A DNA stretch of 64,000 bases from Ramazzottius varieornatus (lineage: Eukaryota > Animalia > Tardigrada), in contig BDGG01000012.1 in NCBI GenBank assembly GCA_001949185.1, forward strand, positions 550,973 through 614,972, read 5' to 3'. The translations under genes were made by a program, and so were the position numbers. How positions within the stretch are numbered: the stretch's first letter is position 1; each line of letters opens with the position of its first letter. The notes beneath the pieces were generated by a model. That model saw nothing but the letters and a program-made list of their open reading frames with translations, searched no databases and had not been told where the DNA came from. This document shows positions 1 through 64,000 of this stretch, piece by piece.

Positions 1-3000
1 GGTGTATGCAGGTTCACGACAGACCATCACACTTGAACTACACGACCGCTCGCTTGTCTACCCGCGAGTACTTATCATGAAAGCAGGTACAGACTGTGTT
101 GAAATGCAGAGTGAAGGATCTTACGTGATTGATTCACGGATTGGCCTGTAGATGAGGGACTGGCATGGACTTGTTTCTGCAGTTCCGCCAGTTGTTCTGC
201 CAGGGTCGCCACTTTCCTCGCTTCCATCCCGGCCTTCTCTTTCTCCAAGTTTAGCTGATGTTCGAGAAGCTGCTTTTCCCTTCGCAAGTCAGAAACTTCA
301 GCCACAGAGAGTTGCCTGACTTTGTCTAGTTCCCTCTGTTGGGACGACAGCTTATCGCTAAGGTCGCGGACTTTGTGTCTTTCTGCGTCAACTTCCGATG
401 ACAACGACGATCGTTCTTCTCGAAGCGCGGAGATTCGTCCTTCCAATGCCGACATTTTGCCGGTGATGACCAACAGTTTCTCAGTGGCTGCTCGTTCTTT
501 TTCCTGCGCCAACGTCAACTGTGTCACCGCTTCCTGCAGAACAAATAAGAAAAATCGAGCATACTCTGAAAGTTCAATATAGATTTTCATGGAATTTTAC
601 CTGATGCCGCTTTGTTAAGGACAGTTCAAGTTGTTCGAAAGTACTGCTTTGTTCCGCCAGCTGCCGCTGAAGTGCCTCATTCTGTCTGAGAAGTGGCCTC
701 GTTGACTGTGACAAGCTCTGACTGAGTTCCTCGTTTCGCTTATTAGCTTCGTTAACTCTTTGTTGATAGTCTGCCAGTTCATCCCGGAACGAGTCCTCCT
801 TCCTCTTCAGCGTGCACTCCGCTCTGTTCAGGTTCGCCTGCAGTATTTCCAACCGTTCCATGAGTTCCGCTTGATCCTGTACAAGCTGCTGTTTCTGTTG
901 TTCGAGTGCGAGCCGCAGTTCCTCTTTGGCTGCCAGTTCGGTAGTGAGTAGTGTCTCGTGAACGTGGCCTTCATGAGCGGCTTTCTGGCGGTGGAGGTCG
1001 GCAAGTTCTTTGTAGGCATTGTCCAGAGCGGCTTGCATACTGCTGATCTTTGCTTTGGCTTCTTCGTGGAGGTTCCGGCTGGCTAGGAGGTCCTTCTCCA
1101 ATCGATCAACGTTAGCGCTGAGTTGCTTGATCACAATAGTGTTCTTTTGATCAAGGTCTTCGGCAAAAGCTAACGTGTTCTTTAGGGTGGCGACCTCGTT
1201 CGTCTTGCCTTCCAGTTCACCTCTGGAAGTCAGAATGAACCATGCAAAGAAAGTTCCAGAAACTTCCCGGTTTACAGCACATTCCGTAAAGTCAAGTGTC
1301 GCTGGGAGCAGGACAAAGAAACACGACAAAATTGTCTTTCTTCAGTGGCGCGCGTTCTCAGCCAATGAGATTTGCGGTAAGTCCGAGCTCCCAGTTACAA
1401 CAGAGATTGACTTACTTGAGTTTTTCCACTTCGGCTTCGAGTTCTTTCTGCTTCTGTTTGATTTTCTTGATATGGCTGGAACTTTGGAACTGCTGTTTCG
1501 ACAGTTTCTCTCCTTCTTCCATAAGTTCTTTAACTAACAGCTCTTTTTCTTGGAGTTGCCTTTGCAGATCTTTGGAAAGCGACGCGGAACTATCGCTTTT
1601 CATTCGCGATCTACATTACATGCCAAATATAATACAACACGATGCCAGTATGACCACTGCAGAATATGTTCCACTTGAAAAAAACTTACGCATTTGCATT
1701 GGCCAATTCGATCTTCGTTAGCTGAAGCTGCTCCATCAGCGACTCCTTCTCTTCAGAGGCGATGTGAAGTTTCCCTTCGAGCATCGTAATCTCGTCTCCA
1801 CGATCATTCGCGAAAGTTTCCAGCTGCGAGTGTGCCGCGGTCAGGTCCGCCACTTGACTGAAAAAAATAAGAGGCACCCTTTTGGTATCCAGAGCATCAG
1901 TCACAGCTTCACTGCAAACACCTGCATACATGATTAGCCATGAGGAACCTCTGATGCAGGTGCGCGAAAGAGTACAGATTTCACCATTTATATCGGCTAC
2001 TTTAGCAATGCAACAGTCATTGCACGAAGCACAGGTGAGTATTGATACCTTGATAGATTGTCTTTCTCTTCCTTCAGCTGAGCATTCTCGCTGCAGATAT
2101 CCACAAGCTTCCGCTCTCGAGCAGCCAGTACTTCTCTAAGGTGCTGCAATTCCTTCTTTAGCTCTTCGGGAACCGAAACAACAACCGTGGGAACATGGTG
2201 AGTTTTTGCAGAAGTTTCTTCGATAGCTGCCGCAGATGACTGATCAGAAAGTCTCTCAGTCTCTTCCAGTCCCAGCACAAGCGCTACAGGCACTTCCCCT
2301 GTTTCTTCGTGAACATGCGTCAGATGAGCAGCTTCTTCGTGGGTCTCTTCCTGGTCGAGTGCCACCGCTTCTCGTATTTCCACTTCCTCTTCTGGGGTAG
2401 TCGCTCGACGATCAATAGGTTCTTTAGGTCCAGGCTTTGATATGTCGATATTCTGGTAAGGTTGACTGCTACCTTCTATATCCACATCCTCCACTCTAAT
2501 TTTTATATCCATAATCTCGTCCTCTGTTGGTTTTTCTTCGACTGTGACGTGCTTGTATGCTGATTGGAGAGAGTCATCGGCAGCATTCCCTATGTATTCC
2601 TCTAGGGAGAGCGGAACGTCCTCCAACGCGGCCTGGACCGGAAGTGATTCGCGAGCCAGAGTGTTCCGTAAGTCAGGTTCGCTATCCTCGTCGAAGACGG
2701 CCGTCAATGATCGCCCTTGGGAAAACTCTTTGACTTCCATGATGGTTTCGCCCAGCGAATGCTCGGTGTCGAGAGGAATATCCACGAAGTTTTTGTCATC
2801 TTCATCTTGAAAAAGAATTTCCAGGCGACCTTGGGATATTTGCGAAGGCAGGGGCTGTGGACCGTCATCTGTGAAATCTTCGGACGTATAATCTGTTTTG
2901 TTCGTCGAAAAGCTAGTCTTCGCTGAAGCTTTCTCTTCGTTGTACTTGTCTGAAGGGACGGTTGGTTCATCCGGTAAAAGGGAGACGCTAGAGGCAGATG

Positions 3001-3748
3001 GTTCTGGTTGGAGATCGACTGTTTCAACAAAGGAATGACTGGGTGTGGGGGACGTGGTCGTTAATGGACTGTGTCTGGAGTCCGTGACGACGGCCTGCAG
3101 TTCAGAGGACTTCCAGCCATTCGCACCGTTGAGACGCGAAAGTGAGCTGGAACTGGCCACTCGGCTAATGGACGGCGAAAACTGCGGACTCTTGAGTTTG
3201 GAAGTGGGTTCCGAGGAGGATTCCAGAAGCGAGCTCCTGCTGGAAGAACCTCGTTTGGACGATGGCTTGGAATCGTTGACACCGAAGGCATCGAAAAAGC
3301 CATCAGTTTCATCTGTAACGAACAACTAGAGCGTTGACATCCTCTGGACTTCCAAAGGCCGAAGCAGATGAAAGTTACGCGTATTATAATCACAGACTAG
3401 CTCGAACGCAGATGCGCATTACGTCATGTTCCGGGGAAGCCAACGTATGTCACACTGCATACAAAAGTGTATTATACGTGACGTCATAAACGATGTGAAT
3501 TTTTTCTTTCACGATTTACCTTTAATGAGTTTGGGTAGGGGACTAAGGCTTCGTGACTGAATTCCACTGGCACTTCCATTTTCCGACAATGTCTCATGTC
3601 CTGAAGCGGGATCCCCTTCCTGGCGCGAGATTTCTTGGATTTCTAGGACTTTGTCGATATTTTTCTGCGCCTGTTTCAGCGCAATCTTGGCCGTTTCGGT
3701 GGCATTCTTGGCAATATTGGCCCAGTTGGAGGAATCGAACCAGCTCAT
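1..3748 (-). CDS. TMF1: TATA element modulatory factor 1 (TMF1/ARA160 golgin), multi-exon, 3' end runs off the window
   Basis: N-terminus MSWFDSSNWANIAKNATETAKIALKQAQKNIDKVLEIQE matches the conserved TMF1 start. Later exons carry LAARERKL, LMEEGEKLSKQQFQSSSHIKKIK and ELSQSLSQSTRPLLRQNEALQ motifs plus long coiled coils. GT-AG introns separate the ORF segments. Confidence 0.9.
1327..1370. repeat. 77-bp palindrome family, degenerate half copy (TMF1 intron)
   Basis: caaaattgtc..tcagtggcgcgc gttctcagccaatga; right arm decayed. Confidence 0.45.
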
Positions 3749-4357
3749 CTGTGATGTGTCTGCAATCCCAACAGCCCCTTATAGAAAGACCAGTTCTCGA
3801 AAATTCTGACTAGAAGATGGAGAAGACGGAGCGCGACGAGAGTCGAGCAGTATCAAATACAATATTAAAATAAAACTGAACACGTAAACATCGTTGGCAC
3901 TTTTAAAATCGTCAGCTGGATGGCGTCAAACAATACGTTGGGTCATGCGCAAGTTCGACGCTCCGAATTTCTGAATTTGGATTCATTCTGTAATACGTAA
4001 TTATTCTACTGGAGATCTCCGCTTCCGGACATCTAGATCTTAGTTCCCGGGACTTCATCGCTCATTTTTGCCTCCGGAACTGGTTTTACGTCAACGGAAG
4101 ACTGTGGTGAGTCCGTAACATTCCCCGGTCACAGTGCGATTTGCATTCGGAACACAAAGTGAAGCTGTGCCGACTGATGACTGATCCACGTTTCTGCAGG
4201 TTCTGCGGTCTCTACAGGTCTGATGGAAGTCCAGACTCCACAGTTAGTATGACCCGAATCTAATGTCCTGGCCATCCGTACATGTGTAAGACATCTGTCA
4301 AGGGTTGGTCGATCATCGTGAGAGGCGTACTGTTAAAGCTGTGAATGCTGATCGACC

Positions 4358-7300
4358 ATGGCAAGCAGGAAAGCTCCGCCGATGTTCGAGGCCAAACCTG
4401 GTGTCGCTTCGGAGTTCTTCGCGGCCGTCGAAAAAGCCCGCGACACTCGGATACGTGTTTCGATCATCAACGAGTTCTGCACAGCCTTGTTCAAACTGCC
4501 CCCTAATGTCGCGAAAGCAGAACTAGGAGACAACCGCATGTCCCCCATGGTCTTCAATCTCTTCGTCGCGTCGAGCAAATTTCACCAAACCGTCAACGAC
4601 ATCATCGGCCATGTAGTCGATACCTTCATTACTCTCGGACCAGATTGGCTTCGGAACTGCTTGGTCAGGTCTTTCGGGGAATTCTTCAACGGAGAGAGCT
4701 CACGGACGAGTGGCGGATTGAAGCTGTGTGAACGCATTTTGGACCGGAAGCAGCTCAAAGACTTACTGCTCAGTGACCGCAACTTCTCCACCATATACTC
4801 ATTCATTTCTAGCTTTCTTCCTAGCGCCATATCGAAAGATGGACTACCGTCTGCGGAAGCTGAGCTTACGTTTATGGCGAATGCTGCAGCTGCATTGAGA
4901 CTCGTCCAGAAGGTTTTAGAGGCTACTTCCGGTCCAGTCAACCGGAAGTGCCTCATGGATAGCTGCGATCGACTGAGGCAGTTTCTTCTTAGCGGCGGAG
5001 AAAAATATCCTGATCTCTACATTTCGTCCGTCGGTCTGCACGCGAAGATAAGGGAGACATTGGGACAAGAAGGTCCGACCTCAGTCCACCTGTTGAGTAT
5101 GACTGACAAAATACTCACTCAAGAAGCTCCGGTACAAAACTGTGAGAAGCTGGTTGAAGAGATACAGAACTTCAAGCTGGCTTACCCAGCTGTTACGAAC
5201 TCGCTGATGATTGCATTGTGTGAAAAGCTCACGTCAGGTTTAGCTCAAGGAAGTCACAGTCAGCAAGAGTTGGAAGAGTTCCTCACCTCATTCACAAAGT
5301 TGTGGCTGTCAGAAATGGACGACGTCCTCCAGAAAGAAAACATCTCACACCAAGAGGCAGTACTTGCCGTCAGTGTCCGTGTCTTGTCGATAATTGTAAA
5401 TAATTGGGATATTCTCACCGATGAAGACAGAGAGAGGATTCGCGTATGCGTGATGGAACTTCCAGAGGACTTTCTTTACTCGACGTACGGACAAAAAACC
5501 TGGATTTCACTTCTTCCTGTCATCGTACCCATCGAAGCCAAGAGTCTTTGGAAGACACAAGAGATTCTGGACAGATTACCGAAAAGCTACTTCGGAGTGC
5601 AGATAGTTCAGTTACTGACGTTGACGGCGACTGCGCAAGACATCGCTCGAATAGTTCAGCACTGTCCTGCCCATAGACCATTCTTGACCAAGAGCGTTCT
5701 ACCGGTGCTGATCAAACGACCCGGGCTCTTGTTTGAAGTGCTCAGGGTGTTGGGTGGAGAAGAACACTTTGAAGGATATGGGCCGCTGCTGCATGCCTTG
5801 AGGTCGACCAAAGTGGAAAACCAGGAAGCAATGCGGAGAGAAGTCTTTCAAAAGTACATCAGGGGAAACGCGGGAGTGCTGGCTGTCTTGATGGATGATG
5901 TGACGCGCTTGGAGATTTTCATCTGCTTTTGTGACGCTGCGGATCCGGTGAGCGACTTTGCAGGTATTGTGCGTTTAAGCTTACAGAATTAACCTAAGGT
6001 GTTGGTTTATGGTTATTGTTTGAGGTTTCAGAGTTCGTGGTGTTGGTCGAAAGCAACCTGGACCAGCAGTTCCTGAAATTCCGCGAGCCCTTCATGCGGG
6101 CACTGGGAAGGTTCTTCAGTCGTCTCAGCGCCAAGCTATCGTCCAAGTCGAAGTCAAAGCCTCGACCGAAAAAGGCGGCGGCAGTCGCACCTGAAGAATC
6201 TGTAGCGAAAGCTGCGGACACCGTCGCGAAGGTCCTGGAGCTTTTCCACCTGTTGATCCATCAATGCAATCCGAGTTCGTCTTACGCCAGGTAACATGAT
6301 AACCACCATATCGTTTCAAGGGATATGGAAGGCCGGCAAAGATCCGCGGGATGGTTTCTATCTCAAGTGGCGCACGGTTCCAGCCAACAACGCAGAAAAC
6401 TGCGTCATTTGAGATGACGATCGTCCCGAGATTGTTTACCGGGCTCCCATCTACGTTTCAAGTGAATTTTGGGACTTCATATTCTTTTGTGCTAGACGGA
6501 CGCTGTCTCTCCAGATCATTCAGGTCCTTCTCTCCGGACCGCTACTCACCGTTGACGCCTCAGGTCTCCAGTGGGACAGTACAGCAGTCACTCTCACTCA
6601 GCAGATATTCTGGGAAACCTTCCCGGATAACTTGACGCTGATCGTGGACATTTTCTCCATTCGGCCAGATCTTCAGACGGATCAGGTTGTGGGAGGGATG
6701 GAAATGTCCCAGCTGGCAAGCATGGCCAACAATAAAGCACGCAGCTGCGTCACGAACGACCCAAAAGTGGCGGTCAGCCTTGACATCCTACTCGACAAGC
6801 TGAAGTACACCAATGAGCAACGTCCCAACAGCAGAATGTTGGAAGCCATAGAACAACTTCGTGCAGACATATCCAACGCCAAGGTGAACAAAGTAAAAAG
6901 GGGCAAACTTTGGCGAATATTCAGATATGAATTTTTTGGGTTTTTCCAGACTTTTGGTATGCTGAGGGCGGCCCGGAATGCGCCGCTGTATGGACAGCTC
7001 TTTCGGTTACGAAGTTTGTTGACAGCAGTCGGAGTAGGGGACGAGCATGGCCAGTCTACGATAGACGCCATCATACAGGCCTGTTGGCAAACTGCCAATC
7101 TGGTGGAGAAAGCTTTGAAGGAGAACGATGCGCAGTTGAGTATGGACAAGAGTCATGTCTTGCTCGAAGAAACGGATTCGGAAGGGTTTGTAGTGTTTCG
7201 TGTCACCGCTCAGCAGCTGTTCGTGTGCTGCTGGCACTGTATGCGGGAGGTGGCCATGCTTTTTGGCGAAATTTGCTGTGGAAAAGCGACAGGTATAAAA

Positions 7301-10300
7301 AGCACGTAAGACATGAAAATTGATAGTGAGTGGCTTTCTATCCACAGTCCTGGACTACCTGTGAGATGTGGCAATTTGCTTCTTCTGCAACCGAACAGCG
7401 TTTCTGCACGAGATTGCTGGCCATGCACTGCGCAGCACGATCAGCTGATCGACGTCCGGTTGTCTTTTGACTTGCTCAAGTAATCAAGCGCGTGTCTGAT
7501 CAGCTGATCGGTCTCATGCGAATAGCATGGCGTGCACACATGAACCGTCCGGAACTGATTCCGGGCGTTTGAACTGTCACATCTCACAGGTAGGACTGTA
7601 CCTGCGTACACCAAACCTTGAGTTTATCATCGTGGTTAACATGCGGGTGAGTGAAAGATGGCTCGTTTTGTTAGCTGATATAAGCTGCAAATTGTCAAAA
7701 AATTTTGTAACAACTTCTTGCTTCTTGGTTAGCTCTTGTCTTTGATGGTACTAATTTCGTAGGGAAGTTCCTGAAAGACGCTGAGAAGGTTTGGATATTC
7801 GACTGGATGGTTTTCCAGTTGTCGGTTACTCGCCACACCGGGGCCTTCGAAGGTCTAGCGGAACAGATCGCTAGAATAGCCCAAATGTTCGACGAAGAGA
7901 AGTCCCTGAAAGGTATGGCCTTCGTCAATAAAACGTTGGACTGGGTGCTAAAGGAGCTTCGAGCGTGGAGTTCGCCGCTGTGCCCAGAGAACTCCCGGAA
8001 GAGCGCGGGGGTGCCACGACTACTGGCCATATTGTTCGTGGCACTCAGCAGAACGGACACTGGCCTCGAAGCTTTTGAACAGACAATGGTGGACTTGATG
8101 GATGTCGCCAGTGGTGATGTCAAACGGAACACAGACGACAGAGTCAGGGCGCTTGATATCCTGGAAGCACTCTTCCGAGAAAACGCCCTCAATGAGGTAA
8201 CATACCGTAAAGTATCAAATTATACAGAAAACAAAACCGAATGTTCTGTTCCTAGACCAACTGTTCATTCGTCCCCGGAATTTTGTGATGGAAAGTTTTC
8301 TAATAGTTGGGAGATGGTCTTGACGACATCGTTTTTTTCAAGTGGCGCATGCTTCCAGTAGATAACACAGGAAGCGTGCACCACTTGGGAAGCCGTCAAG
8401 GTCGTTCTTCCAAGTGGCGCACGGGTCCAGCTAATAACGCGGAATTGAGCGTCGCTTGGGGAAAAAACATTGTCGAGTTTGCTTTCCGAGCTCCCAGATA
8501 ATAATCGGGTTGAAACCAAAGTAGTGCATGACAGGAGGTTGATTTTCCTAGGTTGATTTGTGGTTTGACCTGTAGGCTGCGGAATGTTTCATCGGAGATG
8601 GCTTCATCGTGGCTTGTGACAGCGTTGCGTCCTCTGTATGGTCCGTACGCAACTCGGCGGCTGGGCTCTTCACGGCGCTGATGCAGAGGGTTTTCGGTCC
8701 ATCGGTGAGGCGACCGCCGGAAGAGCTAGAATGGAGAGAAGCCGCCTTACCTGCCCATAGATTCTTCGGCAAGTATACGGGACTGTTCGACTATATCAAA
8801 ACCTGCCTACAGAGAACGGTGGAACAAAAGGACAAGCACGTTCCTAATGACCGACAGACTTCCTCAGCGTACTGTGCTCTGCTGCTTCTACAGAGACTGT
8901 ATCCGCTGGTAGGGGATCCGCTCTACCTGACGGGGGTGACTGAAGTGCTGGAAGGGTGTCTTGCTCATCGGGACCTGCGATTACGCCAAGCAGCGGCCAA
9001 AGCCACCGTTTTGTTCCTCTCAGAAAGCGAACTGCACAATATTATAAAGAAGATCAAACCTCCCTTCCGGTAATTTTCTAGCTGGACTTGTTTATTTAGG
9101 GGGAATCTTGTAAGATGTAACTGCTTCGTTTAAGTTAGTCATTTATTTCTAGATTTTCGGGAGGCCGGTAAACGGAATGTGCAAGATCGCTGTTCCAAGT
9201 GGCACACGCTTCCAGCTAACAACGCTGTCAACGTGCGCCACTTCGGAGCTCGACAAGATCGCTTTTTCAAGTGGAGCACACCTCCAGCTAATGATAATGA
9301 GAATGTGCGCCACCTAAGATGACGATCTTGCACGTTTCGTTCGCCAACCTTCCATCTGTTTTGCCTTCAATCTACTGCTTCCGCTTTATTCATATTTCTT
9401 ATCGTATTTTGTATGTTTTTACAGCTCACTTCAGGAGGCACTGCTTGTCGCACTTGAGCTTGACCGTGTGGCACATTTCCTCTTCCAGTTCCGAAATACC
9501 CAGCACGCCTTCTACAGTAAACTGCTGGTGTACTTCGTTGACGGCTACATGGATTCTTCGTACTCTACCAAAGACCTGGCTCTTCGGATCTTCCTCAAGT
9601 TCGACCGGTGGACGGACCTTCAAGTCGAGGTGACGAACCAGAAGAAGCTGCAGGGAGCTATGGCTGACTTCTCAGAAGACGCACACGGTTGGGATCCTGG
9701 GTATACTACGTGGGCCTCAAACTACGCTGCGGCGTTGATCAAGATTTGCCAGCGCGCCATGCAGACCAAGTCGGTGGTAGGCTTGGATCAAACGGTGGGC
9801 ATGGTTGTACAGAAAATAATGTCAAAGTCCACCAGTAGCGATCTGGCAGTCCGACTTTTGAATTCACTCGATTCGAATGCCGTTTATTCCGCTGGTTTCA
9901 TCCTGCAGAATGAAGCTTTCAGAAGTTATCTTCTGGATTTATCTCCCAAACAGTCGAGTGCTTTGTTAGCAGCCAAGATAACATTACTGACTAGTGCACT
10001 GGAGTTTCATACTGGGGAGTGGCAGATGAAGAGCACTGCACGAGATACCTTCTGGCTGAACATAGTGTCGCTTCTGACTACGCTTTTAGAGTCGGAGCTG
10101 CTATGTGTCGGTCTACGGTGCCTGTCCAGGATTCGTTTGATGTTCAGAAAGCCTGAAGATGATGATCGAACAGCCCAGTTCGTGGAAGTGATTGAACGAG
10201 TGATGGAGGAAGTACCGACTTTGGAAGTGCGGATGACTTGCGCCGATGTTGTTCCTTGTCCACGAATCGAAGAGTAAGACTCGATTAAGTTTTGAATTTT

Positions 10301-11078
10301 TTGGTGTACTTTATGCATGAGTGCGTTTTGTTCTAGGATCGGTAACGGGGATGGTAACGAAATGGCCTTACTGGATCGCTGGCTAATCATCTTGAAGCTT
10401 CTGCGCGATGACAGTCAGGAAGTCCGATACAAAATGGCGGGAAGCTTCACCGAGATCAATGAGGGTCGAGACCGACCCTGTCTTCCTGTTCGGACCATCT
10501 CACTAGCTCTCGATTCCATGGTCCGATCATGCACTGGAAGGAACCTCTTGGTTCCGCTGATCCATAGAGTAGCATTATCATGCCTTGGAGAGAATGACGA
10601 GCTGCTCAGGGAGGAACCGGAAAAGAGCGAGGAAGAAGTCTTCAGGCCAGTTGACCGGCACGAGTACCAAGAAGGCTTGTGGTTAATCGATCGGTTGTAT
10701 GAGAGCGTGCGGAAGCAAGATCGTTCGTCGCAAATTGACGATGTCTTGTCAAGACAGTCGGAAGCCGTAAATCAGATGGTGGAAGATGTGGGAGGGGCAG
10801 CCCATTTCCTGATGAACACAGCCTTTCTTGACAACCCAAATGAATACTCAAGAGCTGTCTTTAGACTGTACTGTCAAATCGTGGCGCTGTGTATGATAGA
10901 TGTTGTGGCTACTTTTCCTTTGTCGATAAAGAAAAAACTAATGGAGAATATTGATGAGCTTTTAGTCGTTTCCGGTCCAAGGGCTAACTCGTTGGTCCTT
11001 CAAGCGAGAAAACTTTTAATTTTACATAGTGCCATTGTTGAAGAGGTTAACTCTTCTTTGGAGCATCTTTCGCTCTGA
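4358..11078 (+). CDS. THADA: THADA / Trm732-like armadillo-repeat protein (DUF2428), multi-exon
   Basis: Motifs QQLFVCCWHCMREVAMLFG, TRHTGAFEG, RKSAGVP, ALDILEALFRE and WSVRNSAAGLFTALMQRVFG match the THADA core. The intron 7293-7762 splice was checked in frame (KAT-G-KFLKD). Confidence 0.88.
6350..6424. repeat. 77-bp palindrome family copy (THADA intron)
   Basis: caagtggcgcac-24nt-ctgcgtcatttg..gacgatcgt. Confidence 0.8.
7345..7598. mobile_element. MITE-like element (CAGT.. termini, Tc1/mariner-like) in a THADA intron
   Basis: Left CAGTCC(TGGA)CTACCTGTGAGATGTGGCAATT versus right AACTGTCACATCTCACAGGTAGGACTG. Flanks are CA/TA. Two internal GATCAGCTGATC palindromes. Confidence 0.65.
8324..8475. 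repeat. 77-bp palindrome family doublet (THADA intron)
   Basis: Cores start at 8339 and 8411. Confidence 0.85.
9182..9330. repeat. 77-bp palindrome family doublet (THADA intron)
   Basis: Cores start at 9196 and 9268; outer arms caagatcgc...gacgatcttg. Confidence 0.88.
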
Positions 11079-12059
11079 TTAAGATGTGAGTACCCGTTTA
11101 GCAGTATTATCATATTTCGCCGCGAGAAAAGAAGTAAAGCTGGAGCAGAAAGAGCGGTGGACCGCTCTTTTCTATGCCTGCATTGTCTGAGCATCTATTT
11201 CGTGTGCGAGATGGTACGCGGGTGCTTGAAGCGGAAGTCAAACCAGACTCTTGTTTTGGTTGCTCTGTACGAACCAAAATGATTGACGGGTTTGCCGCGG
11301 GAAATCTCGTACTAATAGACAAGGAAACATGGGCGACAGGGAAGCCCTGCAATTTGAGTAATTATCGATACCGAAATACAATAGCCTATAGTCAGCTGAG
11401 GAAGAGATGAAAAGAGACCCGTGAGCATGATGTGAGGAGGAGATGAAAGAGAGCGGATGTACATGATCAGTAGGACGAAACTCAGCATGTATTCCACGTA
11501 CGCGGAAATAACGTCGGGTTTCATTAAAATCTAATCAGCTAAAACATTAATCGATCCGGACTGCATTGGGATTTCATTCAACTGTAGCGAGGCCTCGGAA
11601 TCCCTTACCTTCAGCGAGACTTCGCTCTGTATTACATCTGGTTTCCCGCTGGACGATCAGATTACGTCAAACAGGAGATCCACATTCAATTTTTATTCTG
11701 GTGCGTGGTTGAAGCCACGGTAATCTTTTTTTGGAAGAAAGGTTGATGCTTTCTCGTGATTTCACCCACGATTTTCCAGGAACGGGGAAAGATTACCTAA
11801 CGTTGGTCTCTGACTGATATCGTCGACGTCAAAGAGAGTTAACTGTACACGTATTTGCGGTATGTTTGATAACAAGCTGTCGCCGCGGCCTGCTGTGAAA
11901 ATTGTGGGAAGATTGCCACTGGTTCCTCCCTTCGACCCAAAATATTCTCTTTGATTCGTGCGGATTACAAACGATCTTCGACTTGGCCGTCTGTGCGTAT
12001 TAGCCTCAAGTGTCTCCGGCTGAAGGACCGCTAAGTAACTCGATCGCGGAGACCCTCGA

Positions 12060-13038
12060 ATGTCAGCTGGGAGTCAGCTAAACTGTTTTCAGGCTGCGAC
12101 ATGCGGAGTAAATACCGACTCCAACGATGACCTGGCAAACATGGAGGACCTGAAATCTACGGATGGAAGACCCGCGCTTACAGCAAACGATTACCTCACA
12201 GATGAAGAATTTGCCCTTCCTGTCATCTGCGCAAAGCTGAATTTGGATGCCGGGTTACTGCCAAAGATCTTTCCTATCCAGCTTACGGAGCGCCAGAAGC
12301 ACATCCTGGCCGTCACTTTTGCGTCACTGCGGCAAAACATTGCGGAAATCGGAGTGGTTGTCTTTATGAGGTACTGACCGGAAGTGATTGACTAATGGCT
12401 TCGTCTTTCACCCTTGCGACTACCGTAATCAGGATGCCACCCTATTTTTCCTATTCGCAGAGTCTTCGAAGCTTATCCTTACGCCCAGCAGATCTTTGAC
12501 TTGCTGAAGAATATCAGTCAAGACAACCTCGTTCACAGTCAAGCGCTTAAGTCACACGCCTTCCGTGTCGTCGGGTTCGTCGAGAAATGCATAGCTCGTC
12601 TTCATCGACCTGACAAACTGGATGCTATCTTGACCAATCTCGGCCAGAAACACCGCCAATGGAAAGTTCCACCAGGATACATTGACGTAAGAGACCATGA
12701 TACAGGAGCTCGGCAAGCAAACCAGGCAGAATTGTTTTACCCCATGGCGCACCGTTACAGCCTAAAAACTGAAGGAATGCGCCACTGGGAAAACGATCTT
12801 GTAGAGTTTTATTGTCGAAGTCTCGTATCTTGAAAATTCGAACGTGTGATAGCTAAAAGGTTGAGTTTCCGTTGTCCTCCAGTTATTAGGTCTCCAGTTC
12901 GTGGCTGCGATGAAGTCCTGTCTGGATCAGCAGTGGAACGCGGAAACGGAAGAAGCATGGATAGCGATGTTTGGTTTCATCACTTATCATATGAAAGAAG
13001 CCATGAAGATGGATGAGCAATCACCGCTTCCGCTCTAG
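12060..13038 (+). CDS. Globin X-like / neuroglobin-like globin (3 exons: ~12060-12370, 12461-12686, 12883-13038; start uncertain)
   Basis: Spliced product ...IGVVVFMRVFEAYPYAQQIF...LKSHAFRVVGFVEKCIARL...LGQKHRQW...YIDLLGLQFV...WNAETEEAWIAMFGFITYHMKEAM has distal and proximal His. Introns fall at the canonical B12.2 and G7.0 positions. Confidence 0.9.
12727..12801. repeat. 77-bp palindrome family copy (globin intron 2)
   Basis: cccatggcgcac-24nt-atgcgccactgg gaaaacgatcttg. Confidence 0.8.
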
Positions 13039-13596
13039 CTAGGATATACGCCCCACTACTCCAGTTCACTGTGCAGTTTCAACTGCGCTTGCGGCATTTC
13101 CTTTTCCCAAATGCAACTTTATTACATAGCCCATTGTGACGGAATATTCCCTGGAGGATACAGTAATCAAGCGCTTGTATAGATATGTATATAGCTTCTG
13201 CTAATCGACAAAACCAACATCCAGAATGCTCACAAGGGTATTTCGTTTATACCCATAAGCAAGACATTAGTAAAAAGCGAAACTATCGAGGGAGCCTTCA
13301 GACCATATCATACGCTGATCGCGATATCAATGACTGTACGACGATAGCTATGGCTCTTAGCCTCGACAAACCATGGGGATGAAATGTGGCATTGGTTCTA
13401 CAGCGAACGACGCACCTCGGGACTTTTTGTGGCTCCAGGAAGCGGTCACTGGCATTTCTTCCCAATGGTTCGTCGAGAGCTAAGAGCCTTCGCTATCGTC
13501 GTATAAGCATTGTTATCCCGATCGGCGTAGACGTGGCCCGAAGGTTCTCTTCTATAGAAAAATCCGGCGTTCGTCCAGGAGATTTCGCCAAGGACC

Positions 13597-16500
13597 TTAG
13601 TGATGGAAGAGTCGAACTCCGGTATGCGCTAGAACCATACCGTGCTCATTCGCAGCTTCCACGACGGCCTCGTCGTGGGTCGATCCCCCGGGACTGGCGA
13701 TGAACTTAACTCCACTCTGAAACACAAAGGGGGTCAAATGAGTTTTAAGGCGTAGACCCACCTGAAAGTGCTATTTTCCAGAACACGCGTTTAAATGATA
13801 GCCGATCTCTTCTGGCCACTTTCCTTGAAAGGCAATGTACCTGGTACTTGCGCGGAACAACATGTAATCTTTTGAGAAGATGCCGAAAGTTTTTTGTTAC
13901 TCTCACTTTATGCGGCCGATGCCGGAAATGCAGTAAATTCGGAAAATGCAGTAATTTGGAAATGCAATAATTTTGGAAATTCGGGATTGATGTTTCTTTA
14001 GCGCCTCGACCAATAGCACCTAGAAGGGACTACAAGAGTGAAAGCTAATTTCTATCAAAGATGGAAACGCGTTGGAGAAAACAGAAAAGTTTTCAAAAAA
14101 CCGGCTGGTCATCCGGTGGCGAGAACCTTAATTTACCGCGTTTCAGTTGCGCACTGTAGCTTTCTAGGAATCAAAACATTTTTCTCGAGTCTTGAAAGCT
14201 GTCCGACTGGACTTCCTCCAGACTAGTTATCGGTCCGTGATAGTCTAGATGAGGCCCCCCAGATTCTCTGCACACCAAGGTCGTGGAGCACTCCAAAAGC
14301 CTTCTCCATTTACTTCAAAAATGTTTTTCAACGAATGGAATTCCAGCCTAGGCGCGAATTTTTCAGTATTGCCCATAGGTTACTCTAACTTTAGGCAAAA
14401 AGTTGCAAAGATCAAATGACCACAAAATTTCTGGCGAACGCAGCAAGAGGTCCAAATTCGTTCGCGGGGGCGCGCAAAATTGACGTCCAAATGACGTAAC
14501 CCCAGATATCCGGTTGAGGGTACGGTTTTTTCGACCTCACATATGATGCAACCCGCGAACGTTTTGAACCTATAAACGCAGCTTTAATTAAAACTTATTG
14601 AACCCCCTTATCCTCTATGCTATCGGAAAGACTATCAGAGAGACTAATCTCTGCTTCTATGTATCATTCGAACGAGATAGATCGATGTAAATGAACGGCA
14701 TCAAGAAACCAAGAAAGGCGACTTACTGCGAATGCGCGGTCGACACTATCGCGGAAGGGAAAGAACGCGTCGGAACTCAGAGCAACGTTGTCCAGTTTGG
14801 CGATCCATTGAGCTCGTTCCTCCTGTGACATGAGAGACTGGGTTAATTAGAAAGTAGTTGGAGGCTAGTCCTAGGTATCCGTGCGTACCTGAGTGAGAGG
14901 TTTGGGGACTTCTTCGAAGTAGGACTCGAACTGTTGAGTGGGCATATCTTGTCCGACCACGTCCAGGATGAAAGCGTCAATAGCATTGGCAACCTCAGCC
15001 CGCTTGACGCCCTTCTTGAACTTGAACCCAAGGATGGCTGGGTGGAGCCTTAACCACCAGCTTTCGGCTTTGGCCGCGGCGATGCGAACGCAATGGATAC
15101 GAGACTGTTGTCCAGCACCGATACCCACCACTTGACCATCTTTGGCCAAGCAGACCGAGTTGGACTGGGTGTACTTCACGGCGACGGTCGCCACCATTAT
15201 GTCCCGAAGACCCTCCTCGGTAAACTACAGAGATAACCCGTATGCGTGAAGGACTTACCGCCGATGAACGATGTTCAGACAATACTCACCTGTTTATTCT
15301 TTGAAACCAAATTGTCGAACATTTTCTTCGAGATGACGGCATCATTGCGCTTCTGCTGCAAGTTTACTCCGAAGATGGTCTTGGTTTCTATTTCGACTGG
15401 CTCGTAGTTGGGATCTATCTGCAGAGTAGAAAGAACTTAGTTGAAACTGTAATAATACAGTAGTATGAGCGCGTCTGCAAATCAGGCTCGAACTTTGAAC
15501 ATCGCAGTTCTATGAAGTGGCGGACGCTTTCAGTTAACATCGTAGCAAAAGTGCGCCACTTGAGACAACAGTCACGATGAAGCTATTTACCGACGTCCCT
15601 ATGATTCTCGAGACTCGAGTCTTTTCCTGTCACAGTTCAGCGAAGACAAATATCGATTACCTTGAGCATGCAATAGGAACCGCTCTTCTTTTTCTTCAGA
15701 AGGGCTTCAGCCTCTTTAGAGTAGCCTGGTGCGATGATGCCGTCTGAGACCTCGCGAGAGATGATGTGGGCGGTGATTTCGTCGCAAGGGTCGGACAAGG
15801 CTATGAAGTCTCCGAAGGATGACATTCGATCTGCTCCTCGAGCTCGCGCATAGGCCGTAGCTAATGGGGATAGTTGGCTGGCCAAGTCCGACACCTGGCA
15901 CAGTTCCGCTTGTTGGGCGCTGAGTGGAATACCGACCGCAGCTCCAGCTGGGCTGACATGCTTGAACGAGGTTGCGGCGGGAAGACCCAAAGCAGCCTTG
16001 AGTTCGCGCACCAACTGCCAACCGTTGAGAGCGTCGCATAGGTTGATGAAACCCGGACTGCCGTTGACGACTAGGAGAATCAATTCATCATGAAGTTCGA
16101 AAATGACCGTCAAGTGGAGGCTAGACAAATAGAACGTACAAGATCGTCATCCCAAGTGCCGCACTTCTTCATCGTTATTGGACGGAGTTGTGAGTCATTG
16201 AACATAACGATCTTGGACGTTCGCCCAGCTCTCAAGTTGTTTTAAACTATCAATTCACCAATGGGCCGCCGAAGCCGAAACTCGGCAAGAAATGATTAAT
16301 CATTGGTAGTACCTGAGAAGGGTAGCGGTCCATGGGGATGGTAGACCTCGGCGGGAGCCTGATGAGGATTGATGCCGTATCGCAGCGCCATCTGCGAAGA
16401 CCCGGCACTATAGCGCTGCCGGAAGTGCACGGCAATAGCCGCATCGTATTCTGCCGTCTGTGAAAATGCCTACAAAAAGACACCGAAACTCAATCGTCAT

Positions 16501-17835
16501 TATGGTTTTCCGAAATTTTTCCCATTCCCCTACTTGATATGTTGTGCTACTATAAATTTATCTTATCGTTCTGAAGCCTGGATCCCCGGATCGGTTACGA
16601 ACCTTTAACGCAAGCCGTTGTCGAGTCTGCTCCGATATGAGATTAGATGAGTTGTTCCGGAGTTCTTCCAGGACACTACCAAAAACAGCATTCACCGAGT
16701 CGCTAGCACACAAGGCAACCTGTCATAGCTCTCCGTTTCCTGAAATACGGTAGTACGTGCTAACCTTTGGTAATCAGTTGGATCGGAGAGGACTATGACC
16801 CGGGAATGGTTCTTCGCAGCGGCTCGGAGTAGGGTAACGCCACCGATATCGATGTTTTCGATAATTTCCGCCTCGTGTTTTGTATTCTTCACCGTCTCGA
16901 CGAACGGATACAAGTTGCAAACCACGACTGAGATCTTGTTGATTCCACGCTCATCGAGGTCCTTCATATCCTTGTCCGTATCGCGCGCAAGAATGCCGGC
17001 ATGGATCTACAATGATAACAGTTGAAGTCAAACGTTTGGTCCACCCAGCCTGACTTCTCTTCTAGAACGGTTTCTGACCAGAACTTACTATAGGATGAAG
17101 CGTCTTGACTCGTCCATCCAGCATCTCATAGGCTCCGGTGATTTCCGAGACATCAGTAACAGCCACAGCCTCATTCCTCAAGGTCTTCGCCGTGCCTCCC
17201 GATGCAATGACATGAAAACCAGCATCCACCAGACCTTTAGCCAAATTCAGAAGCCCAGTTTTGTCGTAAACGCTGATCAAGGCAAGGGACTCTGTAGATG
17301 AAGGAATACGTAGTACATTATACGGGAGGTCGGCAAACGAAGCATACGAGATCTCATTTCGAGTGGCGCACGATTTTATTATTTTTGATCAGGAGCGTGC
17401 GCCACTTATGACTTAAAAGACCAAGGGTGATGCCCCGGTTGCCTGGCGCACCCCAAAAGCCTTGCGGAATGGTTACTGTTGAACCTTTTCGTCTCAAATT
17501 TTCACGTTTGCTTTCGGAAACTTTGTCGCTTCCAGTTGAAAAAGATGTGAACTGGCTAGCAGCTTTCTGAAAATTTCGAGAGACTGTTTCGTTTTTGACC
17601 AGATTGTGTCTTGGGTCGACAGACCAATTTTTTACTCGAGAGCTGGCTGACGGAAAGCCTCATTAAAAATTGGACACAGCCAGTTAAAAATTGAGGAAGG
17701 TGATCTACCCCCCTTGTACTCCCAGAGCTCGGAATTGCGTGGTCTTTCAAGTGTTAAGGTGGTATTCTTGTACGTTTCGTTTGCTGGCATTACAGTGTCA
17801 GTGACGAATAAAACCGGCTTACCTTTGCTCTTCAT
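13597..17835 (-). CDS. ATIC: Bifunctional purine biosynthesis protein ATIC/PurH (AICAR transformylase/IMP cyclohydrolase), ~10 exons; possible upstream in-frame start at 18000
   Basis: Exons give [66 protein letters not shown] and [10 protein letters not shown]. The terminal exon 13597-13716 is [12 protein letters not shown]...HTGVRLFHH*. Confidence 0.96.
13729..14607. mobile_element. Probable TIR insertion expanding the last ATIC intron
   Basis: GGGGGTCAAATGAGTTTTAA at the left versus TTAAAACTTATTGAACCCCC at the right. Internal ~18-bp tandem GGAAATGCAGTAATT at 13924-13981. The intron is about 1 kb against about 60 bp typical. Confidence 0.5.
15500..15575. repeat. 77-bp palindrome family copy (ATIC intron)
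   Basis: gaagtggcggac-25nt-gtgcgccacttg. Confidence 0.8.
16139..16215. repeat. 77-bp palindrome family copy (ATIC intron)
   Basis: caagatcgtc atcc caagtgccgcac-25nt-gtgagtcattga acat aacgatcttg. Confidence 0.82.
17347..17408. repeat. 77-bp palindrome family copy (ATIC intron 1)
   Basis: cgagtggcgcac-25nt-gtgcgccactta. Confidence 0.8.
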
Positions 17836-18288
17836 CTTGCGGGTTCCACTGTGCAGGTTCTTCCACGGTGTGTATGATACAGGTGTGGTGTAGAAAGGGC
17901 AAATAGAATTTGAGCCGAAGGCACTGTAAGTAGAAGATCGTCGAATATTAACCGGAGAAAAGTTCAGAAGAAAGCTTGATCGAGCTTGTAGATAATGCAT
18001 GGTCAAAGTTCTCCGATTAAAACTCAGACTATGCTGAAGGTAAGACGTCGACAAGACTTTCAATGTAATCAGGTTGAAGAGGTACCTCCTCGAAGAGCAG
18101 CTTTGTCTCCATTGTCGTGGACACTATAAAAGTTGGCGATTGTTGTCAAAACTCGAAAGCAGCGGGGAAACAATCCTCTATAGTCTGATAAACATTTCGA
18201 GGTTATGTACAGTCTTTCCAGGCTCCAGCTTATTGACGATTACATTATGACTGGGAGGCCGGCAGACGAAACGTACAAGCCGTTATCT

Positions 18289-18350
18289 GTAATCGCGCAC
18301 TTTTTCATTGTAGTTGGCCGAAACCGTGCGCCACTTAAGATCACGGTAGA
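18289..18350. repeat. 77-bp palindrome family copy (between ATIC and AKH)
   Basis: gtaatcgcgcac-25nt(ttggccg)-gtgcgccactta. Confidence 0.7.
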
Positions 18351-18834
18351 TATTCTCTTCTGGCCAGTCAGATTGACCAGTGGGCAGAGTCATTTCGCCG
18401 AAGGTCTCTTGCTACCTTATTCTCGGTTGTTAATTTTCCTGAAACGAACATGCGTACGGCCAACGTTACCGGAGTTGCTGCGCTGAAGCAAGCGGCGCAA
18501 TGACGTGCGACGACAAGGACAACGGACGCGGCAGGTGTCGCACCTTCTTACTGCCAGATGAATCAACATCACGTAAGTTTCTCGTGTGAAAACAGATCAG
18601 GAAGATGGTTTGCGAGTCCTACCACAAGACGGTGGGGCCAACACGCGGAGTTGCAGAAATTATATACCTGCCTGCGTAAACCTTAAGGAACCTTCCCTTT
18701 TGTACACGAGGACCACTTGAGCATGGTGACGCGATGATGGCCAGGTGGTTCTTATTAGCCGGAAGTTAAGAGCTAAATCGGCTAATCACGCTAGGAGGTG
18801 CGCTCGTCGTTCGGCACAAGCGATCGAGTTTGAC

Positions 18835-18841
18835 TATAAAA
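18835..18841 (+). promoter_or_regulatory. TATA box upstream of the AKH-type precursor gene
   Basis: TATAAAA about 130 bp upstream of the ATG at 18969. Confidence 0.4.
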
Positions 18842-18968
18842 GAATGACCCAGGACTTGCGCATGTATCATGCTCCTGGTTTCTTGCCTTCTTTTCGTCTC
18901 GAGGCCAGAAGTTGCACACAAAGACTTGTCCGATACTTTCCGCTCGACGGTAGAAGCAAGCTATTACC

Positions 18969-19276
18969 ATGCATCGATTCTTTTCTTTTGTCTTCTGTAT
19001 AGTTGTGGTCCTGGCGACCTGCGCCTCGATATCGCGGGGTCAGTTCAACTTCTCGCCCAACTGGGGAAAACGATCAGGAAATGGTTTGGCTCTTCATGGC
19101 GGAGACAACTGCGAAGCTCTGCAAGCTGTGCGCGTGATAGAAGTCTATCACGCCTGCAGGGTCAGTGCGGGATAATTATTCTTGCTTCGAGTCGCTGTAT
19201 CGTGATCTTGTGTTGTTTCGTTCTCTTGCAGCGGGAACTGGATACCATGCACGAATGCCTGAGCAAACCTTCATAA
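18969..19276 (+). CDS. AKH: Adipokinetic hormone / RPCH-family neuropeptide precursor (exons 18969-19160, 19232-19276; 78 aa)
   Basis: A hydrophobic signal peptide is followed directly by QFNFSPNW-G-KR (Gln1, aromatic 4, Trp8, amidation Gly, dibasic site), then a Cys-containing precursor-related peptide ending RELDTMHECLSKPS*. The GT-AG intron is phase 0. Confidence 0.92.
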
Positions 19277-21733
19277 GCTTGGCGGCAGTCTCCCCCCTTT
19301 CCAGGCTGAGAGACTGATGGTCCTGGTTACACTTGCCAACTGCTCCTTGCACCACGTATTTGACAATCAACATCGGACGATTGGCATTTCCACTACGAGG
19401 TAAAGGACATGGAGTTTTCCAGTGAGAATTTCGGACATAAAAATTTCCAGGTTGTTTTAACGTAGCTGCTGGTCAGATTGCGTCGTACGGTAAGTCAGTC
19501 AGTAGAGAAAGTTTTTCTGATCATAGCCAAGCCGTCTTCCGAGTCATTTGACGGTGCAAAGGTGAGAAGGGAAGGTCTGCAGGAGACAGGATAAAATTCA
19601 ATGTTAAAGAGCCTGGACAAGAAATAAAACGTAGGCCTGAAGAGGCGCTTGTGTAGTCTTTTACGGAGACTTACGCCAAGACGTTACACCTCCGTTCTGG
19701 TCAACTCCTAAGATAACATAAGTGATTAATGGATGCTCTACAAAGCCTCTGACGCCTTTCCGATGCATGTAAAGCATGCCGATTCCGTGCAGCAAGGCCA
19801 AATTTCACAAAAGATTATCTCGTTAGTCTCTCCATGTTATCAATGATGGCTACGACAAGTAAGGTTCAAAGTAAGCTCAAAACTGCTGCTCAGGTTCATA
19901 AGAAGCTGATGTTGGAAACTGCCGCATTGTTTGAGTTTTTACCTCTAGGTGATATGTGGGAATCAGGGAATAGTGATGTAACGGAGAGCTTGATTTTATG
20001 GGAAAAAGAAGTACAACTGAATGTTTACATTGCACCGACTGTTCGTTACCGTACCACAGATCTTAGCTGCGGTTGCACATTCCAGTCTATAAGACGTCAC
20101 GTGACAAAACAGTCAGATATTGTGGTGCCACCCTACACCGCAGTTTGGAAATTTCCATGTCCGAAGTTTCCACTGGAAAACTCCATGCCCTTTACCTCGG
20201 AAGTATTTGATTTTTGTAATATCCTAGTGCCGCTGAATATTGCGACCATATTTCAAGTTATAATACCTCCTCACGCCGAGTCAACAACGCCAAAGGGCTA
20301 CATAGAGCGAGGTCGCCCCTTGTAGGCTTCCCGAACTCTTCAGCTGCATTGGCGTCCCCTTCGACTTGTTGCATCCTCACTGTGGGTCTACATACTTACC
20401 CCGATCACACCCATCCCGGGCTCCCAGTGGCGACATTTGTGAACGAGCTCAGTATTTTTATTCAAACAGTATTTTTATTCAATCCAATTCCAGAACGACG
20501 CGCAGCTTGACGATTTTTCGTGCATATATCCCAACACAATTCGGCGATAACGAACTTTTCTGGTATTCCGTACACTTCAAATATATGTTTTGTACCTTAC
20601 TGTTCCGACCTGCCGATGAAAAGCTTTGTTGAACCCGCTGAAATGTGTTTCCTTATAGACCTTTATATTTTAGTCCAGACTTCTGCTGGTATTCTGGGTC
20701 TACACGCCAACAGTTGTTTGCTGATCGACATTACCACATGAAGTATAACCCTGTTGTTCTCAAATGCTCTATGGTTATACGCCGGTACCATTTTGGTATC
20801 ATGATGACCGAGAATCAAGCGGAGCCATTCGAACAGAGGCTCAGTGACCTTCTGATGTCACGTACAACGCAAGTGTGACGTCCTCAGTTAGCGATTTAGC
20901 TTGAGCGGAGGATTTCTCTAAAGGCCTCCATTAGGAAATTGGTCCTATTGAAAGAGCTCGTGACTTCTGCGAACCAAACACCAGTTTTAACGTGGCAAAT
21001 TAACAGCTCTTCCACAGCGATTCAGATCTAATAACGCCCGTTGGTTCATTCTGCAGAAATTCTTCATGTTCCGCCTTCAGTTTAGCAGCTGTCGGTTCAC
21101 CGCAGTAGAGGAAGAAAGCTGTAGGAGAAAGGTTCCGCGCTAATTTCCGGTGGAACGCGAGATGACTGGCTTGTGATGGGGTAAAGCTAGCTGAATGAAG
21201 CCCCCTTCGAGCTATCGTTAAATCTGCAAGATTGCTTCTCGGGATGGAGGGAATATCGGGCGCTGCGTGGTACTTAACCACGTAATGCATTGTACCAGTA
21301 GCATGTAATCATCCGGGCCCAAAGGAGGAGCCGCTCGACCGCGAAACCCGCCATTCAGCCGTCCTCTAATAACGTTAAGATGGCTCAGGTTGCCTTGCCT
21401 TTCCCTTCCTTTCCTGCAGCCTTGGCTTCCTTTCTGGAGCTCCCGAACGGTATCGTTTCAATCACGTTTGACGCTTGCTTAGCTAGAAGATCCTGCTTGG
21501 ATTACCGCCCACATTAGGGAGCTTATATGAGGGTACAAAGATGCTGGACGAGGAAACCTTGGGGTGCGCGACGATGAATGAAGGGCTTCATGCTGGGTTG
21601 TATATGTTTGCCAGACTATTGTTTTCAAGGATAATGCACTGGTGAATTCTGTTTCCTAAAATAAACGCGCGGATTCTCTGCAGTTGTCTTGGAATATCGC
21701 GTGTAATATTCAGTGTGAAATTTGGTGTGGAGA

Positions 21734-24318
21734 ATGAGCGACCTGTTGACCGAACTCCAGTGTACTAAGCCTCCACCCAACAACTGCTTCCGTCTCATCG
21801 TTCTAGGTAAACAGTTCGATAACATCATAATATTGTATTATACTTTTCGATTGTTTAAAGTTTGATATTAGGCTTATATTAATTATTAGGTCGCTTCCCT
21901 ATTTGGGAGCTGTACAAAGAAAGCGTACAAGATTGTTCCCCAACTGGCGCGCCCTTCCGGCCAATAACAACGTGAACGTGCGCCACTTGAGAAACAGATC
22001 TTGTAGTGGCGCACTCGTCCAGTCACTAACAATGAAACGTGCGTCACTTGAAATAACGATCTCGTACGTTACTTTTGCTCAACTCCCATTTGTCTTCGTT
22101 TTATTAATTTTGTTTTTTAGGGTCGGCGAAGGTGGGAAAGACCGCTATCGTTCGTCGCTTTCTGCATCAGGAGTTTCACGACACGTATGTGCCGACGATT
22201 GAGGATTTTCACCGGAAAATCTACAAGATTCGAGGGGAGGTGTTTCAGCTGGATATCTTGGACACCTCTGGCTCCATTCAAACCTTTCCAGCCATGCGGC
22301 GTTGCATGCTTCTGACAGGTTAGGGAAATAACCTTTCGAACCTACGATCGATCATTTATCACCCATAACCAAAATCTGTCAACAAGGAGGCTAAAGAAAG
22401 CTAATGCTATCCACATAACTTCATAAACTTGTCATAATTATAAAGTCCTGTCGGCAAATTTTTACTTACTTGGCGAGTTTCTCATTTGAATTTACGATTT
22501 GAAAACAGTTTTGTAAACTTAATAAAAATAACTAAAAATTCATATGTGCATATGTGTAACTAAAATTTCAAACTTTACGCATATGTGTACCGTAACTGAT
22601 TAGTAGAGAGAACGCTGTTAAAGTCGTGTATCAGACAGATTTCATTGTTGAGACTCGAAATGCAGCCGTCAGAAAAGGTCATTGGTTACTGTTTAATTAT
22701 CTCACAGGTCACGATCTTTTTTGTTGCGGTCCTTATGTAGAACGTGATATAATACTTCCTGCAGCTGGCTTTCCAAGCTGCGTGACGATATTGCAGATGG
22801 AATCTATTTCAAAAGATCAGCGTATATTTGTTGTGGCGTAAAGTCCCATCCATATGGAATAAGCCAAAGAAGAGTAGGTGCATGTCGGTGACAGGTGGTA
22901 CCTAGTGCCCTTTATTAACATCCGGTGTTGATCATATTCCATTAGGTGATGCCTTTCTGCTGGTATATTCCATCGACTCGAGGGAATCCTTCGAGGAGGT
23001 CTTGCGTCTACGAGAGCAGATTGGAGAATCGATCCGCAGCGCCAACACTAACAACTGCACCAAGAACAACAAGCCCAAGAACCTCCCAATTCCCATGCTG
23101 ATCGCAGGTACGTGTCGCCAAGGGACTCCATCACGAAGCCCGCAGCCTCGTCAGTAAAAACATGACACGGCACTTATCTTCTTTCGTAAGGTAGACCCCA
23201 GTAATCTTTCCTGCGGCGTAATATAATTAGACAGTGACCGAGTCGATGTGCATGAGAGTATTCCCACAGATCCAGACTGATGCGAGGATGCAGTAAACAA
23301 GCCGTGATTAATGTCCTTTACTCGCCTTGCTGAGTCGAACTGGTATCACGCGGGAAATTGGTCCTTGTAAGAGGAACAGTAGAAATTTGGCTCTCAATAA
23401 CCAGCATTATGCTTCGATTCAAATGGTTGCGAACACAGTTTTTTTAGATTTGTTGAAATGTCAAGACATTTATTTTGTCGAAGTGATGATTAGCAAAGTT
23501 TTCCAAGTGTTGAAGTATCAATAGGGTGAGGCGTGATGTTTTTGCAGGTAACAAGAGCGACAAGGAAGTGACGAGAGCAGTAGCGGCAGGAGAAGTCGCT
23601 CACGTGCTCTCCCGGATCAAAGACGGGGCGCTGTGTTCCTTTGTGGAATGTAGTGCAAAGAATAACCAAGGGATAGTGGATGCCTTTGGGTCCCTGTTTA
23701 CTGTGGCCGACTTTCCCGAAGAAATGATACCCAGCACAGAACGACGAATCTCCTTAACCCATGGTACGTACGAAGAACACTACGAGTAGTTTTCTTTCGG
23801 TTTCCATCGATGGGTCGTGTAATAGGTTGCGGAGAGAAATGTGACCGTTCAAAGTACCTACATACAAATAAACGAATGGTTATTTTGGTCGATGTGTATG
23901 CAGGTGCATGCGATTGTCTTTCTTACCTGACTGTAGAGTCTGATGAGTTAGCTTCTTCAACTCTGCGAACGTACTATTATGAATAAGTCTTTTCACAGGA
24001 GGGAATATCGTACCTCGAAGGGTCGATTCAGGAAGGAACGGATTACGGCGTCGTCACGGACTCTCGCTCCGGAGGCGGCTCTCCGATGCCTACAGTGCTC
24101 TCATCCTCAACGTACGGCGTCCTTCCATACGAACCGACCTTGTGATGGTCCAGACGAAGGCTGAACAACTAGCGACTCCGCGGTCAAAACGTCGTCGGCA
24201 CAAGTCGTCAGTCAGGCGCACCGATTCCTACCAGCCATCGACGACAGACTCCGCCAAAGACTCGTCCATCGAGATCGACCCATACAGAAGAAAAGCCGGC
24301 CATTGTTGCATTCTGTGA
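21734..24318 (+). CDS. RASD: RASD/Rhes/Dexras1-family small GTPase (5 exons)
   Basis: Spliced product contains NCFRLIVLGSAKVGKT, YVPTIEDFHRKIYKIRGEVFQLDILDTSG, GNKSD, ECSAK and RRPSIRTDL, and ends in the CAAX box CCIL*. Confidence 0.92.
21928..22064. repeat. 77-bp palindrome family doublet (RASD intron 1)
   Basis: Cores start at 21941 and 22003. Confidence 0.87.
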
Positions 24319-25049
24319 CGTCTATAAATTGGTCCTTCCTTCATTTGGTAATTGCAGTTGGTCTCAAGGGATTACAATTTTGCTACGTCGCTATCATGTC
24401 TTACCAAACAGATTGTATGAAGCTGTTAAGCTGCACCGTATTTCAGAACTGACCTTGAAGCTATCGGCACCTAATGAATATCCACAGTGAATCATGGGTC
24501 CTGCACCTGTTGCGAAAGTAACGATTACTCGTCATGTCATACGAAAGTAATCGGCTCGTCCTGTCTTCAATCATCCCGACTTTTGCATTACGGCCCAAAT
24601 CGCACTAACCAATTGCAACGTCTGAACCGTATTATTAGCGGCCAAGGTCAAGATGCAAAATTAATTTCTCTCGCAGCATCGAAAGAGGCTTACTCGGTTG
24701 AGTCTGTTCATCGGACCGATGGATGCAGAGCCGAATACATTTGGGATGAAAAAAGCGACCCAAGTTACCAAGAACACAGACTATGCGTAAGGCCAATCAA
24801 CCATCGGAATTCGCGCAAAACTATACTGCACAGTGCCAGCTATTTTCGGTACCAAGCAACCAACCCTGTTTGAAAAGGAACAAATATTAGCAAGCAAAGA
24901 CGCAGCCGACCGATACATGAGTCGAGTGCAGAGTTCCACAAAAAGTTCCACAAATAACAGAAAAAAAAGAGCATTGTAGAGCACTATCCGAGCTCTACTA
25001 GAGAATAACACACAACAACAAAAAAGCTCCACTGAGAGCACAACTCACA

Positions 25050-26420
25050 TCAGCACTTCGTACGCTTTTTCCTGACTGTGCGGACCCTCCTTGATTTTAT
25101 TTTTCTGGGCGCCCTGCGTGTGACCGCTCTGGAAGGTTTGGGTGCCTTGGGAGGTGCCATAGAGAAATTCCTTTCAAAGATGTCGCCAGCTTCCGCCTGT
25201 GAGCGGGATGGACTGACGGAACAGGTTCTCCCAAAGGACACAGGAGACCGAGAGGGCGAATCGTTCAGGTAGATCGTCGAACTGTCGGAACGGAATACAA
25301 GTGCTGGCGAGACACCCAGTCGTGAGCTCGAGGGGTAAGGAGTGAAAGAACAGGATGCTAACGAGCAACTGCACGAGGGAGGGCAACAGGGATCTGTACA
25401 TGTATCGCACTCCAAGGTACCCGATAAACTGTAGAAGGAACCCGATGGTCCCAAATCGGTCTCACTGGCTTGTACCCTCTTTATTTTGGCCTGAACTCCT
25501 ACGAAGACGACCAGTACAAACCCAGACTGCATTCGTAAGATAGATGATGTGAATTGGATTACTCTTAATTACGTGTCTGATGTCATCGCGGTAACCGCGC
25601 GATGACGTAAAACGCACGAAATCAAGGGCGAAGTGGCGTTCAAATAGCGCACGTTTTTACCGTATTTGGCAGTAGTGTGCGCCACTTGGAAAAACGGTCT
25701 CGTTGACGACCCAATTCGTTCTACGAACCAACTCACTCTCTCACTCACAAAGAAACAAGGTCAGTTCTACCTATTGAAGTACATCATACCCTGGCGTTCG
25801 AGCTCTGCCGTTGAGCAATTGTTCCCAGTGGACGCGGGTCTCGCACAAGGTTTTCCACAAGTACAAGCATCACAGTCGATCTTTCTAGGCCGCCCTCTCT
25901 TCTTTCGAATGATTAATATATGCTCGATTTTCTTCTGGACATCCTGCCGAAAGGCATTTGGATTTCCCTGAATGGAAGAAAAAAAATATGCTTCGGTTAG
26001 AAGAGGCAGACGGAAGTTGAACTTCCTCGTGCATAAAGAAAAAACAAAATGTACCAGCTCGTACTCTTTGCTGCGTTTGGAATTATCGCGAATTTCACAG
26101 TCCAGTAAGATTTCATTCTTCTTCTCGCTGCAAAGTTCAACGATCAAACAAGCCCCGAAGTGCATACAGAAAACGTAGGGCTAATGAGGGTTGAGGGTAG
26201 ATTCAGTCACCTGTTACCTTGACAAGGGTTCCGTCCTCCGCACGGGAACAGGTGTACGAGGTGGGCAGAAGTTAGCTGGTGTCGTTCGAGGGTTAACAGG
26301 TGTACGATACGGAGATTTGGATCGACAAGGAACTGGAGATACTCGGCTTCGACGGCGCATCGGAGGCGGGACAGCTGGAAAAAGTGGTATAGGTATACAT
26401 TGGCATTCGAAGAACGACAT
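25050..26420 (-). CDS. Orphan Pro/Ser/Cys-rich basic protein with an AT-hook-like motif (4 coding exons)
   Basis: ORF segments join in frame through GT-AG introns (approx. exons 26219-26420, 26055-26127, 25789-25967, 25050-25498). Contains KKRGRPRK, Cys clusters and an Arg/Lys-rich C-terminus. Confidence 0.6.
25641..25702. repeat. 77-bp palindrome family copy (AT-hook gene intron)
   Basis: caaatagcgcac-24nt-gtgcgccacttg gaaa aacggtctcg. Confidence 0.78.
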
Positions 26421-26684
26421 GACGATAATATGAATGCTTTAGTACGGAATGTCTGGAGTGTCACAGAAGAAGGCGTATATCTTACGTGGAAAAAAGAAGG
26501 CCCATGCCTGTCCCAGAAAGTTCATATCCGCACCATCTCATCCGGCGATAGAGTATCCACGAGAACACGCACAGAATATCGACCACATTCCGGGTTCGGA
26601 TGCCAAAGGTGACTCTTACGCCTAGCGAGGATCCCTATAGTAACAAGAAACGTTTAGAGCGCCGGCAAGTGAATTGACCTGATC

Positions 26685-26760
26685 CATGATTGTTAACTTG
26701 AGTGGCGCACCTTTCCTCTGATATTGACTGAAAGTGTACGCCACTTGGGAAAACGATCTC
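26685..26760. repeat. 77-bp palindrome family copy (likely 5'UTR intron of the AT-hook gene)
   Basis: tgagtggcgcac-25nt-gtacgccacttg ggaa aacgatctc. Confidence 0.82.
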
Positions 26761-27049
26761 CGCTCAAGTCATTTGCTGACGTTAATATTCCGACCTCAAT
26801 TTTTGAGTACCACCGGTCTCTTTTACTGCTTTCATCACCAACACGTCGCGGCTACCACGAAACTAAAAAGGTAAAACACCTCCAACACAGATGAATTCAA
26901 CGCGCAAAAAATAACCGTCGTCAAATTCGAACTCCACATTCATGATTATGAATCTATGGTTTAGATGGAGAAGGTCGAAGAAACATATTTTCGTCGTATC
27001 ACAGCAAACAGTCTCGACAGAGACTTCCGGTAAAGCGCCACGTTCTTCC

Positions 27050-27629
27050 CTATTTTTTCATTTGGCGCTTTTGGAACTCTTCGACGACTTGTCCTATCCT
27101 CGTCACGGCGTCTCTCAGCTTATTGTCGATGTTCTGGTTATACTGGCCGGCCTTACCCTGCAGGCCTTCCATGAACTTCTGGCTGTCTTTGAAATCGATC
27201 CCTTTCTTCCCCATCTCTTGTGTGACTTTGGTGATAACCTCAGATCCTACAAAACCAGAGTTATATTCACTATATATACGCGATAATCTGTACACATAGC
27301 GAGAGCGAAAGTGTAAACCCTTACCGACTCCTTTGCCCCGGAAGAAAGCCGAAGCAGCCATCTGAGCGGCCCTCCGGAAGAGGTAGGAGTTGGCCAACTA
27401 GAAACAAGGCTCATTACGAATTTGCAGGATGGCAGGACGGTTATGGCTCGTCGGACTAAATACGCAGTCACAGTGCATATAACAGGCAATCCGTGACTTA
27501 CCTTCGATATAAGCTCCGGGTGGTTCATGAGGTACCTGAAAGTACGGAAAACATTCAGACAGTTGTGACCAGAGAAGTACATTCAACGGTATCTTGCACG
27601 TCTTACCTGGCGATAGTTCTGATAGGCAT
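27050..27629 (-). CDS. NCBP2AS2: NCBP2-AS2 (HIAR) homolog, small conserved protein (4 exons)
   Basis: Spliced MPIRTIARYLMNHPELISKLANSYLFRRAAQMAASAFFRGK... matches the family pattern (L..L..S.P.RRAAQ). Confidence 0.78.
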
Positions 27630-28439
27630 TTTCCACAGCGATGCCAATTGACTGGAGCTGAAGAGATTACAGGCGTATGTCGGACCGGGAGTCGCAATCG
27701 GCGGCTCGAGCGCTAAGGATCCGTCAAGACTGTAAGTTCGAGCTTCCAAAGTACGACTGCACGGCAAACCAGGATAAGACAGGATTACCCAGAGAGAATA
27801 CGGAGATCTTCCAGGATTAAATTGATCAGACTGATGCAAGGGTTCCGCGACTGCGAAACGGAAGTATAAAGCGGATTGTTTAAGCTGCCGTTGTTATGTG
27901 ATGGTAAATCAGCAATCAATCGGATGCTTGGCGATGAATGACATCACTGAAACACTAAGTGTCACGAGTACAATTATACGCAAAATGGGTGTCAGTTAGG
28001 CCAGATGGTAATAGCCAATCAAATTTGCATAGAGTCCAGCTAAACGTTGTTGTTGGTCACATTCGCACCTGCTGACTATCGCACTGCACAAACTCGTTGT
28101 GGTGTGGAACGATCAATCAATCATGCTTCCTGGCAGCATTCAAGCCAATCAAAAGTGCAAGGCGATAGTCAGCAGCTCGTCCATGGTTTTGATTCTTATG
28201 AACTATATCTATACGAAGAGGCAGCGCACTATACCGGCTGCACGACCTTGACACGATTAGCCAGCGACATGACTTCAGCGACACGACCTTTTGCCCATCA
28301 AACTCCTTCGCTGGTGATCAGCAGCGCATGACACGCCTGCATGCCTCTGAGAGCGCTTCCGCGCTCTTTGCACTCACGGCTTCGTAACAAATGGACAGAT
28401 GACCGGACATAGGGAGGAACCAAATGCTATTTTCAGATC

Positions 28440-29234
28440 ATGAATTTCCCCTTCAGCATGTTTGGAGGAATGATTGGAGCATATGCTCCTTACCAAATGT
28501 CAGGACTGACCACCGGATTTCCTATGGGTTTCCCGCTAGGACACCCGTTTAGCTTTTCCCTCCGTCCCTCCGCGGGTACGCCTCTGCTGGGAACTCTCGC
28601 TCAACCGAGATTCACGGCCGATGAGTGGCTGATCCTACAGGGGATGACAGCGACCCAACCAGATGTCCCATCCATCAGCCCTGGCGCTCCGGCCATCCAG
28701 CCGTCCAGCGTTCGCGTCTCTCAAGCCAGCTCCTACCATGCATCAACGATAACCAACAGCCCCGTTGGTACGGGTCGACCGGATGTGAAGACCAACCTGG
28801 GGTCGATCGGCCCACCGCGCAAGCCCTTCGATCACCGTCGCCTCGGCAATCAACCGCCTCAACACTGTAACTCAAACAGAAACCGAGGTCGGGGCAACGG
28901 TGGGCGTGGCGGTGCTTATGGCCGCTCTGACGGACGCGGTGGACGTGGCAGTGGACGTGGCAGTGGACGTGGCAGTGGACGTGATAGTGACGGACAACGA
29001 GGAGACTGCCCCCGGAACTGCGGAGGAGGGTGGCCCCCGAAAAGCCATCAGAACCTGAACCCGCCGAGGCAGGTGGATCAACCTGCCGTCGGTATTACCA
29101 GGTTCGGAGGGCGAGCCCAAGTCGGCGAAGAAGACCCTCGCGACGGACAGCAAAAACCCAACCACACACATGGACCAGCTCGAGCATCAAACCGGGAACG
29201 ACGGAGCCAGTCGGACATGGAAATGGACAAGTGA
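28440..29234 (+). CDS. Orphan intronless low-complexity protein (Pro/Phe/Met-rich N-terminus, RGG/GRGS-rich centre)
   Basis: 264-aa ORF with a biased composition: NRGRGNGGRGGAYGRSDGRGGRGSGRGSGRGSGRD, encoded partly by a GGACGTGGCAGT x3 tandem. Confidence 0.55.
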   Translation: MNFPFSMFGGMIGAYAPYQMSGLTTGFPMGFPLGHPFSFSLRPSAGTPLLGTLAQPRFTADEWLILQGMTATQPDVPSISPGAPAIQPSSVRVSQASSYHASTITNSPVGTGRPDVKTNLGSIGPPRKPFDHRRLGNQPPQHCNSNRNRGRGNGGRGGAYGRSDGRGGRGSGRGSGRGSGRDSDGQRGDCPRNCGGGWPPKSHQNLNPPRQVDQPAVGITRFGGRAQVGEEDPRDGQQKPNHTHGPARASNRERRSQSDMEMDK

Positions 29235-29797
29235 GAACCTGGACGAAGGCGGAAAGAACGCTCCCTCATTCCTTGTTTGGTAGTTAGCTCTCCCTGCTAT
29301 GTTTGTGCGAGTTTTCCACTTCCTTTCTGGTGCCTGATCTCGGATTGTAATCCATATGTGTCAATCTCTGAAGTTGGTCTTGATCGCTTCCACTTGCCAA
29401 AGCTGTTAGTACTGTATTTTTAGGCTTTGTTATCCTCTGACGATCGAGGAAGCCGTCGATCAGATTGTCGAGGCTCAATAAATCTATCTACAGGAGCGAA
29501 CGCTGTACAACCGCCAGTCAGCCGTATGACGTCAGTCTGTCACGGGACGACGCCTGTGCCAAGGCAGACCGTATATTACACACAGAACGCGTTCGAATTT
29601 ATCGTTCTGGTATGTTTGACTAACACTGATCGTTTGACTGAGCCCAACTCGCTCTCAGGCTCGGCCATTTTGGCGTACTTTGTTCGCGCCATGTCTCATC
29701 TTTTAGGCCTCAGGTCAACTCTGCCAATACATTAGAATAATCCTGAAGAACTGGTCTATAACTAGCTGGAAAACAAGCCAAGATTGTATCTTGCAAC

Positions 29798-31091
29798 CAT
29801 AGGTTCCCAGGATCGAATTCAATTTGTGCAGTAGAGGTAAGCTGGATATCCGTCTTCATTTTTTCGACCAATGGGAAGAAAAAAATGGATTCTTCTGCGT
29901 GTCTTGATGCAGGTGATAGTACAAGGTTCCTGATGTGTACGAAGAAAGAATCGAGCCGATCTGACGGTTGACTACTCTTTAACGACCGGCCGAATTTTGT
30001 CGACTGGTGAAGCGTGAAATCCGTCTTACTATATGTTCACGGTGCTCGCTCGCGCACTCATAACGTAACCTCGAGAATGTAGGTAGTCGTTACTGAAGGA
30101 AAGAGTAAAGCCGTCCGAAGTGAACAAAGCCACACTAAACGCATGGTCAGCTTTGTTCGCGCATGGCAATATCTAAACCAGTCTGTTTCTTGCACGTAGC
30201 TGTAAAAATATTCGAAAGTGAACTAGCCGAAAGCTACGAGCGCAAGCAAGATACAAGTTCAGAAGGTTCGGGCAGGTGCCGTCAGAGTTTCACGATGCTT
30301 GTATTCAGTCCTGGTTTGCCCGCCATGCCATAACGAGAACTCGAATAACAACTTCTTGTTCTGGAAATTATGATTTAATCGACTTGTGAATTTTAATGTG
30401 TCTACATATTAGAGGGACGGGGATAGTCTTATGTTATCATCAGACATAATATGGAAATCCGAAAGGAAAAATTCTGGAGAGATTTGTCAAGAGCTGTTTC
30501 CATAATGAAACCTTGCTTATCACTGAAAATATTGCATCTGACTTCTGAAAGTGCTTGCCAATAATAAACGGACGCGGTTTCGATTGCGTAACTCACGCCT
30601 GTTGGACAGAAAAATTCGCGTTTGTTTGGCATTAATATCATACCTTTTTTGTAATGAGTGCCTATGCAGTATCTGCTTTGGTCTGTCGAACCGAACTTGT
30701 CATGCTGAAGCGTTCTGCTCGATCCATTGTGTCGGTATTGCTCATTATCTGTTGTCGCGTAACGGGTAACATAAAGATGCGCAGTGCTATGGTTGATAAA
30801 TTTTATTACTTACAGGGAAACTAACCTTACAATACCGTGATCATGATTGTAAAGCACAGAAGGCTTCACTGAGGCACTATACCGTTTGGAATAGTCGACC
30901 GGTCATTAAAGTGTAGTTAACCGTCAGACCGGCTCGGTTCTTTCTGCCTACACCTCAGGAACCATGTATTATCGACCTGCATCAAGACACCCGGAAGAAT
31001 CTATTTTTTTCTTCCCATTGGTCAAAAAGATGATGATGTATATCGAGCTTACCTCTTCTGCACAAATTGAATTCAATCCTGGGAACCTATG
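29798..31091. mobile_element. Non-autonomous DNA transposon with ~195-bp TIRs and an 8-bp target-site duplication (P/hAT-like, foldback-type)
   Basis: 29798-~29993 is the imperfect reverse complement of ~30895-31091. Termini are CATAGGTTCCC...GGGAACCTATG, flanked by CTTGCAAC (29790-29797) and CTTGCAAG (31092-31099). No transposase ORF inside. Confidence 0.85.
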
Positions 31092-32789
31092 CTTGCAAGA
31101 AAGGGTTTCTGAACTTGGTCGAAAATGTACGAGGTCAGGCTGGAACATGATCAAAAAACAGCCTGCCATACTAGGTTCCATTGCGTGAACAGGTGAGAGA
31201 TTGCATGTGCGTGCCATCGTGCTCGTTGAACGTGTGCATGCGCTTTACGTTCGATTTGGCCCCCGCAGTGACGTATTGCTCTATCTTTTTCGCGGACTGC
31301 CTTTTTCTATACTGTATACTCTCCCGAAATTCAGGTACGTTACTCCATTCAGAGTGTAAAACTAGAGAAAGAGTTCTCATACGGTAACCATAACAGTGAC
31401 GTACGTGAATCTCGGGAGAGCATACAGTAGCCATATCTGAGCAGTGGGCAGAGTAGATCAGTAAGGCGTGGCCAGATGACGTCATATGGAACGCGGTGTG
31501 GACTCAAAGAATATCCGCAGAAGACCAATCAACGCACAGGACCTCCAGTTTCGACAATTTTTATTGGCCGAATGGAGGCAGTTTTGATTTCGTTCTCGCT
31601 CCATACATCTCAAACTAGCCCCGCCTTGCTGATGTCTACTCTGCCCACTGCTCATTTTTGAACTTCCGGTTTGCACATCGTCTTTGCCTTCCAGATCCCA
31701 ACTTCTCTCCAACGACCCCTCTCGCTGAGCTTCAGGTTTCGTTTACCGATTACTTGCCTGGATGCATACGCATTGCGGGAGCGTCTGTCACTGATTCTGG
31801 TTGCTCCCACCAGCTCGGTATTGATAGGATCTACATCGTCGCCTATCCTCTTTGAAGCTCTGCCTCTGGCAAGTGACGGCTAATCCTCCCAAGTTCGCAG
31901 TGCGGAAAACGAGATGAGGATATCATCTGTGCTTTGTATATGGAAGTTTCCTAAAGGAAACGTATGGCTAGGGTAAGTTTCGTTCGTCTGGCTAGACAGA
32001 ATTACACCCTGTCCCAGCCAACTTGCTACCACTCATAATATTGAGTTGTTCTCGACTCGATTCTTGTCCAATTTCCATAGTATATTTCCTTGGTTCACTA
32101 TCCTATTTGCTATCTTAGAAAAATTATTGGCCGGAAATCGGTTTACAAAAAGTCGGAATCCACGCAAAACCAGAAAAGGTGCGAGGTGACAAAACACAAC
32201 TTTTGGAGTTTTCACGATCATCATTCTCAAAAATTAATTTCTCAGTATGTGACTGAGCTCCTGACGTTTTGTTGTTGATAATAGAACTGGGTCTCAGCTA
32301 CCTAAGAAGGGCTCGGAAACGTGAATCTACCGTTCAGAACCATAGTCAGAATTTTCGCCGAAAAACGGTTTTCCCGGCAAACTAGCCAAATTTACCAGGT
32401 TTAATTCATTTGCCGAGCTAGTTCGGTATTCCTATGGCTTTTTCCGATCCTTCCAGACTGCTCAGATAGTTGTAGGCGCAGCTACATCAGATCGGAGATC
32501 GCAACTCAAGCACAGGATTCTGTAGACTGCATTTTAGTCGCGGCGACATGTCTTCCCCACCGGAAGTCATATCAGTCAAATGTTCAAAGCTGTTTCTTGC
32601 TGTATCGTATTGAATTATGGCTCATTCGATAGAGCTCAAAAAGTTGTACGAACAGTGCAGACTAAGGAACGGAAAAACAGTAAGCTGAGTTTTCCGACGT
32701 CGAAGTTCGAGGTGGTAGCAAGTTGGCTGGGACAGGGTGTAAATGGCGGTTGGAACGGTGGTCCTCCGAACTTCTCTCAAATGTGTTAG

Positions 32790-33217
32790 ATGATCTTTAC
32801 AATCACATGTGCGGAGTTCGAGGAAACGGTACTATCTATCTGTGCAGGTCGATCGAATGTATGCTCTGATTATAGGAAACATCGCCTGGTACCTCCGCAA
32901 GGACAAGGCGCGAAGGCTTCAGAGTTCAAGAGACTGATCCGCGAGTATGAAAACATGAAGATTCTAGCGAAGCCTTACTTAACAGAGGTAACTACTAAGT
33001 TGATTAGTTCTTAGTTGATTATTGTCTTTCCCACAAATTTTTTTTTGATATTCACCTTGTATGTTTTTAGGCCGAAGAGAGCTGCCAGCCGGACTGGAGC
33101 ACAGCTCAGAAGCAACTGGCCAGACATGAGGCTATGCGGCTCAATATGAAGGACATGAGGCATCAGACGATGGAAGACCATTTCTTTTACCTCACCAGAG
33201 GTAAAAGATTTGTATGA
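32790..33217 (+). CDS. MRPL57: Mitochondrial ribosomal protein mL63 (MRPL57/MRP63); 5' exon structure uncertain
   Basis: KHRLVP...KRLIREYENMKILAKPYLTE|AEESC...HQTMEDHFFYLTRGKRFV* follows the mL63 pattern (GKHR..., E.EN...L..PY.T.E.E, H....D....L...K.W). Confidence 0.72.
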
Positions 33218-33534
33218 CGAACGATTATTCTTTAGTTTTCCGATCTAATTATTTGTGAATACGGCTGTGGTCCCTCAGTTTGACCGTAGTGTTCGTCAGT
33301 GTAAGTTTTGTTCGTAAGACTTTTGACTCTTCCCTCTGTACATTTCATCTCATGACTGGAAATAACTGCGGCTTCTCGAAACGGATACTAGATCGACATC
33401 ATGCAGGTTTCCGAGTGGGCCGCCAACCGCAGTTCTCTAAAAACACGACACCAGTGTCACTGCTGAAGAATATAAAATCAAACCCAGAAATACTTGAGTG
33501 ATTTAGATAAATTAAAAGCCATCAAGTCATGGTT

Positions 33535-36500
33535 TCATGAATGATCCGCACTGAAAACTTTTTCCGCTGTTCGAGTCAGCTCAGGGTCCTGCCTAGAAAA
33601 AACGTTGTTCCAACATTACTATTACGTGACGGACAAAGCCTGAAACATCCGTTAAAATCTATAAAAATCACGTGGCGCTTACTCAATTATGCTTCTGGTA
33701 ATTGTGGCTCCTTTGGAAAGTATCTCTGCAAATCGAGAAACCACCGGGTCGTACATCAGACTGGACGCCGCAACGACCGTATCATCTCTGGAACGAACCA
33801 AAATAAATGTCAGCACATACATACAGCGTATGTTGTACGCGGAGATTCCAGGAAGCAAAAGGATACTAGAACCGGAAGTCTGTGTATGAGTGAGCGGATC
33901 TGGGGAAAATACTCACTTCAAGTAATAGGCGACAAATTTCAGTCCATTGAGTGCGCCATGTATAAAAACATCGTTAAATTCTAAACCGAAGCCTAAAACA
34001 AGGTCCGTCGGGTCAGTACAGTCTCTTTATATCGAAAAGTGAAAGACAGAAGTCTTCGACTGTACCTGCATATCTAACGCTCTTTGTGAACATAGTTGTC
34101 CAGAAATAAGGGACAGAAGTAAAAGGCACCCGCTTCCCTATAATACTCAACGCGGCTGTGCGGCCTTCCAACACAAAGAACATGAATTTATACTTAGGTA
34201 CCAACTGTCAAAGCATACAGGTTCAATAGATCAAACTTACCTTGAGACTGGGCGACATTCCAGTGTCCGATCGTCACTCTGGTACCACCAAAAGGAAAGT
34301 CCGTACAGTCTCCCGCAGCATAAACATTTGGGATCTTTGTGGCCATAAACTGAAAACAGAGTGCAAGTTTGGAGAATAGCCATCTGACGTTCAAGTCCTC
34401 TTAAGCACACAAACCTCATCCACAACAATCGCTCCGTTTCTCGGGGAGAGCTCCAACAAGGTCTTCTCTAAGAACCCAGTTGAAGGTATCGTCCCTATAC
34501 CAGCTACCAGGATATCAATTTCCACGGTGTACATATTGGTCAACGTGACTTTCTTGAGAAGTTGTGTATGCTTGTCTCCTTCGAACGACTGAATGCGAAC
34601 TTCGGGAACGAAACTCACTCCTTTCTTCTGGAAGAGCTCCTGGAAGTAAGGAGGAAGACAGTGAATGACACAGCTTCTTCTCCAGGGAAAACACATACGT
34701 ACGGTCTTGAGTGCTTCACCGACGAGTGGTCCGAGGGAGGCTTGGAAGGGTTCGCGGGTGTTGCTGATGACCGTCACAGCCGCTGCCTTATCTGCCAAGT
34801 AAGCCGCAACCTGGAACACAAACCATACTCAGTCAGAAGGGAGTTTCGACCAAGCTGGTGAACCGCACGTACGAGTGTCAGATGAGCAACACTTACCTCC
34901 ATCCCGATGAAGGAGGAACCCAGTATGGCGACATTCTTGCCTTTGGCAGCATCACAAATGGCCTTTGCATCGTCGGTCGTCCTCAAGTAGTGGATGTTCT
35001 TCCAAGGACCGCCAGTTATTGCATCCGAAAGAGTCCGTACATGCTGACCCACAGCAAGAACCAGAGTGGAGTACCGTAAAGACTGTTCTTCGATGCCGCC
35101 TTTGACACTAAGAGTCTTGTTTTCAAAGTCCACAACTTCGACCTATTGCGAACGAAAAACAGACATCGTTCGCTCAACGCGTCCATTTCCGGTATGGAAA
35201 AGCTCATTTCCTCCAGCACCTACGTACTGTCACGTTCTTCCATAGCTCAATGTCATATTCTGCGAGGAAATCCTCCTTGCGAAGGAGTAATTTGTCGACA
35301 GGTGTATCCAAGCCCTGCGAAATATCAGCGGAAGCTGCTTGATGGTGCTTCGCCAAGATCGGCTTGGGGAGTTACCTTGGACAATTTGGTCCTGAAATTT
35401 GTTAAAGACTAATTAGAAAACCGGTTCTCACTAGTCTGTTGGAAGCGTGACTGTACCTTACCGGTCGTATGGTGCATAGTTTTCTCCAGTCAGCATGACA
35501 ATGCGTCCGGTAAAGTTTTCTTTTCTGAGCGTCTCCGCGCAAGTTAAGCCGGCACAGCCTATGACAAGGCTTGTTAATCATCTCGTGAGAAAACACGTCA
35601 ACACCGCGGATGAACCGGCAAGCATGACGGAGGAATCTTAGAGCCACATACCTCCGCCGACAATGACCACCGTATTGCTAACGTCATCACCATTCCGCTT
35701 GCACATTTGTAGGGTTCGTCGTTGATTATCGACGTTCTTTGCATGGCCGCTGATGACAACGGTGTCATTCTCCGTGGTCACCTGCAACAGAAACCATCTA
35801 CATAAGAGCGAGGTGCATTGTTGGTCGTAGTCGTATATGTACAGCATACCTCGAAGACGTGAACGCCGTCTACGCAAGGATACTCTTCAATGTCACCGGT
35901 CTTTGTGTTGAAGCATGCGCCATGCCATGGGCATCGAACCCGGTTTTGCCCCATGGCTCCTGTAGAAACAACGGAAGAAAGAACATAACTCCTTTACAAA
36001 GCTATATAACTGAAGCGCGCTGTTTTTCCTACCGTTCTTCAGTAACGCAAGGTAGTGGGAGCAGGCGCTACCCATTGCGAAGTACTGGTTATCGTAACCT
36101 TTGCCTGAAACAACCCATCAAATTTGCCAACGCCAGTTTAGATTCATAGTCCAAATGAATTAGGCTGGCGTGCGTATGAGGAGTGAGGAATTGATCAACA
36201 CTGCGCAAGCAAGGTGAAGGATCTTAAACTCACCTAAAAGAACCTGTTGCTTCTGCCCGGGTATTGCGATATTACGCATTCTGCAAAATGTTGAAAGAAT
36301 TGTTTCTTTCAACAAAATATGCCTGAAATCAAACTCGGGCACATACTCTCCGATTTTCATCTCGTCGACCTTGCAGGCCTTCACTTCAAAGTAACCAGCG
36401 GCTTCCGCCAGGGATAACCGTTTCACCTCGTCGCCGGGTTCTTTCTTCTCCATCACGGCGGGCGGTTCGGTCTTTGTCTCAATCATAACTAAAATCAGAA

Positions 36501-36645
36501 ACGAATCGTGTGGCTGCAATGCCACAATACACAATTCAGTTGCAAGCTTGCAAGGCGGAAGTAGAGCATATCAATTTACGAGTTTTCCACGTTCCCTATA
36601 CTCCATTCGACCTACGATAGCATGCCCATCTTTACCTTTGTCCAT
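33535..36645 (-). CDS. AIFM3: AIFM3-like Rieske [2Fe-2S] + FAD/NAD-dependent oxidoreductase, multi-exon
   Basis: Rieske ligands ACSHY and RVRCPWHGACFN. FAD-binding VVIVGGGCAG, YDR..LSK, GSSFIGMEVAA, VYAAGDC, IGHWNVAQSQG and SVPYFWT...KSVRYAG. Confidence 0.9.
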
Positions 36646-37743
36646 TTTGCCGCGTCCACTATAAGATCCTCTTGACTGGAAGCTGCAGCAACGTTCCTCC
36701 CAGATAGGTGGTAAGGTGTTGGATCCGGGGACGGCGTTAATGGCACTTCAGCTACAAGGGAATATACACGTTACAATTTATCCACTTTACCAATGGGTTC
36801 ACCGTTCTGTTTCCCAAGTTATACGAAGCCTTCGCCTGGCTGCGCGAAAGATCAATAGCGAGCATGGAAAGCTAAACGAAACGGTGTTACTTACAGATCT
36901 TTGGCTCGTTGCATCCCATCGCGTGAGCCAAAGCTGCAATCGACTCCTTTCCGGAGCATGCCCTGCAGGATCATCTGCAGACTCATGGCTAACGGTTGAG
37001 CACTTGTCAAGCTGTTACTTCATATCTAACGGTTTGTGATAACATTTAAGCCGGCAACAATAGCAAGCAGATCCGTCAGATAAACCTGTTCACCGAAGAG
37101 ATAATCGATACCATGTAAGACGTATGTCGTGATGGCGTATAAGAAGACTTCCGGTCCGTCACCTCCTTTGCAGTTGTGCCGTAACTGCCGTTAATGGTTC
37201 ATTTTATTGCGAATTGTTCCTGCCGAAGAAGATCCACTAAGTAGCCGGAGCTCCTACAAAGAAGTGAATTCGATATGAAAGTTTGCGGCGACGGACAGAA
37301 AGACTAGTCCCAGAACTCACAAACCACGCAAAAGCCAAAAGTTTAAACCAAATTTGGCTACAGTACATTTCATTTTCGGTCAACCCCAGCAAACCGAAGC
37401 TCAAACACATTGCGGTTCGGGTTGACATTTACCTCTGTGCTCAAGTTATCAATCAATCCTCGTCCGAACGGCTTGGGTCTGACGAACCGGTCGAACCGAC
37501 TCTTTTACGTTTGGACCAAGTCGCCAGCTCTTACTTTAAACAAAGGCCTTACTACCTACAGGAATTTTCTGAGTTCCGGGAGTAGATCAGGAGTCCAGGA
37601 CAAGATCATGATCTTCAGTCTACAGTCATTGCAGTGTTCATCGTTTGATAGTGGTTACTCGTCGTATCTATAAGACTCGAACTGTGTAGCTGCAGGCAAA
37701 GTGCTGGAATCTGCGAAGTACGAAGAGCGTGTCGACAGCGCGC

Positions 37744-39037
37744 ATGGAAGAAAACTCGACATGGACATTTCTGGAGATTGTGCATCACCTGGAAGACGGA
37801 TGTGGTTATGTCCCGAATACACCAGCCCCACAGTATTTTGCGTTCACCACCGATAGGTTCCTGGCGCTAATAAACGGCAAGTCGCACGAAGAGAATGGCG
37901 GCGAGAGGCTGGGAAACAGTAGGAGGCCAGAAGTCCCATCAGATGCTTCGAATGCTTGTAATTGTTTGGTTTCAGCTTAATTAATGTTACTGCTCGCAGG
38001 TGAATGGATCTGTCTGAGCGATTCCGAAGACCTGGATATCCGCAACGGTTACTTCTACCCAGAACAGCTTCTCTATAACAACATTGCTAGTCAAGTTGGC
38101 CATAATCCTCCCCGGTTACCAGAGAAGTACGGCGTTTCCCGACGGATGGTTTTGGACCCCTATCAGCTCAGTCACGTTGTCTACAACCTGGGCTATTCCA
38201 GACCGTTCCGCACTTCGTGCGCCAAGTTCATCCGCGAAAGGCCAACAACCAGAGATCGTCAACAAGGGCAATCCGCATGTATTACGCTATGTTTGGACGA
38301 GACTGCCTTTGTACATAAGTTCGACGAAGCATGGTATGTAAAATGGGACTTCGGCAAATGATTTCAGCCAGATTACTATCTCAAGTGGCGCACGTTTACT
38401 TGTTATTGGCTGTGAGGGTGCGCCATTTAGGAAAACGAGCGGAGTAAATTCATTTCCTGACATCTCATCTATTCCCATCCGAATCTTTTTCAGACTTTCC
38501 AATATCCAATAGAATTTCTTTAGGGAGAACCGAATATGGACCCTATGTATGTGGAACGAACTAGTGAAGGAACATTTGGCCTGGCTGTCAACATTAGGTG
38601 GTGCATTTTCCGCTCTGGGGAAGATCGGGTTCAAAGCCTTTGCCGAACGAGCTGGGAAGATCTCCATATCGCAGCTGCGATTGGCTCTTCGACTGGGTGA
38701 TCCCATCCTCAGTTCGCGGTCTCGAATATACTTCGCCCTCAGCTTGATCCAGCAGAGAAGTTTCAGAATGGCTAGAAGGATTCTTCGGAACGAACGGAGG
38801 TTCGCTCGGAGTGAAGCTGCAAGGTCGGAAGCAGACAAGCTGGAGTCGATAGTGGATAGTGTGTGGCAGTATCTGCTCTGGGAGGAGAAACAGAACAAAT
38901 ACTCGGCCAAGCAGAAGAAGAAGCTGGAAGCAAGAGCTGATAGACTGCTGTTTGACGATGAGACGATGAGGTCGAAAGCTACAATTGCGGATACTATTCT
39001 GGCCATGAGTAGGCTGGACTTTGCTCAAAAGGCATAA
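37744..39037 (+). CDS. DUF4807-like (C. elegans F58A4.6-like) uncharacterised protein, 3 exons
   Basis: Motif LAWLSTLGGAFSALG...FAERAGKISISQLRLALRLGDPILSSRSRIYFALSLIQ, recognised from memory. Introns are ~37919-37999 and ~38335-38523. Confidence 0.7.
38368..38440. repeat. 77-bp palindrome family copy (DUF4807 intron)
   Basis: caagtggcgcac-24nt(gttattggctg)-gtgcgccattta. Confidence 0.82.
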
Positions 39038-40006
39038 AGGTGAGTTCCTTGTTCTTTCATAGAGAAGTTGAAAAATTTTACTGTATCATGTTGCGGTGAT
39101 TCGGGGGATTTCATCTCTGTGCTTGGTCCAACTGATATCCCATATACTCAGAAAACAAAATGTGAAGCCGCCCCCTAAAGCCTGAAGAGCGCCGTCAATA
39201 TTCGAACGTTGTTGGGCAGGGGTAATCTTATCTTCGATGGGACACTCGAACTTAGGCGACGCTTCATTGATATGGCATTTGATGAACTTGCAAATCAAAC
39301 CAAATACGGTGTTACAAGTGGCTGGTTCCTAACGATGTCGGGTACTGGCCAGAAATATGTTTAAGTTTCGCTGGTACTGCTTCTACCGAGTAAGGTTCAG
39401 TAGGGAGACTGAGCTAATGTAGTCCTTACATGTATCCGATTTTCAGAACGCCAAGAAGGAAGAATTAGTATAGCAATGTCGTTTGAATCCCTGTTCTTGA
39501 GAGTGCCGAACAACCGACATAATGCTGCCAAAGAGTGCCCCACTAGAAGCAGTAATCTTAAACAAAAGATTTATCTTCCACGACAAAGTTGACTACAACA
39601 ACGACGACAGAGTGTTACTGCCGTACTGGCAATTTTAATACTGCGTGCAAATAATGGGTTTTGGTACGTAGGGTAAAGGGTGGCTGGACAGTGGCTGACT
39701 GTCTGGATGATGTGGAAAATGCGGACAGCGAAAGGAAGTCAGTGCAACCGCCCAACCCCGCCGTCTTTGATGAGATCATTCGTGAACACCAGGCAGTGAA
39801 CTGTCGCTTTTTACTTCCGTTCTTTCCCGAGGTCGTTTGAGAGCCGATGCCCTTTTCTTTGGCGGAATAGGTTCCTCGCTCTCGACTTGTGCTCCTGGAG
39901 CTGGTACTCTCGTAGCAACTGGTCAGTTCACAGTAGGAGCTGGCTTGGTGAACAGAAGGAAGGTCCTAAGAGTGGCACCTTGAAACGTTGTTTATAATGC
40001 TTTGAA

Positions 40007-42191
40007 ATGACGGCCAGGTCCGATAAGAAAAAGCAGGATAAGGGGGACGTCGATATTGCCGATTCGCCTTACTTCAACGCTACCTCCACAATCTCTGGTC
40101 TGAGCTTGCCGGAAGTGACGGAAATTGGCAAAGCTGGTGTCATCACAAACCGCATCCCTGATATTATTCTACCGGAGGAGATTACTACTGCTCGTTTGAT
40201 ACTGCGTCGTGATCGCCAGACTCATTTTGAGGAACTGGGTGCCGTGGTTGACCGAATGCGCTTGACGAAGTCGGGCTATGACTGCGTGATCGTTTGTGGG
40301 AAGGAGAAGGTGTACGCACATCGATGTGTCCTCATTGCGCATTCAGAATATTTCGAGAGGTTACTGTTTGAGAGCGGGGATAAGCTGATGGTGGATGTCC
40401 CAGCTGATGGCATTCCTGCGAGAGGCATGACGGCCATCATCGACTATATGTACAGCGGCGACCTGAAGATCAATTATGAGACCGCAGTGGATACGCTGAC
40501 CACGGCGAATATCCTCGAGATGCCGGACCTGACGGACAAATGCTCCGACTTCATTAACACGCTCTTGGCTGACGAGAACTTGATGACAACCCTCGAGGTG
40601 GGTTCTTGGCAGACTGGTCTGGGTCGCTTTTGATATATGGCATGACAATGTTTTCTTCGTAGTTAGCTTGCCGAACGGACGGGTGTCAATCCACTGTACT
40701 CGGAAGCCTACAAGCGACTTGCAAAGAACTTCTATATCCAGACCAAGATGCCCGGCTTCCTGTTGTGGGATATTGAGAAAGTCACGCGGCTGCTATCGAA
40801 TGACCACATTGTCATTGAGGTACGAGCTGCCAGCCTGCCGTTCATCTGGCTGTACATGAGCCATGGGAGCTCGCTGCTCGGCAAAAAAACTCGACCAGAT
40901 TGTTTTCTCAAGTGGCGCAAGTTTTCAGTTTTATCACCGAAAGCCTGCGTCACTTGGAAAACAACGATGTTGTCGAGTTCGACTGTTTTCCCAAGTGGCG
41001 CAAATTTTTGGCCTAATTGGCTGGAAACCTGCGCCGCTTCGCCAGACGATCTTGCCGACTTCGTTAGCCTAGGTCCCACATTGTCTGCCGCTTTTCTGCA
41101 GAATAGGTGGCTGAATGCTAATTTCTTGGTTGTCGATTAGACAGAAGTCCACGTTTTTGTGGCTGCCATGCGCTGGATGCAGTACAAGGAGAAGGAGCGG
41201 CGGCAGAACTTCAAGGTACTGATGGACTGTGTGCGGTGGGTCTACATGTCGACCGAGGACATGATGAACTGCATCGACCAGGAACAGGACCTCCTCAAAC
41301 AGGCAGACATCCGCGTCCTGCTAATAGATGCTAACTGGTACTTTTCGTTTCGTCTAGTAACGGGATGTACCAGTTCCTATGCCCGAAACTTTCCCATAGG
41401 TATCTGACACTGGAACATTACCATTTCGTATGGAAGGACTATATCATTCCGCTACCTCGAATACGCTCACTGAGAAAAGAAGGTACATAGCCCAAGATCT
41501 TTCCATGAATGATTGGCTTGCTAGCTTTTATTTGTTGTAATCACTTAGATCCGGAGGAAGTGGTTAACAGAATGCGTGTCTCCCTTGTGGCTAAGCATTC
41601 CTCCATGGACCACATATGGAAAACCAGAGAGGCCGCTGTAAGTTTTCATTCTCACATGTCTGGTTTTGATTAGTGAATATTTGTTTGTTGTAGACTGCCG
41701 TAACGAAAGACAGACCTTCAAGCAGAGCTGCCGTCTATCGAGAGAGCTCGAAGAAGGAAGAGCGGAATAAAGAGCACCGACAGGCGGCGTCACTTCCGGC
41801 TTCGAACTTTGGACGCGCTGGTACAGCTGACGGCCCCGAAGCTACACCTCGTAGAAGTAGTGATCGTGCTGTTGCTTCCTCGCCGAAAACTGCGCCTTCT
41901 CCCAACCACGCATCCACACCACACACAGCGCCTTCGCCGAAAGTCCCTCAGTCGCCTGTTGTTCCTCCTGATGCGAAGCACGACAGACCAGAGTCAGGAG
42001 GAAAGCACGAAAAGCAACAGTCGGGAGGAAAGCATGAACGACCGAAGTCAGCAGGCACAGCGAGGTCGAGAAAGCGCGAGAAGGAAGAGAAGAAGACCAA
42101 AGCTGAGCCGGTTGAAGAGTCGCCGGCAAAGTCTCCGAAAGGGGAAAAGTTTACGCTGTTCAAAAAGAACGCCAAAAAGAAGGGACGCTGA
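40007..42191 (+). CDS. BTB/POZ + BACK domain protein without kelch repeats, with a low-complexity basic C-terminus
   Basis: BTB: DCVIVCGKEKVYAHRCVLIAHSEYFERLL...AIIDYMYSGDLKI...L.TANILEM. BACK: LLSNDHIVIETEVHVFVAAMRWMQY...LMDCVRW. The final exon (41693-42191) is S/P/K-rich. Confidence 0.82.
40895..41054. repeat. 77-bp palindrome family doublet (BTB gene intron)
   Basis: Cores start at 40909 and 40992. Confidence 0.85.
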
Positions 42192-42628
42192 AGGTCGCAC
42201 GGGTCATTCTTCATGCCTCGTAAACTTCTTTACGAGCTTCCTTCTGTCAGTCACAAGTTTTCTTCGAAATCGCAGCTTTCTCTTTCTGTTTTCACGGTGT
42301 TGTCAACAGCGTGATTTTCATATTGAAAAGGGTTTTCTGGAATGTTTTGAGTTAGGAGGTGTTAATGGGCACTTGTCTGCCTTCACACATATTTTAACGA
42401 CCCACGGCTGGCTGGACTAATCCCGAATTATGTCAACCACTCTCTGTTGGAGCAGTCAAGTGCGATTAATGATGATGGTCGGTCATGTGCTCTTGAACAG
42501 TCCTTCTGTAACAGTGTAATGAAGCATAGCGAAGCGAACTCTGTTGTACCGGTAGGAGAACGGATTTCAATGAGGGACTTTGATGGGGCGTAAAAACTTG
42601 AGCCGCTTTGAATGTTGGAAATTGGGCT

Positions 42629-43644
42629 TTACCATCGGAGGCTGAAGAGCCTGTTCCGAAGGAAGTAAACTATCTTCCTAATACTTGCGTGCCTCGACTG
42701 GCTTGTTCCTTTTCTTCGGGTGGGGAATCCCCAATTAAGAGCTGAATTGTTTGGTTGATGGAGGCTTAGGCACCAACCAAGTTGATCCAGAGCACAACAA
42801 GGGATTTCTGACTGAGACAAAGTAAACCTCTCGATCACCGCTCTAGAATCTCGGGGGAACATGCGCACGTGTGTCACGTCAAATCTGGAGAAAATTTCAA
42901 TATGAACGATTCCACCAGCTGTCACCGGCAAATTAAATTCCCATCGTTTGTAAGCATACGACCTTCCATCAATTTTTCTAAATGGGCAAGTCCACACTGG
43001 CCTTAAACCATTCCTGAAAGCAAGGATGAACCTGGTAGGGTGGAGAGCTGCGAGTCTGCGACCGTGGTTCTGGTTTCTTTGATATAGTGATCCAATGAGA
43101 ATCTTGGCATACAAAGTTTCGACTTCCGGCGCCGCATCGTCCCGGAAGTGTCGAAGATGTGAGCTATGTATTAGCCCAGTCGACCTTCTTGTCACTACAC
43201 AGAGAACCAACAGTAGATGTCACCGCCCTGAGCTTTAAGTTGACAACGCTCCAGATTTTCAAAGCCGTTAACTTATTTTTACTGTTGACACTACTGGGTA
43301 AGTATTGATTTTTTCTGGACCGCGATCGTACGTTTAATGAAAATCAGGGAGACACTTTTCGCTTCCATCCAAATTTGGTGCGCAGCATAAGCGCAGATGC
43401 CAAACTCCAGCTGTTCTAAGTACAGTCTAAGTACCTACATGTTGAAGCATCGTTAGCCGGGTATTCGGGTTCGTGCGGTAAGAACCCGCGCAGCAGGGAA
43501 CGCCCAGTCTTTGTCTCTCTGGCCGTTTGGGTACGCACGATGGTACGAACATAGTTCTGAAATTTGTTTCGGAGATTAAGCTCCGCCATTGGAACTTCTT
43601 TGGGGATGACGGTTTGCACACTGTCCGCCTGTTGACTAGTCATG
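42629..43644 (-). CDS. Possible orphan spliced gene (low confidence)
   Basis: Two plausible minus-strand ORFs (43416-43715 and 42629-43210) with splice-like boundaries. No recognisable domain. Confidence 0.25.
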
Positions 43645-45508
43645 GAGCGAGAAGTTGTCGTCCATCGGGTATCAACCGTGGTGCTGTAACGCGCAATATT
43701 AATCAGACTTCTCATGTTTTTACTGTTTCAGATGTTGCCGCAAACTCTCATGGAAGAGGCGTGCGCGTTGGATGACAAAAATTTCTAAACTGACATGCAG
43801 CACGATCTGTAGCTTAACTTGAGGCGTATCCGTCAGCCGCGATTGCCTCCACGATAAAGCTAATCGACCCAGCTTTCTGCAGGCCAAAATCGAAAGCCGC
43901 GTACTTTCGGTTAGCCATTTCTTTCCTGTAGCCTTTTCTTTGGGCTTGCGGAATACAGCATTGCGCTTTTGTTCGAAACCCGTACCCTTTTGTGCTTCCG
44001 AGCGTGAGGCTATATAGAGTGAGGTATTCAGATATACCGTATCGCACCAGGCGGGGTTCCTGGGAGCGGTACTTGTTAGGCAGGGAAGATCAGCTGAGAG
44101 CCAGAAGTGCCGCACCTTGCCTTGTACTCCGAAGGGACTGGAGCGGATAAAATGTTAATATGTATATTCACTTTTAAGATTTCGTGCCGGTTAATATCCC
44201 TTGCGCGCTATAAGTAACTTCCTGATTAGGGTTCATAATCCCCGGAAGCCCTTGTTCGCCCATGGTCCCTGTTCATTTTCTTGGTCCCGGCAGAGTAACC
44301 ATCCACGCATCGAATAACAAACATGGCGGCACCACTTCTTAACCAAGGCTTTTGTGGTTTGGGATTGCTCGACTATTGATCTGGCTGAGCTCTGTGATGT
44401 GTGTACGATTACCGCGAGAAATATCGTTTGAGCCTTTATACTGTATAATTTGAGAACCCCGATCGAGCCCGGCACTGCGGATTTTCCTGCTGACATTCTG
44501 CTTTGCACTTTATGACTATTCCGCTGGGAATTTTAATTGGGCGTACGAGATGGCTATCTGACTGGTCTGAAGACTTACAGTGTTATTTGTGGAACTTGAG
44601 ATGCACTACAACCTTCCGCTGCACCATGCTCCAAGGCGGAACTTGAGTGCGCCAAAAAGAACAGATCTCTTGATGAATATTTATTGTATACACTTGTGAC
44701 AAGCCTGCTTTCCTCTCTGAAAAATATCACGTGAAAGATTTTCATGACGTTTCCTGCGAATTGCAAAAGGCTGGAATATGGACTGTCGACGTGAAAGTTC
44801 AATGCGGCGGGCGACCTCTCGCGTGACTTTGGGCCCCAACCTGACGTGATTAAGTCTTAGCGCAAGGAGTGGGCAGAGCTAAGCTTCTGCGCTAATCAAA
44901 TTTTTGACCCTGCTCAAATTCAATATCGATCTTTCTAATTATAATTTTGATTTATTCGGACTTCCTAGACGCAACCTTCGAATGTCAGGCGGATTATTAT
45001 CTTACATTACCGGAAACCGAAGAAAAGTCTGCTCGTCAGTGTAATTACTTTCGGTCGTCCAGGCCTGTGTCATTCCTCTGTCTGACCGCTCGTGCATTAC
45101 GCTAATAGGCATAATTGCTATATCCTCGAACCATGATTATTATAGAAAATTGTTCGAAATCCGAATTGCTAGTGTAATATTACAGGAATTCCATGTCGCT
45201 GTCTCTTCTGCAGGCTTTGGCCGTTTTATGTAACGTGGAGTACATGCAGACCGTCCGAGCATTCTACGTGATGGATCATCCGGATTATGGGGTCAAAGAA
45301 AATCGCAGTGAAATGATCGACCTTTTAGACTTCTTTTTTGATCAGCCTACGACGCTCATGTCCGCCCTTTAACCTGGAATACTGGACTGATCGGGACGTG
45401 ACGAACCCATTGTGTGGCCCGATCATCCTGTCGATTGAGAGTGGAGTACTCACTCGAGGCCACCAAGCGGCTGCTTGTCTATTTGCGGGGAGCCTGCTGG
45501 ACCATCAA

Positions 45509-48500
45509 ATGGACACCTTCACCACGCCGAACTCGGTCCGTGGGATCTCGGTGCCCTTCTATGATATGCAGAGTGTGCTGTGGAATAATATTAGCAGCAC
45601 CCCGTCCAGCGCCTACGGGCGGGGCCAATTACCGCAGGAAATGCAGTTCACCAGTGTGAATGTCATCGTGATTGTTATCTATTCTAATTTGGTTTGGATC
45701 TCCCTTCTGGGCAACATTACCGTCTTCAGCACTTTGATCAGAATGAAGAAAAAGACTCGAGTGCACATCCTTCTGCTTAACTTGTGCACTGCGGATATCA
45801 TGGTCACAGTTGTCGAGATGCCTCTAAAGGTAGGCGATTGGTCAGCGCTAGCCACCATCCAGAATGAACCCGATGACCTTTTTGCTCACTTCAGTTTGAG
45901 GTTCTCAGTCGCGGCTCGCAAGAAAAAGTACCATTTACGACTTTGTGTGAGACAGTGACAGCGAAGAACATGACTACTGGATGTCGGCAAAGGGTCTGAA
46001 CAAGATCGTTTGCCCAAGTGGCAGCTAATAACATTCCCAATGTACGCGCCACTTCGAATGACGGTCGTGTTCAATTCATTTGCCGACGGCCCAATTGTTT
46101 CGTCGTAACGCCACAGCGGTGTCAAGTCCCAGTTTCTCAGAAGCATTACTATTTCTGGAAAACACGCTCTGGCCTAACATATTCGTGCGCATGGGGGAAG
46201 TAACCGACAGGGGAAGCCGAGGCTGCAAGGGGGCTCTTTTAAGCCGGAAATTGTTCGAAATTCGAACTACAGTACATTAGTTTTGCGTAGGCCGCCAGCT
46301 GTGTTTGCCTACGATGGGATGATCCCGTAATTGGCCTGTCTGATCCTACCATACATCGGTCTGATTAGCAGGCTTTTTGTCTATCACAGTATCTGGTTCC
46401 AGCCTCCAGGCGTAGGAATTCAAATTACCCTACTTGTGGGCTTGGTGTTTTTCTCTTGGTGGTTCAAGTAAAGCTGTTACGTTGGTTTGTTTGGCAGTAA
46501 AAGGATAGAGATCCTGCCAACAAAGGACACATGCATTTCTGACTCATTGCGGACTGTAAAGAGAAATATTGAATTAAATTCGATCATACATGTTATAAAG
46601 AACGCCTGACAGGCAGCTGGGCTAATTGCTCGTGAGAACCCCATTGAACCTTTTCAAAACTCTCATGCTCGACTATGTTCCGTTTTTTTTCTCAGTATGA
46701 GCTACTTCAATAGGCGCTCGTACAAAATACAACGTTGAACATATCAAGCTGGTCGTCGGTTTTTTAAGAGGGCAATTTTATTTTTGATCTAAAGTTCCGA
46801 TACGTACGTCCTGCGCCAAACGTGAATTTCTCAGAGGTTACCTGGGTTTGTCACGGAAGGGAGATGGAGTCGAGGACAAGGAGTATTACTCTTATGATAA
46901 ACGGTTGCTAAATTGACAATCTCTCCTCTCTACATTGCTCATTTTCGTTATTCTTCAATGTCAGTCAGCATGCTCCGCATGAATTCCGATAAGTAATATT
47001 GGGAAAAGCTGTGCTCTATTCCGAGAACCTTTTGGGAAAACTTGAGAAATTCTCTGCTTGCAATTGGTCGTGAACTTGTTTTTGCTGTTACAGATTGCGT
47101 GGAAATGGACGGTGCAATGGACAGCCGGAAACTGGACATGCAAGCTGTTTTCCTGTTTACGGGTCTTCGGGCTGTACCTCAGTGCCCTCTTGCTCATTGC
47201 CATGAGTGTCGATCGGTTCTTGGCCATCTGGGACCCAATGTCTTCCGTCCAGAAAGCCGGCCAGCGAACTCGCATCATGATCCTACTCGCATGGCTCCTC
47301 GCCATTGCCTGTGCGGCTCCTCAGGTGGGTCCCCAGTCCTGTCTGGTCCGTTTCTGCATTTCCGATATAGTTCACGAGGGTCCACGAAAGTCAACAACGT
47401 CAGCGTTATATGTTTGTTCTAGGCTCTCATATTCCACGTTCTGCAACATCCAGAATACAACTGGTACCATCAGGTATGTGTATGTATGTCAGTTCTTCTA
47501 GACTTCGTTCAAGCGGATCGGATCGTCTGACTGAGTAAGACGATCGATAGTCTCACCTTGTCGGAATGTTTTAGTGCGTGACGTTTGGATCATTTGCGTC
47601 AAGGAACTCCGAAATGGCTTACGGCATAGGAGTAATGCTTCTGACGTATGGATTACCTTTGCTGACGATCCTGATGTGCTACCTGGGAATATGGCTACGG
47701 GTAGTCGCCAGTACCATTCAACACAGTTCGTACCGCTGTCCACCAATTTCGTTGGTTCTCTTATGAGCGCTACAGTGGCGCCACAGATTCACGATGGTCT
47801 TCTGTTTCTAGGGCGGTCTCCCACCGACACATACGTGACGGACTCTTTTAGGAATGGCACGGAAAGTCTACGAAGATCCATGGTTTCTTTGAGGACCAGC
47901 AATACTGACCGACTCATCAAAGCGAAACATCGCACGTTAAAGATGACTGGTAAGAACTTCCTTGTTGCATCTACACGTGGATCTTTGTGCGCGTGATTTG
48001 TTGTCCGGAATTCAACGTTCGTTGTTTTTCTTTGTAGTTTTTATTGTCGGGATATTCATCTTGTGTTGGTCGCCGTACCAGCTACTATCGATGTGGTACA
48101 TTTTTGACAGGTAATTGTCTAATGAGTACTGTAATGCTACATAAACTTCGCGAAGTGACGTCCCAGTACGCGTAGAGTTTACGGTTAAGATGACGATACA
48201 GCACACGCTTAATGTGACGTCAGTTCGCGAAGTTCGTGAAGCCTTACAGTATGTTTATCATCACCAATCAACACGTGGGAACTGGGCAAGAACATTCAAG
48301 GTCGTTATGTCGAGTGGCGCACCTTTCGAGCCAATAGCAATGAAAACGTGCGTCACTTGAGGTAAGAGTCTTGAACCTGCTGTTTGCCCAGCTCTCACTT
48401 CGCATAATTGTGTACCATACTGTATACCTAACTCATGGGTATTTTATGCAGGAACTCTGCGGCTCAACTGGATCATCTGGTCCAAGAGATCCTGTTTATT

Positions 48501-48800
48501 TTTGGAGTTTCTAGCAGCGTCCTGAATCCCTACGTGTACGGTTTGTACTCGATGGGTATCTGGAGACACGTCAATCTTTTCATGCACATTCCCTGTCTTC
48601 GGAAGACCTTCATGGCTACCAACCCTGGTTTTCATGAGCGAGATACCTCTTTCTGTGGACGAACCGGCGACGCACCTCCCACACGATATCGCGGGCGTTA
48701 TCGGACCACAAAATTCAGAGCTTCAATCTATTCCAACGCCAGTCTCAATACCTGTACAAGTATTCGGAACTCTTTCAAACGATACCGCTCATCTCCCTGA
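45509..48800 (+). CDS. AKH/ACP/GnRH-family class A GPCR (7 exons)
   Basis: ILLLNLCTADIMVTVVEMPLK|IAWKWTVQWTAGNWTCKLFSCLRVFGLYLS...SVDRFLAI, APQALIFHVLQHP...QCVTFGSF, KAKHRTLKMT, CWSPY...WYIFDRNSA and NPYVYG are characteristic of AKHR/ACPR. Confidence 0.92.
46001..46069. repeat. 77-bp palindrome family copy with an internal deletion (receptor intron 1)
   Basis: caagatcgtt tgcc caagtggc-agctaataac...gcgccacttc..gacggtcgtg. Confidence 0.75.
48129..48249. mobile_element. 121-bp TA-flanked MITE in receptor intron 6
   Basis: TA|CTGTAATGCTACATAAACTTCGCGAAGTGACGTC...GACGTCAGTTCGCGAAGTTCGTGAAGCCTTACAG|TA. Confidence 0.78.
48297..48373. repeat. 77-bp palindrome family copy (receptor intron 6)
   Basis: caaggtcgtt atgt cgagtggcgcac-25nt-gtgcgtcacttg aggt aagagtcttg. 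Confidence 0.85.
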
Positions 48801-49518
48801 ACCAATGCTTTACCATAACAACCTTAGTTTGGTGTTCTCGAACCGTAATTTTTACTGTTTTGCTTGGCTTCGAAGCTCTTCCACCAAAAGTGAGTCTGCT
48901 ATCTCTGTGGAACTTCCTCCTTGAACTTCCTCCTTGTTGCTGTATGACGGGATCCACGGTCCGCCGGAACAAGCTTTGATTCACCTCACCGAAGAAATAT
49001 ATCAAAGGACATGAAGGTTATCAATCACACAGCAAGACGAACAACAATTTAATACACACTTTTATACAAATGGTGCGAACAGTTCGATAGCGCTTGTTGT
49101 GACGAACCCTGTTCCAGCTGATAGGCTTTCGTCGATAGAAGGACCATCAACTGAGGCGAGCACGTGAGATGAAAAGCGAAGAACCAGGTGAGATTTGCCT
49201 ATCATGCAACTATGGAGCTGACTATGTCAAAAGTCAAGTAGGTACAGCATTAGAACTTCGGTCTTTCATTTTGAAACTGACCGCGACGGATTGTGTCATT
49301 TCTTGTACAGTTTTTCCTCAAACGGACTTTTACGGTTGGCTCCTTCCATGGTACGTATATGATGAGCTTGACTTCACTGTGAATTTTGGGTGAAGTAATT
49401 CTAAACGGTCAGCATAAAGCCTTGTCCAGAAAATGATCATGCCTTTTGCATCTTTTTGGTTTGCGTATAGTCCAGGAGACCCCCTCGGCGAACCGTTACT
49501 TAATCAACACTCCAAAGA

Positions 49519-49770
49519 ATGATGTCGCGCTCCATCGTCATCTTCCTGGGGCTCCTCCTTGTTACCGACGCCAGCGCCGGACCCCTTGCGGTGGCAGCTG
49601 CTCAAGCTGGCTGCGCCGCGGTACAAGTAGCTTGCTACGCCGGGGCCGGAGCGGTCTTTGGTACTGTCACAGCGGGTGTGGGTACTCCAGCCGCCATCTT
49701 GGCCTGCAATTCTGCTTTTGGAACGTGTATGGCCGCCGCCTACTGGGCCTTCTTCCTGCCAACTGTATGA
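49519..49770 (+). CDS. Small secreted Ala/Gly/Cys-rich hairpin protein (fungal/algal 'zygote-specific class V'-like family), intronless
   Basis: Signal peptide, then GPLAVAAAQAGCAAVQVACYAGAGAVFGTVTAGVGTPAAILACNSAFGTCMAAAY, matching the recalled GP...CQ.GC....VACY..AG..FGT......PAAI..CN.A.G.C pattern. Confidence 0.75.
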   Translation: MMSRSIVIFLGLLLVTDASAGPLAVAAAQAGCAAVQVACYAGAGAVFGTVTAGVGTPAAILACNSAFGTCMAAAYWAFFLPTV

Positions 49771-50382
49771 AGGAAACACGATTTACCAGGTCTTGGTTAG
49801 TTTCCTGCTCTTCGTCGTTCCTTTTAGGATGTACGAAGCCAAGAGTGCTTATTATGTGAATGTTAGAATGTAAACCTCGAGCCGCCATCTCGAATCGATT
49901 CGCTTTTCTCTCACAAACTGAGTAACAGCATCGCAGGTTGTGACAATGAGTCCATCGTGAAATTCTGGGTTAAAATACCAAAACGGTCGCAGGTGTTGCT
50001 CCGGCATATTCGAAAGTGGTCACTTCGTCAGTCTTTGCTTATTTTCGCTTGATCTTTAACGTGTGAAATCGGATCTGAACTACAGTAAGATCCCACAAGT
50101 GGGTCCCACATCCCGTTTCCATCTTGTGATGGGAAAAATAACGGGATGAAGTATTAAGACAAGTATGGCGCAGTGAAGAGAACAATGAACCGATCAATCA
50201 ACGTTACACCTGAAGCGCTGCGGACAGCGGGCAGTACGGCCTGACAACCAATCACAACACGCCTGCTAATAGCTTAAGGAGTTTACTGAACCCCGCCCAC
50301 AGCGAGCCTAACTATAAATGAGCCTGATCTGGAGTGACGACAGCATTCCTTCTCCTCATTTCTTCGGATTGCGGTCTTTCCG

Positions 50383-50430
50383 CTTCGACCTTTGTTTCGA
50401 CCTTTGCTTCGACCTTTGCTTCGACCTTCG
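50383..50430. repeat. 12-bp tandem repeat (CTTCGACCTTTG x4)
   Basis: cttcgacctttg tttcgacctttg cttcgacctttg cttcgaccttcg. Confidence 0.85.
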
Positions 50431-50518
50431 CACACATCGATTGAAGATTTTACTGACAGCTGCTCAAATCACGCTTAAAGTCATCTAGTACTTGGCGAAG
50501 CCACGTGAAACAAAGGTT

Positions 50519-53449
50519 TCAGTAGCGTCGAAAAGGAGGACTCGGTATGCTCCAGTCGGAGCTTGACGAAAGCGACCTGGTGCGGTCGCCCTTCCACGAC
50601 TCTGAATCCTTTGCGCTGCTCAGCTCTTCCCACAGTTGTTCCCCCGGCTCATTCTCCACAATATCCGTGCCGCATTTCATTTGCTGTTCCTCGAAGCTCT
50701 TGAGGATCACCTCTCTTGCAGGCCCACAATGGCCTTCGACCCCATCCTTCTTCCCTCCTCCATCCTCAGGTATCTTCTCGGCACCAGCTTTCGTCTTGTC
50801 GATGGCTTCTCGTAATTTCGCATTACTGTCTTTCATGGCACTGAACCTCGGTTCCAAAACCTTATTCAAAGCCTGTTGCTGACTGACCTGGTCTTGTAAC
50901 AACTTCAACTTGGCTTCCTGCTTCAGTAACACATTCCAGACATTCTCGTCTATCTTTCGAATCTCTTTCTGTTGCATGAAACCAATGATAATCTGCTGGA
51001 AGATGTTCTGCCTTCGACTGACATGGAAGCGTATTTCATCGTGTGCGTCTGCGACGAGCCTAATCTGTTTAGTGCCGGTGTTCTTCATGGCTTCTAGAGT
51101 TTCTTCCAGCAAGTCCAACCGTTTCGTTGGATCGCGTCTGAGCTTCATCATTTCGGGACTCTGGTACGCGAGGTACTTGAAAGCTTCTCTTACGTCCATT
51201 TCATATTCTGGTTGAGGGTGATCGTCTTCAAAGACGTACAGACTGACCTCCTCTGTGAGGTAGGTGAGGTCTTCGTGAACCATGGCCAAGTCGGCTTGCT
51301 TCTTGACCGCTTCGCGCTTTGCTCGGTCGAAGTTGCGCATGGCTTCGTTGAAGATACGAACTGCGGTGTGAAAGTCGCGGTCGACCAGGTGCTCTTCTTG
51401 GCGAACTGCTTCGAGGTTCTCGTTGATGTGCAGGTGAGTCAGTTGGCTTTCGCGCAGCAAGGCGGCTCGTTGGTCGCACAGAGCGTTGAGAGCTTCGGAC
51501 ACCATAGTTATGTGACTGGGAACCTCCTCTTCGCCCTCATCCTGCCCCTTCTTCTTTTCTCTACAACGAACGTCGTTGTTCATCGTAACAAGCTTTATAG
51601 AAAAAGAAGAGTATCGAGAAGGCGAAATGGCGCGTTCGCAAACAAATTCGACAAGGTCGTTCTTCCAAGTGGCGCACACTTCCAGTAAATAACACTGAGA
51701 ACGTGCGCCACCCGCAAAAGCAATTGTCGGCGTTGTTATTCAAGTGGCGCACTGGTCTGGTACAATTGGCTGACAGCGTGCGTCACTTATTAATCTGGTC
51801 GAGCCTGTTCGCATAGTCTCGAATACCTTTTCGGGCGAAGTTTCACAAGCTGTTTGTATCGATTCTCGGCTTCGGCTGCCTTGAGGTCGTAGTCTCTGAT
51901 CTGAAAGTACCCATCCTGCATTTTCCGCTTCAGATCGTCCAGTACATCTTCCACCTTGTCGTTCTCTTCGTCCAGGGACTTTAACTCGACGCGGTAGCCC
52001 TCGGTCTGCTTGGCCATGTACTGCAGCATCTCGTCGCCCGCTTCCAAGTCCCACAACCTCAAGAACTCGTCATCGAAGTTATCAATGTCAACATATTCCA
52101 GCTTGAGGTTGTCCCATATCGCCACGTTCTTGGCATGCAAGACTTCGCTGGTCTCATCTTGTCTCTCTATCCTAGCGTGGTCAGTCCGCGTGGTCTTCAG
52201 GTCGCGGTAGTTGATGAGCATAGGGTCGACACCGAGAAGGGACAGGAAATCAGTGACGCCAGCCTCGTCATCGTCGTCTTCGTCGCTGGAAGACTCTTCG
52301 GGCTCTGGTTCGGCTTTCGGCTGTTGAAGAGGAACCACAGGGACCGGTGTGGATTCATGTTCAGGCTCAAGGTCTTGCCCCGTTTCGTCGACAGGCGTCG
52401 GTTCAGGTACGGAATCGGGTTCGCTACGTGATGAAGGGACTGGAAGGGCAGGTATCACGAACTTGCTCTATAGCCACAGTCAAAACTGATTTGGAGTTTT
52501 TCTTCCACTGATGGGAAAAGTTTGAATAATCTCAGTTCTTAGAAGGGTCGATAGTCCGTTTAAGAAGAAATATTCGCGAAGGTACGAAATGGAATACTGT
52601 TGTTTGCAACATTACTGTCTAGCTTGACCAACCTGTTTGCTTTGTCGACCGAAAAAGGTAGATACTCGTTGGGAAAAGCTTCGTTTCGGTTGGGAAGGTG
52701 GCATTGATACTGTTGGCTTGGGTGCCGGGGGACTTGGTACTTGAATGACAGGAACATTTGCGATCGGAGAGATCTTCGCCACCAGCTCATTCGCTTTCTT
52801 CTCCGCATCTGCAACCGCTTTTTTCGGGTCTGTCGAAGTCCTGCTTTCTCCACCTCCGCCTATGAAAACCAACAAAAACAAAATCGTGTTTCACATCTAA
52901 TACGTTGATCTCTGCCTCTTCTTCAGTGGCATAACGCTATCGAACAGACCTTGTGGTGGTGGTACTATTGAAAGAGACGCGGCGGGAGTGGTAGGCGGAA
53001 GTATTGGTCCAACAGCTGGCTGCGCCTCTGGAAAATCCGAGTTCCAGGGTTAGCAGGACACTACAACAGAGGTCGTAGGGACCAAGGCCGATAAGTCAGA
53101 ACATCATCAAGGTGTAGCAATAACAAACCTGGCAAACTGCCCCTTGCCAAGCTTATCTCTTCGCTCCTTCTTCTCAGCCGATCAACCTTCGATTGCCGTC
53201 GGAACCGCTTGCCACTTCCTTCTTCTTGCTCTGCAGGATAAAGACCTCTCAAGTTGGGTTTACAATAGCACATTTCGCTGAGATCATACCAGAATAGGGT
53301 GGTACGGGTTTGGTTTGCATGGTTCCACTAGGGCTTGTAATGGCCAGCTGTCCATATCGCACAGCTTTGTCGTCTGCCACTGAACTTCCGAGTGCAGATT
53401 TTCTTCCCGTCCCGGACACTTTCCGGCTGGGCCGCTGTTTTGGCGCCAT
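50519..53449 (-). CDS. Orphan multi-exon protein with a Pro-rich/acidic N-terminus and a long coiled-coil C-terminus
   Basis: ORFs 53249-53449, 53061-53273, 52612-52881, 51790-52458 and 50519-51679 join in frame through GT-AG introns, for example PK-AG|gtattc...ttgtag|A-GAA giving PKREKKKG. Confidence 0.65.
51652..51789. repeat. 77-bp palindrome family doublet (coiled-coil gene intron)
   Basis: Cores start at 51666 and 51741, with spacers in opposite orientation. Confidence 0.85.
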
Positions 53450-54419
53450 GTTAGCAGTTCGTCAGCTATGAGGATAACAAAAAGCATATTGTGATCGATG
53501 TGCGCAGATATCAAAGAAGAGATATGTGGTTTAGTCATCCCAAGTACCCACCAAACTGCATGCACTGCGCACCATGCGCATGTCCTGTGTGCATTTATTG
53601 CCTGGAGATCCGTGTCATTCGAACTCAAAGCTTTGAGATGAACTTTGAGAACTTTCATATATAACTTTCGTGTTTTTCGTCAGCTGCAAAAGTTCATTTG
53701 CAAATCCACATCTTCAGATAACGTCCGTACGAACTAACGTTACCCGTACACTCGTATTCTGAATTCCGAATAACTAAACCGACCATTGAACAATAAAACA
53801 GTTGCAATTCTGTGTCGAGACCCCTCTTGAGTCTGACGAGGAAAAAAATGCGTCATGGTAGTTTGATAGTCTGAAGGCTCTGCAGTGACTGGAAGGAAAA
53901 ACTTTAGATGCGTAATGTCGTTCTGAGGAGATAATCAAGGCATTTTTGATAAATTTTTTCACCTCGCTGCTGTCGAAATGTAGGAGTACTAGGGGAACCC
54001 ACCTGCAAGAAATATTCCGATTAAATTTTGAAACTGAAAATATTCAGGCTTTTCTGTTGCGAGTTGGGTCTGAAACGATATGGAAGAAAGAGAATGAATA
54101 GTAAGCTGCACTACAGCGAAGTGAAGTGAGCGCAAGAACTGCGTACCGGGTTCGCGATGATCATGTACTGAATTAATCTATATGACGGCCGCAGTGACGT
54201 CAGTACAATAATAACCGCTTTCCGCAGTGATGTCATCAGTGTTCATTTGTATGGTCTCATCGGGAATATCTGGGGTACGTGGCAAAATTCGAAGTTCGAA
54301 CACTGCATTTCATCTCTCTTGATTTCTGGACAAGAGAGGGATGTGTACGTATCGCGCAGAGAAAAGACAAACCGTCGTGAGATTCGATTTGGATTTCAGA
54401 ATCACCTGCGTTTGTACCG

Positions 54420-54980
54420 ATGATCATCAAGCTTCGAAAATGCCATGCCGATGAGATGTGGAGGGTACTCTTTGGACTTTTAGTGTTTGCAGGGGTTATT
54501 GTCTGTGTGGTCTATTTCTCTCCTTTGATTCTGTGGAGTACGCTCTTGCACATGCTTGACGTTATCATTGGCAAAAGCGGCACTATGATCATCGTAGCAT
54601 GTTGCGCAATGATTGCGCTCAGTTTCCTGATCGCTGTGGCTGCCAGTTGGCCCTTTCAACGAGCTCTTCGGGAAGAACGTTCCGATATTCCAAACGATAA
54701 GCTCAGGAGGATCATCTCAACTCCTGACGTTGAAACCCAAAGGAAATGGTCCGCCTTGCAAATGGAAGAGCAACCACCAGAAGAAGCAAGTCACGCGACT
54801 ACTGCGATACACGAAGCCGAACCCGGAAGTGACTTGGAACCAGAAACTGCCAAGCAGTATTCGGTGGAGTGCCGTAGACTAGTTCGAGCGATGGTAAGGG
54901 ACCAACTGGACGGAGACATCACGGATGGCGAAACGAGTGACGAAGAAGAAGCCATTTTCGTCGCAGCAAGTGCGCAGTGA
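54420..54980 (+). CDS. Orphan intronless membrane protein (2-3 N-terminal hydrophobic segments, acidic tail)
   Basis: 186-aa ORF with hydrophobic stretches VLFGLLVFAGVIVCVVYFSPLILW and MIIVACCAMIALSFLIAVAASW. Confidence 0.55.
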   Translation: MIIKLRKCHADEMWRVLFGLLVFAGVIVCVVYFSPLILWSTLLHMLDVIIGKSGTMIIVACCAMIALSFLIAVAASWPFQRALREERSDIPNDKLRRIISTPDVETQRKWSALQMEEQPPEEASHATTAIHEAEPGSDLEPETAKQYSVECRRLVRAMVRDQLDGDITDGETSDEEEAIFVAASAQ

Positions 54981-56082
54981 ACATCAGATCGTTCTTACTG
55001 CAAGACGTGCTTTGAAAACGATATCGTTAAGGCCAGCTTTACGGTACTCGGCGCGCACCGTATTGTAAAAGGCAACGAAGCGTCTCAGAAGCGGAATGCT
55101 TACGAGCGGAAGTTGTTCTTGGTCAAAAACCAAGACGCACGTACGAGCTCTAAACCTCAAGTGTTCATCGTAACGATGGAGGATTTTCCAAATATTTCCT
55201 GCTTTATATGAATAGAGCGGTTTATAGTCTGTTTTTGAGAGAAGCCTGGAAAGCGGATGCCATCTGAAAGTTTGATCTTACTACTGCAAACCCTTTGGGT
55301 GGAATGAGCTAGGACGTAACTGAGTATTCTCCGGTGAAGTCGCTTGATCGGTAAAGCCCAGTCCACCCGACCTGTGGGCCTCGATCGAAGCTATGACTTT
55401 ACTGTGTGATCTCGATACGTAAGCAGGCCAGAGAACTTCAGGCGAGCTACGTGTTTGAGCGTACCTGAAACGTAACCGGGGCGCGGAACCACTTTTGGCT
55501 GAGACGGAATTTTCTTGGGTGGAGACTTTCTCTTACGGCTTTTCCTTCTCTTGTGCCACTTCTTGCCACCGCTTTCGCATTTAGCGTAAGCAGAAATGCA
55601 AAGTAATTTGTGATGTCGGACTCTGCTGTTGCACGATACTGGGAAAAACAAAGCTGGGTAAAGAAAACACTATGCTTTATAGTACATAACGAGGTACATC
55701 GATAACAGATTAAACTTACCTGTGCATATGAAGTAGACAGTCAGTGTCGTCGTGGTGGCACAAAATCTTCGAGAATCCGCGCCCATAATAAAGCCATTAA
55801 GCTAAGCCTTTGTCAGGAAGCCGGTACACTGATAAAACGTGTGAATATATATTGAGTATATCAAAATGCTTATTGAAGACCTCATGCTTACTTCTCGAGA
55901 CGCTGCATGGCATTAGCTTGTCCTGTCACCTGTTTAGACAGACCAATATGCAGCTCAACAGGTAGTTGTGTTGGCAGTCCGCGACCTCGCTATAAAAGAC
56001 AAAGGTTGAGAAACGATTTGTTTTGGCAAAACTTCGGATCGATTACGGCAGCGGAAGCCAATCTAACAACCTTATCCTTTAT

Positions 56083-59000
56083 ATGCACCCACCAAAGGAC
56101 CCACTGTCCAGACGAAAGTCCGGTCCGAAGAGAAGCATCCCAAACTCCTCCGGGGAGACTAGTACTCAGGCTTACCCGACATTCACCATGGATTCCAAGC
56201 CAACGGACGCGGAACAAGTTCCGACGAGAAGGAAGATGAAGAACCCCTTCAAGATCCACAAGGATGACGACTATATGTGCAATATTCTGGGATGGAAACC
56301 TCACTGGCTGCAAATCTGCAACAACATGAAGGTAAGACCCTGGTGCGCAGGTCTGTTGTTTTGTTTTGCTCAATAGTTGCAAAGGAAAGCGTCACACCTT
56401 TGGAAGGTCCTGCAAGAGTTGGTCTCACGGTTCGTGCCCTTGGTGGCTTGGTCGCGATGCCTTTCCCATTTCCCATCTTGATACTGAGTCATTTGAGTGT
56501 GACGTTATCTTCGGATCCGCTATATGGCCAGGGTTGAACAAAGGTCCACATTCCAGATCTGCAAAGAACAAAGGACGGTGTTAGAATTAGCGAAACCAAT
56601 CCCATCACGCAACCAACCAGCGAGCTTATTGAGCGATCAAGCGCCATAAGACATAAGAGCGAATCGTTTTCTACTGTTCGAGTGGAAATCATCGAACCCT
56701 TCTTCGTTATGAACTTTCCGGCCGGGGTGGTCCAACAGCATTGGTGGTCAGGTAGTGTGGTACTTCAGTGGTCTTTCCGTCTCCTTTCAAGATCATGCGC
56801 ACGTGGCGAAGAAATGCGAAGCAAAAATCTTCTTGGATGAGCATCGGCGTCCGATCACAACAGTTAACAGCATAATCCCACGAATAAGTTACCATTGCAG
56901 AAGAGCTGTGTATCAAATCGTCGTTCACTCGGATTTCAGAAGAAATCTCGAGCCATCACAGGGATACTGAGAAACTGCGAGACTGCAGTTCCTGCACTCC
57001 TGCTTGCCTTACGTCAATTTCCCATGTGAAATTTTAGCTTCGAGTTGATTGCCAGATCTTTGATTGAAGCATGACGGGAACCACAGTCAGCCTGCCACAA
57101 CAAGAGCTCTCGTCGGTCTCGTGAATCGTGATAGTTCTCTTATTGTTCTCAAGATTTTGAGGTCCGTGAAGGGATCCAAGGAGTAAACAGACAGTTTTTG
57201 CTGAAGAGGTTTTATCTGGTCAGTTCTGGTACACATTCAAGCACGTCGTGTCTACTTGCTGTAAGGAAGGATGGAGGTTAAGAAGTTAGAACGGGAGCCG
57301 CTTGCATCGCGATCGGAGTGTGTCCGCAGTTTTATACCTCGGAACAGCAGAGGAGGGGCCAACCGGAAGTCGATGCACCTGCCCGTTTTCGGAAAGTTGA
57401 GTAGGTATCATCGCGCGTTAGTTGTGGCTCGGAGGCAGCAGCAGAAAGTTTAGATCAGACTACATGGAACTACAGTATTTGAAGCTTTGTGCTTCGCAGT
57501 GGCGACGACTGGCGACGAGAGTTCCAGCTGGGGAACTCCAAGAATATGACATTATATATGGCAAAACTTTAATAGCATGGTGAATGATTTAACTGGATGA
57601 CACCTTGTTCTTTGCAGGTGTTCATGTTTTGCTACGTCTGTGTCGGCATCTTCCGCGGTAAGTCATCTGTTTCCCGCGCCTTCTGGACGTCTCCATCGCC
57701 TGTATTAGGTTTTGTCTTTTAGGGATGTATCATTCGTACTTCTCCAGTATGTTGCCTTCCATCGAAAAAAGGTATATACGATTAGAGAAGCGCTATCGTT
57801 ACTTCCGCATTCCTTACAGCCCCCTCTAATGTATTCTTTCTGTCGGCAGATTTGGCTTCACTTCCACTTCGGTCGGTACGATCAAAAGCATGAGCGACGT
57901 GAGGTAAGTGTCATAAGACGAGGATACTACGCAGTAACGTTTCATCCGGGTTCTTCGACGTTATTCGTTCTAGTCATCTGATTGCCGCGCTCTTCGTTGG
58001 TCACTACGGAGGAGTGGGCCATCGACCAAGGTAAGACTTTCTACTACGGGAACTCCGGTATGTGGTAATGGGTTTACAGCTGCGAATCTTTCCAGATGGA
58101 TGGCTGTCGGGAGTTTGCTAGTTGGTCTAGGTCTGCTGTTGATGGCCTCTCCCGAACTCTTCTTCCCTGCCGAAGGTTCTGCCAGCATGACGGCTATGAT
58201 GTACGCGAGTGCTGATTCAAACGAGAATCTCTGCAACGCTAAACGGAACACGACCTCTGCTAACACAGACGCTGACAGCGAGAACTGCGCGAAGACGAAT
58301 AATGACCACATAAACCCCATGATCGTACTGGGCGCCGCCGAGTTCATAATCGGCCTCGGTTCGACCGCTTCCATGATTTTGGGCTTGGTATGTTGTCGTT
58401 TCTCAACTGCTGAAACTAGTGCAGAGAGGTGTTTTAACGGGTGTGTATGCTGCTTTTTTGGTTTATAGCCCTTCGTGGATGACAACGTGAAGACAAAGAA
58501 CTCGCCGTTGTATTTCGGTAAGCTTGCTCACAAAACGTCACAAAGCAAATGTAGTTTCTTCACATACTTTTTCTCTCTAGCTATGTCGTTCTCCGGCTTC
58601 ATTTTCGGACCGCTGATTGGCATATCGGTGGCGGCCTACTTCAACACAGTCTACTTTAACTTCTCAAGTACGTATGACATGGGAATATGGCGAGCTCAAT
58701 TGGAAGACGCGGATAACGACGATCCAATCTTGCGTCATGTTTACAGAGCCGGACTTTAGACCGACCGATCCTCGTTGGATTTCAGGTGAGGTTACCGTTC
58801 ATCTACCGTTAATCGGCCACAAGGTATCAATAAGTTTTATAAACTCTTCTAACCTTTCTTTCTTTGGTTTTTAGCGTGGTACATGGGTTTCATCATCTCC
58901 GGGCTTGGCGTTTGTTTCTTCAGTTTCACATTATCGGTTTGTCCGTAAGGTTGACAAAGGCTGACTGGCCATCCGATTTTAGTTCGACGTGTTTATAGTG

Positions 59001-61475
59001 CTTTCCCGCAAGAATGAAGATGAGATCCAAGAAAGATAAGGTAATGACGGTGGAGAGCGTCAGCAAGCCGGTGGAAGACGATACTGCAGTCAGCAAGGAG
59101 GAGGAAGCCAGCAGAGCCTTCCCGCCACCGCCCATGGTCCGCTCCAACTCGGTGAAGCCGGTTCCGAAGCGGGTTGAACTAAAAGGTACTTTCATAGTCT
59201 CTTTTCTAACTTTGCGAGGGGATGCTGAGTACATGTATCTCGGCTTAATTTGCAGATCTGCCGAAGAACATCAAGAGACTGTTGAGGAACCGAGCATACC
59301 TCATCAAGCTCTGCGCTCAACTACTCGGTTCTTTCGTTCTGGCCGGTAAGTCGCGAACTTGTATATACCTCACCTGATTTTCAAACTTGGTTAGATTGTA
59401 TACTGACGGCAAGGCTTGATGTTTCAGGTTACATGTCGTTTGCTCAGAAGTTTCTGAAGGAACAGTACCAACTACCGCAGTCTGTTACGAATACGGCTGG
59501 AGGTAAGGATGAACATGTTCACGTCTTTCTTCCTCTACTTAAATCCCTCGTTGCTTCTAGGGATACCGCCCATCTTTCTGGGTTTTCTCGGCATCTTGCT
59601 GGGAAGTTTTCTAATTCGCCGATTCAAGTTCAGTCCAAAACAAGTTTGCTACATGATGGCGGCTTCCTCTCTGATTGGATCAATCTGCTACTTCAGCGTC
59701 ATCGGTATGGGCTGCGAAAAGGAAGACGTCCTCGGCATCGACGATGTCGCGAACCCATACAACACGTAGTTTATTTCGTTCCTCATCTTGAGACGTAGCT
59801 CCTTCTACTATACTTCGTGAAAGCGATTAAGGGAAATGTTTGACGGTATGTGTAGAACCGGAGACCAAACGTGCCACGTCCAGCGAGACTGCAACTGCGT
59901 CGACTTTTCCTTCGCACCCATATGCAACACTGTTACCAAGAAGAGTTACCTGTCCGCTTGCTACGCTGGCTGTAAAACTGCTAGACGAAATCCTCACGTA
60001 AGTACTGTATTACCTCTAAGGTTTCGCGCAGTCACGTGACAAGCCAGTAGATATTGCGTGGCGGGGATAAAAAACTTCGCTGCCATCAATAAAAAATTCT
60101 TGCCCAATCAAGCCCAGCAATGTGGCACAATCAAGCAATCAGTGACATGAGGCCCCGGGTGTAATCCACTGATCTGTCACGTGACTGCGCGAAACGTTAG
60201 AGGTAATACAGTAACCTGCTTGATTATTGGATCGTGCGATACACCAGTCTGACTTATCTTGACTTCGTTTCTCATTATTTGAATACAGGCGAGGGAGAAA
60301 GAGTATATGGGCTGTTCTTGTGCATGGAACGGATTCTCCAGGAACTCCAGCCATTTTATGGCAAACCACACAAACTTGGCCCACAGTCATCTGAACGATA
60401 CTCGTCCACCAAGAGTAGTATCAGGCTTGTGTAAGAAGGACTGTCTGGGCTCCTTCATCAAGTACGTCGTGGCCATCTCCATAGCCAAGTTCTGTATGGG
60501 CTTTCCGCTCTCCGGCATTCTGATGCTGCAGTTCAGGTACGGCTACATCCATACTCAATTCAGTTTTCATACCTAAAACAGATCTTTAGCTTTTTTATGT
60601 TACCAGGATTGTCGATGTCGACCTGAAGAGCTTGGCCAATGCCGTCACCACCGTTGTTACATCGACGCTCGGTTTGCTACCGGCACCGATACTTGTGGGC
60701 AAGCTGATCGACTCTACATGCCGGCTTTGGGCGCAGAACCCTTGTGGCACTCAGGGTGCTTGCTGGCTGTATAACGCCGACAACTTCCGGTGGAAGTACG
60801 ACCGTCTTAGCTCTCGTTTCTTTGGACGGAAGTCACATTGGTTTTCGTTTTACGCAGATTGCACGCCTCCGTTGGAGTTGTCCGGATTGTCACGATGATC
60901 CTGGAATTACTTGTAAGCATCGATTTCGTGTTTGCAGTGGCTCTGATCAAAATTTATTTCCTGATTCAATCTGTGGCTTCTTTTCCAGCTGGCCTATCAA
61001 GTCCGCAATATCACCTTCGACCGAGAAGGTGACGCTAAAAGAGCGGCTGGCGGGCCTCCCCAAAGCGAAAGTTCCGCCAGCGTGTCGGTCGCCACGTCTA
61101 GTATCAGCCTTACAATGGCTGATAACTCGTCGGATTCGGGGATATCGGACGAACAGGAACAAGATCAGGAACAAGACCCAGCTACAGCCATACATGATGC
61201 GCACCAAAAGGTAGGCGTATGTGTATGGGCCGTCAGACGAATTGAGTCACCAAAGTCATTTCCGCAAGTGGCGCATAGTCCCAGCCAAAAAAATGAGACC
61301 GTGCACCACTCCAGACAACAATGTGGGTGGAATCATTCGCCGACGTCTCAAACTCCCAACTATGGGAAAAAAGTCCCAGAGAAACCGCCACCTATCGTGA
61401 AGTGAAGCTATCTCACAACTTTTGTTCGTGTTTCAGAGCATGCTGGTCTCACCATCTGGAGAGATGCCGACATAG
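56083..61475 (+). CDS. SLCO: Organic anion transporting polypeptide (OATP/SLCO), multi-exon, copy 1
   Basis: N-terminal CNILGWKPHWLQ, PSIEKRFGFTS, PFVDDNVKTKNSPLY, DPRWISAWYMGF, Kazal-like CQRDCNC...FAPICN...YLSACYAGC and GKLIDSTCRLW...CGTQGACWLY. Confidence 0.93.
60005..60211. mobile_element. 207-bp TA-flanked MITE with 37-bp TIRs in an SLCO intron
   Basis: TA|CTGTATTACCTCTAAGGTTTCGCGCAGTCACGTGACA...TGTCACGTGACTGCGCGAAACGTTAGAGGTAATACAG|TA, one mismatch between the TIRs. Confidence 0.88.
61251..61325. repeat. 77-bp palindrome family copy (last SLCO intron)
   Basis: caagtggcgcat-24nt(ccagccaa)-gtgcaccactcc. Confidence 0.8.
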
Positions 61476-62667
61476 GTCTCAGTTTGAGAAGTTCAGAATC
61501 AGGTTACCAGAAGACGGGTTATTTTTAAAAGAGTTAGTGTACTGTAGTGATTACGTTATAGTTGGAGCTCAAAGTGTCTCGGTGTTTCGGATGTAGCGCG
61601 TATCGCGCATATTGTTGTCTCTTACCAGGCATTTTGAGTTCTAGTCTCTATGCTGTATAGGTGACAGTATACAGTAGTATAGCCAAGATACAGTATCCCT
61701 CTCGACCAGTATATGAAAGGGTTGTGAAGCGTACAGAAAATAACATTCCCCTTCGTTCGGCGAACAGCGACAGTGTGTAGGGGAAATACTAGGCTCGCCG
61801 TACTGAGTAAGCTTCTGACAGCTCCAGTTGTCATACAGATGATGTCGGACCTATCGAACAAACACGACTTACTCTGCGACGTTTCTTCGTTTCGGCAAGT
61901 GAGTTTCAGTGGCACAATCCAAGTGAGATTGTTCGTAGTATCGCCCTAGTCGATGAACGACACAAATTAGAGGCGCGTCATGCTGCAATCTAGAGGTCGA
62001 CGATAATTATTTGATTGGAAGACGTTTTTTTTGTACAGTATCCCAGTTATATACTAAACAAACAACGTTTAGTCGACGACGGAAAACAGTTTAGGCAGAA
62101 AAGTACAAATGATTGGCAACTTCCTTGCGCTTCAGCAGAAACGTACGTATTTGTCGCCTCGTTATGTCCATATCGGTTGCGGGTCCATTTATCACCCGAA
62201 GCAACCTTGCATGAATTAATTACACATGTAAATACCATGAATAAAATCACCGCTATTAGTCGCAGATTTGATAGGTGCATAAAAACGATCTTTTCATGAA
62301 CTTGTCAATGGAAAGTCCGCATCAAGCTGCACACATGACGAAAGAAGACAATTCGGCCAGTGAGACATGAATTCTTTGCTCAAGGTTCTGCCGATTAAAC
62401 CTTGTAATATTCCGGGCGATGTATGTTCGTCTGTCTCTCTTGTTCACCTGTGAAAAACAACTGCAGTAAATAAAAGGCCATCATGCGATTACGGAACTTG
62501 GTCGGTGAGAACCTCGTGAATATATTGTTTACATGACTTTCAGCGCGACACCTTTCCGTTTTTGGACGGGCAAATTTACATTCTTTGACGTCAATCAAGT
62601 GTTTTAGGCTGGGCCAAGAATGCAACCTTTCCTGCTTTAAGAGCTGAAACTAATTTGTGCAATTAAG

Positions 62668-64000
62668 ATGTTGGAGAAACTCAAGGAGAAATATTTCCCG
62701 GACGGTTTTACTTTCAGGAACCCTTTCGCTTCCGGTCCTCTTGATGATCTCAGCTGTGGAATTTTCGGATTCCGACCAAAATGGCTACAGTATTTTCGTT
62801 CCATGAAGGTAGGTACTTAAGATATTCCATGAAGTTTACTGATACCCAAACTTGCTGATAGCTTGGCCACATTTTCGCATAATCTCGCTAAGATTACTTT
62901 ATGTGTCATCACTGTAATAAGAGCGGCAAAGTGGGCAGAGCCGACACCAGCCCACCCAATGGCGATGCACGGTCTGTCAAGCGTTGATTGTTGATTGTCA
63001 AAGCCTCAGCGTCAAAAGCCCACAACAGACAAAATTCATTCTCGACTCTGGAGTTCCGAGCGATTTTCTCCAGCGTTCTGCTGCATATCGCTGATGAGCT
63101 TATATGGAAATCGTCGTCTTGAGTTGTTAGGATCAGGCTGGTTGGGATCTGGATAGGGGCCACGCTGGCGCGGGCAAGAGCGGACGAAGTGTTGTCTGGG
63201 ACCAGCATGACCGGAAGCTCCAGGGTTTCGCTCAGTGTTTTGGTATCTTTCACAGGTTTTCATGACATGCTACATAATCCTGGGAGTTTTCCATGGTACG
63301 TATGTCCTAAACTTGTCATACACTTTGCCTCTTTGAACGAGCAGGATCATCTGTTGAATTTCCCTCTAGGCATGTACAGCACCTACATCAGTACGGTTAT
63401 CCCTTCTCTGGAGAAGCGCTTTGGATTCACCTCTCGAGAAGGTTCGTTCAGTCCTCTTGTCTCATACTCTGCTTTACAAATTTATCTACACTTTGGGTTA
63501 TCTGCAGTCGGCACCTTTCGAGCAATGTCGGATGTCAGTCGGATATTCGCTTCGCTGGTCGTGGCCCATTATGGCGGCGCTGGTCAGTCATGTCCCAGCT
63601 CGCACTTCAATCTAAGCTCTCGGAGAACCGAACATCACCACGAATTGTTGTAGGCCATAGACCTCGATGGATAGGATTTGGAGCCATACTTTTGGGTACA
63701 CTATATTGTAGCAGTGCAGTTTATTAACGGAATCGAAGAAGCTTTTGTCCCGCCAACAGGTCTGGGGATGTTTCTGATGGCGGCCACCGAGGGCATCTTT
63801 CCAGTGACTGCCCGATCCGCCGTCACCCAAATGGTGGCTTCTGCGAAAGACTCAAATGAGAAATTCTGTCATGCCAACATCACGAAGAGTACCTATTCAC
63901 CTCACTGTGAGATAGCTCAAGAACGCAGCTTGTACCCACTAATGGTACTTGGGTTCGCCGAGTTCGTCATGGGACTGGGTGCCACCTCCATCGTCATCCT
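62668..64000 (+). CDS. SLCO: OATP/SLCO, copy 2 (tandem paralog, runs off the window)
   Basis: Exon 1 MLEKLKEKYFP...SCGIFGFRPKWLQYFRSMK|, exon 2 VFMTCYIILGVFHG, then PSLEKRFGFTS, AMSDVS and HRPRWIG. Intron positions match copy 1. Confidence 0.9.

Follow-up and report, generated by a model that had tools for sequence, protein, structure and literature searches.

The repeats dispersed through this 64-kb stretch of the Ramazzottius varieornatus genome (here called the window) very probably go back to a single non-autonomous DNA transposon (MITE) of this tardigrade that is old and inactive and survives as decayed copies. The family is ordinary for a MITE except for the slow decay of one 9-12-bp motif in each arm, the box. 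No description of the family was found in the literature searched.

The box is the 12-mer CAAGTGGCGCAC, with the core AGTGGCGCA. With at most one mismatch it occurs 25 times in the window, compared to a mean of 0.19 (maximum of 2) in shuffled sequences. Units were called in the window with a profile HMM built from the window copies (nhmmer), which recovers 23 units at 18 loci. All of the 23 cores listed in the preliminary description of this DNA are among them and are real, and the two 77-bp examples given there (16139-16215 and 48297-48373) read as described. The bipartite palindromic element of that description is real as well, but its 77-bp extent is not. The 77-bp repeat is only the central portion of a ~123-bp, three-tier palindrome, and a third, outer arm pair (GGGACGTCGGCAAA / TTTGCCGACGTCCC) is located ~23 bp beyond its ends.

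The ~123-bp unit is a near-perfect palindrome, and each arm contains three modules: the outer terminus GGGACGTCGGCAAA, the middle arm AAGATCGTT, and the box. The two boxes of a unit are 24-25 nt apart, and the 25-nt centre contains CAGCCAATAAC. The arms form terminal inverted repeats with the termini GGGACGTCGGCAAA and TTTGCCGACGTCCC, and 56 of the 61 consensus arm positions are complementary. Besides the box, there is a second conserved block in the arm, GGCAAA; the two best-preserved arm blocks are GGCAAATG and TCAAGTGG. The folding energy of the consensus is -85.5 kcal/mol, and 29 present-day copies (mean folding z of -3.5) still fold as one long hairpin. Five loci in the window are tandem doublets, with two cores inside a single outer-arm pair. 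The loci are as follows.

1302-1366, + strand: weak partial unit, the partial copy placed at 1343 in the preliminary description (nhmmer score 27)
1845-1856, - strand: lone box with 1 mismatch, outside the HMM-called units, probably a remnant
6313-6464, + strand: full unit (element 6327-6448), flanks ATAT/ATCT, between same-strand open frames
8307-8511, + strand: direct doublet (cores 8339 and 8411) with one outer-arm pair, between + frames 7711-8358 and 8576-9070
9143-9369, + strand: direct doublet (cores 9196 and 9268), between + frames 8576-9070 and 9318-10274
12693-12841, + strand: full unit (element 12704-12824)
15507-15599, + strand: unit without a recognisable left outer arm
16100-16246, - strand: full unit (element 16116-16233), perfect flanks ACTT/ACTT, between - open frames
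17314-17408, - strand: unit truncated on one side
18240-18368, - strand: full, decayed unit
21900-22100, + strand: direct doublet (cores 21941 and 22003; element 21905-22087), perfect ATTT/ATTT duplication
25640-25707, - strand: partial unit, between - frames 25053-25568 and 25770-26180
26641-26786, - strand: full unit
38330-38476, - strand: best-scoring unit (element 38345-38466)
40877-41083, - strand: direct doublet (cores 40909 and 40992), downstream of a BTB/POZ exon
45974-46101, + strand: unit with a shortened centre, after open frame 45329-45955
48265-48411, + strand: full unit (element 48277-48396), flanks ACGT/ACTT
51624-51812, no single strand: doublet (cores 51666 and 51741) with centres opposite in orientation, between - frames 50522-51739 and 51793-52467
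61219-61360, + strand: full unit (element 61228-61349), after open frame 60708-61211

The elements are flanked by a heavily decayed 4-bp target-site duplication. Only the 4-bp register beats shuffled sequences (4 perfect duplications compared to 0.74 expected in the first set, p=0.004), and 7 of the 39 loci with clear termini have a perfect 4-bp duplication, compared to 1.45 expected. The composition of the flanks is A-W-W-T, with ATTT, ACTT, AACT, ACAT and ATAT as examples of the duplication. In the right flank, position 1 is A in 22 of 24 cases, position 4 is T in 17 of 24, and the middle positions are mostly A/T. A 2-bp duplication together with one extra terminal base at each end would yield the identical sequence pattern. 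The preliminary description saw no consistent duplication because its ends were placed ~23 bp too far inward; the AWWT duplication is found at the true ends.

A 4-bp AWWT duplication has been called a hallmark of Sola1 transposons (PMC3845634), and it has been reported for Sola2 too (PMC3627910). The duplication found here has this form, the one that characterizes the Sola superfamily, and judged by its flanking sequences the family looks Sola-like. As neither an autonomous partner nor a transposase was found (see below), this assignment rests on the duplication signature. The piggyBac and Kolobok transposons, with a TTAA duplication, were ruled out by the AWWT flanks. PIF/Harbinger and Tourist-like MITEs, with a 3-bp TWA duplication, were also rejected, the 3-bp register being without signal (identity of 0.31, below that of the 4-bp register).

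In the 55.8-Mb R. varieornatus genome, 5,283 exact boxes are found, compared to 6 for the reversed control, which bears out the earlier extrapolation to many thousands of copies. Among 465 perfect box pairs, 452 have a spacer of 20-30 nt, compared to 0 for the control. Solving 2Nq=5,283 and Nq^2=465 gives a unit number N of ~15,000 and a box divergence of 13.5% per site, and the family accounts for ~3% of the genome. By HMM, 57 units are called in 264 kb. The element is ~123 bp long, non-coding, and dispersed on many contigs in ~15,000 units, with terminal inverted repeats and a 4-bp duplication, so that the earlier suggestion of a MITE-like, ultra-short mobile element holds. The best non-self relatives of four copies tested are 77-81% identical over ~100 bp or more. 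With no relative above ~81%, the family therefore looks old and inactive. No autonomous partner sharing these termini, and no transposase, was found in the 357 kb examined, in agreement with the preliminary description, and pairs of arm-only HMM hits 1-8 kb apart are merely adjacent copies. A public run contains a genomic contig that is 95% identical at the protein level, and data for a close relative therefore seem to exist.

About half or more of the copies are located in short introns. At 26 of 51 loci, open frames on the same strand, 70 or more codons in length, are present within 90 bp on both sides, compared to 11.2 ± 2.8 loci for random placements. The element makes up ~50-70% of its host short intron, and the splice sites are in host sequence outside the element. 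GTATGT precedes the best-scoring unit (38330-38476) by 11 bp, TTTTTCAG ends 27 bp past it, and the exon downstream encodes DUF4807. The first five introns of RvY_01414, rebuilt with exact GT-AG boundaries from the public protein, are 247, 70, 95, 185 and 177 bp in length. Three of them (247, 185 and 177 bp) each carry a copy, and their non-element remainders are 130, 66 and 54 bp, compared to 70 and 95 bp for the copy-free introns. The GT and AG are positioned 25-82 bp outside the element in all three, in unconserved T-rich sequence. These copies are therefore not introners, as neither the element nor its duplication supplies the splice sites in RvY_01414. They may have inserted into pre-existing introns of 50-130 bp, and folding of the palindrome upon itself in the pre-mRNA would explain why intronic copies were tolerated. 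It is very improbable that every insertion made its own intron, in the manner of an introner-like element. The element does occupy most of many short introns, and the remainder is merely ~34-38 bp at a few loci. However, besides the distant splice sites in the three introns checked against the public protein, the flanks past the duplication are not conserved among copies, and an Amino_oxidase domain runs across the intron without loss.

The divergence of the box is ~13% per site, compared to ~31% elsewhere in the unit. A similar difference is observed for copies found with a box-masked HMM (11-13% and 31% for the rest), and for 29 bystander units, fetched solely as neighbours of other copies (13.1% and 33.1%). 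Base composition is not the explanation. Box decay is uncorrelated with the overall decay of the copy (rho 0.08), and mismatch counts in the box are binomial. Boxes with at most one mismatch are nearly confined to called units (56 of 59). The subfamily structure is real, with a second allele at 25% or more in 29 columns, and where both arms have changed, the two changes are complementary in 34 of 48 middle-arm cases and 71 of 126 outer-arm cases. Some of the divergence outside the box therefore predates insertion. With control for subfamilies, the values for the box and the rest are 12% and 23-25% from one-sided arm changes, 4.6% and 11.4% from third and fourth alleles, 15% and 35% from doublet partners, and 10% and 21.5% from a kin group compared with its own consensus. 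After these controls, the box decays about 2-fold slower than the rest of the element. A duplication-decay clock rejects a neutral decay of 13% only under a homogeneous model, and a mixture model fits equally well.

The box and GGCAAA are putative protein-binding modules of the long inverted repeats, and originally they would have bound the transposase. We lean towards the slow decay of the box being a real post-insertion constraint on double-stranded DNA, as a putative protein-binding site; the other possibility is mobility selection along the lineages that went on transposing. Host exaptation, with the paired boxes kept after insertion by purifying selection as ~30,000 putative host-protein sites 24-25 nt apart, has in our judgement a little short of an even chance. 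The host protein could be, for example, the DNA-binding domain of a domesticated transposase, or a chromatin factor. The slower decay appears under every control applied and is strand-symmetric, box decay is independent of the overall decay of the copy, and the spacer is 20-30 nt in 452 of the 465 perfect pairs. Indels are also rarer in the box-loop-box region (0.78 per 100 bp) than in the arms (1.66). Moreover, complementary double changes are in strong excess, which points to new copies having started out as good palindromes; in that case, the broken pairs of today (43% in the middle and outer arms, 22% in the box) would have arisen after insertion. The homogeneous clock puts neutral decay at 0.39 or more per site, but the clock is not decisive. 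On the other hand, there is no known binding protein, and the boxes are nearly absent outside the element, which argues against a pre-existing host motif. Box conservation is equal in intron-like and other loci, so that no context dependence is visible. GGCAAA and the box also look like the pair of binding modules in the arm of a transposon, and transposase recognition fits equally well. That ~30,000 boxes are selected as putative host-protein sites, perhaps for a domesticated Sola transposase, seems rather unlikely.

The boxes could instead have no host function and be putative transposase-binding sites, which is quite possible although we incline against it. Only copies with intact boxes would have kept transposing, and new copies would as a result have been born with good boxes and already-diverged spacers; since the death of the family, all sites would have decayed alike, by ~13%. 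The real subfamilies and the symmetric both-arm variants place part of the variation before insertion, and the divergence falls from 0.295 to 0.215 when taken from the kin-group consensus, which denser sampling might lower further. The conserved blocks fall where the binding modules are likely to be, the box is similar to AAAGTGGTGTA within the terminal repeats of insect Sola1 MITEs, and no other model fits the duplications better than a mixture with 13% decay. However, ~25% of arm pairs would have to be mismatched at birth, yet both-arm changes are mostly complementary. Long activity would be needed too, yet the binomial box counts and the lack of correlation between box and non-box decay show no spread of ages. 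The extreme termini (GGG...CCC), which must be cut by the transposase, are only 66-77% conserved. Selection on the hairpin in pre-mRNA, chiefly on its G+C-rich box stem (for example in bringing splice sites together, or as a small-RNA source), is improbable, and the RNA-hairpin system proposed earlier is not favoured. The majority of copies are intronic, they still fold as single hairpins, and the remainders of element-bearing introns (54-130 bp) match element-free introns (70 and 95 bp). But the orientation of the copies with respect to the gene is unbiased (18 same, 13 opposite), and sense-strand G.U pairs are not enriched (127 versus 102, p=0.11; 24 versus 19 in the boxes). The two boxes decay independently (rho -0.12), with compensatory double changes in just 5 of 14 cases, and their conservation is unchanged outside intron-like loci. 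Rfam 15 has no match at gathering score across the whole window. A eukaryotic counterpart of REP/BIME sequences, moved as single-stranded hairpins by an HUH (RAYT-like) enzyme, is scarcely credible. The palindromic units, their doublets and clusters, and their high density would suit such an analogue, but terminal inverted repeats are present together with a target-site duplication, the element resides in spliceosomal introns rather than at operon ends, and no member was found in the prokaryotic genome and metagenome collections searched.

This single family makes up ~3% of one of the smallest animal genomes, and a large proportion of the short introns of R. varieornatus are about three times as long as they would be without it. 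It is relevant to annotation and masking, to the intron-length distribution, and to motif analyses in this model of extreme stress tolerance. With a box decaying about half as fast as neutral sequence in ~15,000 independent copies, the family would be an unusually clean natural experiment on whether the host has taken over a transposon-spread motif. If the boxes are selected by the host, this very compact animal genome would have a lattice of chromatin- or insulator-type sites, located in introns and derived from a transposon.

Tc1-like IR/DR transposons of the Sleeping Beauty type have long inverted repeats with two related binding modules per arm. The family is like them in architecture alone, with GGCAAATG and TCAAGTGG as the putative modules; their duplications are TA and their repeats ~200 bp, in contrast to those found here. 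In rodents, SINE B2 has spread CTCF sites, a case of transposon-borne transcription-factor or insulator sites. There too a mobile element has carried one motif to thousands of sites that are partly retained; binding is demonstrated for CTCF, whereas the tardigrade boxes are known here from their slower decay. Bacterial REP/BIME sequences are also short dispersed palindromes, at times in arrays, but they are without terminal repeats and duplication, depend on RAYT enzymes for their movement, and occupy positions between bacterial genes. Sola2 of Dictyostelium and Polysphondylium (PMC3627910) shares the same set of AT-rich AWWT duplications (ATAT, AAAT, ATTT), but it is amoebozoan, with multi-kb autonomous or chimeric elements and 12-21-bp repeats, in comparison with the 123-bp MITE here. 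Insect MITEs derived from Sola1 (Sola1_NA; Bombyx mori, Rhodnius prolixus and Heliconius; PMC3845634) are 194-709 bp long, have repeats of 28-36 bp and reach copy numbers in the tens to hundreds, compared to ~15,000 units of a 123-bp full palindrome. Their sequence resemblance to the family is weak (B. mori repeat aligned with the middle arm and box, score of 26 versus 19.4 ± 3.2 for shuffles, p=0.036). They are likewise non-autonomous, with a 4-bp AWWT/AWDT duplication, and the weak resemblance includes a GGAC.G start of the long terminal repeats and an internal AAGTGG(Y)G(Y)A stretch that is about equally far from a ..CGTT motif in both.

The dispersed repeat in the window is a real, abundant and old Sola-like palindromic MITE. 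The conserved motif found once in each arm (the box, CAAGTGGCGCAC) has 25 matches in the window with at most one mismatch, compared to 0.19 expected from shuffles. An iterated profile HMM, seeded with eight copies from the window, finds 23 units at 18 loci. These include all the cores listed in the preliminary description, although the one at 1343 is present only as a weak fragment in this search. The two 77-bp examples also read as described. The 77-bp unit itself is real but is not the full extent of the element, as a third pair of inverted arms, visible once the copies were printed with wider flanks, is located about 23 bp beyond its ends. The consensus element is about 123 bp long and consists of an arm, a 25-nt centre, and the mirror image of the arm.

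Segments of the consensus element, from the end to the centre
Outer arm: GGGACGTCGGCAAA and about 10 nt
Middle arm: AAGATCGTT
Box: CAAGTGGCGCAC
Centre: 25 nt, including CAGCCAATAAC

The arms of the consensus are complementary at 56 of 61 positions, with a folding energy of -85.5 kcal/mol, and the fold into one hairpin is retained in 29 present-day full copies (mean z -3.5). Six of 51 loci are doublets, in which two cores are enclosed by a single pair of outer arms. Near the start of the contig that carries the gene RvY_01414 (G000:C1:1477-1652), three exact boxes are found on the same strand with a period of 82 bp, a putative array of at least three cores. The copy at 6327-6448 (window 6290-6500) has CGTTTCAAG in both flanks, resembling the junction of middle arm and box. 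This copy may be nested within an older, degenerate copy.

The expectation of many thousands of copies in the genome is borne out. The assembly of 55,842,812 bases in 200 contigs contains 5,283 exact boxes, compared to 6 matches for the reversed pattern. Perfect box pairs mostly have a spacer of 20-30 nt (452 pairs); in 5 pairs it is longer (31-60 nt) and in 8 shorter (1-19 nt). On the assumption that the two boxes of one unit decay independently, the equations 2Nq = 5,283 and Nq^2 = 465 give about 15,000 units with q = 0.176, or 13.5% divergence per box site. This value agrees with the box divergence (13%) and the fraction of perfect boxes (0.18-0.20) in the sample. The density of units (57 in 264 kb) gives about 12,000. 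The family therefore constitutes about 3% of the genome.

The copies cluster: 29 further units are present within 3 kb of 30 copies that were examined with their flanks, and near a copy (loci L142-L170) there is about one further unit per 3 kb, compared to 1 per 4.6 kb in the unselected 264 kb. The clustering is probably located in intron-rich genes. Four copies were each compared with the whole genome, and their closest non-self relatives share 77-81% identity over about 100 bp or more. No young copies were found among the genome-wide relatives of these four, which suggests that the family is old and probably extinct. A scan of metagenome and prokaryote collections with the perfect box pair gave 0 matches. 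A looser palindrome found 120 contigs there; just one resembled the family profile even weakly (E=1.5e-4, confined to the box region), so these contigs are chance matches. Rfam gave no match, and a literature search yielded no publication about MITEs or introners in tardigrades, or about the box motif.

Many copies reside in introns. Same-strand open frames of at least 70 codons are present within 90 bp on both sides at 26 of the 51 loci, compared to 11.2 +/- 2.8 for random placements under the same criterion (maximum 19 in 200 trials). One locus interrupts an Amino_oxidase domain: positions 218-320 of the profile match on one flank and 331-377 on the opposite one. In the window, exons with domain matches adjoin element-bearing introns.

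Exons in the window that adjoin element-bearing introns
38513-39034 (+): exon with a DUF4807 domain
39998-40630 (+): exon with a BTB/POZ domain
45329-45955 (+): exon with the start of a rhodopsin-type receptor (weak match, below cut-off)

Successive long open frames on the same strand (546, 298, 216, 165, 319 and 260 codons) are located at 4352-11075 (+). The pieces of this region that were scanned had no Pfam match, and it looks like a single large lineage-specific gene with five cores in its introns. An open frame of 406 codons is present at 50522-51739 (-); its product has no Pfam match and no homologue among 5.8 billion proteins, within the length range allowed.

A detailed view is provided by the amine oxidase gene RvY_01414 (L019:2568-4989, equivalent to G000:C1:4082568-4084989). 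The public protein GAU88779.1 was used to rebuild its exons over residues 1-411 of 507, covering the first five of at least six introns. These five are GT-AG, with lengths of 247, 70, 95, 185 and 177 bp. Three of them (247, 185 and 177 bp) each hold one copy, of 117, 119 and 123 bp, and the 70- and 95-bp introns are element-free. With the element removed, the three are 130, 66 and 54 bp long, comparable in size to the two introns that lack a copy. The splice sites are 25-82 bp outside the element, and beyond the duplication the flanks are not conserved between copies. The elements were therefore probably inserted into existing short introns, roughly tripling their length, and the possibility that they are introners is rejected. 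Among the loci surveyed, 18 copies have the same orientation as the gene and 13 the opposite one, without bias. A protein of 181 aa (P0001, encoded on a 1,527-bp Logan contig) shares 95% identity with one RvY_01414 exon and continues into the intron (VSFQSLGP, compared to VSFQSLRP in the R. varieornatus genome). Its source is therefore unspliced genomic DNA, either from a close relative or from a different strain.

The boxes decay more slowly than the rest of the element. As copies found by their boxes would trivially seem box-conserved, the HMM was rebuilt with the 24 box columns masked, giving 54 hits, 30 of them outside the training set. In these copies the box divergence is 11-13%, compared to 31% elsewhere, and in 29 bystander units it is 13.1%, compared to 33.1% for non-box positions. 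The best-kept core, AGTGGCGCA, is retained at 84-100% in both arms, and a second conserved block, GGCAAA/TTTGCC, at 80-88%. Age is rejected as the cause (per-unit rho 0.08; where the boxes of a unit are perfect, its other positions show 26-33% divergence), and base composition is ruled out. Misalignment is excluded by the loop, which is of fixed length and is itself 30% diverged; GC-biased conversion between arms by the equal conservation of A/T and G/C box positions; and hairpin protection against mutation by the divergence of the middle and outer stems, which matches that of the loop.

Some of the divergence outside the boxes arose before insertion. A second allele is present at 25% or more in 29 columns, the mean pairwise distance is 0.45 compared to 0.50 for a star phylogeny, and where both arms have changed, the changes are complementary in 34 of 48 cases for the middle arm and 71 of 126 for the outer arm. 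Four estimates discount this variation.

Divergence with pre-insertion variation discounted
One-sided arm changes: box 12%, non-box 23-25%
Third plus fourth alleles: box 4.6%, non-box 11.4%
Direct doublet partners: box 15%, non-box 35%
One copy's 31 nearest relatives, measured against the consensus of that group: box 10%, non-box 21.5%

The protection of the box is therefore about 2-fold (range 1.5-2.7), and this protected motif is the unusual feature of the repeat. As 56 of 59 boxes are inside called units, the box is no host motif that pre-existed apart from the element. The octamer TCAAGTGG is the top site for Nkx2.2 (PMC3050729). An NK2-homeodomain site is rejected, as AGTGGCGCA is the core kept best, with just 37-81% retention of the 5' T/C-C-A positions. 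A promoter or CCAAT-box element is also rejected, given the intronic location of the copies and a centre whose conservation does not exceed that of the arms.

Selection on the element as RNA is not favoured. It is opposed by the lack of orientation bias relative to the gene, the similar numbers of G.U pairs in sense and antisense (127 and 102, p=0.11), the independent decay of the two boxes of a unit (rho -0.12), the few compensatory double changes (5 of 14), and the equal conservation of boxes in intron-like and other loci. Constraint after insertion on the double-stranded DNA, with the box as a putative protein-binding site, has a little less than an even chance of being correct. It is supported by the agreement of the four discounted estimates, the tight spacer between the boxes, the low frequency of indels in the box-loop-box segment (0.78 vs 1.66 per 100 bp), and a homogeneous clock based on decay of the target-site duplication (d=0.51, CI 0.39-0.67), under which neutral decay of 13% is rejected. 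With d=0.13, a mixture model describes these duplications just as well, and together with the subfamily structure it supports the alternative of selection for mobility while the family was active. The boxes and the GGCAAA block would then be putative modules for transposase binding, and new copies would have come only from lineages in which they were retained, an account that is somewhat less likely still.

The preliminary description saw no consistent target-site duplication, which does not hold at the true ends of the element. The bases directly outside GGG... and ...CCC were compared, with shuffled pairings as the control. Only the 4-bp register beats the shuffled pairings (51 matches at 24 loci, 41.8 expected), with 4 perfect duplications compared to 0.74 expected. 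At 39 loci with termini recognizable without indels, there are 7 perfect duplications (1.45 expected), and the match frequencies of the two middle positions are 0.54 and 0.49 (0.29 and 0.33 in shuffles). A 2-bp duplication with one extra terminal base at each end would give an identical sequence pattern, but one locus with AGTC/AGTC favours 4 bp. No autonomous partner was found in the 357 kb examined, where an arm-only HMM picked up just neighbouring copies.

The terminal repeat of the Bombyx mori Sola1 MITE (printed in PMC3845634) aligns with the middle arm and box, having ..CGTT and AAGTGG.G.A in common with them. At p=0.036 against shuffles, this likeness is a lead and not proof. Both flanks of the element read A-W-W-T. 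This 4-bp duplication is common to the R. varieornatus element and to both Sola1 and Sola2: AWWT is called "a hallmark of the Sola1 transposons" for insect Sola1 MITEs (PMC3845634), and Sola2 elements have "AT-rich 4-bp TSDs (AWWT)" (PMC3627910).

What the first reader, a model, noticed from the sequence alone, without database searches (positions are those of the whole stretch)
6350..61325. The palindrome is almost confined to introns and marks most multi-exon genes
Seen: about 21 of 23 copies lie in introns between coding exons of TMF1, THADA (3 introns), globin, ATIC (3 introns), RASD, the AT-hook gene, DUF4807, BTB, the receptor (2 introns), the coiled-coil gene and SLCO. One more (26699) is probably in a 5'UTR intron. 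I found none in the long gene-poor stretches (19.3-21.7, 28-32.5, 42.2-45.3 and 53.5-56 kb). Host introns are typically about 200-500 bp against about 60 bp for typical introns. Inference: either insertion is coupled to transcription or splicing, or intronic copies are selectively kept, for example as a hairpin that shortens effective intron length, a mirtron or editing substrate, or a gene-body chromatin mark.
Basis: partly seen in the sequence, partly recalled or inferred. Interest (0 to 1): 0.78.

Follow-up and report, generated by a model that had tools for sequence, protein, structure and literature searches.

The report
Old palindromic transposon in tardigrade introns
A roughly 125-base palindromic repeat sits almost only inside introns in this stretch of a tardigrade genome (16 of 18 sites), and it is likely the fossil of an old miniature DNA transposon, like the palindromic repeats known from nematode introns, rather than a new splicing signal.

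Summary
The window is from the tardigrade Ramazzottius varieornatus. In detail: 18 loci carry 23 palindromic cores, and 16 loci (21 cores) lie in introns between coding exons, although such introns make up 38% of non-coding DNA (p=1e-5; p=6e-4 under a conservative null). Nine host introns are bridged by spliced contigs and two match annotated proteins. 'Marks most genes' is weak: 11 of 16 genes, about what random placement in introns gives, and only 16 of 91 introns. The element has ~49-nt inverted arms starting G(G/A)GAG and a decayed 4-bp ANNT flanking duplication (permutation P=0.016), so it is likely an old Sola-like MITE. It inserted into existing introns, including the ancestral globin G7.0 intron. 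Introner, mirtron and intron-shortening readings fail; no covariation or G-U excess supports an RNA hairpin function. The intron bias is most likely gene-body insertion and/or loss elsewhere, as for C. elegans palindromic transposons. One open lead: the inner 11-bp half-sites are better conserved than the arms (87-88% vs 71-77%), as in the co-opted CERP2/HIM-17 system. No genome-wide test was possible.

The parts
1304..1392 (.). Internally deleted copy in TMF1 intron 1223-1415
   Evidence: intron from reading-frame model
6327..6448 (.). Single-core copy in THADA intron 6291-6495; flanks ATAT / ATCT
   Evidence: intron modelled
8309..8495 (.). Double-core copy in THADA intron 8197-8575; flanks AGTT / AGAT
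   Evidence: spliced contigs resume at 8574; donor modelled
9159..9353 (.). Double-core copy in THADA intron 9070-9424
   Evidence: intron bridged by contigs
12704..12824 (.). Copy in globin intron 12687-12882 (ancestral G7.0 position)
   Evidence: joint; position from alignment to cytoglobin, helix numbering recalled; G7.0 ancestral per PMC7457136
15476..15599 (.). Decayed copy in ATIC intron 15419-15660
   Evidence: no significant hairpin, z=0.12
16116..16233 (.). Copy in ATIC intron 16071-16312; perfect flanking repeat AAGT / AAGT
17324..17445 (.). Copy in ATIC intron 17292-17822
18253..18372 (.). Copy between the ATIC start and the AKH-like gene; possibly in a 5'UTR intron (strong donor at 18040), unverified
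21905..22087 (.). Double-core copy in RASD intron 21807-22120; perfect flanking repeat ATTT / ATTT
   Evidence: intron splits the Ras G1 motif in the model
25600..25725 (.). Decayed copy in intron 25499-25789 of the AT-hook-like gene
   Evidence: open 301-aa model; last exon has one 74% relative, P0004; no annotated protein of 278 aa or more found
26654..26782 (.). Copy upstream of the AT-hook-like gene; probable 5'UTR intron (minus-strand acceptor at 26635), unverified
38345..38466 (.). Copy in DUF4807 intron 38334-38523
40864..41077 (.). Double-core copy in BTB intron 40820-41140
45978..46092 (.). Copy with shortened loop in receptor (7tm_1) intron 45830-47093
48277..48396 (.). Copy in receptor intron 48111-48451; flanks ACGT / ACTT
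51625..51823 (.). Double-core copy with cores in opposite orientation, in intron 51561-51826 of RvY_15581
61228..61349 (.). Copy in the last intron (61211-61436) of SLCO RvY_15583

Best explanation
The repeat is likely the decayed fossil of a palindromic miniature DNA transposon (a MITE, probably Sola-like) that inserted into existing introns, and its intron bias likely comes from insertion into gene bodies and loss of copies elsewhere rather than from a function. Shown: two ~49-nt inverted arms beginning G(G/A)GAG around a 24-25-nt loop, copies 51-78% identical to the consensus, and 16 of 18 loci in introns. Supported but statistically modest: a 4-bp ANNT target-site duplication. Inferred: a cut-and-paste transposase spread it long ago; insertions in exons, UTRs, promoters and the last ~27 nt of introns were purged; copies in short introns survived because deletions there hit splice sites, and/or the transposase favoured gene-body chromatin. 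These two causes cannot be separated here.
For: Flanks match best at k=4 (26 of 44 bases, against 0-34% for other k), consensus A (18 of 22) NN T (19 of 22); the inner two bases match 11 of 22, permutation P=0.016 for the 11 of 18 loci with both ends callable, and P=0.029 for all 18. AWWT/AWDT targets are a Sola1 hallmark (PMC3845634) and 4-bp AWWT TSDs occur in Sola2 (PMC3627910). Arm length is fixed (39 nt in 17 of 23 callable arms). Decay is mostly star-like, best pair 68% identical. The host globin intron is at the ancestral G7.0 position. No copy lies within 27 nt of an acceptor; 13 of 16 are in introns with residual length 200 nt or less, which hold 52% of intron bases (p=0.015). No covariation, no G-U excess (71 vs 56, p=0.21; 17 vs 12, p=0.46), both orientations occur (10 sense, 4 antisense of 14 oriented). 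C. elegans inverted repeats are also intron-enriched, 56.3% vs 34.7% (PMC6239182).
Against: The TSD signal rests on 11-18 decayed copies and is not significant in the strictest set (n=6, P=0.07). No autonomous partner or empty site was seen. Inner half-sites are better conserved than the outer blocks (88% vs 71%, p=6e-11; 87% vs 77%, p=0.003 in 19 of 35 indel-free arms), which plain neutral decay does not predict. The bias here (about 13-fold) is far stronger than in C. elegans. ANNT density is nearly equal in introns and other non-coding DNA (0.082 vs 0.076), so target sequence cannot explain it. Own arms pair better than arms of other copies. Only one 64-kb window was examined.
Confidence: 0.62

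Rival explanations
1. MITE-derived but co-opted: the inverted 11-bp half-sites are kept by selection as binding sites for a dimeric DNA-binding protein that marks gene bodies, as m1m2 motif pairs in CERP2/CELE2 are bound by HIM-17.
For: Half-sites 88-90% identical to consensus against 71% for the loop and 68-74% for outer blocks; G/C sites 86.5% vs 75% (p=0.01). Substitutions are uneven across half-site positions (chi-square p=0.017). Only 1 compensatory pair in 209, so any constraint is on sequence, not pairing. Window density extrapolates to about 15,700 loci, about one per gene (13,917 genes).
Against: The excess shrinks to 10 points in clean arms and vanishes against the best 11 outer columns (87% vs 86%). 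The half-site is the alignment anchor. Conserved transposase sites across several master copies would look the same. Loop spacing is no more constant than arm length. Only 16 of 91 introns are marked; AIF (15 introns) has none. CERP2 co-option is at promoters.
Confidence: 0.17
2. Intronic copies are kept as pre-mRNA hairpins that aid splicing or act as ADAR substrates or expression-promoting dsRNA.
For: 11 of 12 folded copies form hairpins with z between -2.0 and -7.0. Own-arm hairpins are more stable than chimeric ones (-44.7 vs -39.6 kcal/mol, p=0.04), and outer arms share private bases (60 of 237 vs 18.6% expected, p=0.006). Palindromic transposons are enriched in highly expressed C. elegans genes and edited regions.
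Against: Any decayed palindrome folds, and subfamily structure explains the arm sharing. No covariation in the core (385 of 500 shuffles as high); RNAalifold finds no consensus structure on alignment A1, which includes 3 fragments. No sense-strand G-U excess. Long introns without copies are spliced. Host residual lengths exceed typical introns.
Confidence: 0.1
3. The bias is local to this window; genome-wide the family is about as dense between genes as in introns.
For: One window only; copies cluster (12 of 18 loci before 27 kb, none in 27-38 kb). AIF and SLCO hold 34 of 91 introns but 1 copy (P=0.003, post hoc), so density is heterogeneous.
Against: p=1.2e-5, and 6e-4 under a conservative null. 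The window's intron share of non-coding DNA (38%) is close to the genome's (12.38 Mb intron vs 23.89 Mb intergenic, PMC5531438).
Confidence: 0.07
4. The element creates introns (introner) or is processed as a mirtron.
For: Four copies start within 3-17 nt of the donor.
Against: No copy supplies both splice sites; 59-1146 nt of non-element intron remain. The globin host intron is ancestral. No Rfam match in the window.
Confidence: 0.02

Closest known systems
C. elegans palindromic non-autonomous DNA transposons (PAL5A_CE, IR3_CE, CELE1, PALTTAA3_CE; PMC6239182: abstract, passages and section 13 read)
   Same: Short palindromic DNA-transposon derivatives in a compact ecdysozoan genome; inverted repeats enriched in introns (56.3% vs 34.7% of the genome); insertion preference versus function is debated there too.
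   Different: Different phylum, and no sequence link was tested. The bias here is stronger (16 of 18 vs 38%). Editing is shown in C. elegans and untested here.
Sola-type MITEs (Sola1_NA of Bombyx/Rhodnius, PMC3845634 passages; Sola2 elements, PMC3627910 passages)
   Same: Terminal inverted repeats starting GG and a 4-bp A..T target duplication.
   Different: Target here is ANNT rather than strict AWWT. The first 11 terminal bases do not match the published Sola1_NA TIR beyond GG. Almost the whole element is TIR. No transposase was found.
CERP2 / CELE2 MITEs bound by HIM-17 (PMC9757741, passages read)
   Same: MITE with a motif pair inside its inverted repeats; in CERP2 promoters the motifs are more conserved than their neighbours.
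   Different: Co-option there is at germline promoters, with ChIP and mutant evidence. Here copies are intronic and no binding is shown.
Introners and mirtrons (recalled, no paper read)
   Same: Repeated or hairpin sequence inside introns.
   Different: The element does not supply or abut the splice sites and sits in an ancestral intron.

Membership tests
MITE (non-autonomous TIR DNA transposon) | Short, non-coding, with terminal inverted repeats | tested here: met
   About 120-130 nt (190-215 for double-core copies), arms about 49 nt
MITE (non-autonomous TIR DNA transposon) | Target-site duplication | tested here: met
   4-bp ANNT, permutation P=0.016 (11 loci), 0.029 (18 loci), 0.07 (6 strictest); modest support
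MITE (non-autonomous TIR DNA transposon) | High, dispersed copy number | tested here: met
   18 loci in 64 kb; loose ends of contigs show further copies from elsewhere. The genome-wide number is only an extrapolation.
MITE (non-autonomous TIR DNA transposon) | Size and sequence homogeneity | tested here: inconclusive
   Arm length is homogeneous, sequences are old and diverged (best pair 68%), 5 of 18 loci are double-core
MITE (non-autonomous TIR DNA transposon) | Autonomous partner or empty sites | not testable with these tools
   No genome held; no related tardigrade DNA found in metagenome contigs
Sola superfamily | 4-bp AT-rich TSD (AWWT/AWDT) | tested here: inconclusive
   Length 4 and outer A/T fit; inner positions are W in 28 of 44 bases of the 11-locus set
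Sola superfamily | Terminal 11 nt match a known member with at most 1 mismatch (Repbase rule, PMC4455052) | tested here: inconclusive
   No match to the one TIR seen (Sola1_NA); Repbase and Dfam not available; Sola2 'GRG' termini are recalled, the source paper is not held
Sola superfamily | Sola DDD transposase | not testable with these tools
   Element is non-coding; no genome to search
Introner | Element forms the whole intron and supplies splice sites at a new position | tested here: not met
Mirtron | Hairpin ends coincide with splice sites | tested here: not met
   3-377 nt from donor, 27-997 nt from acceptor
Conserved structured RNA | Covariation or sense-strand G-U excess | tested here: not met
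   no Rfam match
Co-opted MITE motif pair (CERP2/HIM-17 type) | Motif pair more conserved than the rest of the element | tested here: inconclusive
   88% vs 71%; 87% vs 77%, and 86% for the best outer columns
Co-opted MITE motif pair (CERP2/HIM-17 type) | Bound by a host factor, with an effect on expression | not testable with these tools
   Needs ChIP/ATAC or reporter assays

The most novel reading that the evidence does not exclude
A domesticated palindromic MITE forms a genome-wide set of about 15,000 paired protein-binding sites, about one per gene, kept in short introns by selection on its inner half-sites and read by a tardigrade DNA-binding protein as a gene-body chromatin mark.
Probability: 0.15. 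Interest if true: 0.72.

Novelty: new member of a known kind. Interest (0 to 1): 0.33.

Why it matters
If ordinary, it names one abundant family among the 65,730 unclassified repeat elements of this genome (S3 Table of PMC5531438) and explains why some of its short introns are two to three times longer. It also offers a clean case to separate insertion preference from exon-shielded retention in a compact animal genome. If the half-sites are under host selection, it would be a gene-body counterpart of the CERP2/HIM-17 system in an extremotolerant animal.

Tried and rejected
No whole genome is held, so no genome-wide density test. Two metagenome scans gave 0 hits and 1 hit; the hit L001 has no arms and is taken as chance. 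Rfam: no match. My first TSD test placed the terminus one base too far out and showed no clear length; it did show the flanking A that led to the corrected test. One search used a structure string one column off; one search is the valid run. Loop spacing as a special constraint was rejected: 21 of 23 cores have 35-36 spacing, but arms are about as length-stable. Per-base versus per-intron insertion models could not be told apart (log-likelihood -43.2 vs -42.3). The first gene-finder setting over-predicted introns (22 of 29 RNA introns recovered); the stricter one recovered 27 of 29 (partly circular, since it was trained on them) and I then corrected models by hand. Editing and small RNAs: only contigs were available and no listed holder is on record as RNA, so the lack of listed differences over copies is no evidence. 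Weak fragments at 32394-32419 (7.5 bits) and 17766-17790 (3.7 bits) are within the null range and were not counted. Literature: searches for tardigrade + palindromic + intron, Ramazzottius + inverted repeat + intron, tardigrade + MITE, Ramazzottius + DNA transposon, and term searches in both genome papers showed no description of this family. 15 of 27 supplementary files of PMC5531438 were not searched, the gene table of PMC5034306 is cut, and Dfam/Repbase were not available, so it may already be catalogued there. Four look-ups of earlier findings returned nothing on this genome.
Full report
Setting. Two window proteins match Ramazzottius varieornatus RvY_15581 and RvY_15583 at 100%, so this is a tardigrade genome of 55.8 Mb with 12.38 Mb of introns and 23.89 Mb intergenic (PMC5531438, passages). 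No whole genome is held, so all statistics are for this one window.

The element. A search for the half-site AAGTGGCGCAC and its complement, followed by nhmmer, gives 18 loci and 23 cores. Each locus has an arm hit above 12 bits, while 20 shuffled windows reached at most 9.9. A single unit is two inverted arms of about 49 nt around a 24-25-nt loop. Arms start G(G/A)GAG and end in the 11-nt half-site; the distance between them is constant in 17 of 23 callable arms. Five loci carry two cores within one pair of termini, one with the cores in opposite orientation. Copies are 51-78% identical to the consensus; the best of 120 pairs is 68% identical and shared derived states show only weak structure. 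The family is old.

Is it intronic? I laid RNA-like contigs on 40 of the 64 kb. The tool only guesses that these runs are RNA, but the joints skip GT..AG stretches. One search showed 15 of its 34 joints. I took 29 introns from these calls. Nine loci lie in such introns. Two more lie in introns defined by the annotated proteins. Five rest on my gene models; of these the AT-hook-like gene is the least secure. The other two lie near candidate 5'UTR splice sites and are unverified. Introns between coding exons hold 38% of non-coding, non-element bases: p=1.2e-5, or 1e-4 without the AT-hook gene, and 6e-4 after removing RNA-covered UTRs, 200-bp promoters and two other inverted-repeat elements. Two details need correcting. 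Typical introns have median 82 nt. 'Marks most genes' (11 of 16) is what random placement among 91 introns gives (mean 9.1, P=0.14).

What it is. With termini called from the arm sequence alone, the flanks agree best over 4 bases: 26 of 44 in the 11 loci with both ends callable, consensus ANNT, with perfect AAGT/AAGT and ATTT/ATTT pairs. The inner two bases match more than in permuted pairs (P=0.016; 0.029 for all 18 loci; 0.07 for the 6 strictest). This is modest but direct evidence for cut-and-paste insertion. AWWT/AWDT targets are described as a Sola1 hallmark (PMC3845634, passages) and 4-bp AWWT duplications for Sola2 elements (PMC3627910, passages). I call it Sola-like only: the Repbase terminal rule (PMC4455052, passages) could not be applied, and no transposase was seen. 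The element entered existing introns. It never supplies splice sites, 59-1146 nt of other intron remain, and the globin host intron aligns to position G7.0 (helix numbering recalled), which is ancestral in globins (PMC7457136, passages).

Why introns? Target sequence does not explain it (ANNT 0.082 vs 0.076 per base). Purifying selection is visible: no copy in coding sequence and none within 27 nt of an acceptor. Copies favour short introns: 13 of 16 lie in introns of residual length up to 200 nt, which hold 52% of intron bases (p=0.015), although per-base and per-intron models fit about equally. Inference: either the transposase favoured exon-dense gene bodies, or copies between close exons were shielded from deletion while those in long introns and intergenic DNA were lost. 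Intergenic space here holds younger inverted-repeat elements (arms 85-90% complementary), one of which is skipped in contigs of a second strain. C. elegans shows the same kind of pattern more weakly, 56.3% of inverted-repeat sequence in introns that are 34.7% of the genome, and the authors leave insertion preference versus function open (PMC6239182, abstract, passages and section 13).

RNA readings. Eleven of 12 folded copies form hairpins, as any palindrome would. Own arms pair somewhat better than foreign arms, which subfamilies or weak compensation could cause. The core shows no covariation, and G-U pairs are not in excess over A-C on the sense strand (71 vs 56; 17 vs 12). Both orientations occur (10 sense, 4 antisense of 14 oriented loci). 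A 1010-nt intron without a copy is spliced, and host introns minus the element are longer than typical (117 vs 82 nt, p=0.026), so shortening is not needed. Mirtron geometry is not met. Editing was not testable.

The open lead. The half-sites are 88% identical to consensus against 71% for the outer blocks and loop (p=6e-11), and left-right mismatch is 21.5% against 36.4%. In the 19 of 35 arms that are indel-free, a set chosen for good outer blocks, the gap is 87% vs 77% (p=0.003), and it vanishes against the best 11 outer columns (86%). Only 1 of 209 core pairs is compensatory, so any constraint is on sequence. That would fit a dimeric DNA-binding protein, as for the m1m2 pairs of CERP2 bound by HIM-17 (PMC9757741, passages). 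It equally fits conserved transposase sites across several master copies, plus anchoring bias. I give co-option about 0.15-0.17.

Verdict. The most likely reading is an old palindromic MITE with a strong but probably non-adaptive intron bias: a new member of a known kind, not found described in the searches listed, though Dfam and Repbase were not available. Interest 0.33.

Noticed in passing
window 18969-19276 (+) and 45509-48800 (+): An adipokinetic-hormone-like precursor gene (Pfam PF06377) lies about 26 kb from a rhodopsin-family receptor gene that looks AKH/GnRH-receptor-like (resemblance recalled, not tested).
   Followed up: partly
window 19395-20201: 807-bp element with 54-nt inverted arms; contigs of run X9 join 19394 to 20202, so it is probably absent in a second strain: a young polymorphic transposon.
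   Followed up: partly
window 29789-31100: 1.3-kb element with about 210-nt inverted arms, 85-90% complementary; no Pfam match in three ORFs tested there.
   Followed up: partly
window 31310-31429, 48127-48251, 60003-60213: A second palindromic family with TACTGTA...TACAGTA ends; two copies are intronic and one is outside my gene models. The copy at 48127 lies 24 nt from a copy of the main family.
   Followed up: partly
window 13173-13315 and 13289-13550: The 3' ends of the globin (+) and ATIC (-) transcripts overlap in the contigs, and a strong palindrome (13289-13550) lies in the ATIC 3' region.
   Followed up: no
window 37877-37999: GC-AG intron in the DUF4807 gene, bridged by a contig.
   Followed up: yes
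window 33679-36919 and 56083-61475: The AIF-like and SLCO genes hold 34 of 91 introns but only 1 copy of the element (P=0.003, post hoc); unexplained.
   Followed up: partly
   Followed up: no
window 32345-32430 and 17715-17800: Possible coreless fragments of the element, one intergenic and one in ATIC intron 1; scores are within the null range.
   Followed up: partly
half-sites at 6400, 8447, 16190, 22039, 40945, 48348, 51778: The recurrent variant at half-site position 6 occurs 7 times, always in the right-hand half-site on the + strand and in both loop orientations; unexplained.
   Followed up: no
loop of most cores: The loop consensus contains a CCAAT-box-like stretch; the resemblance to an NF-Y site is recalled and untested.
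   Followed up: no
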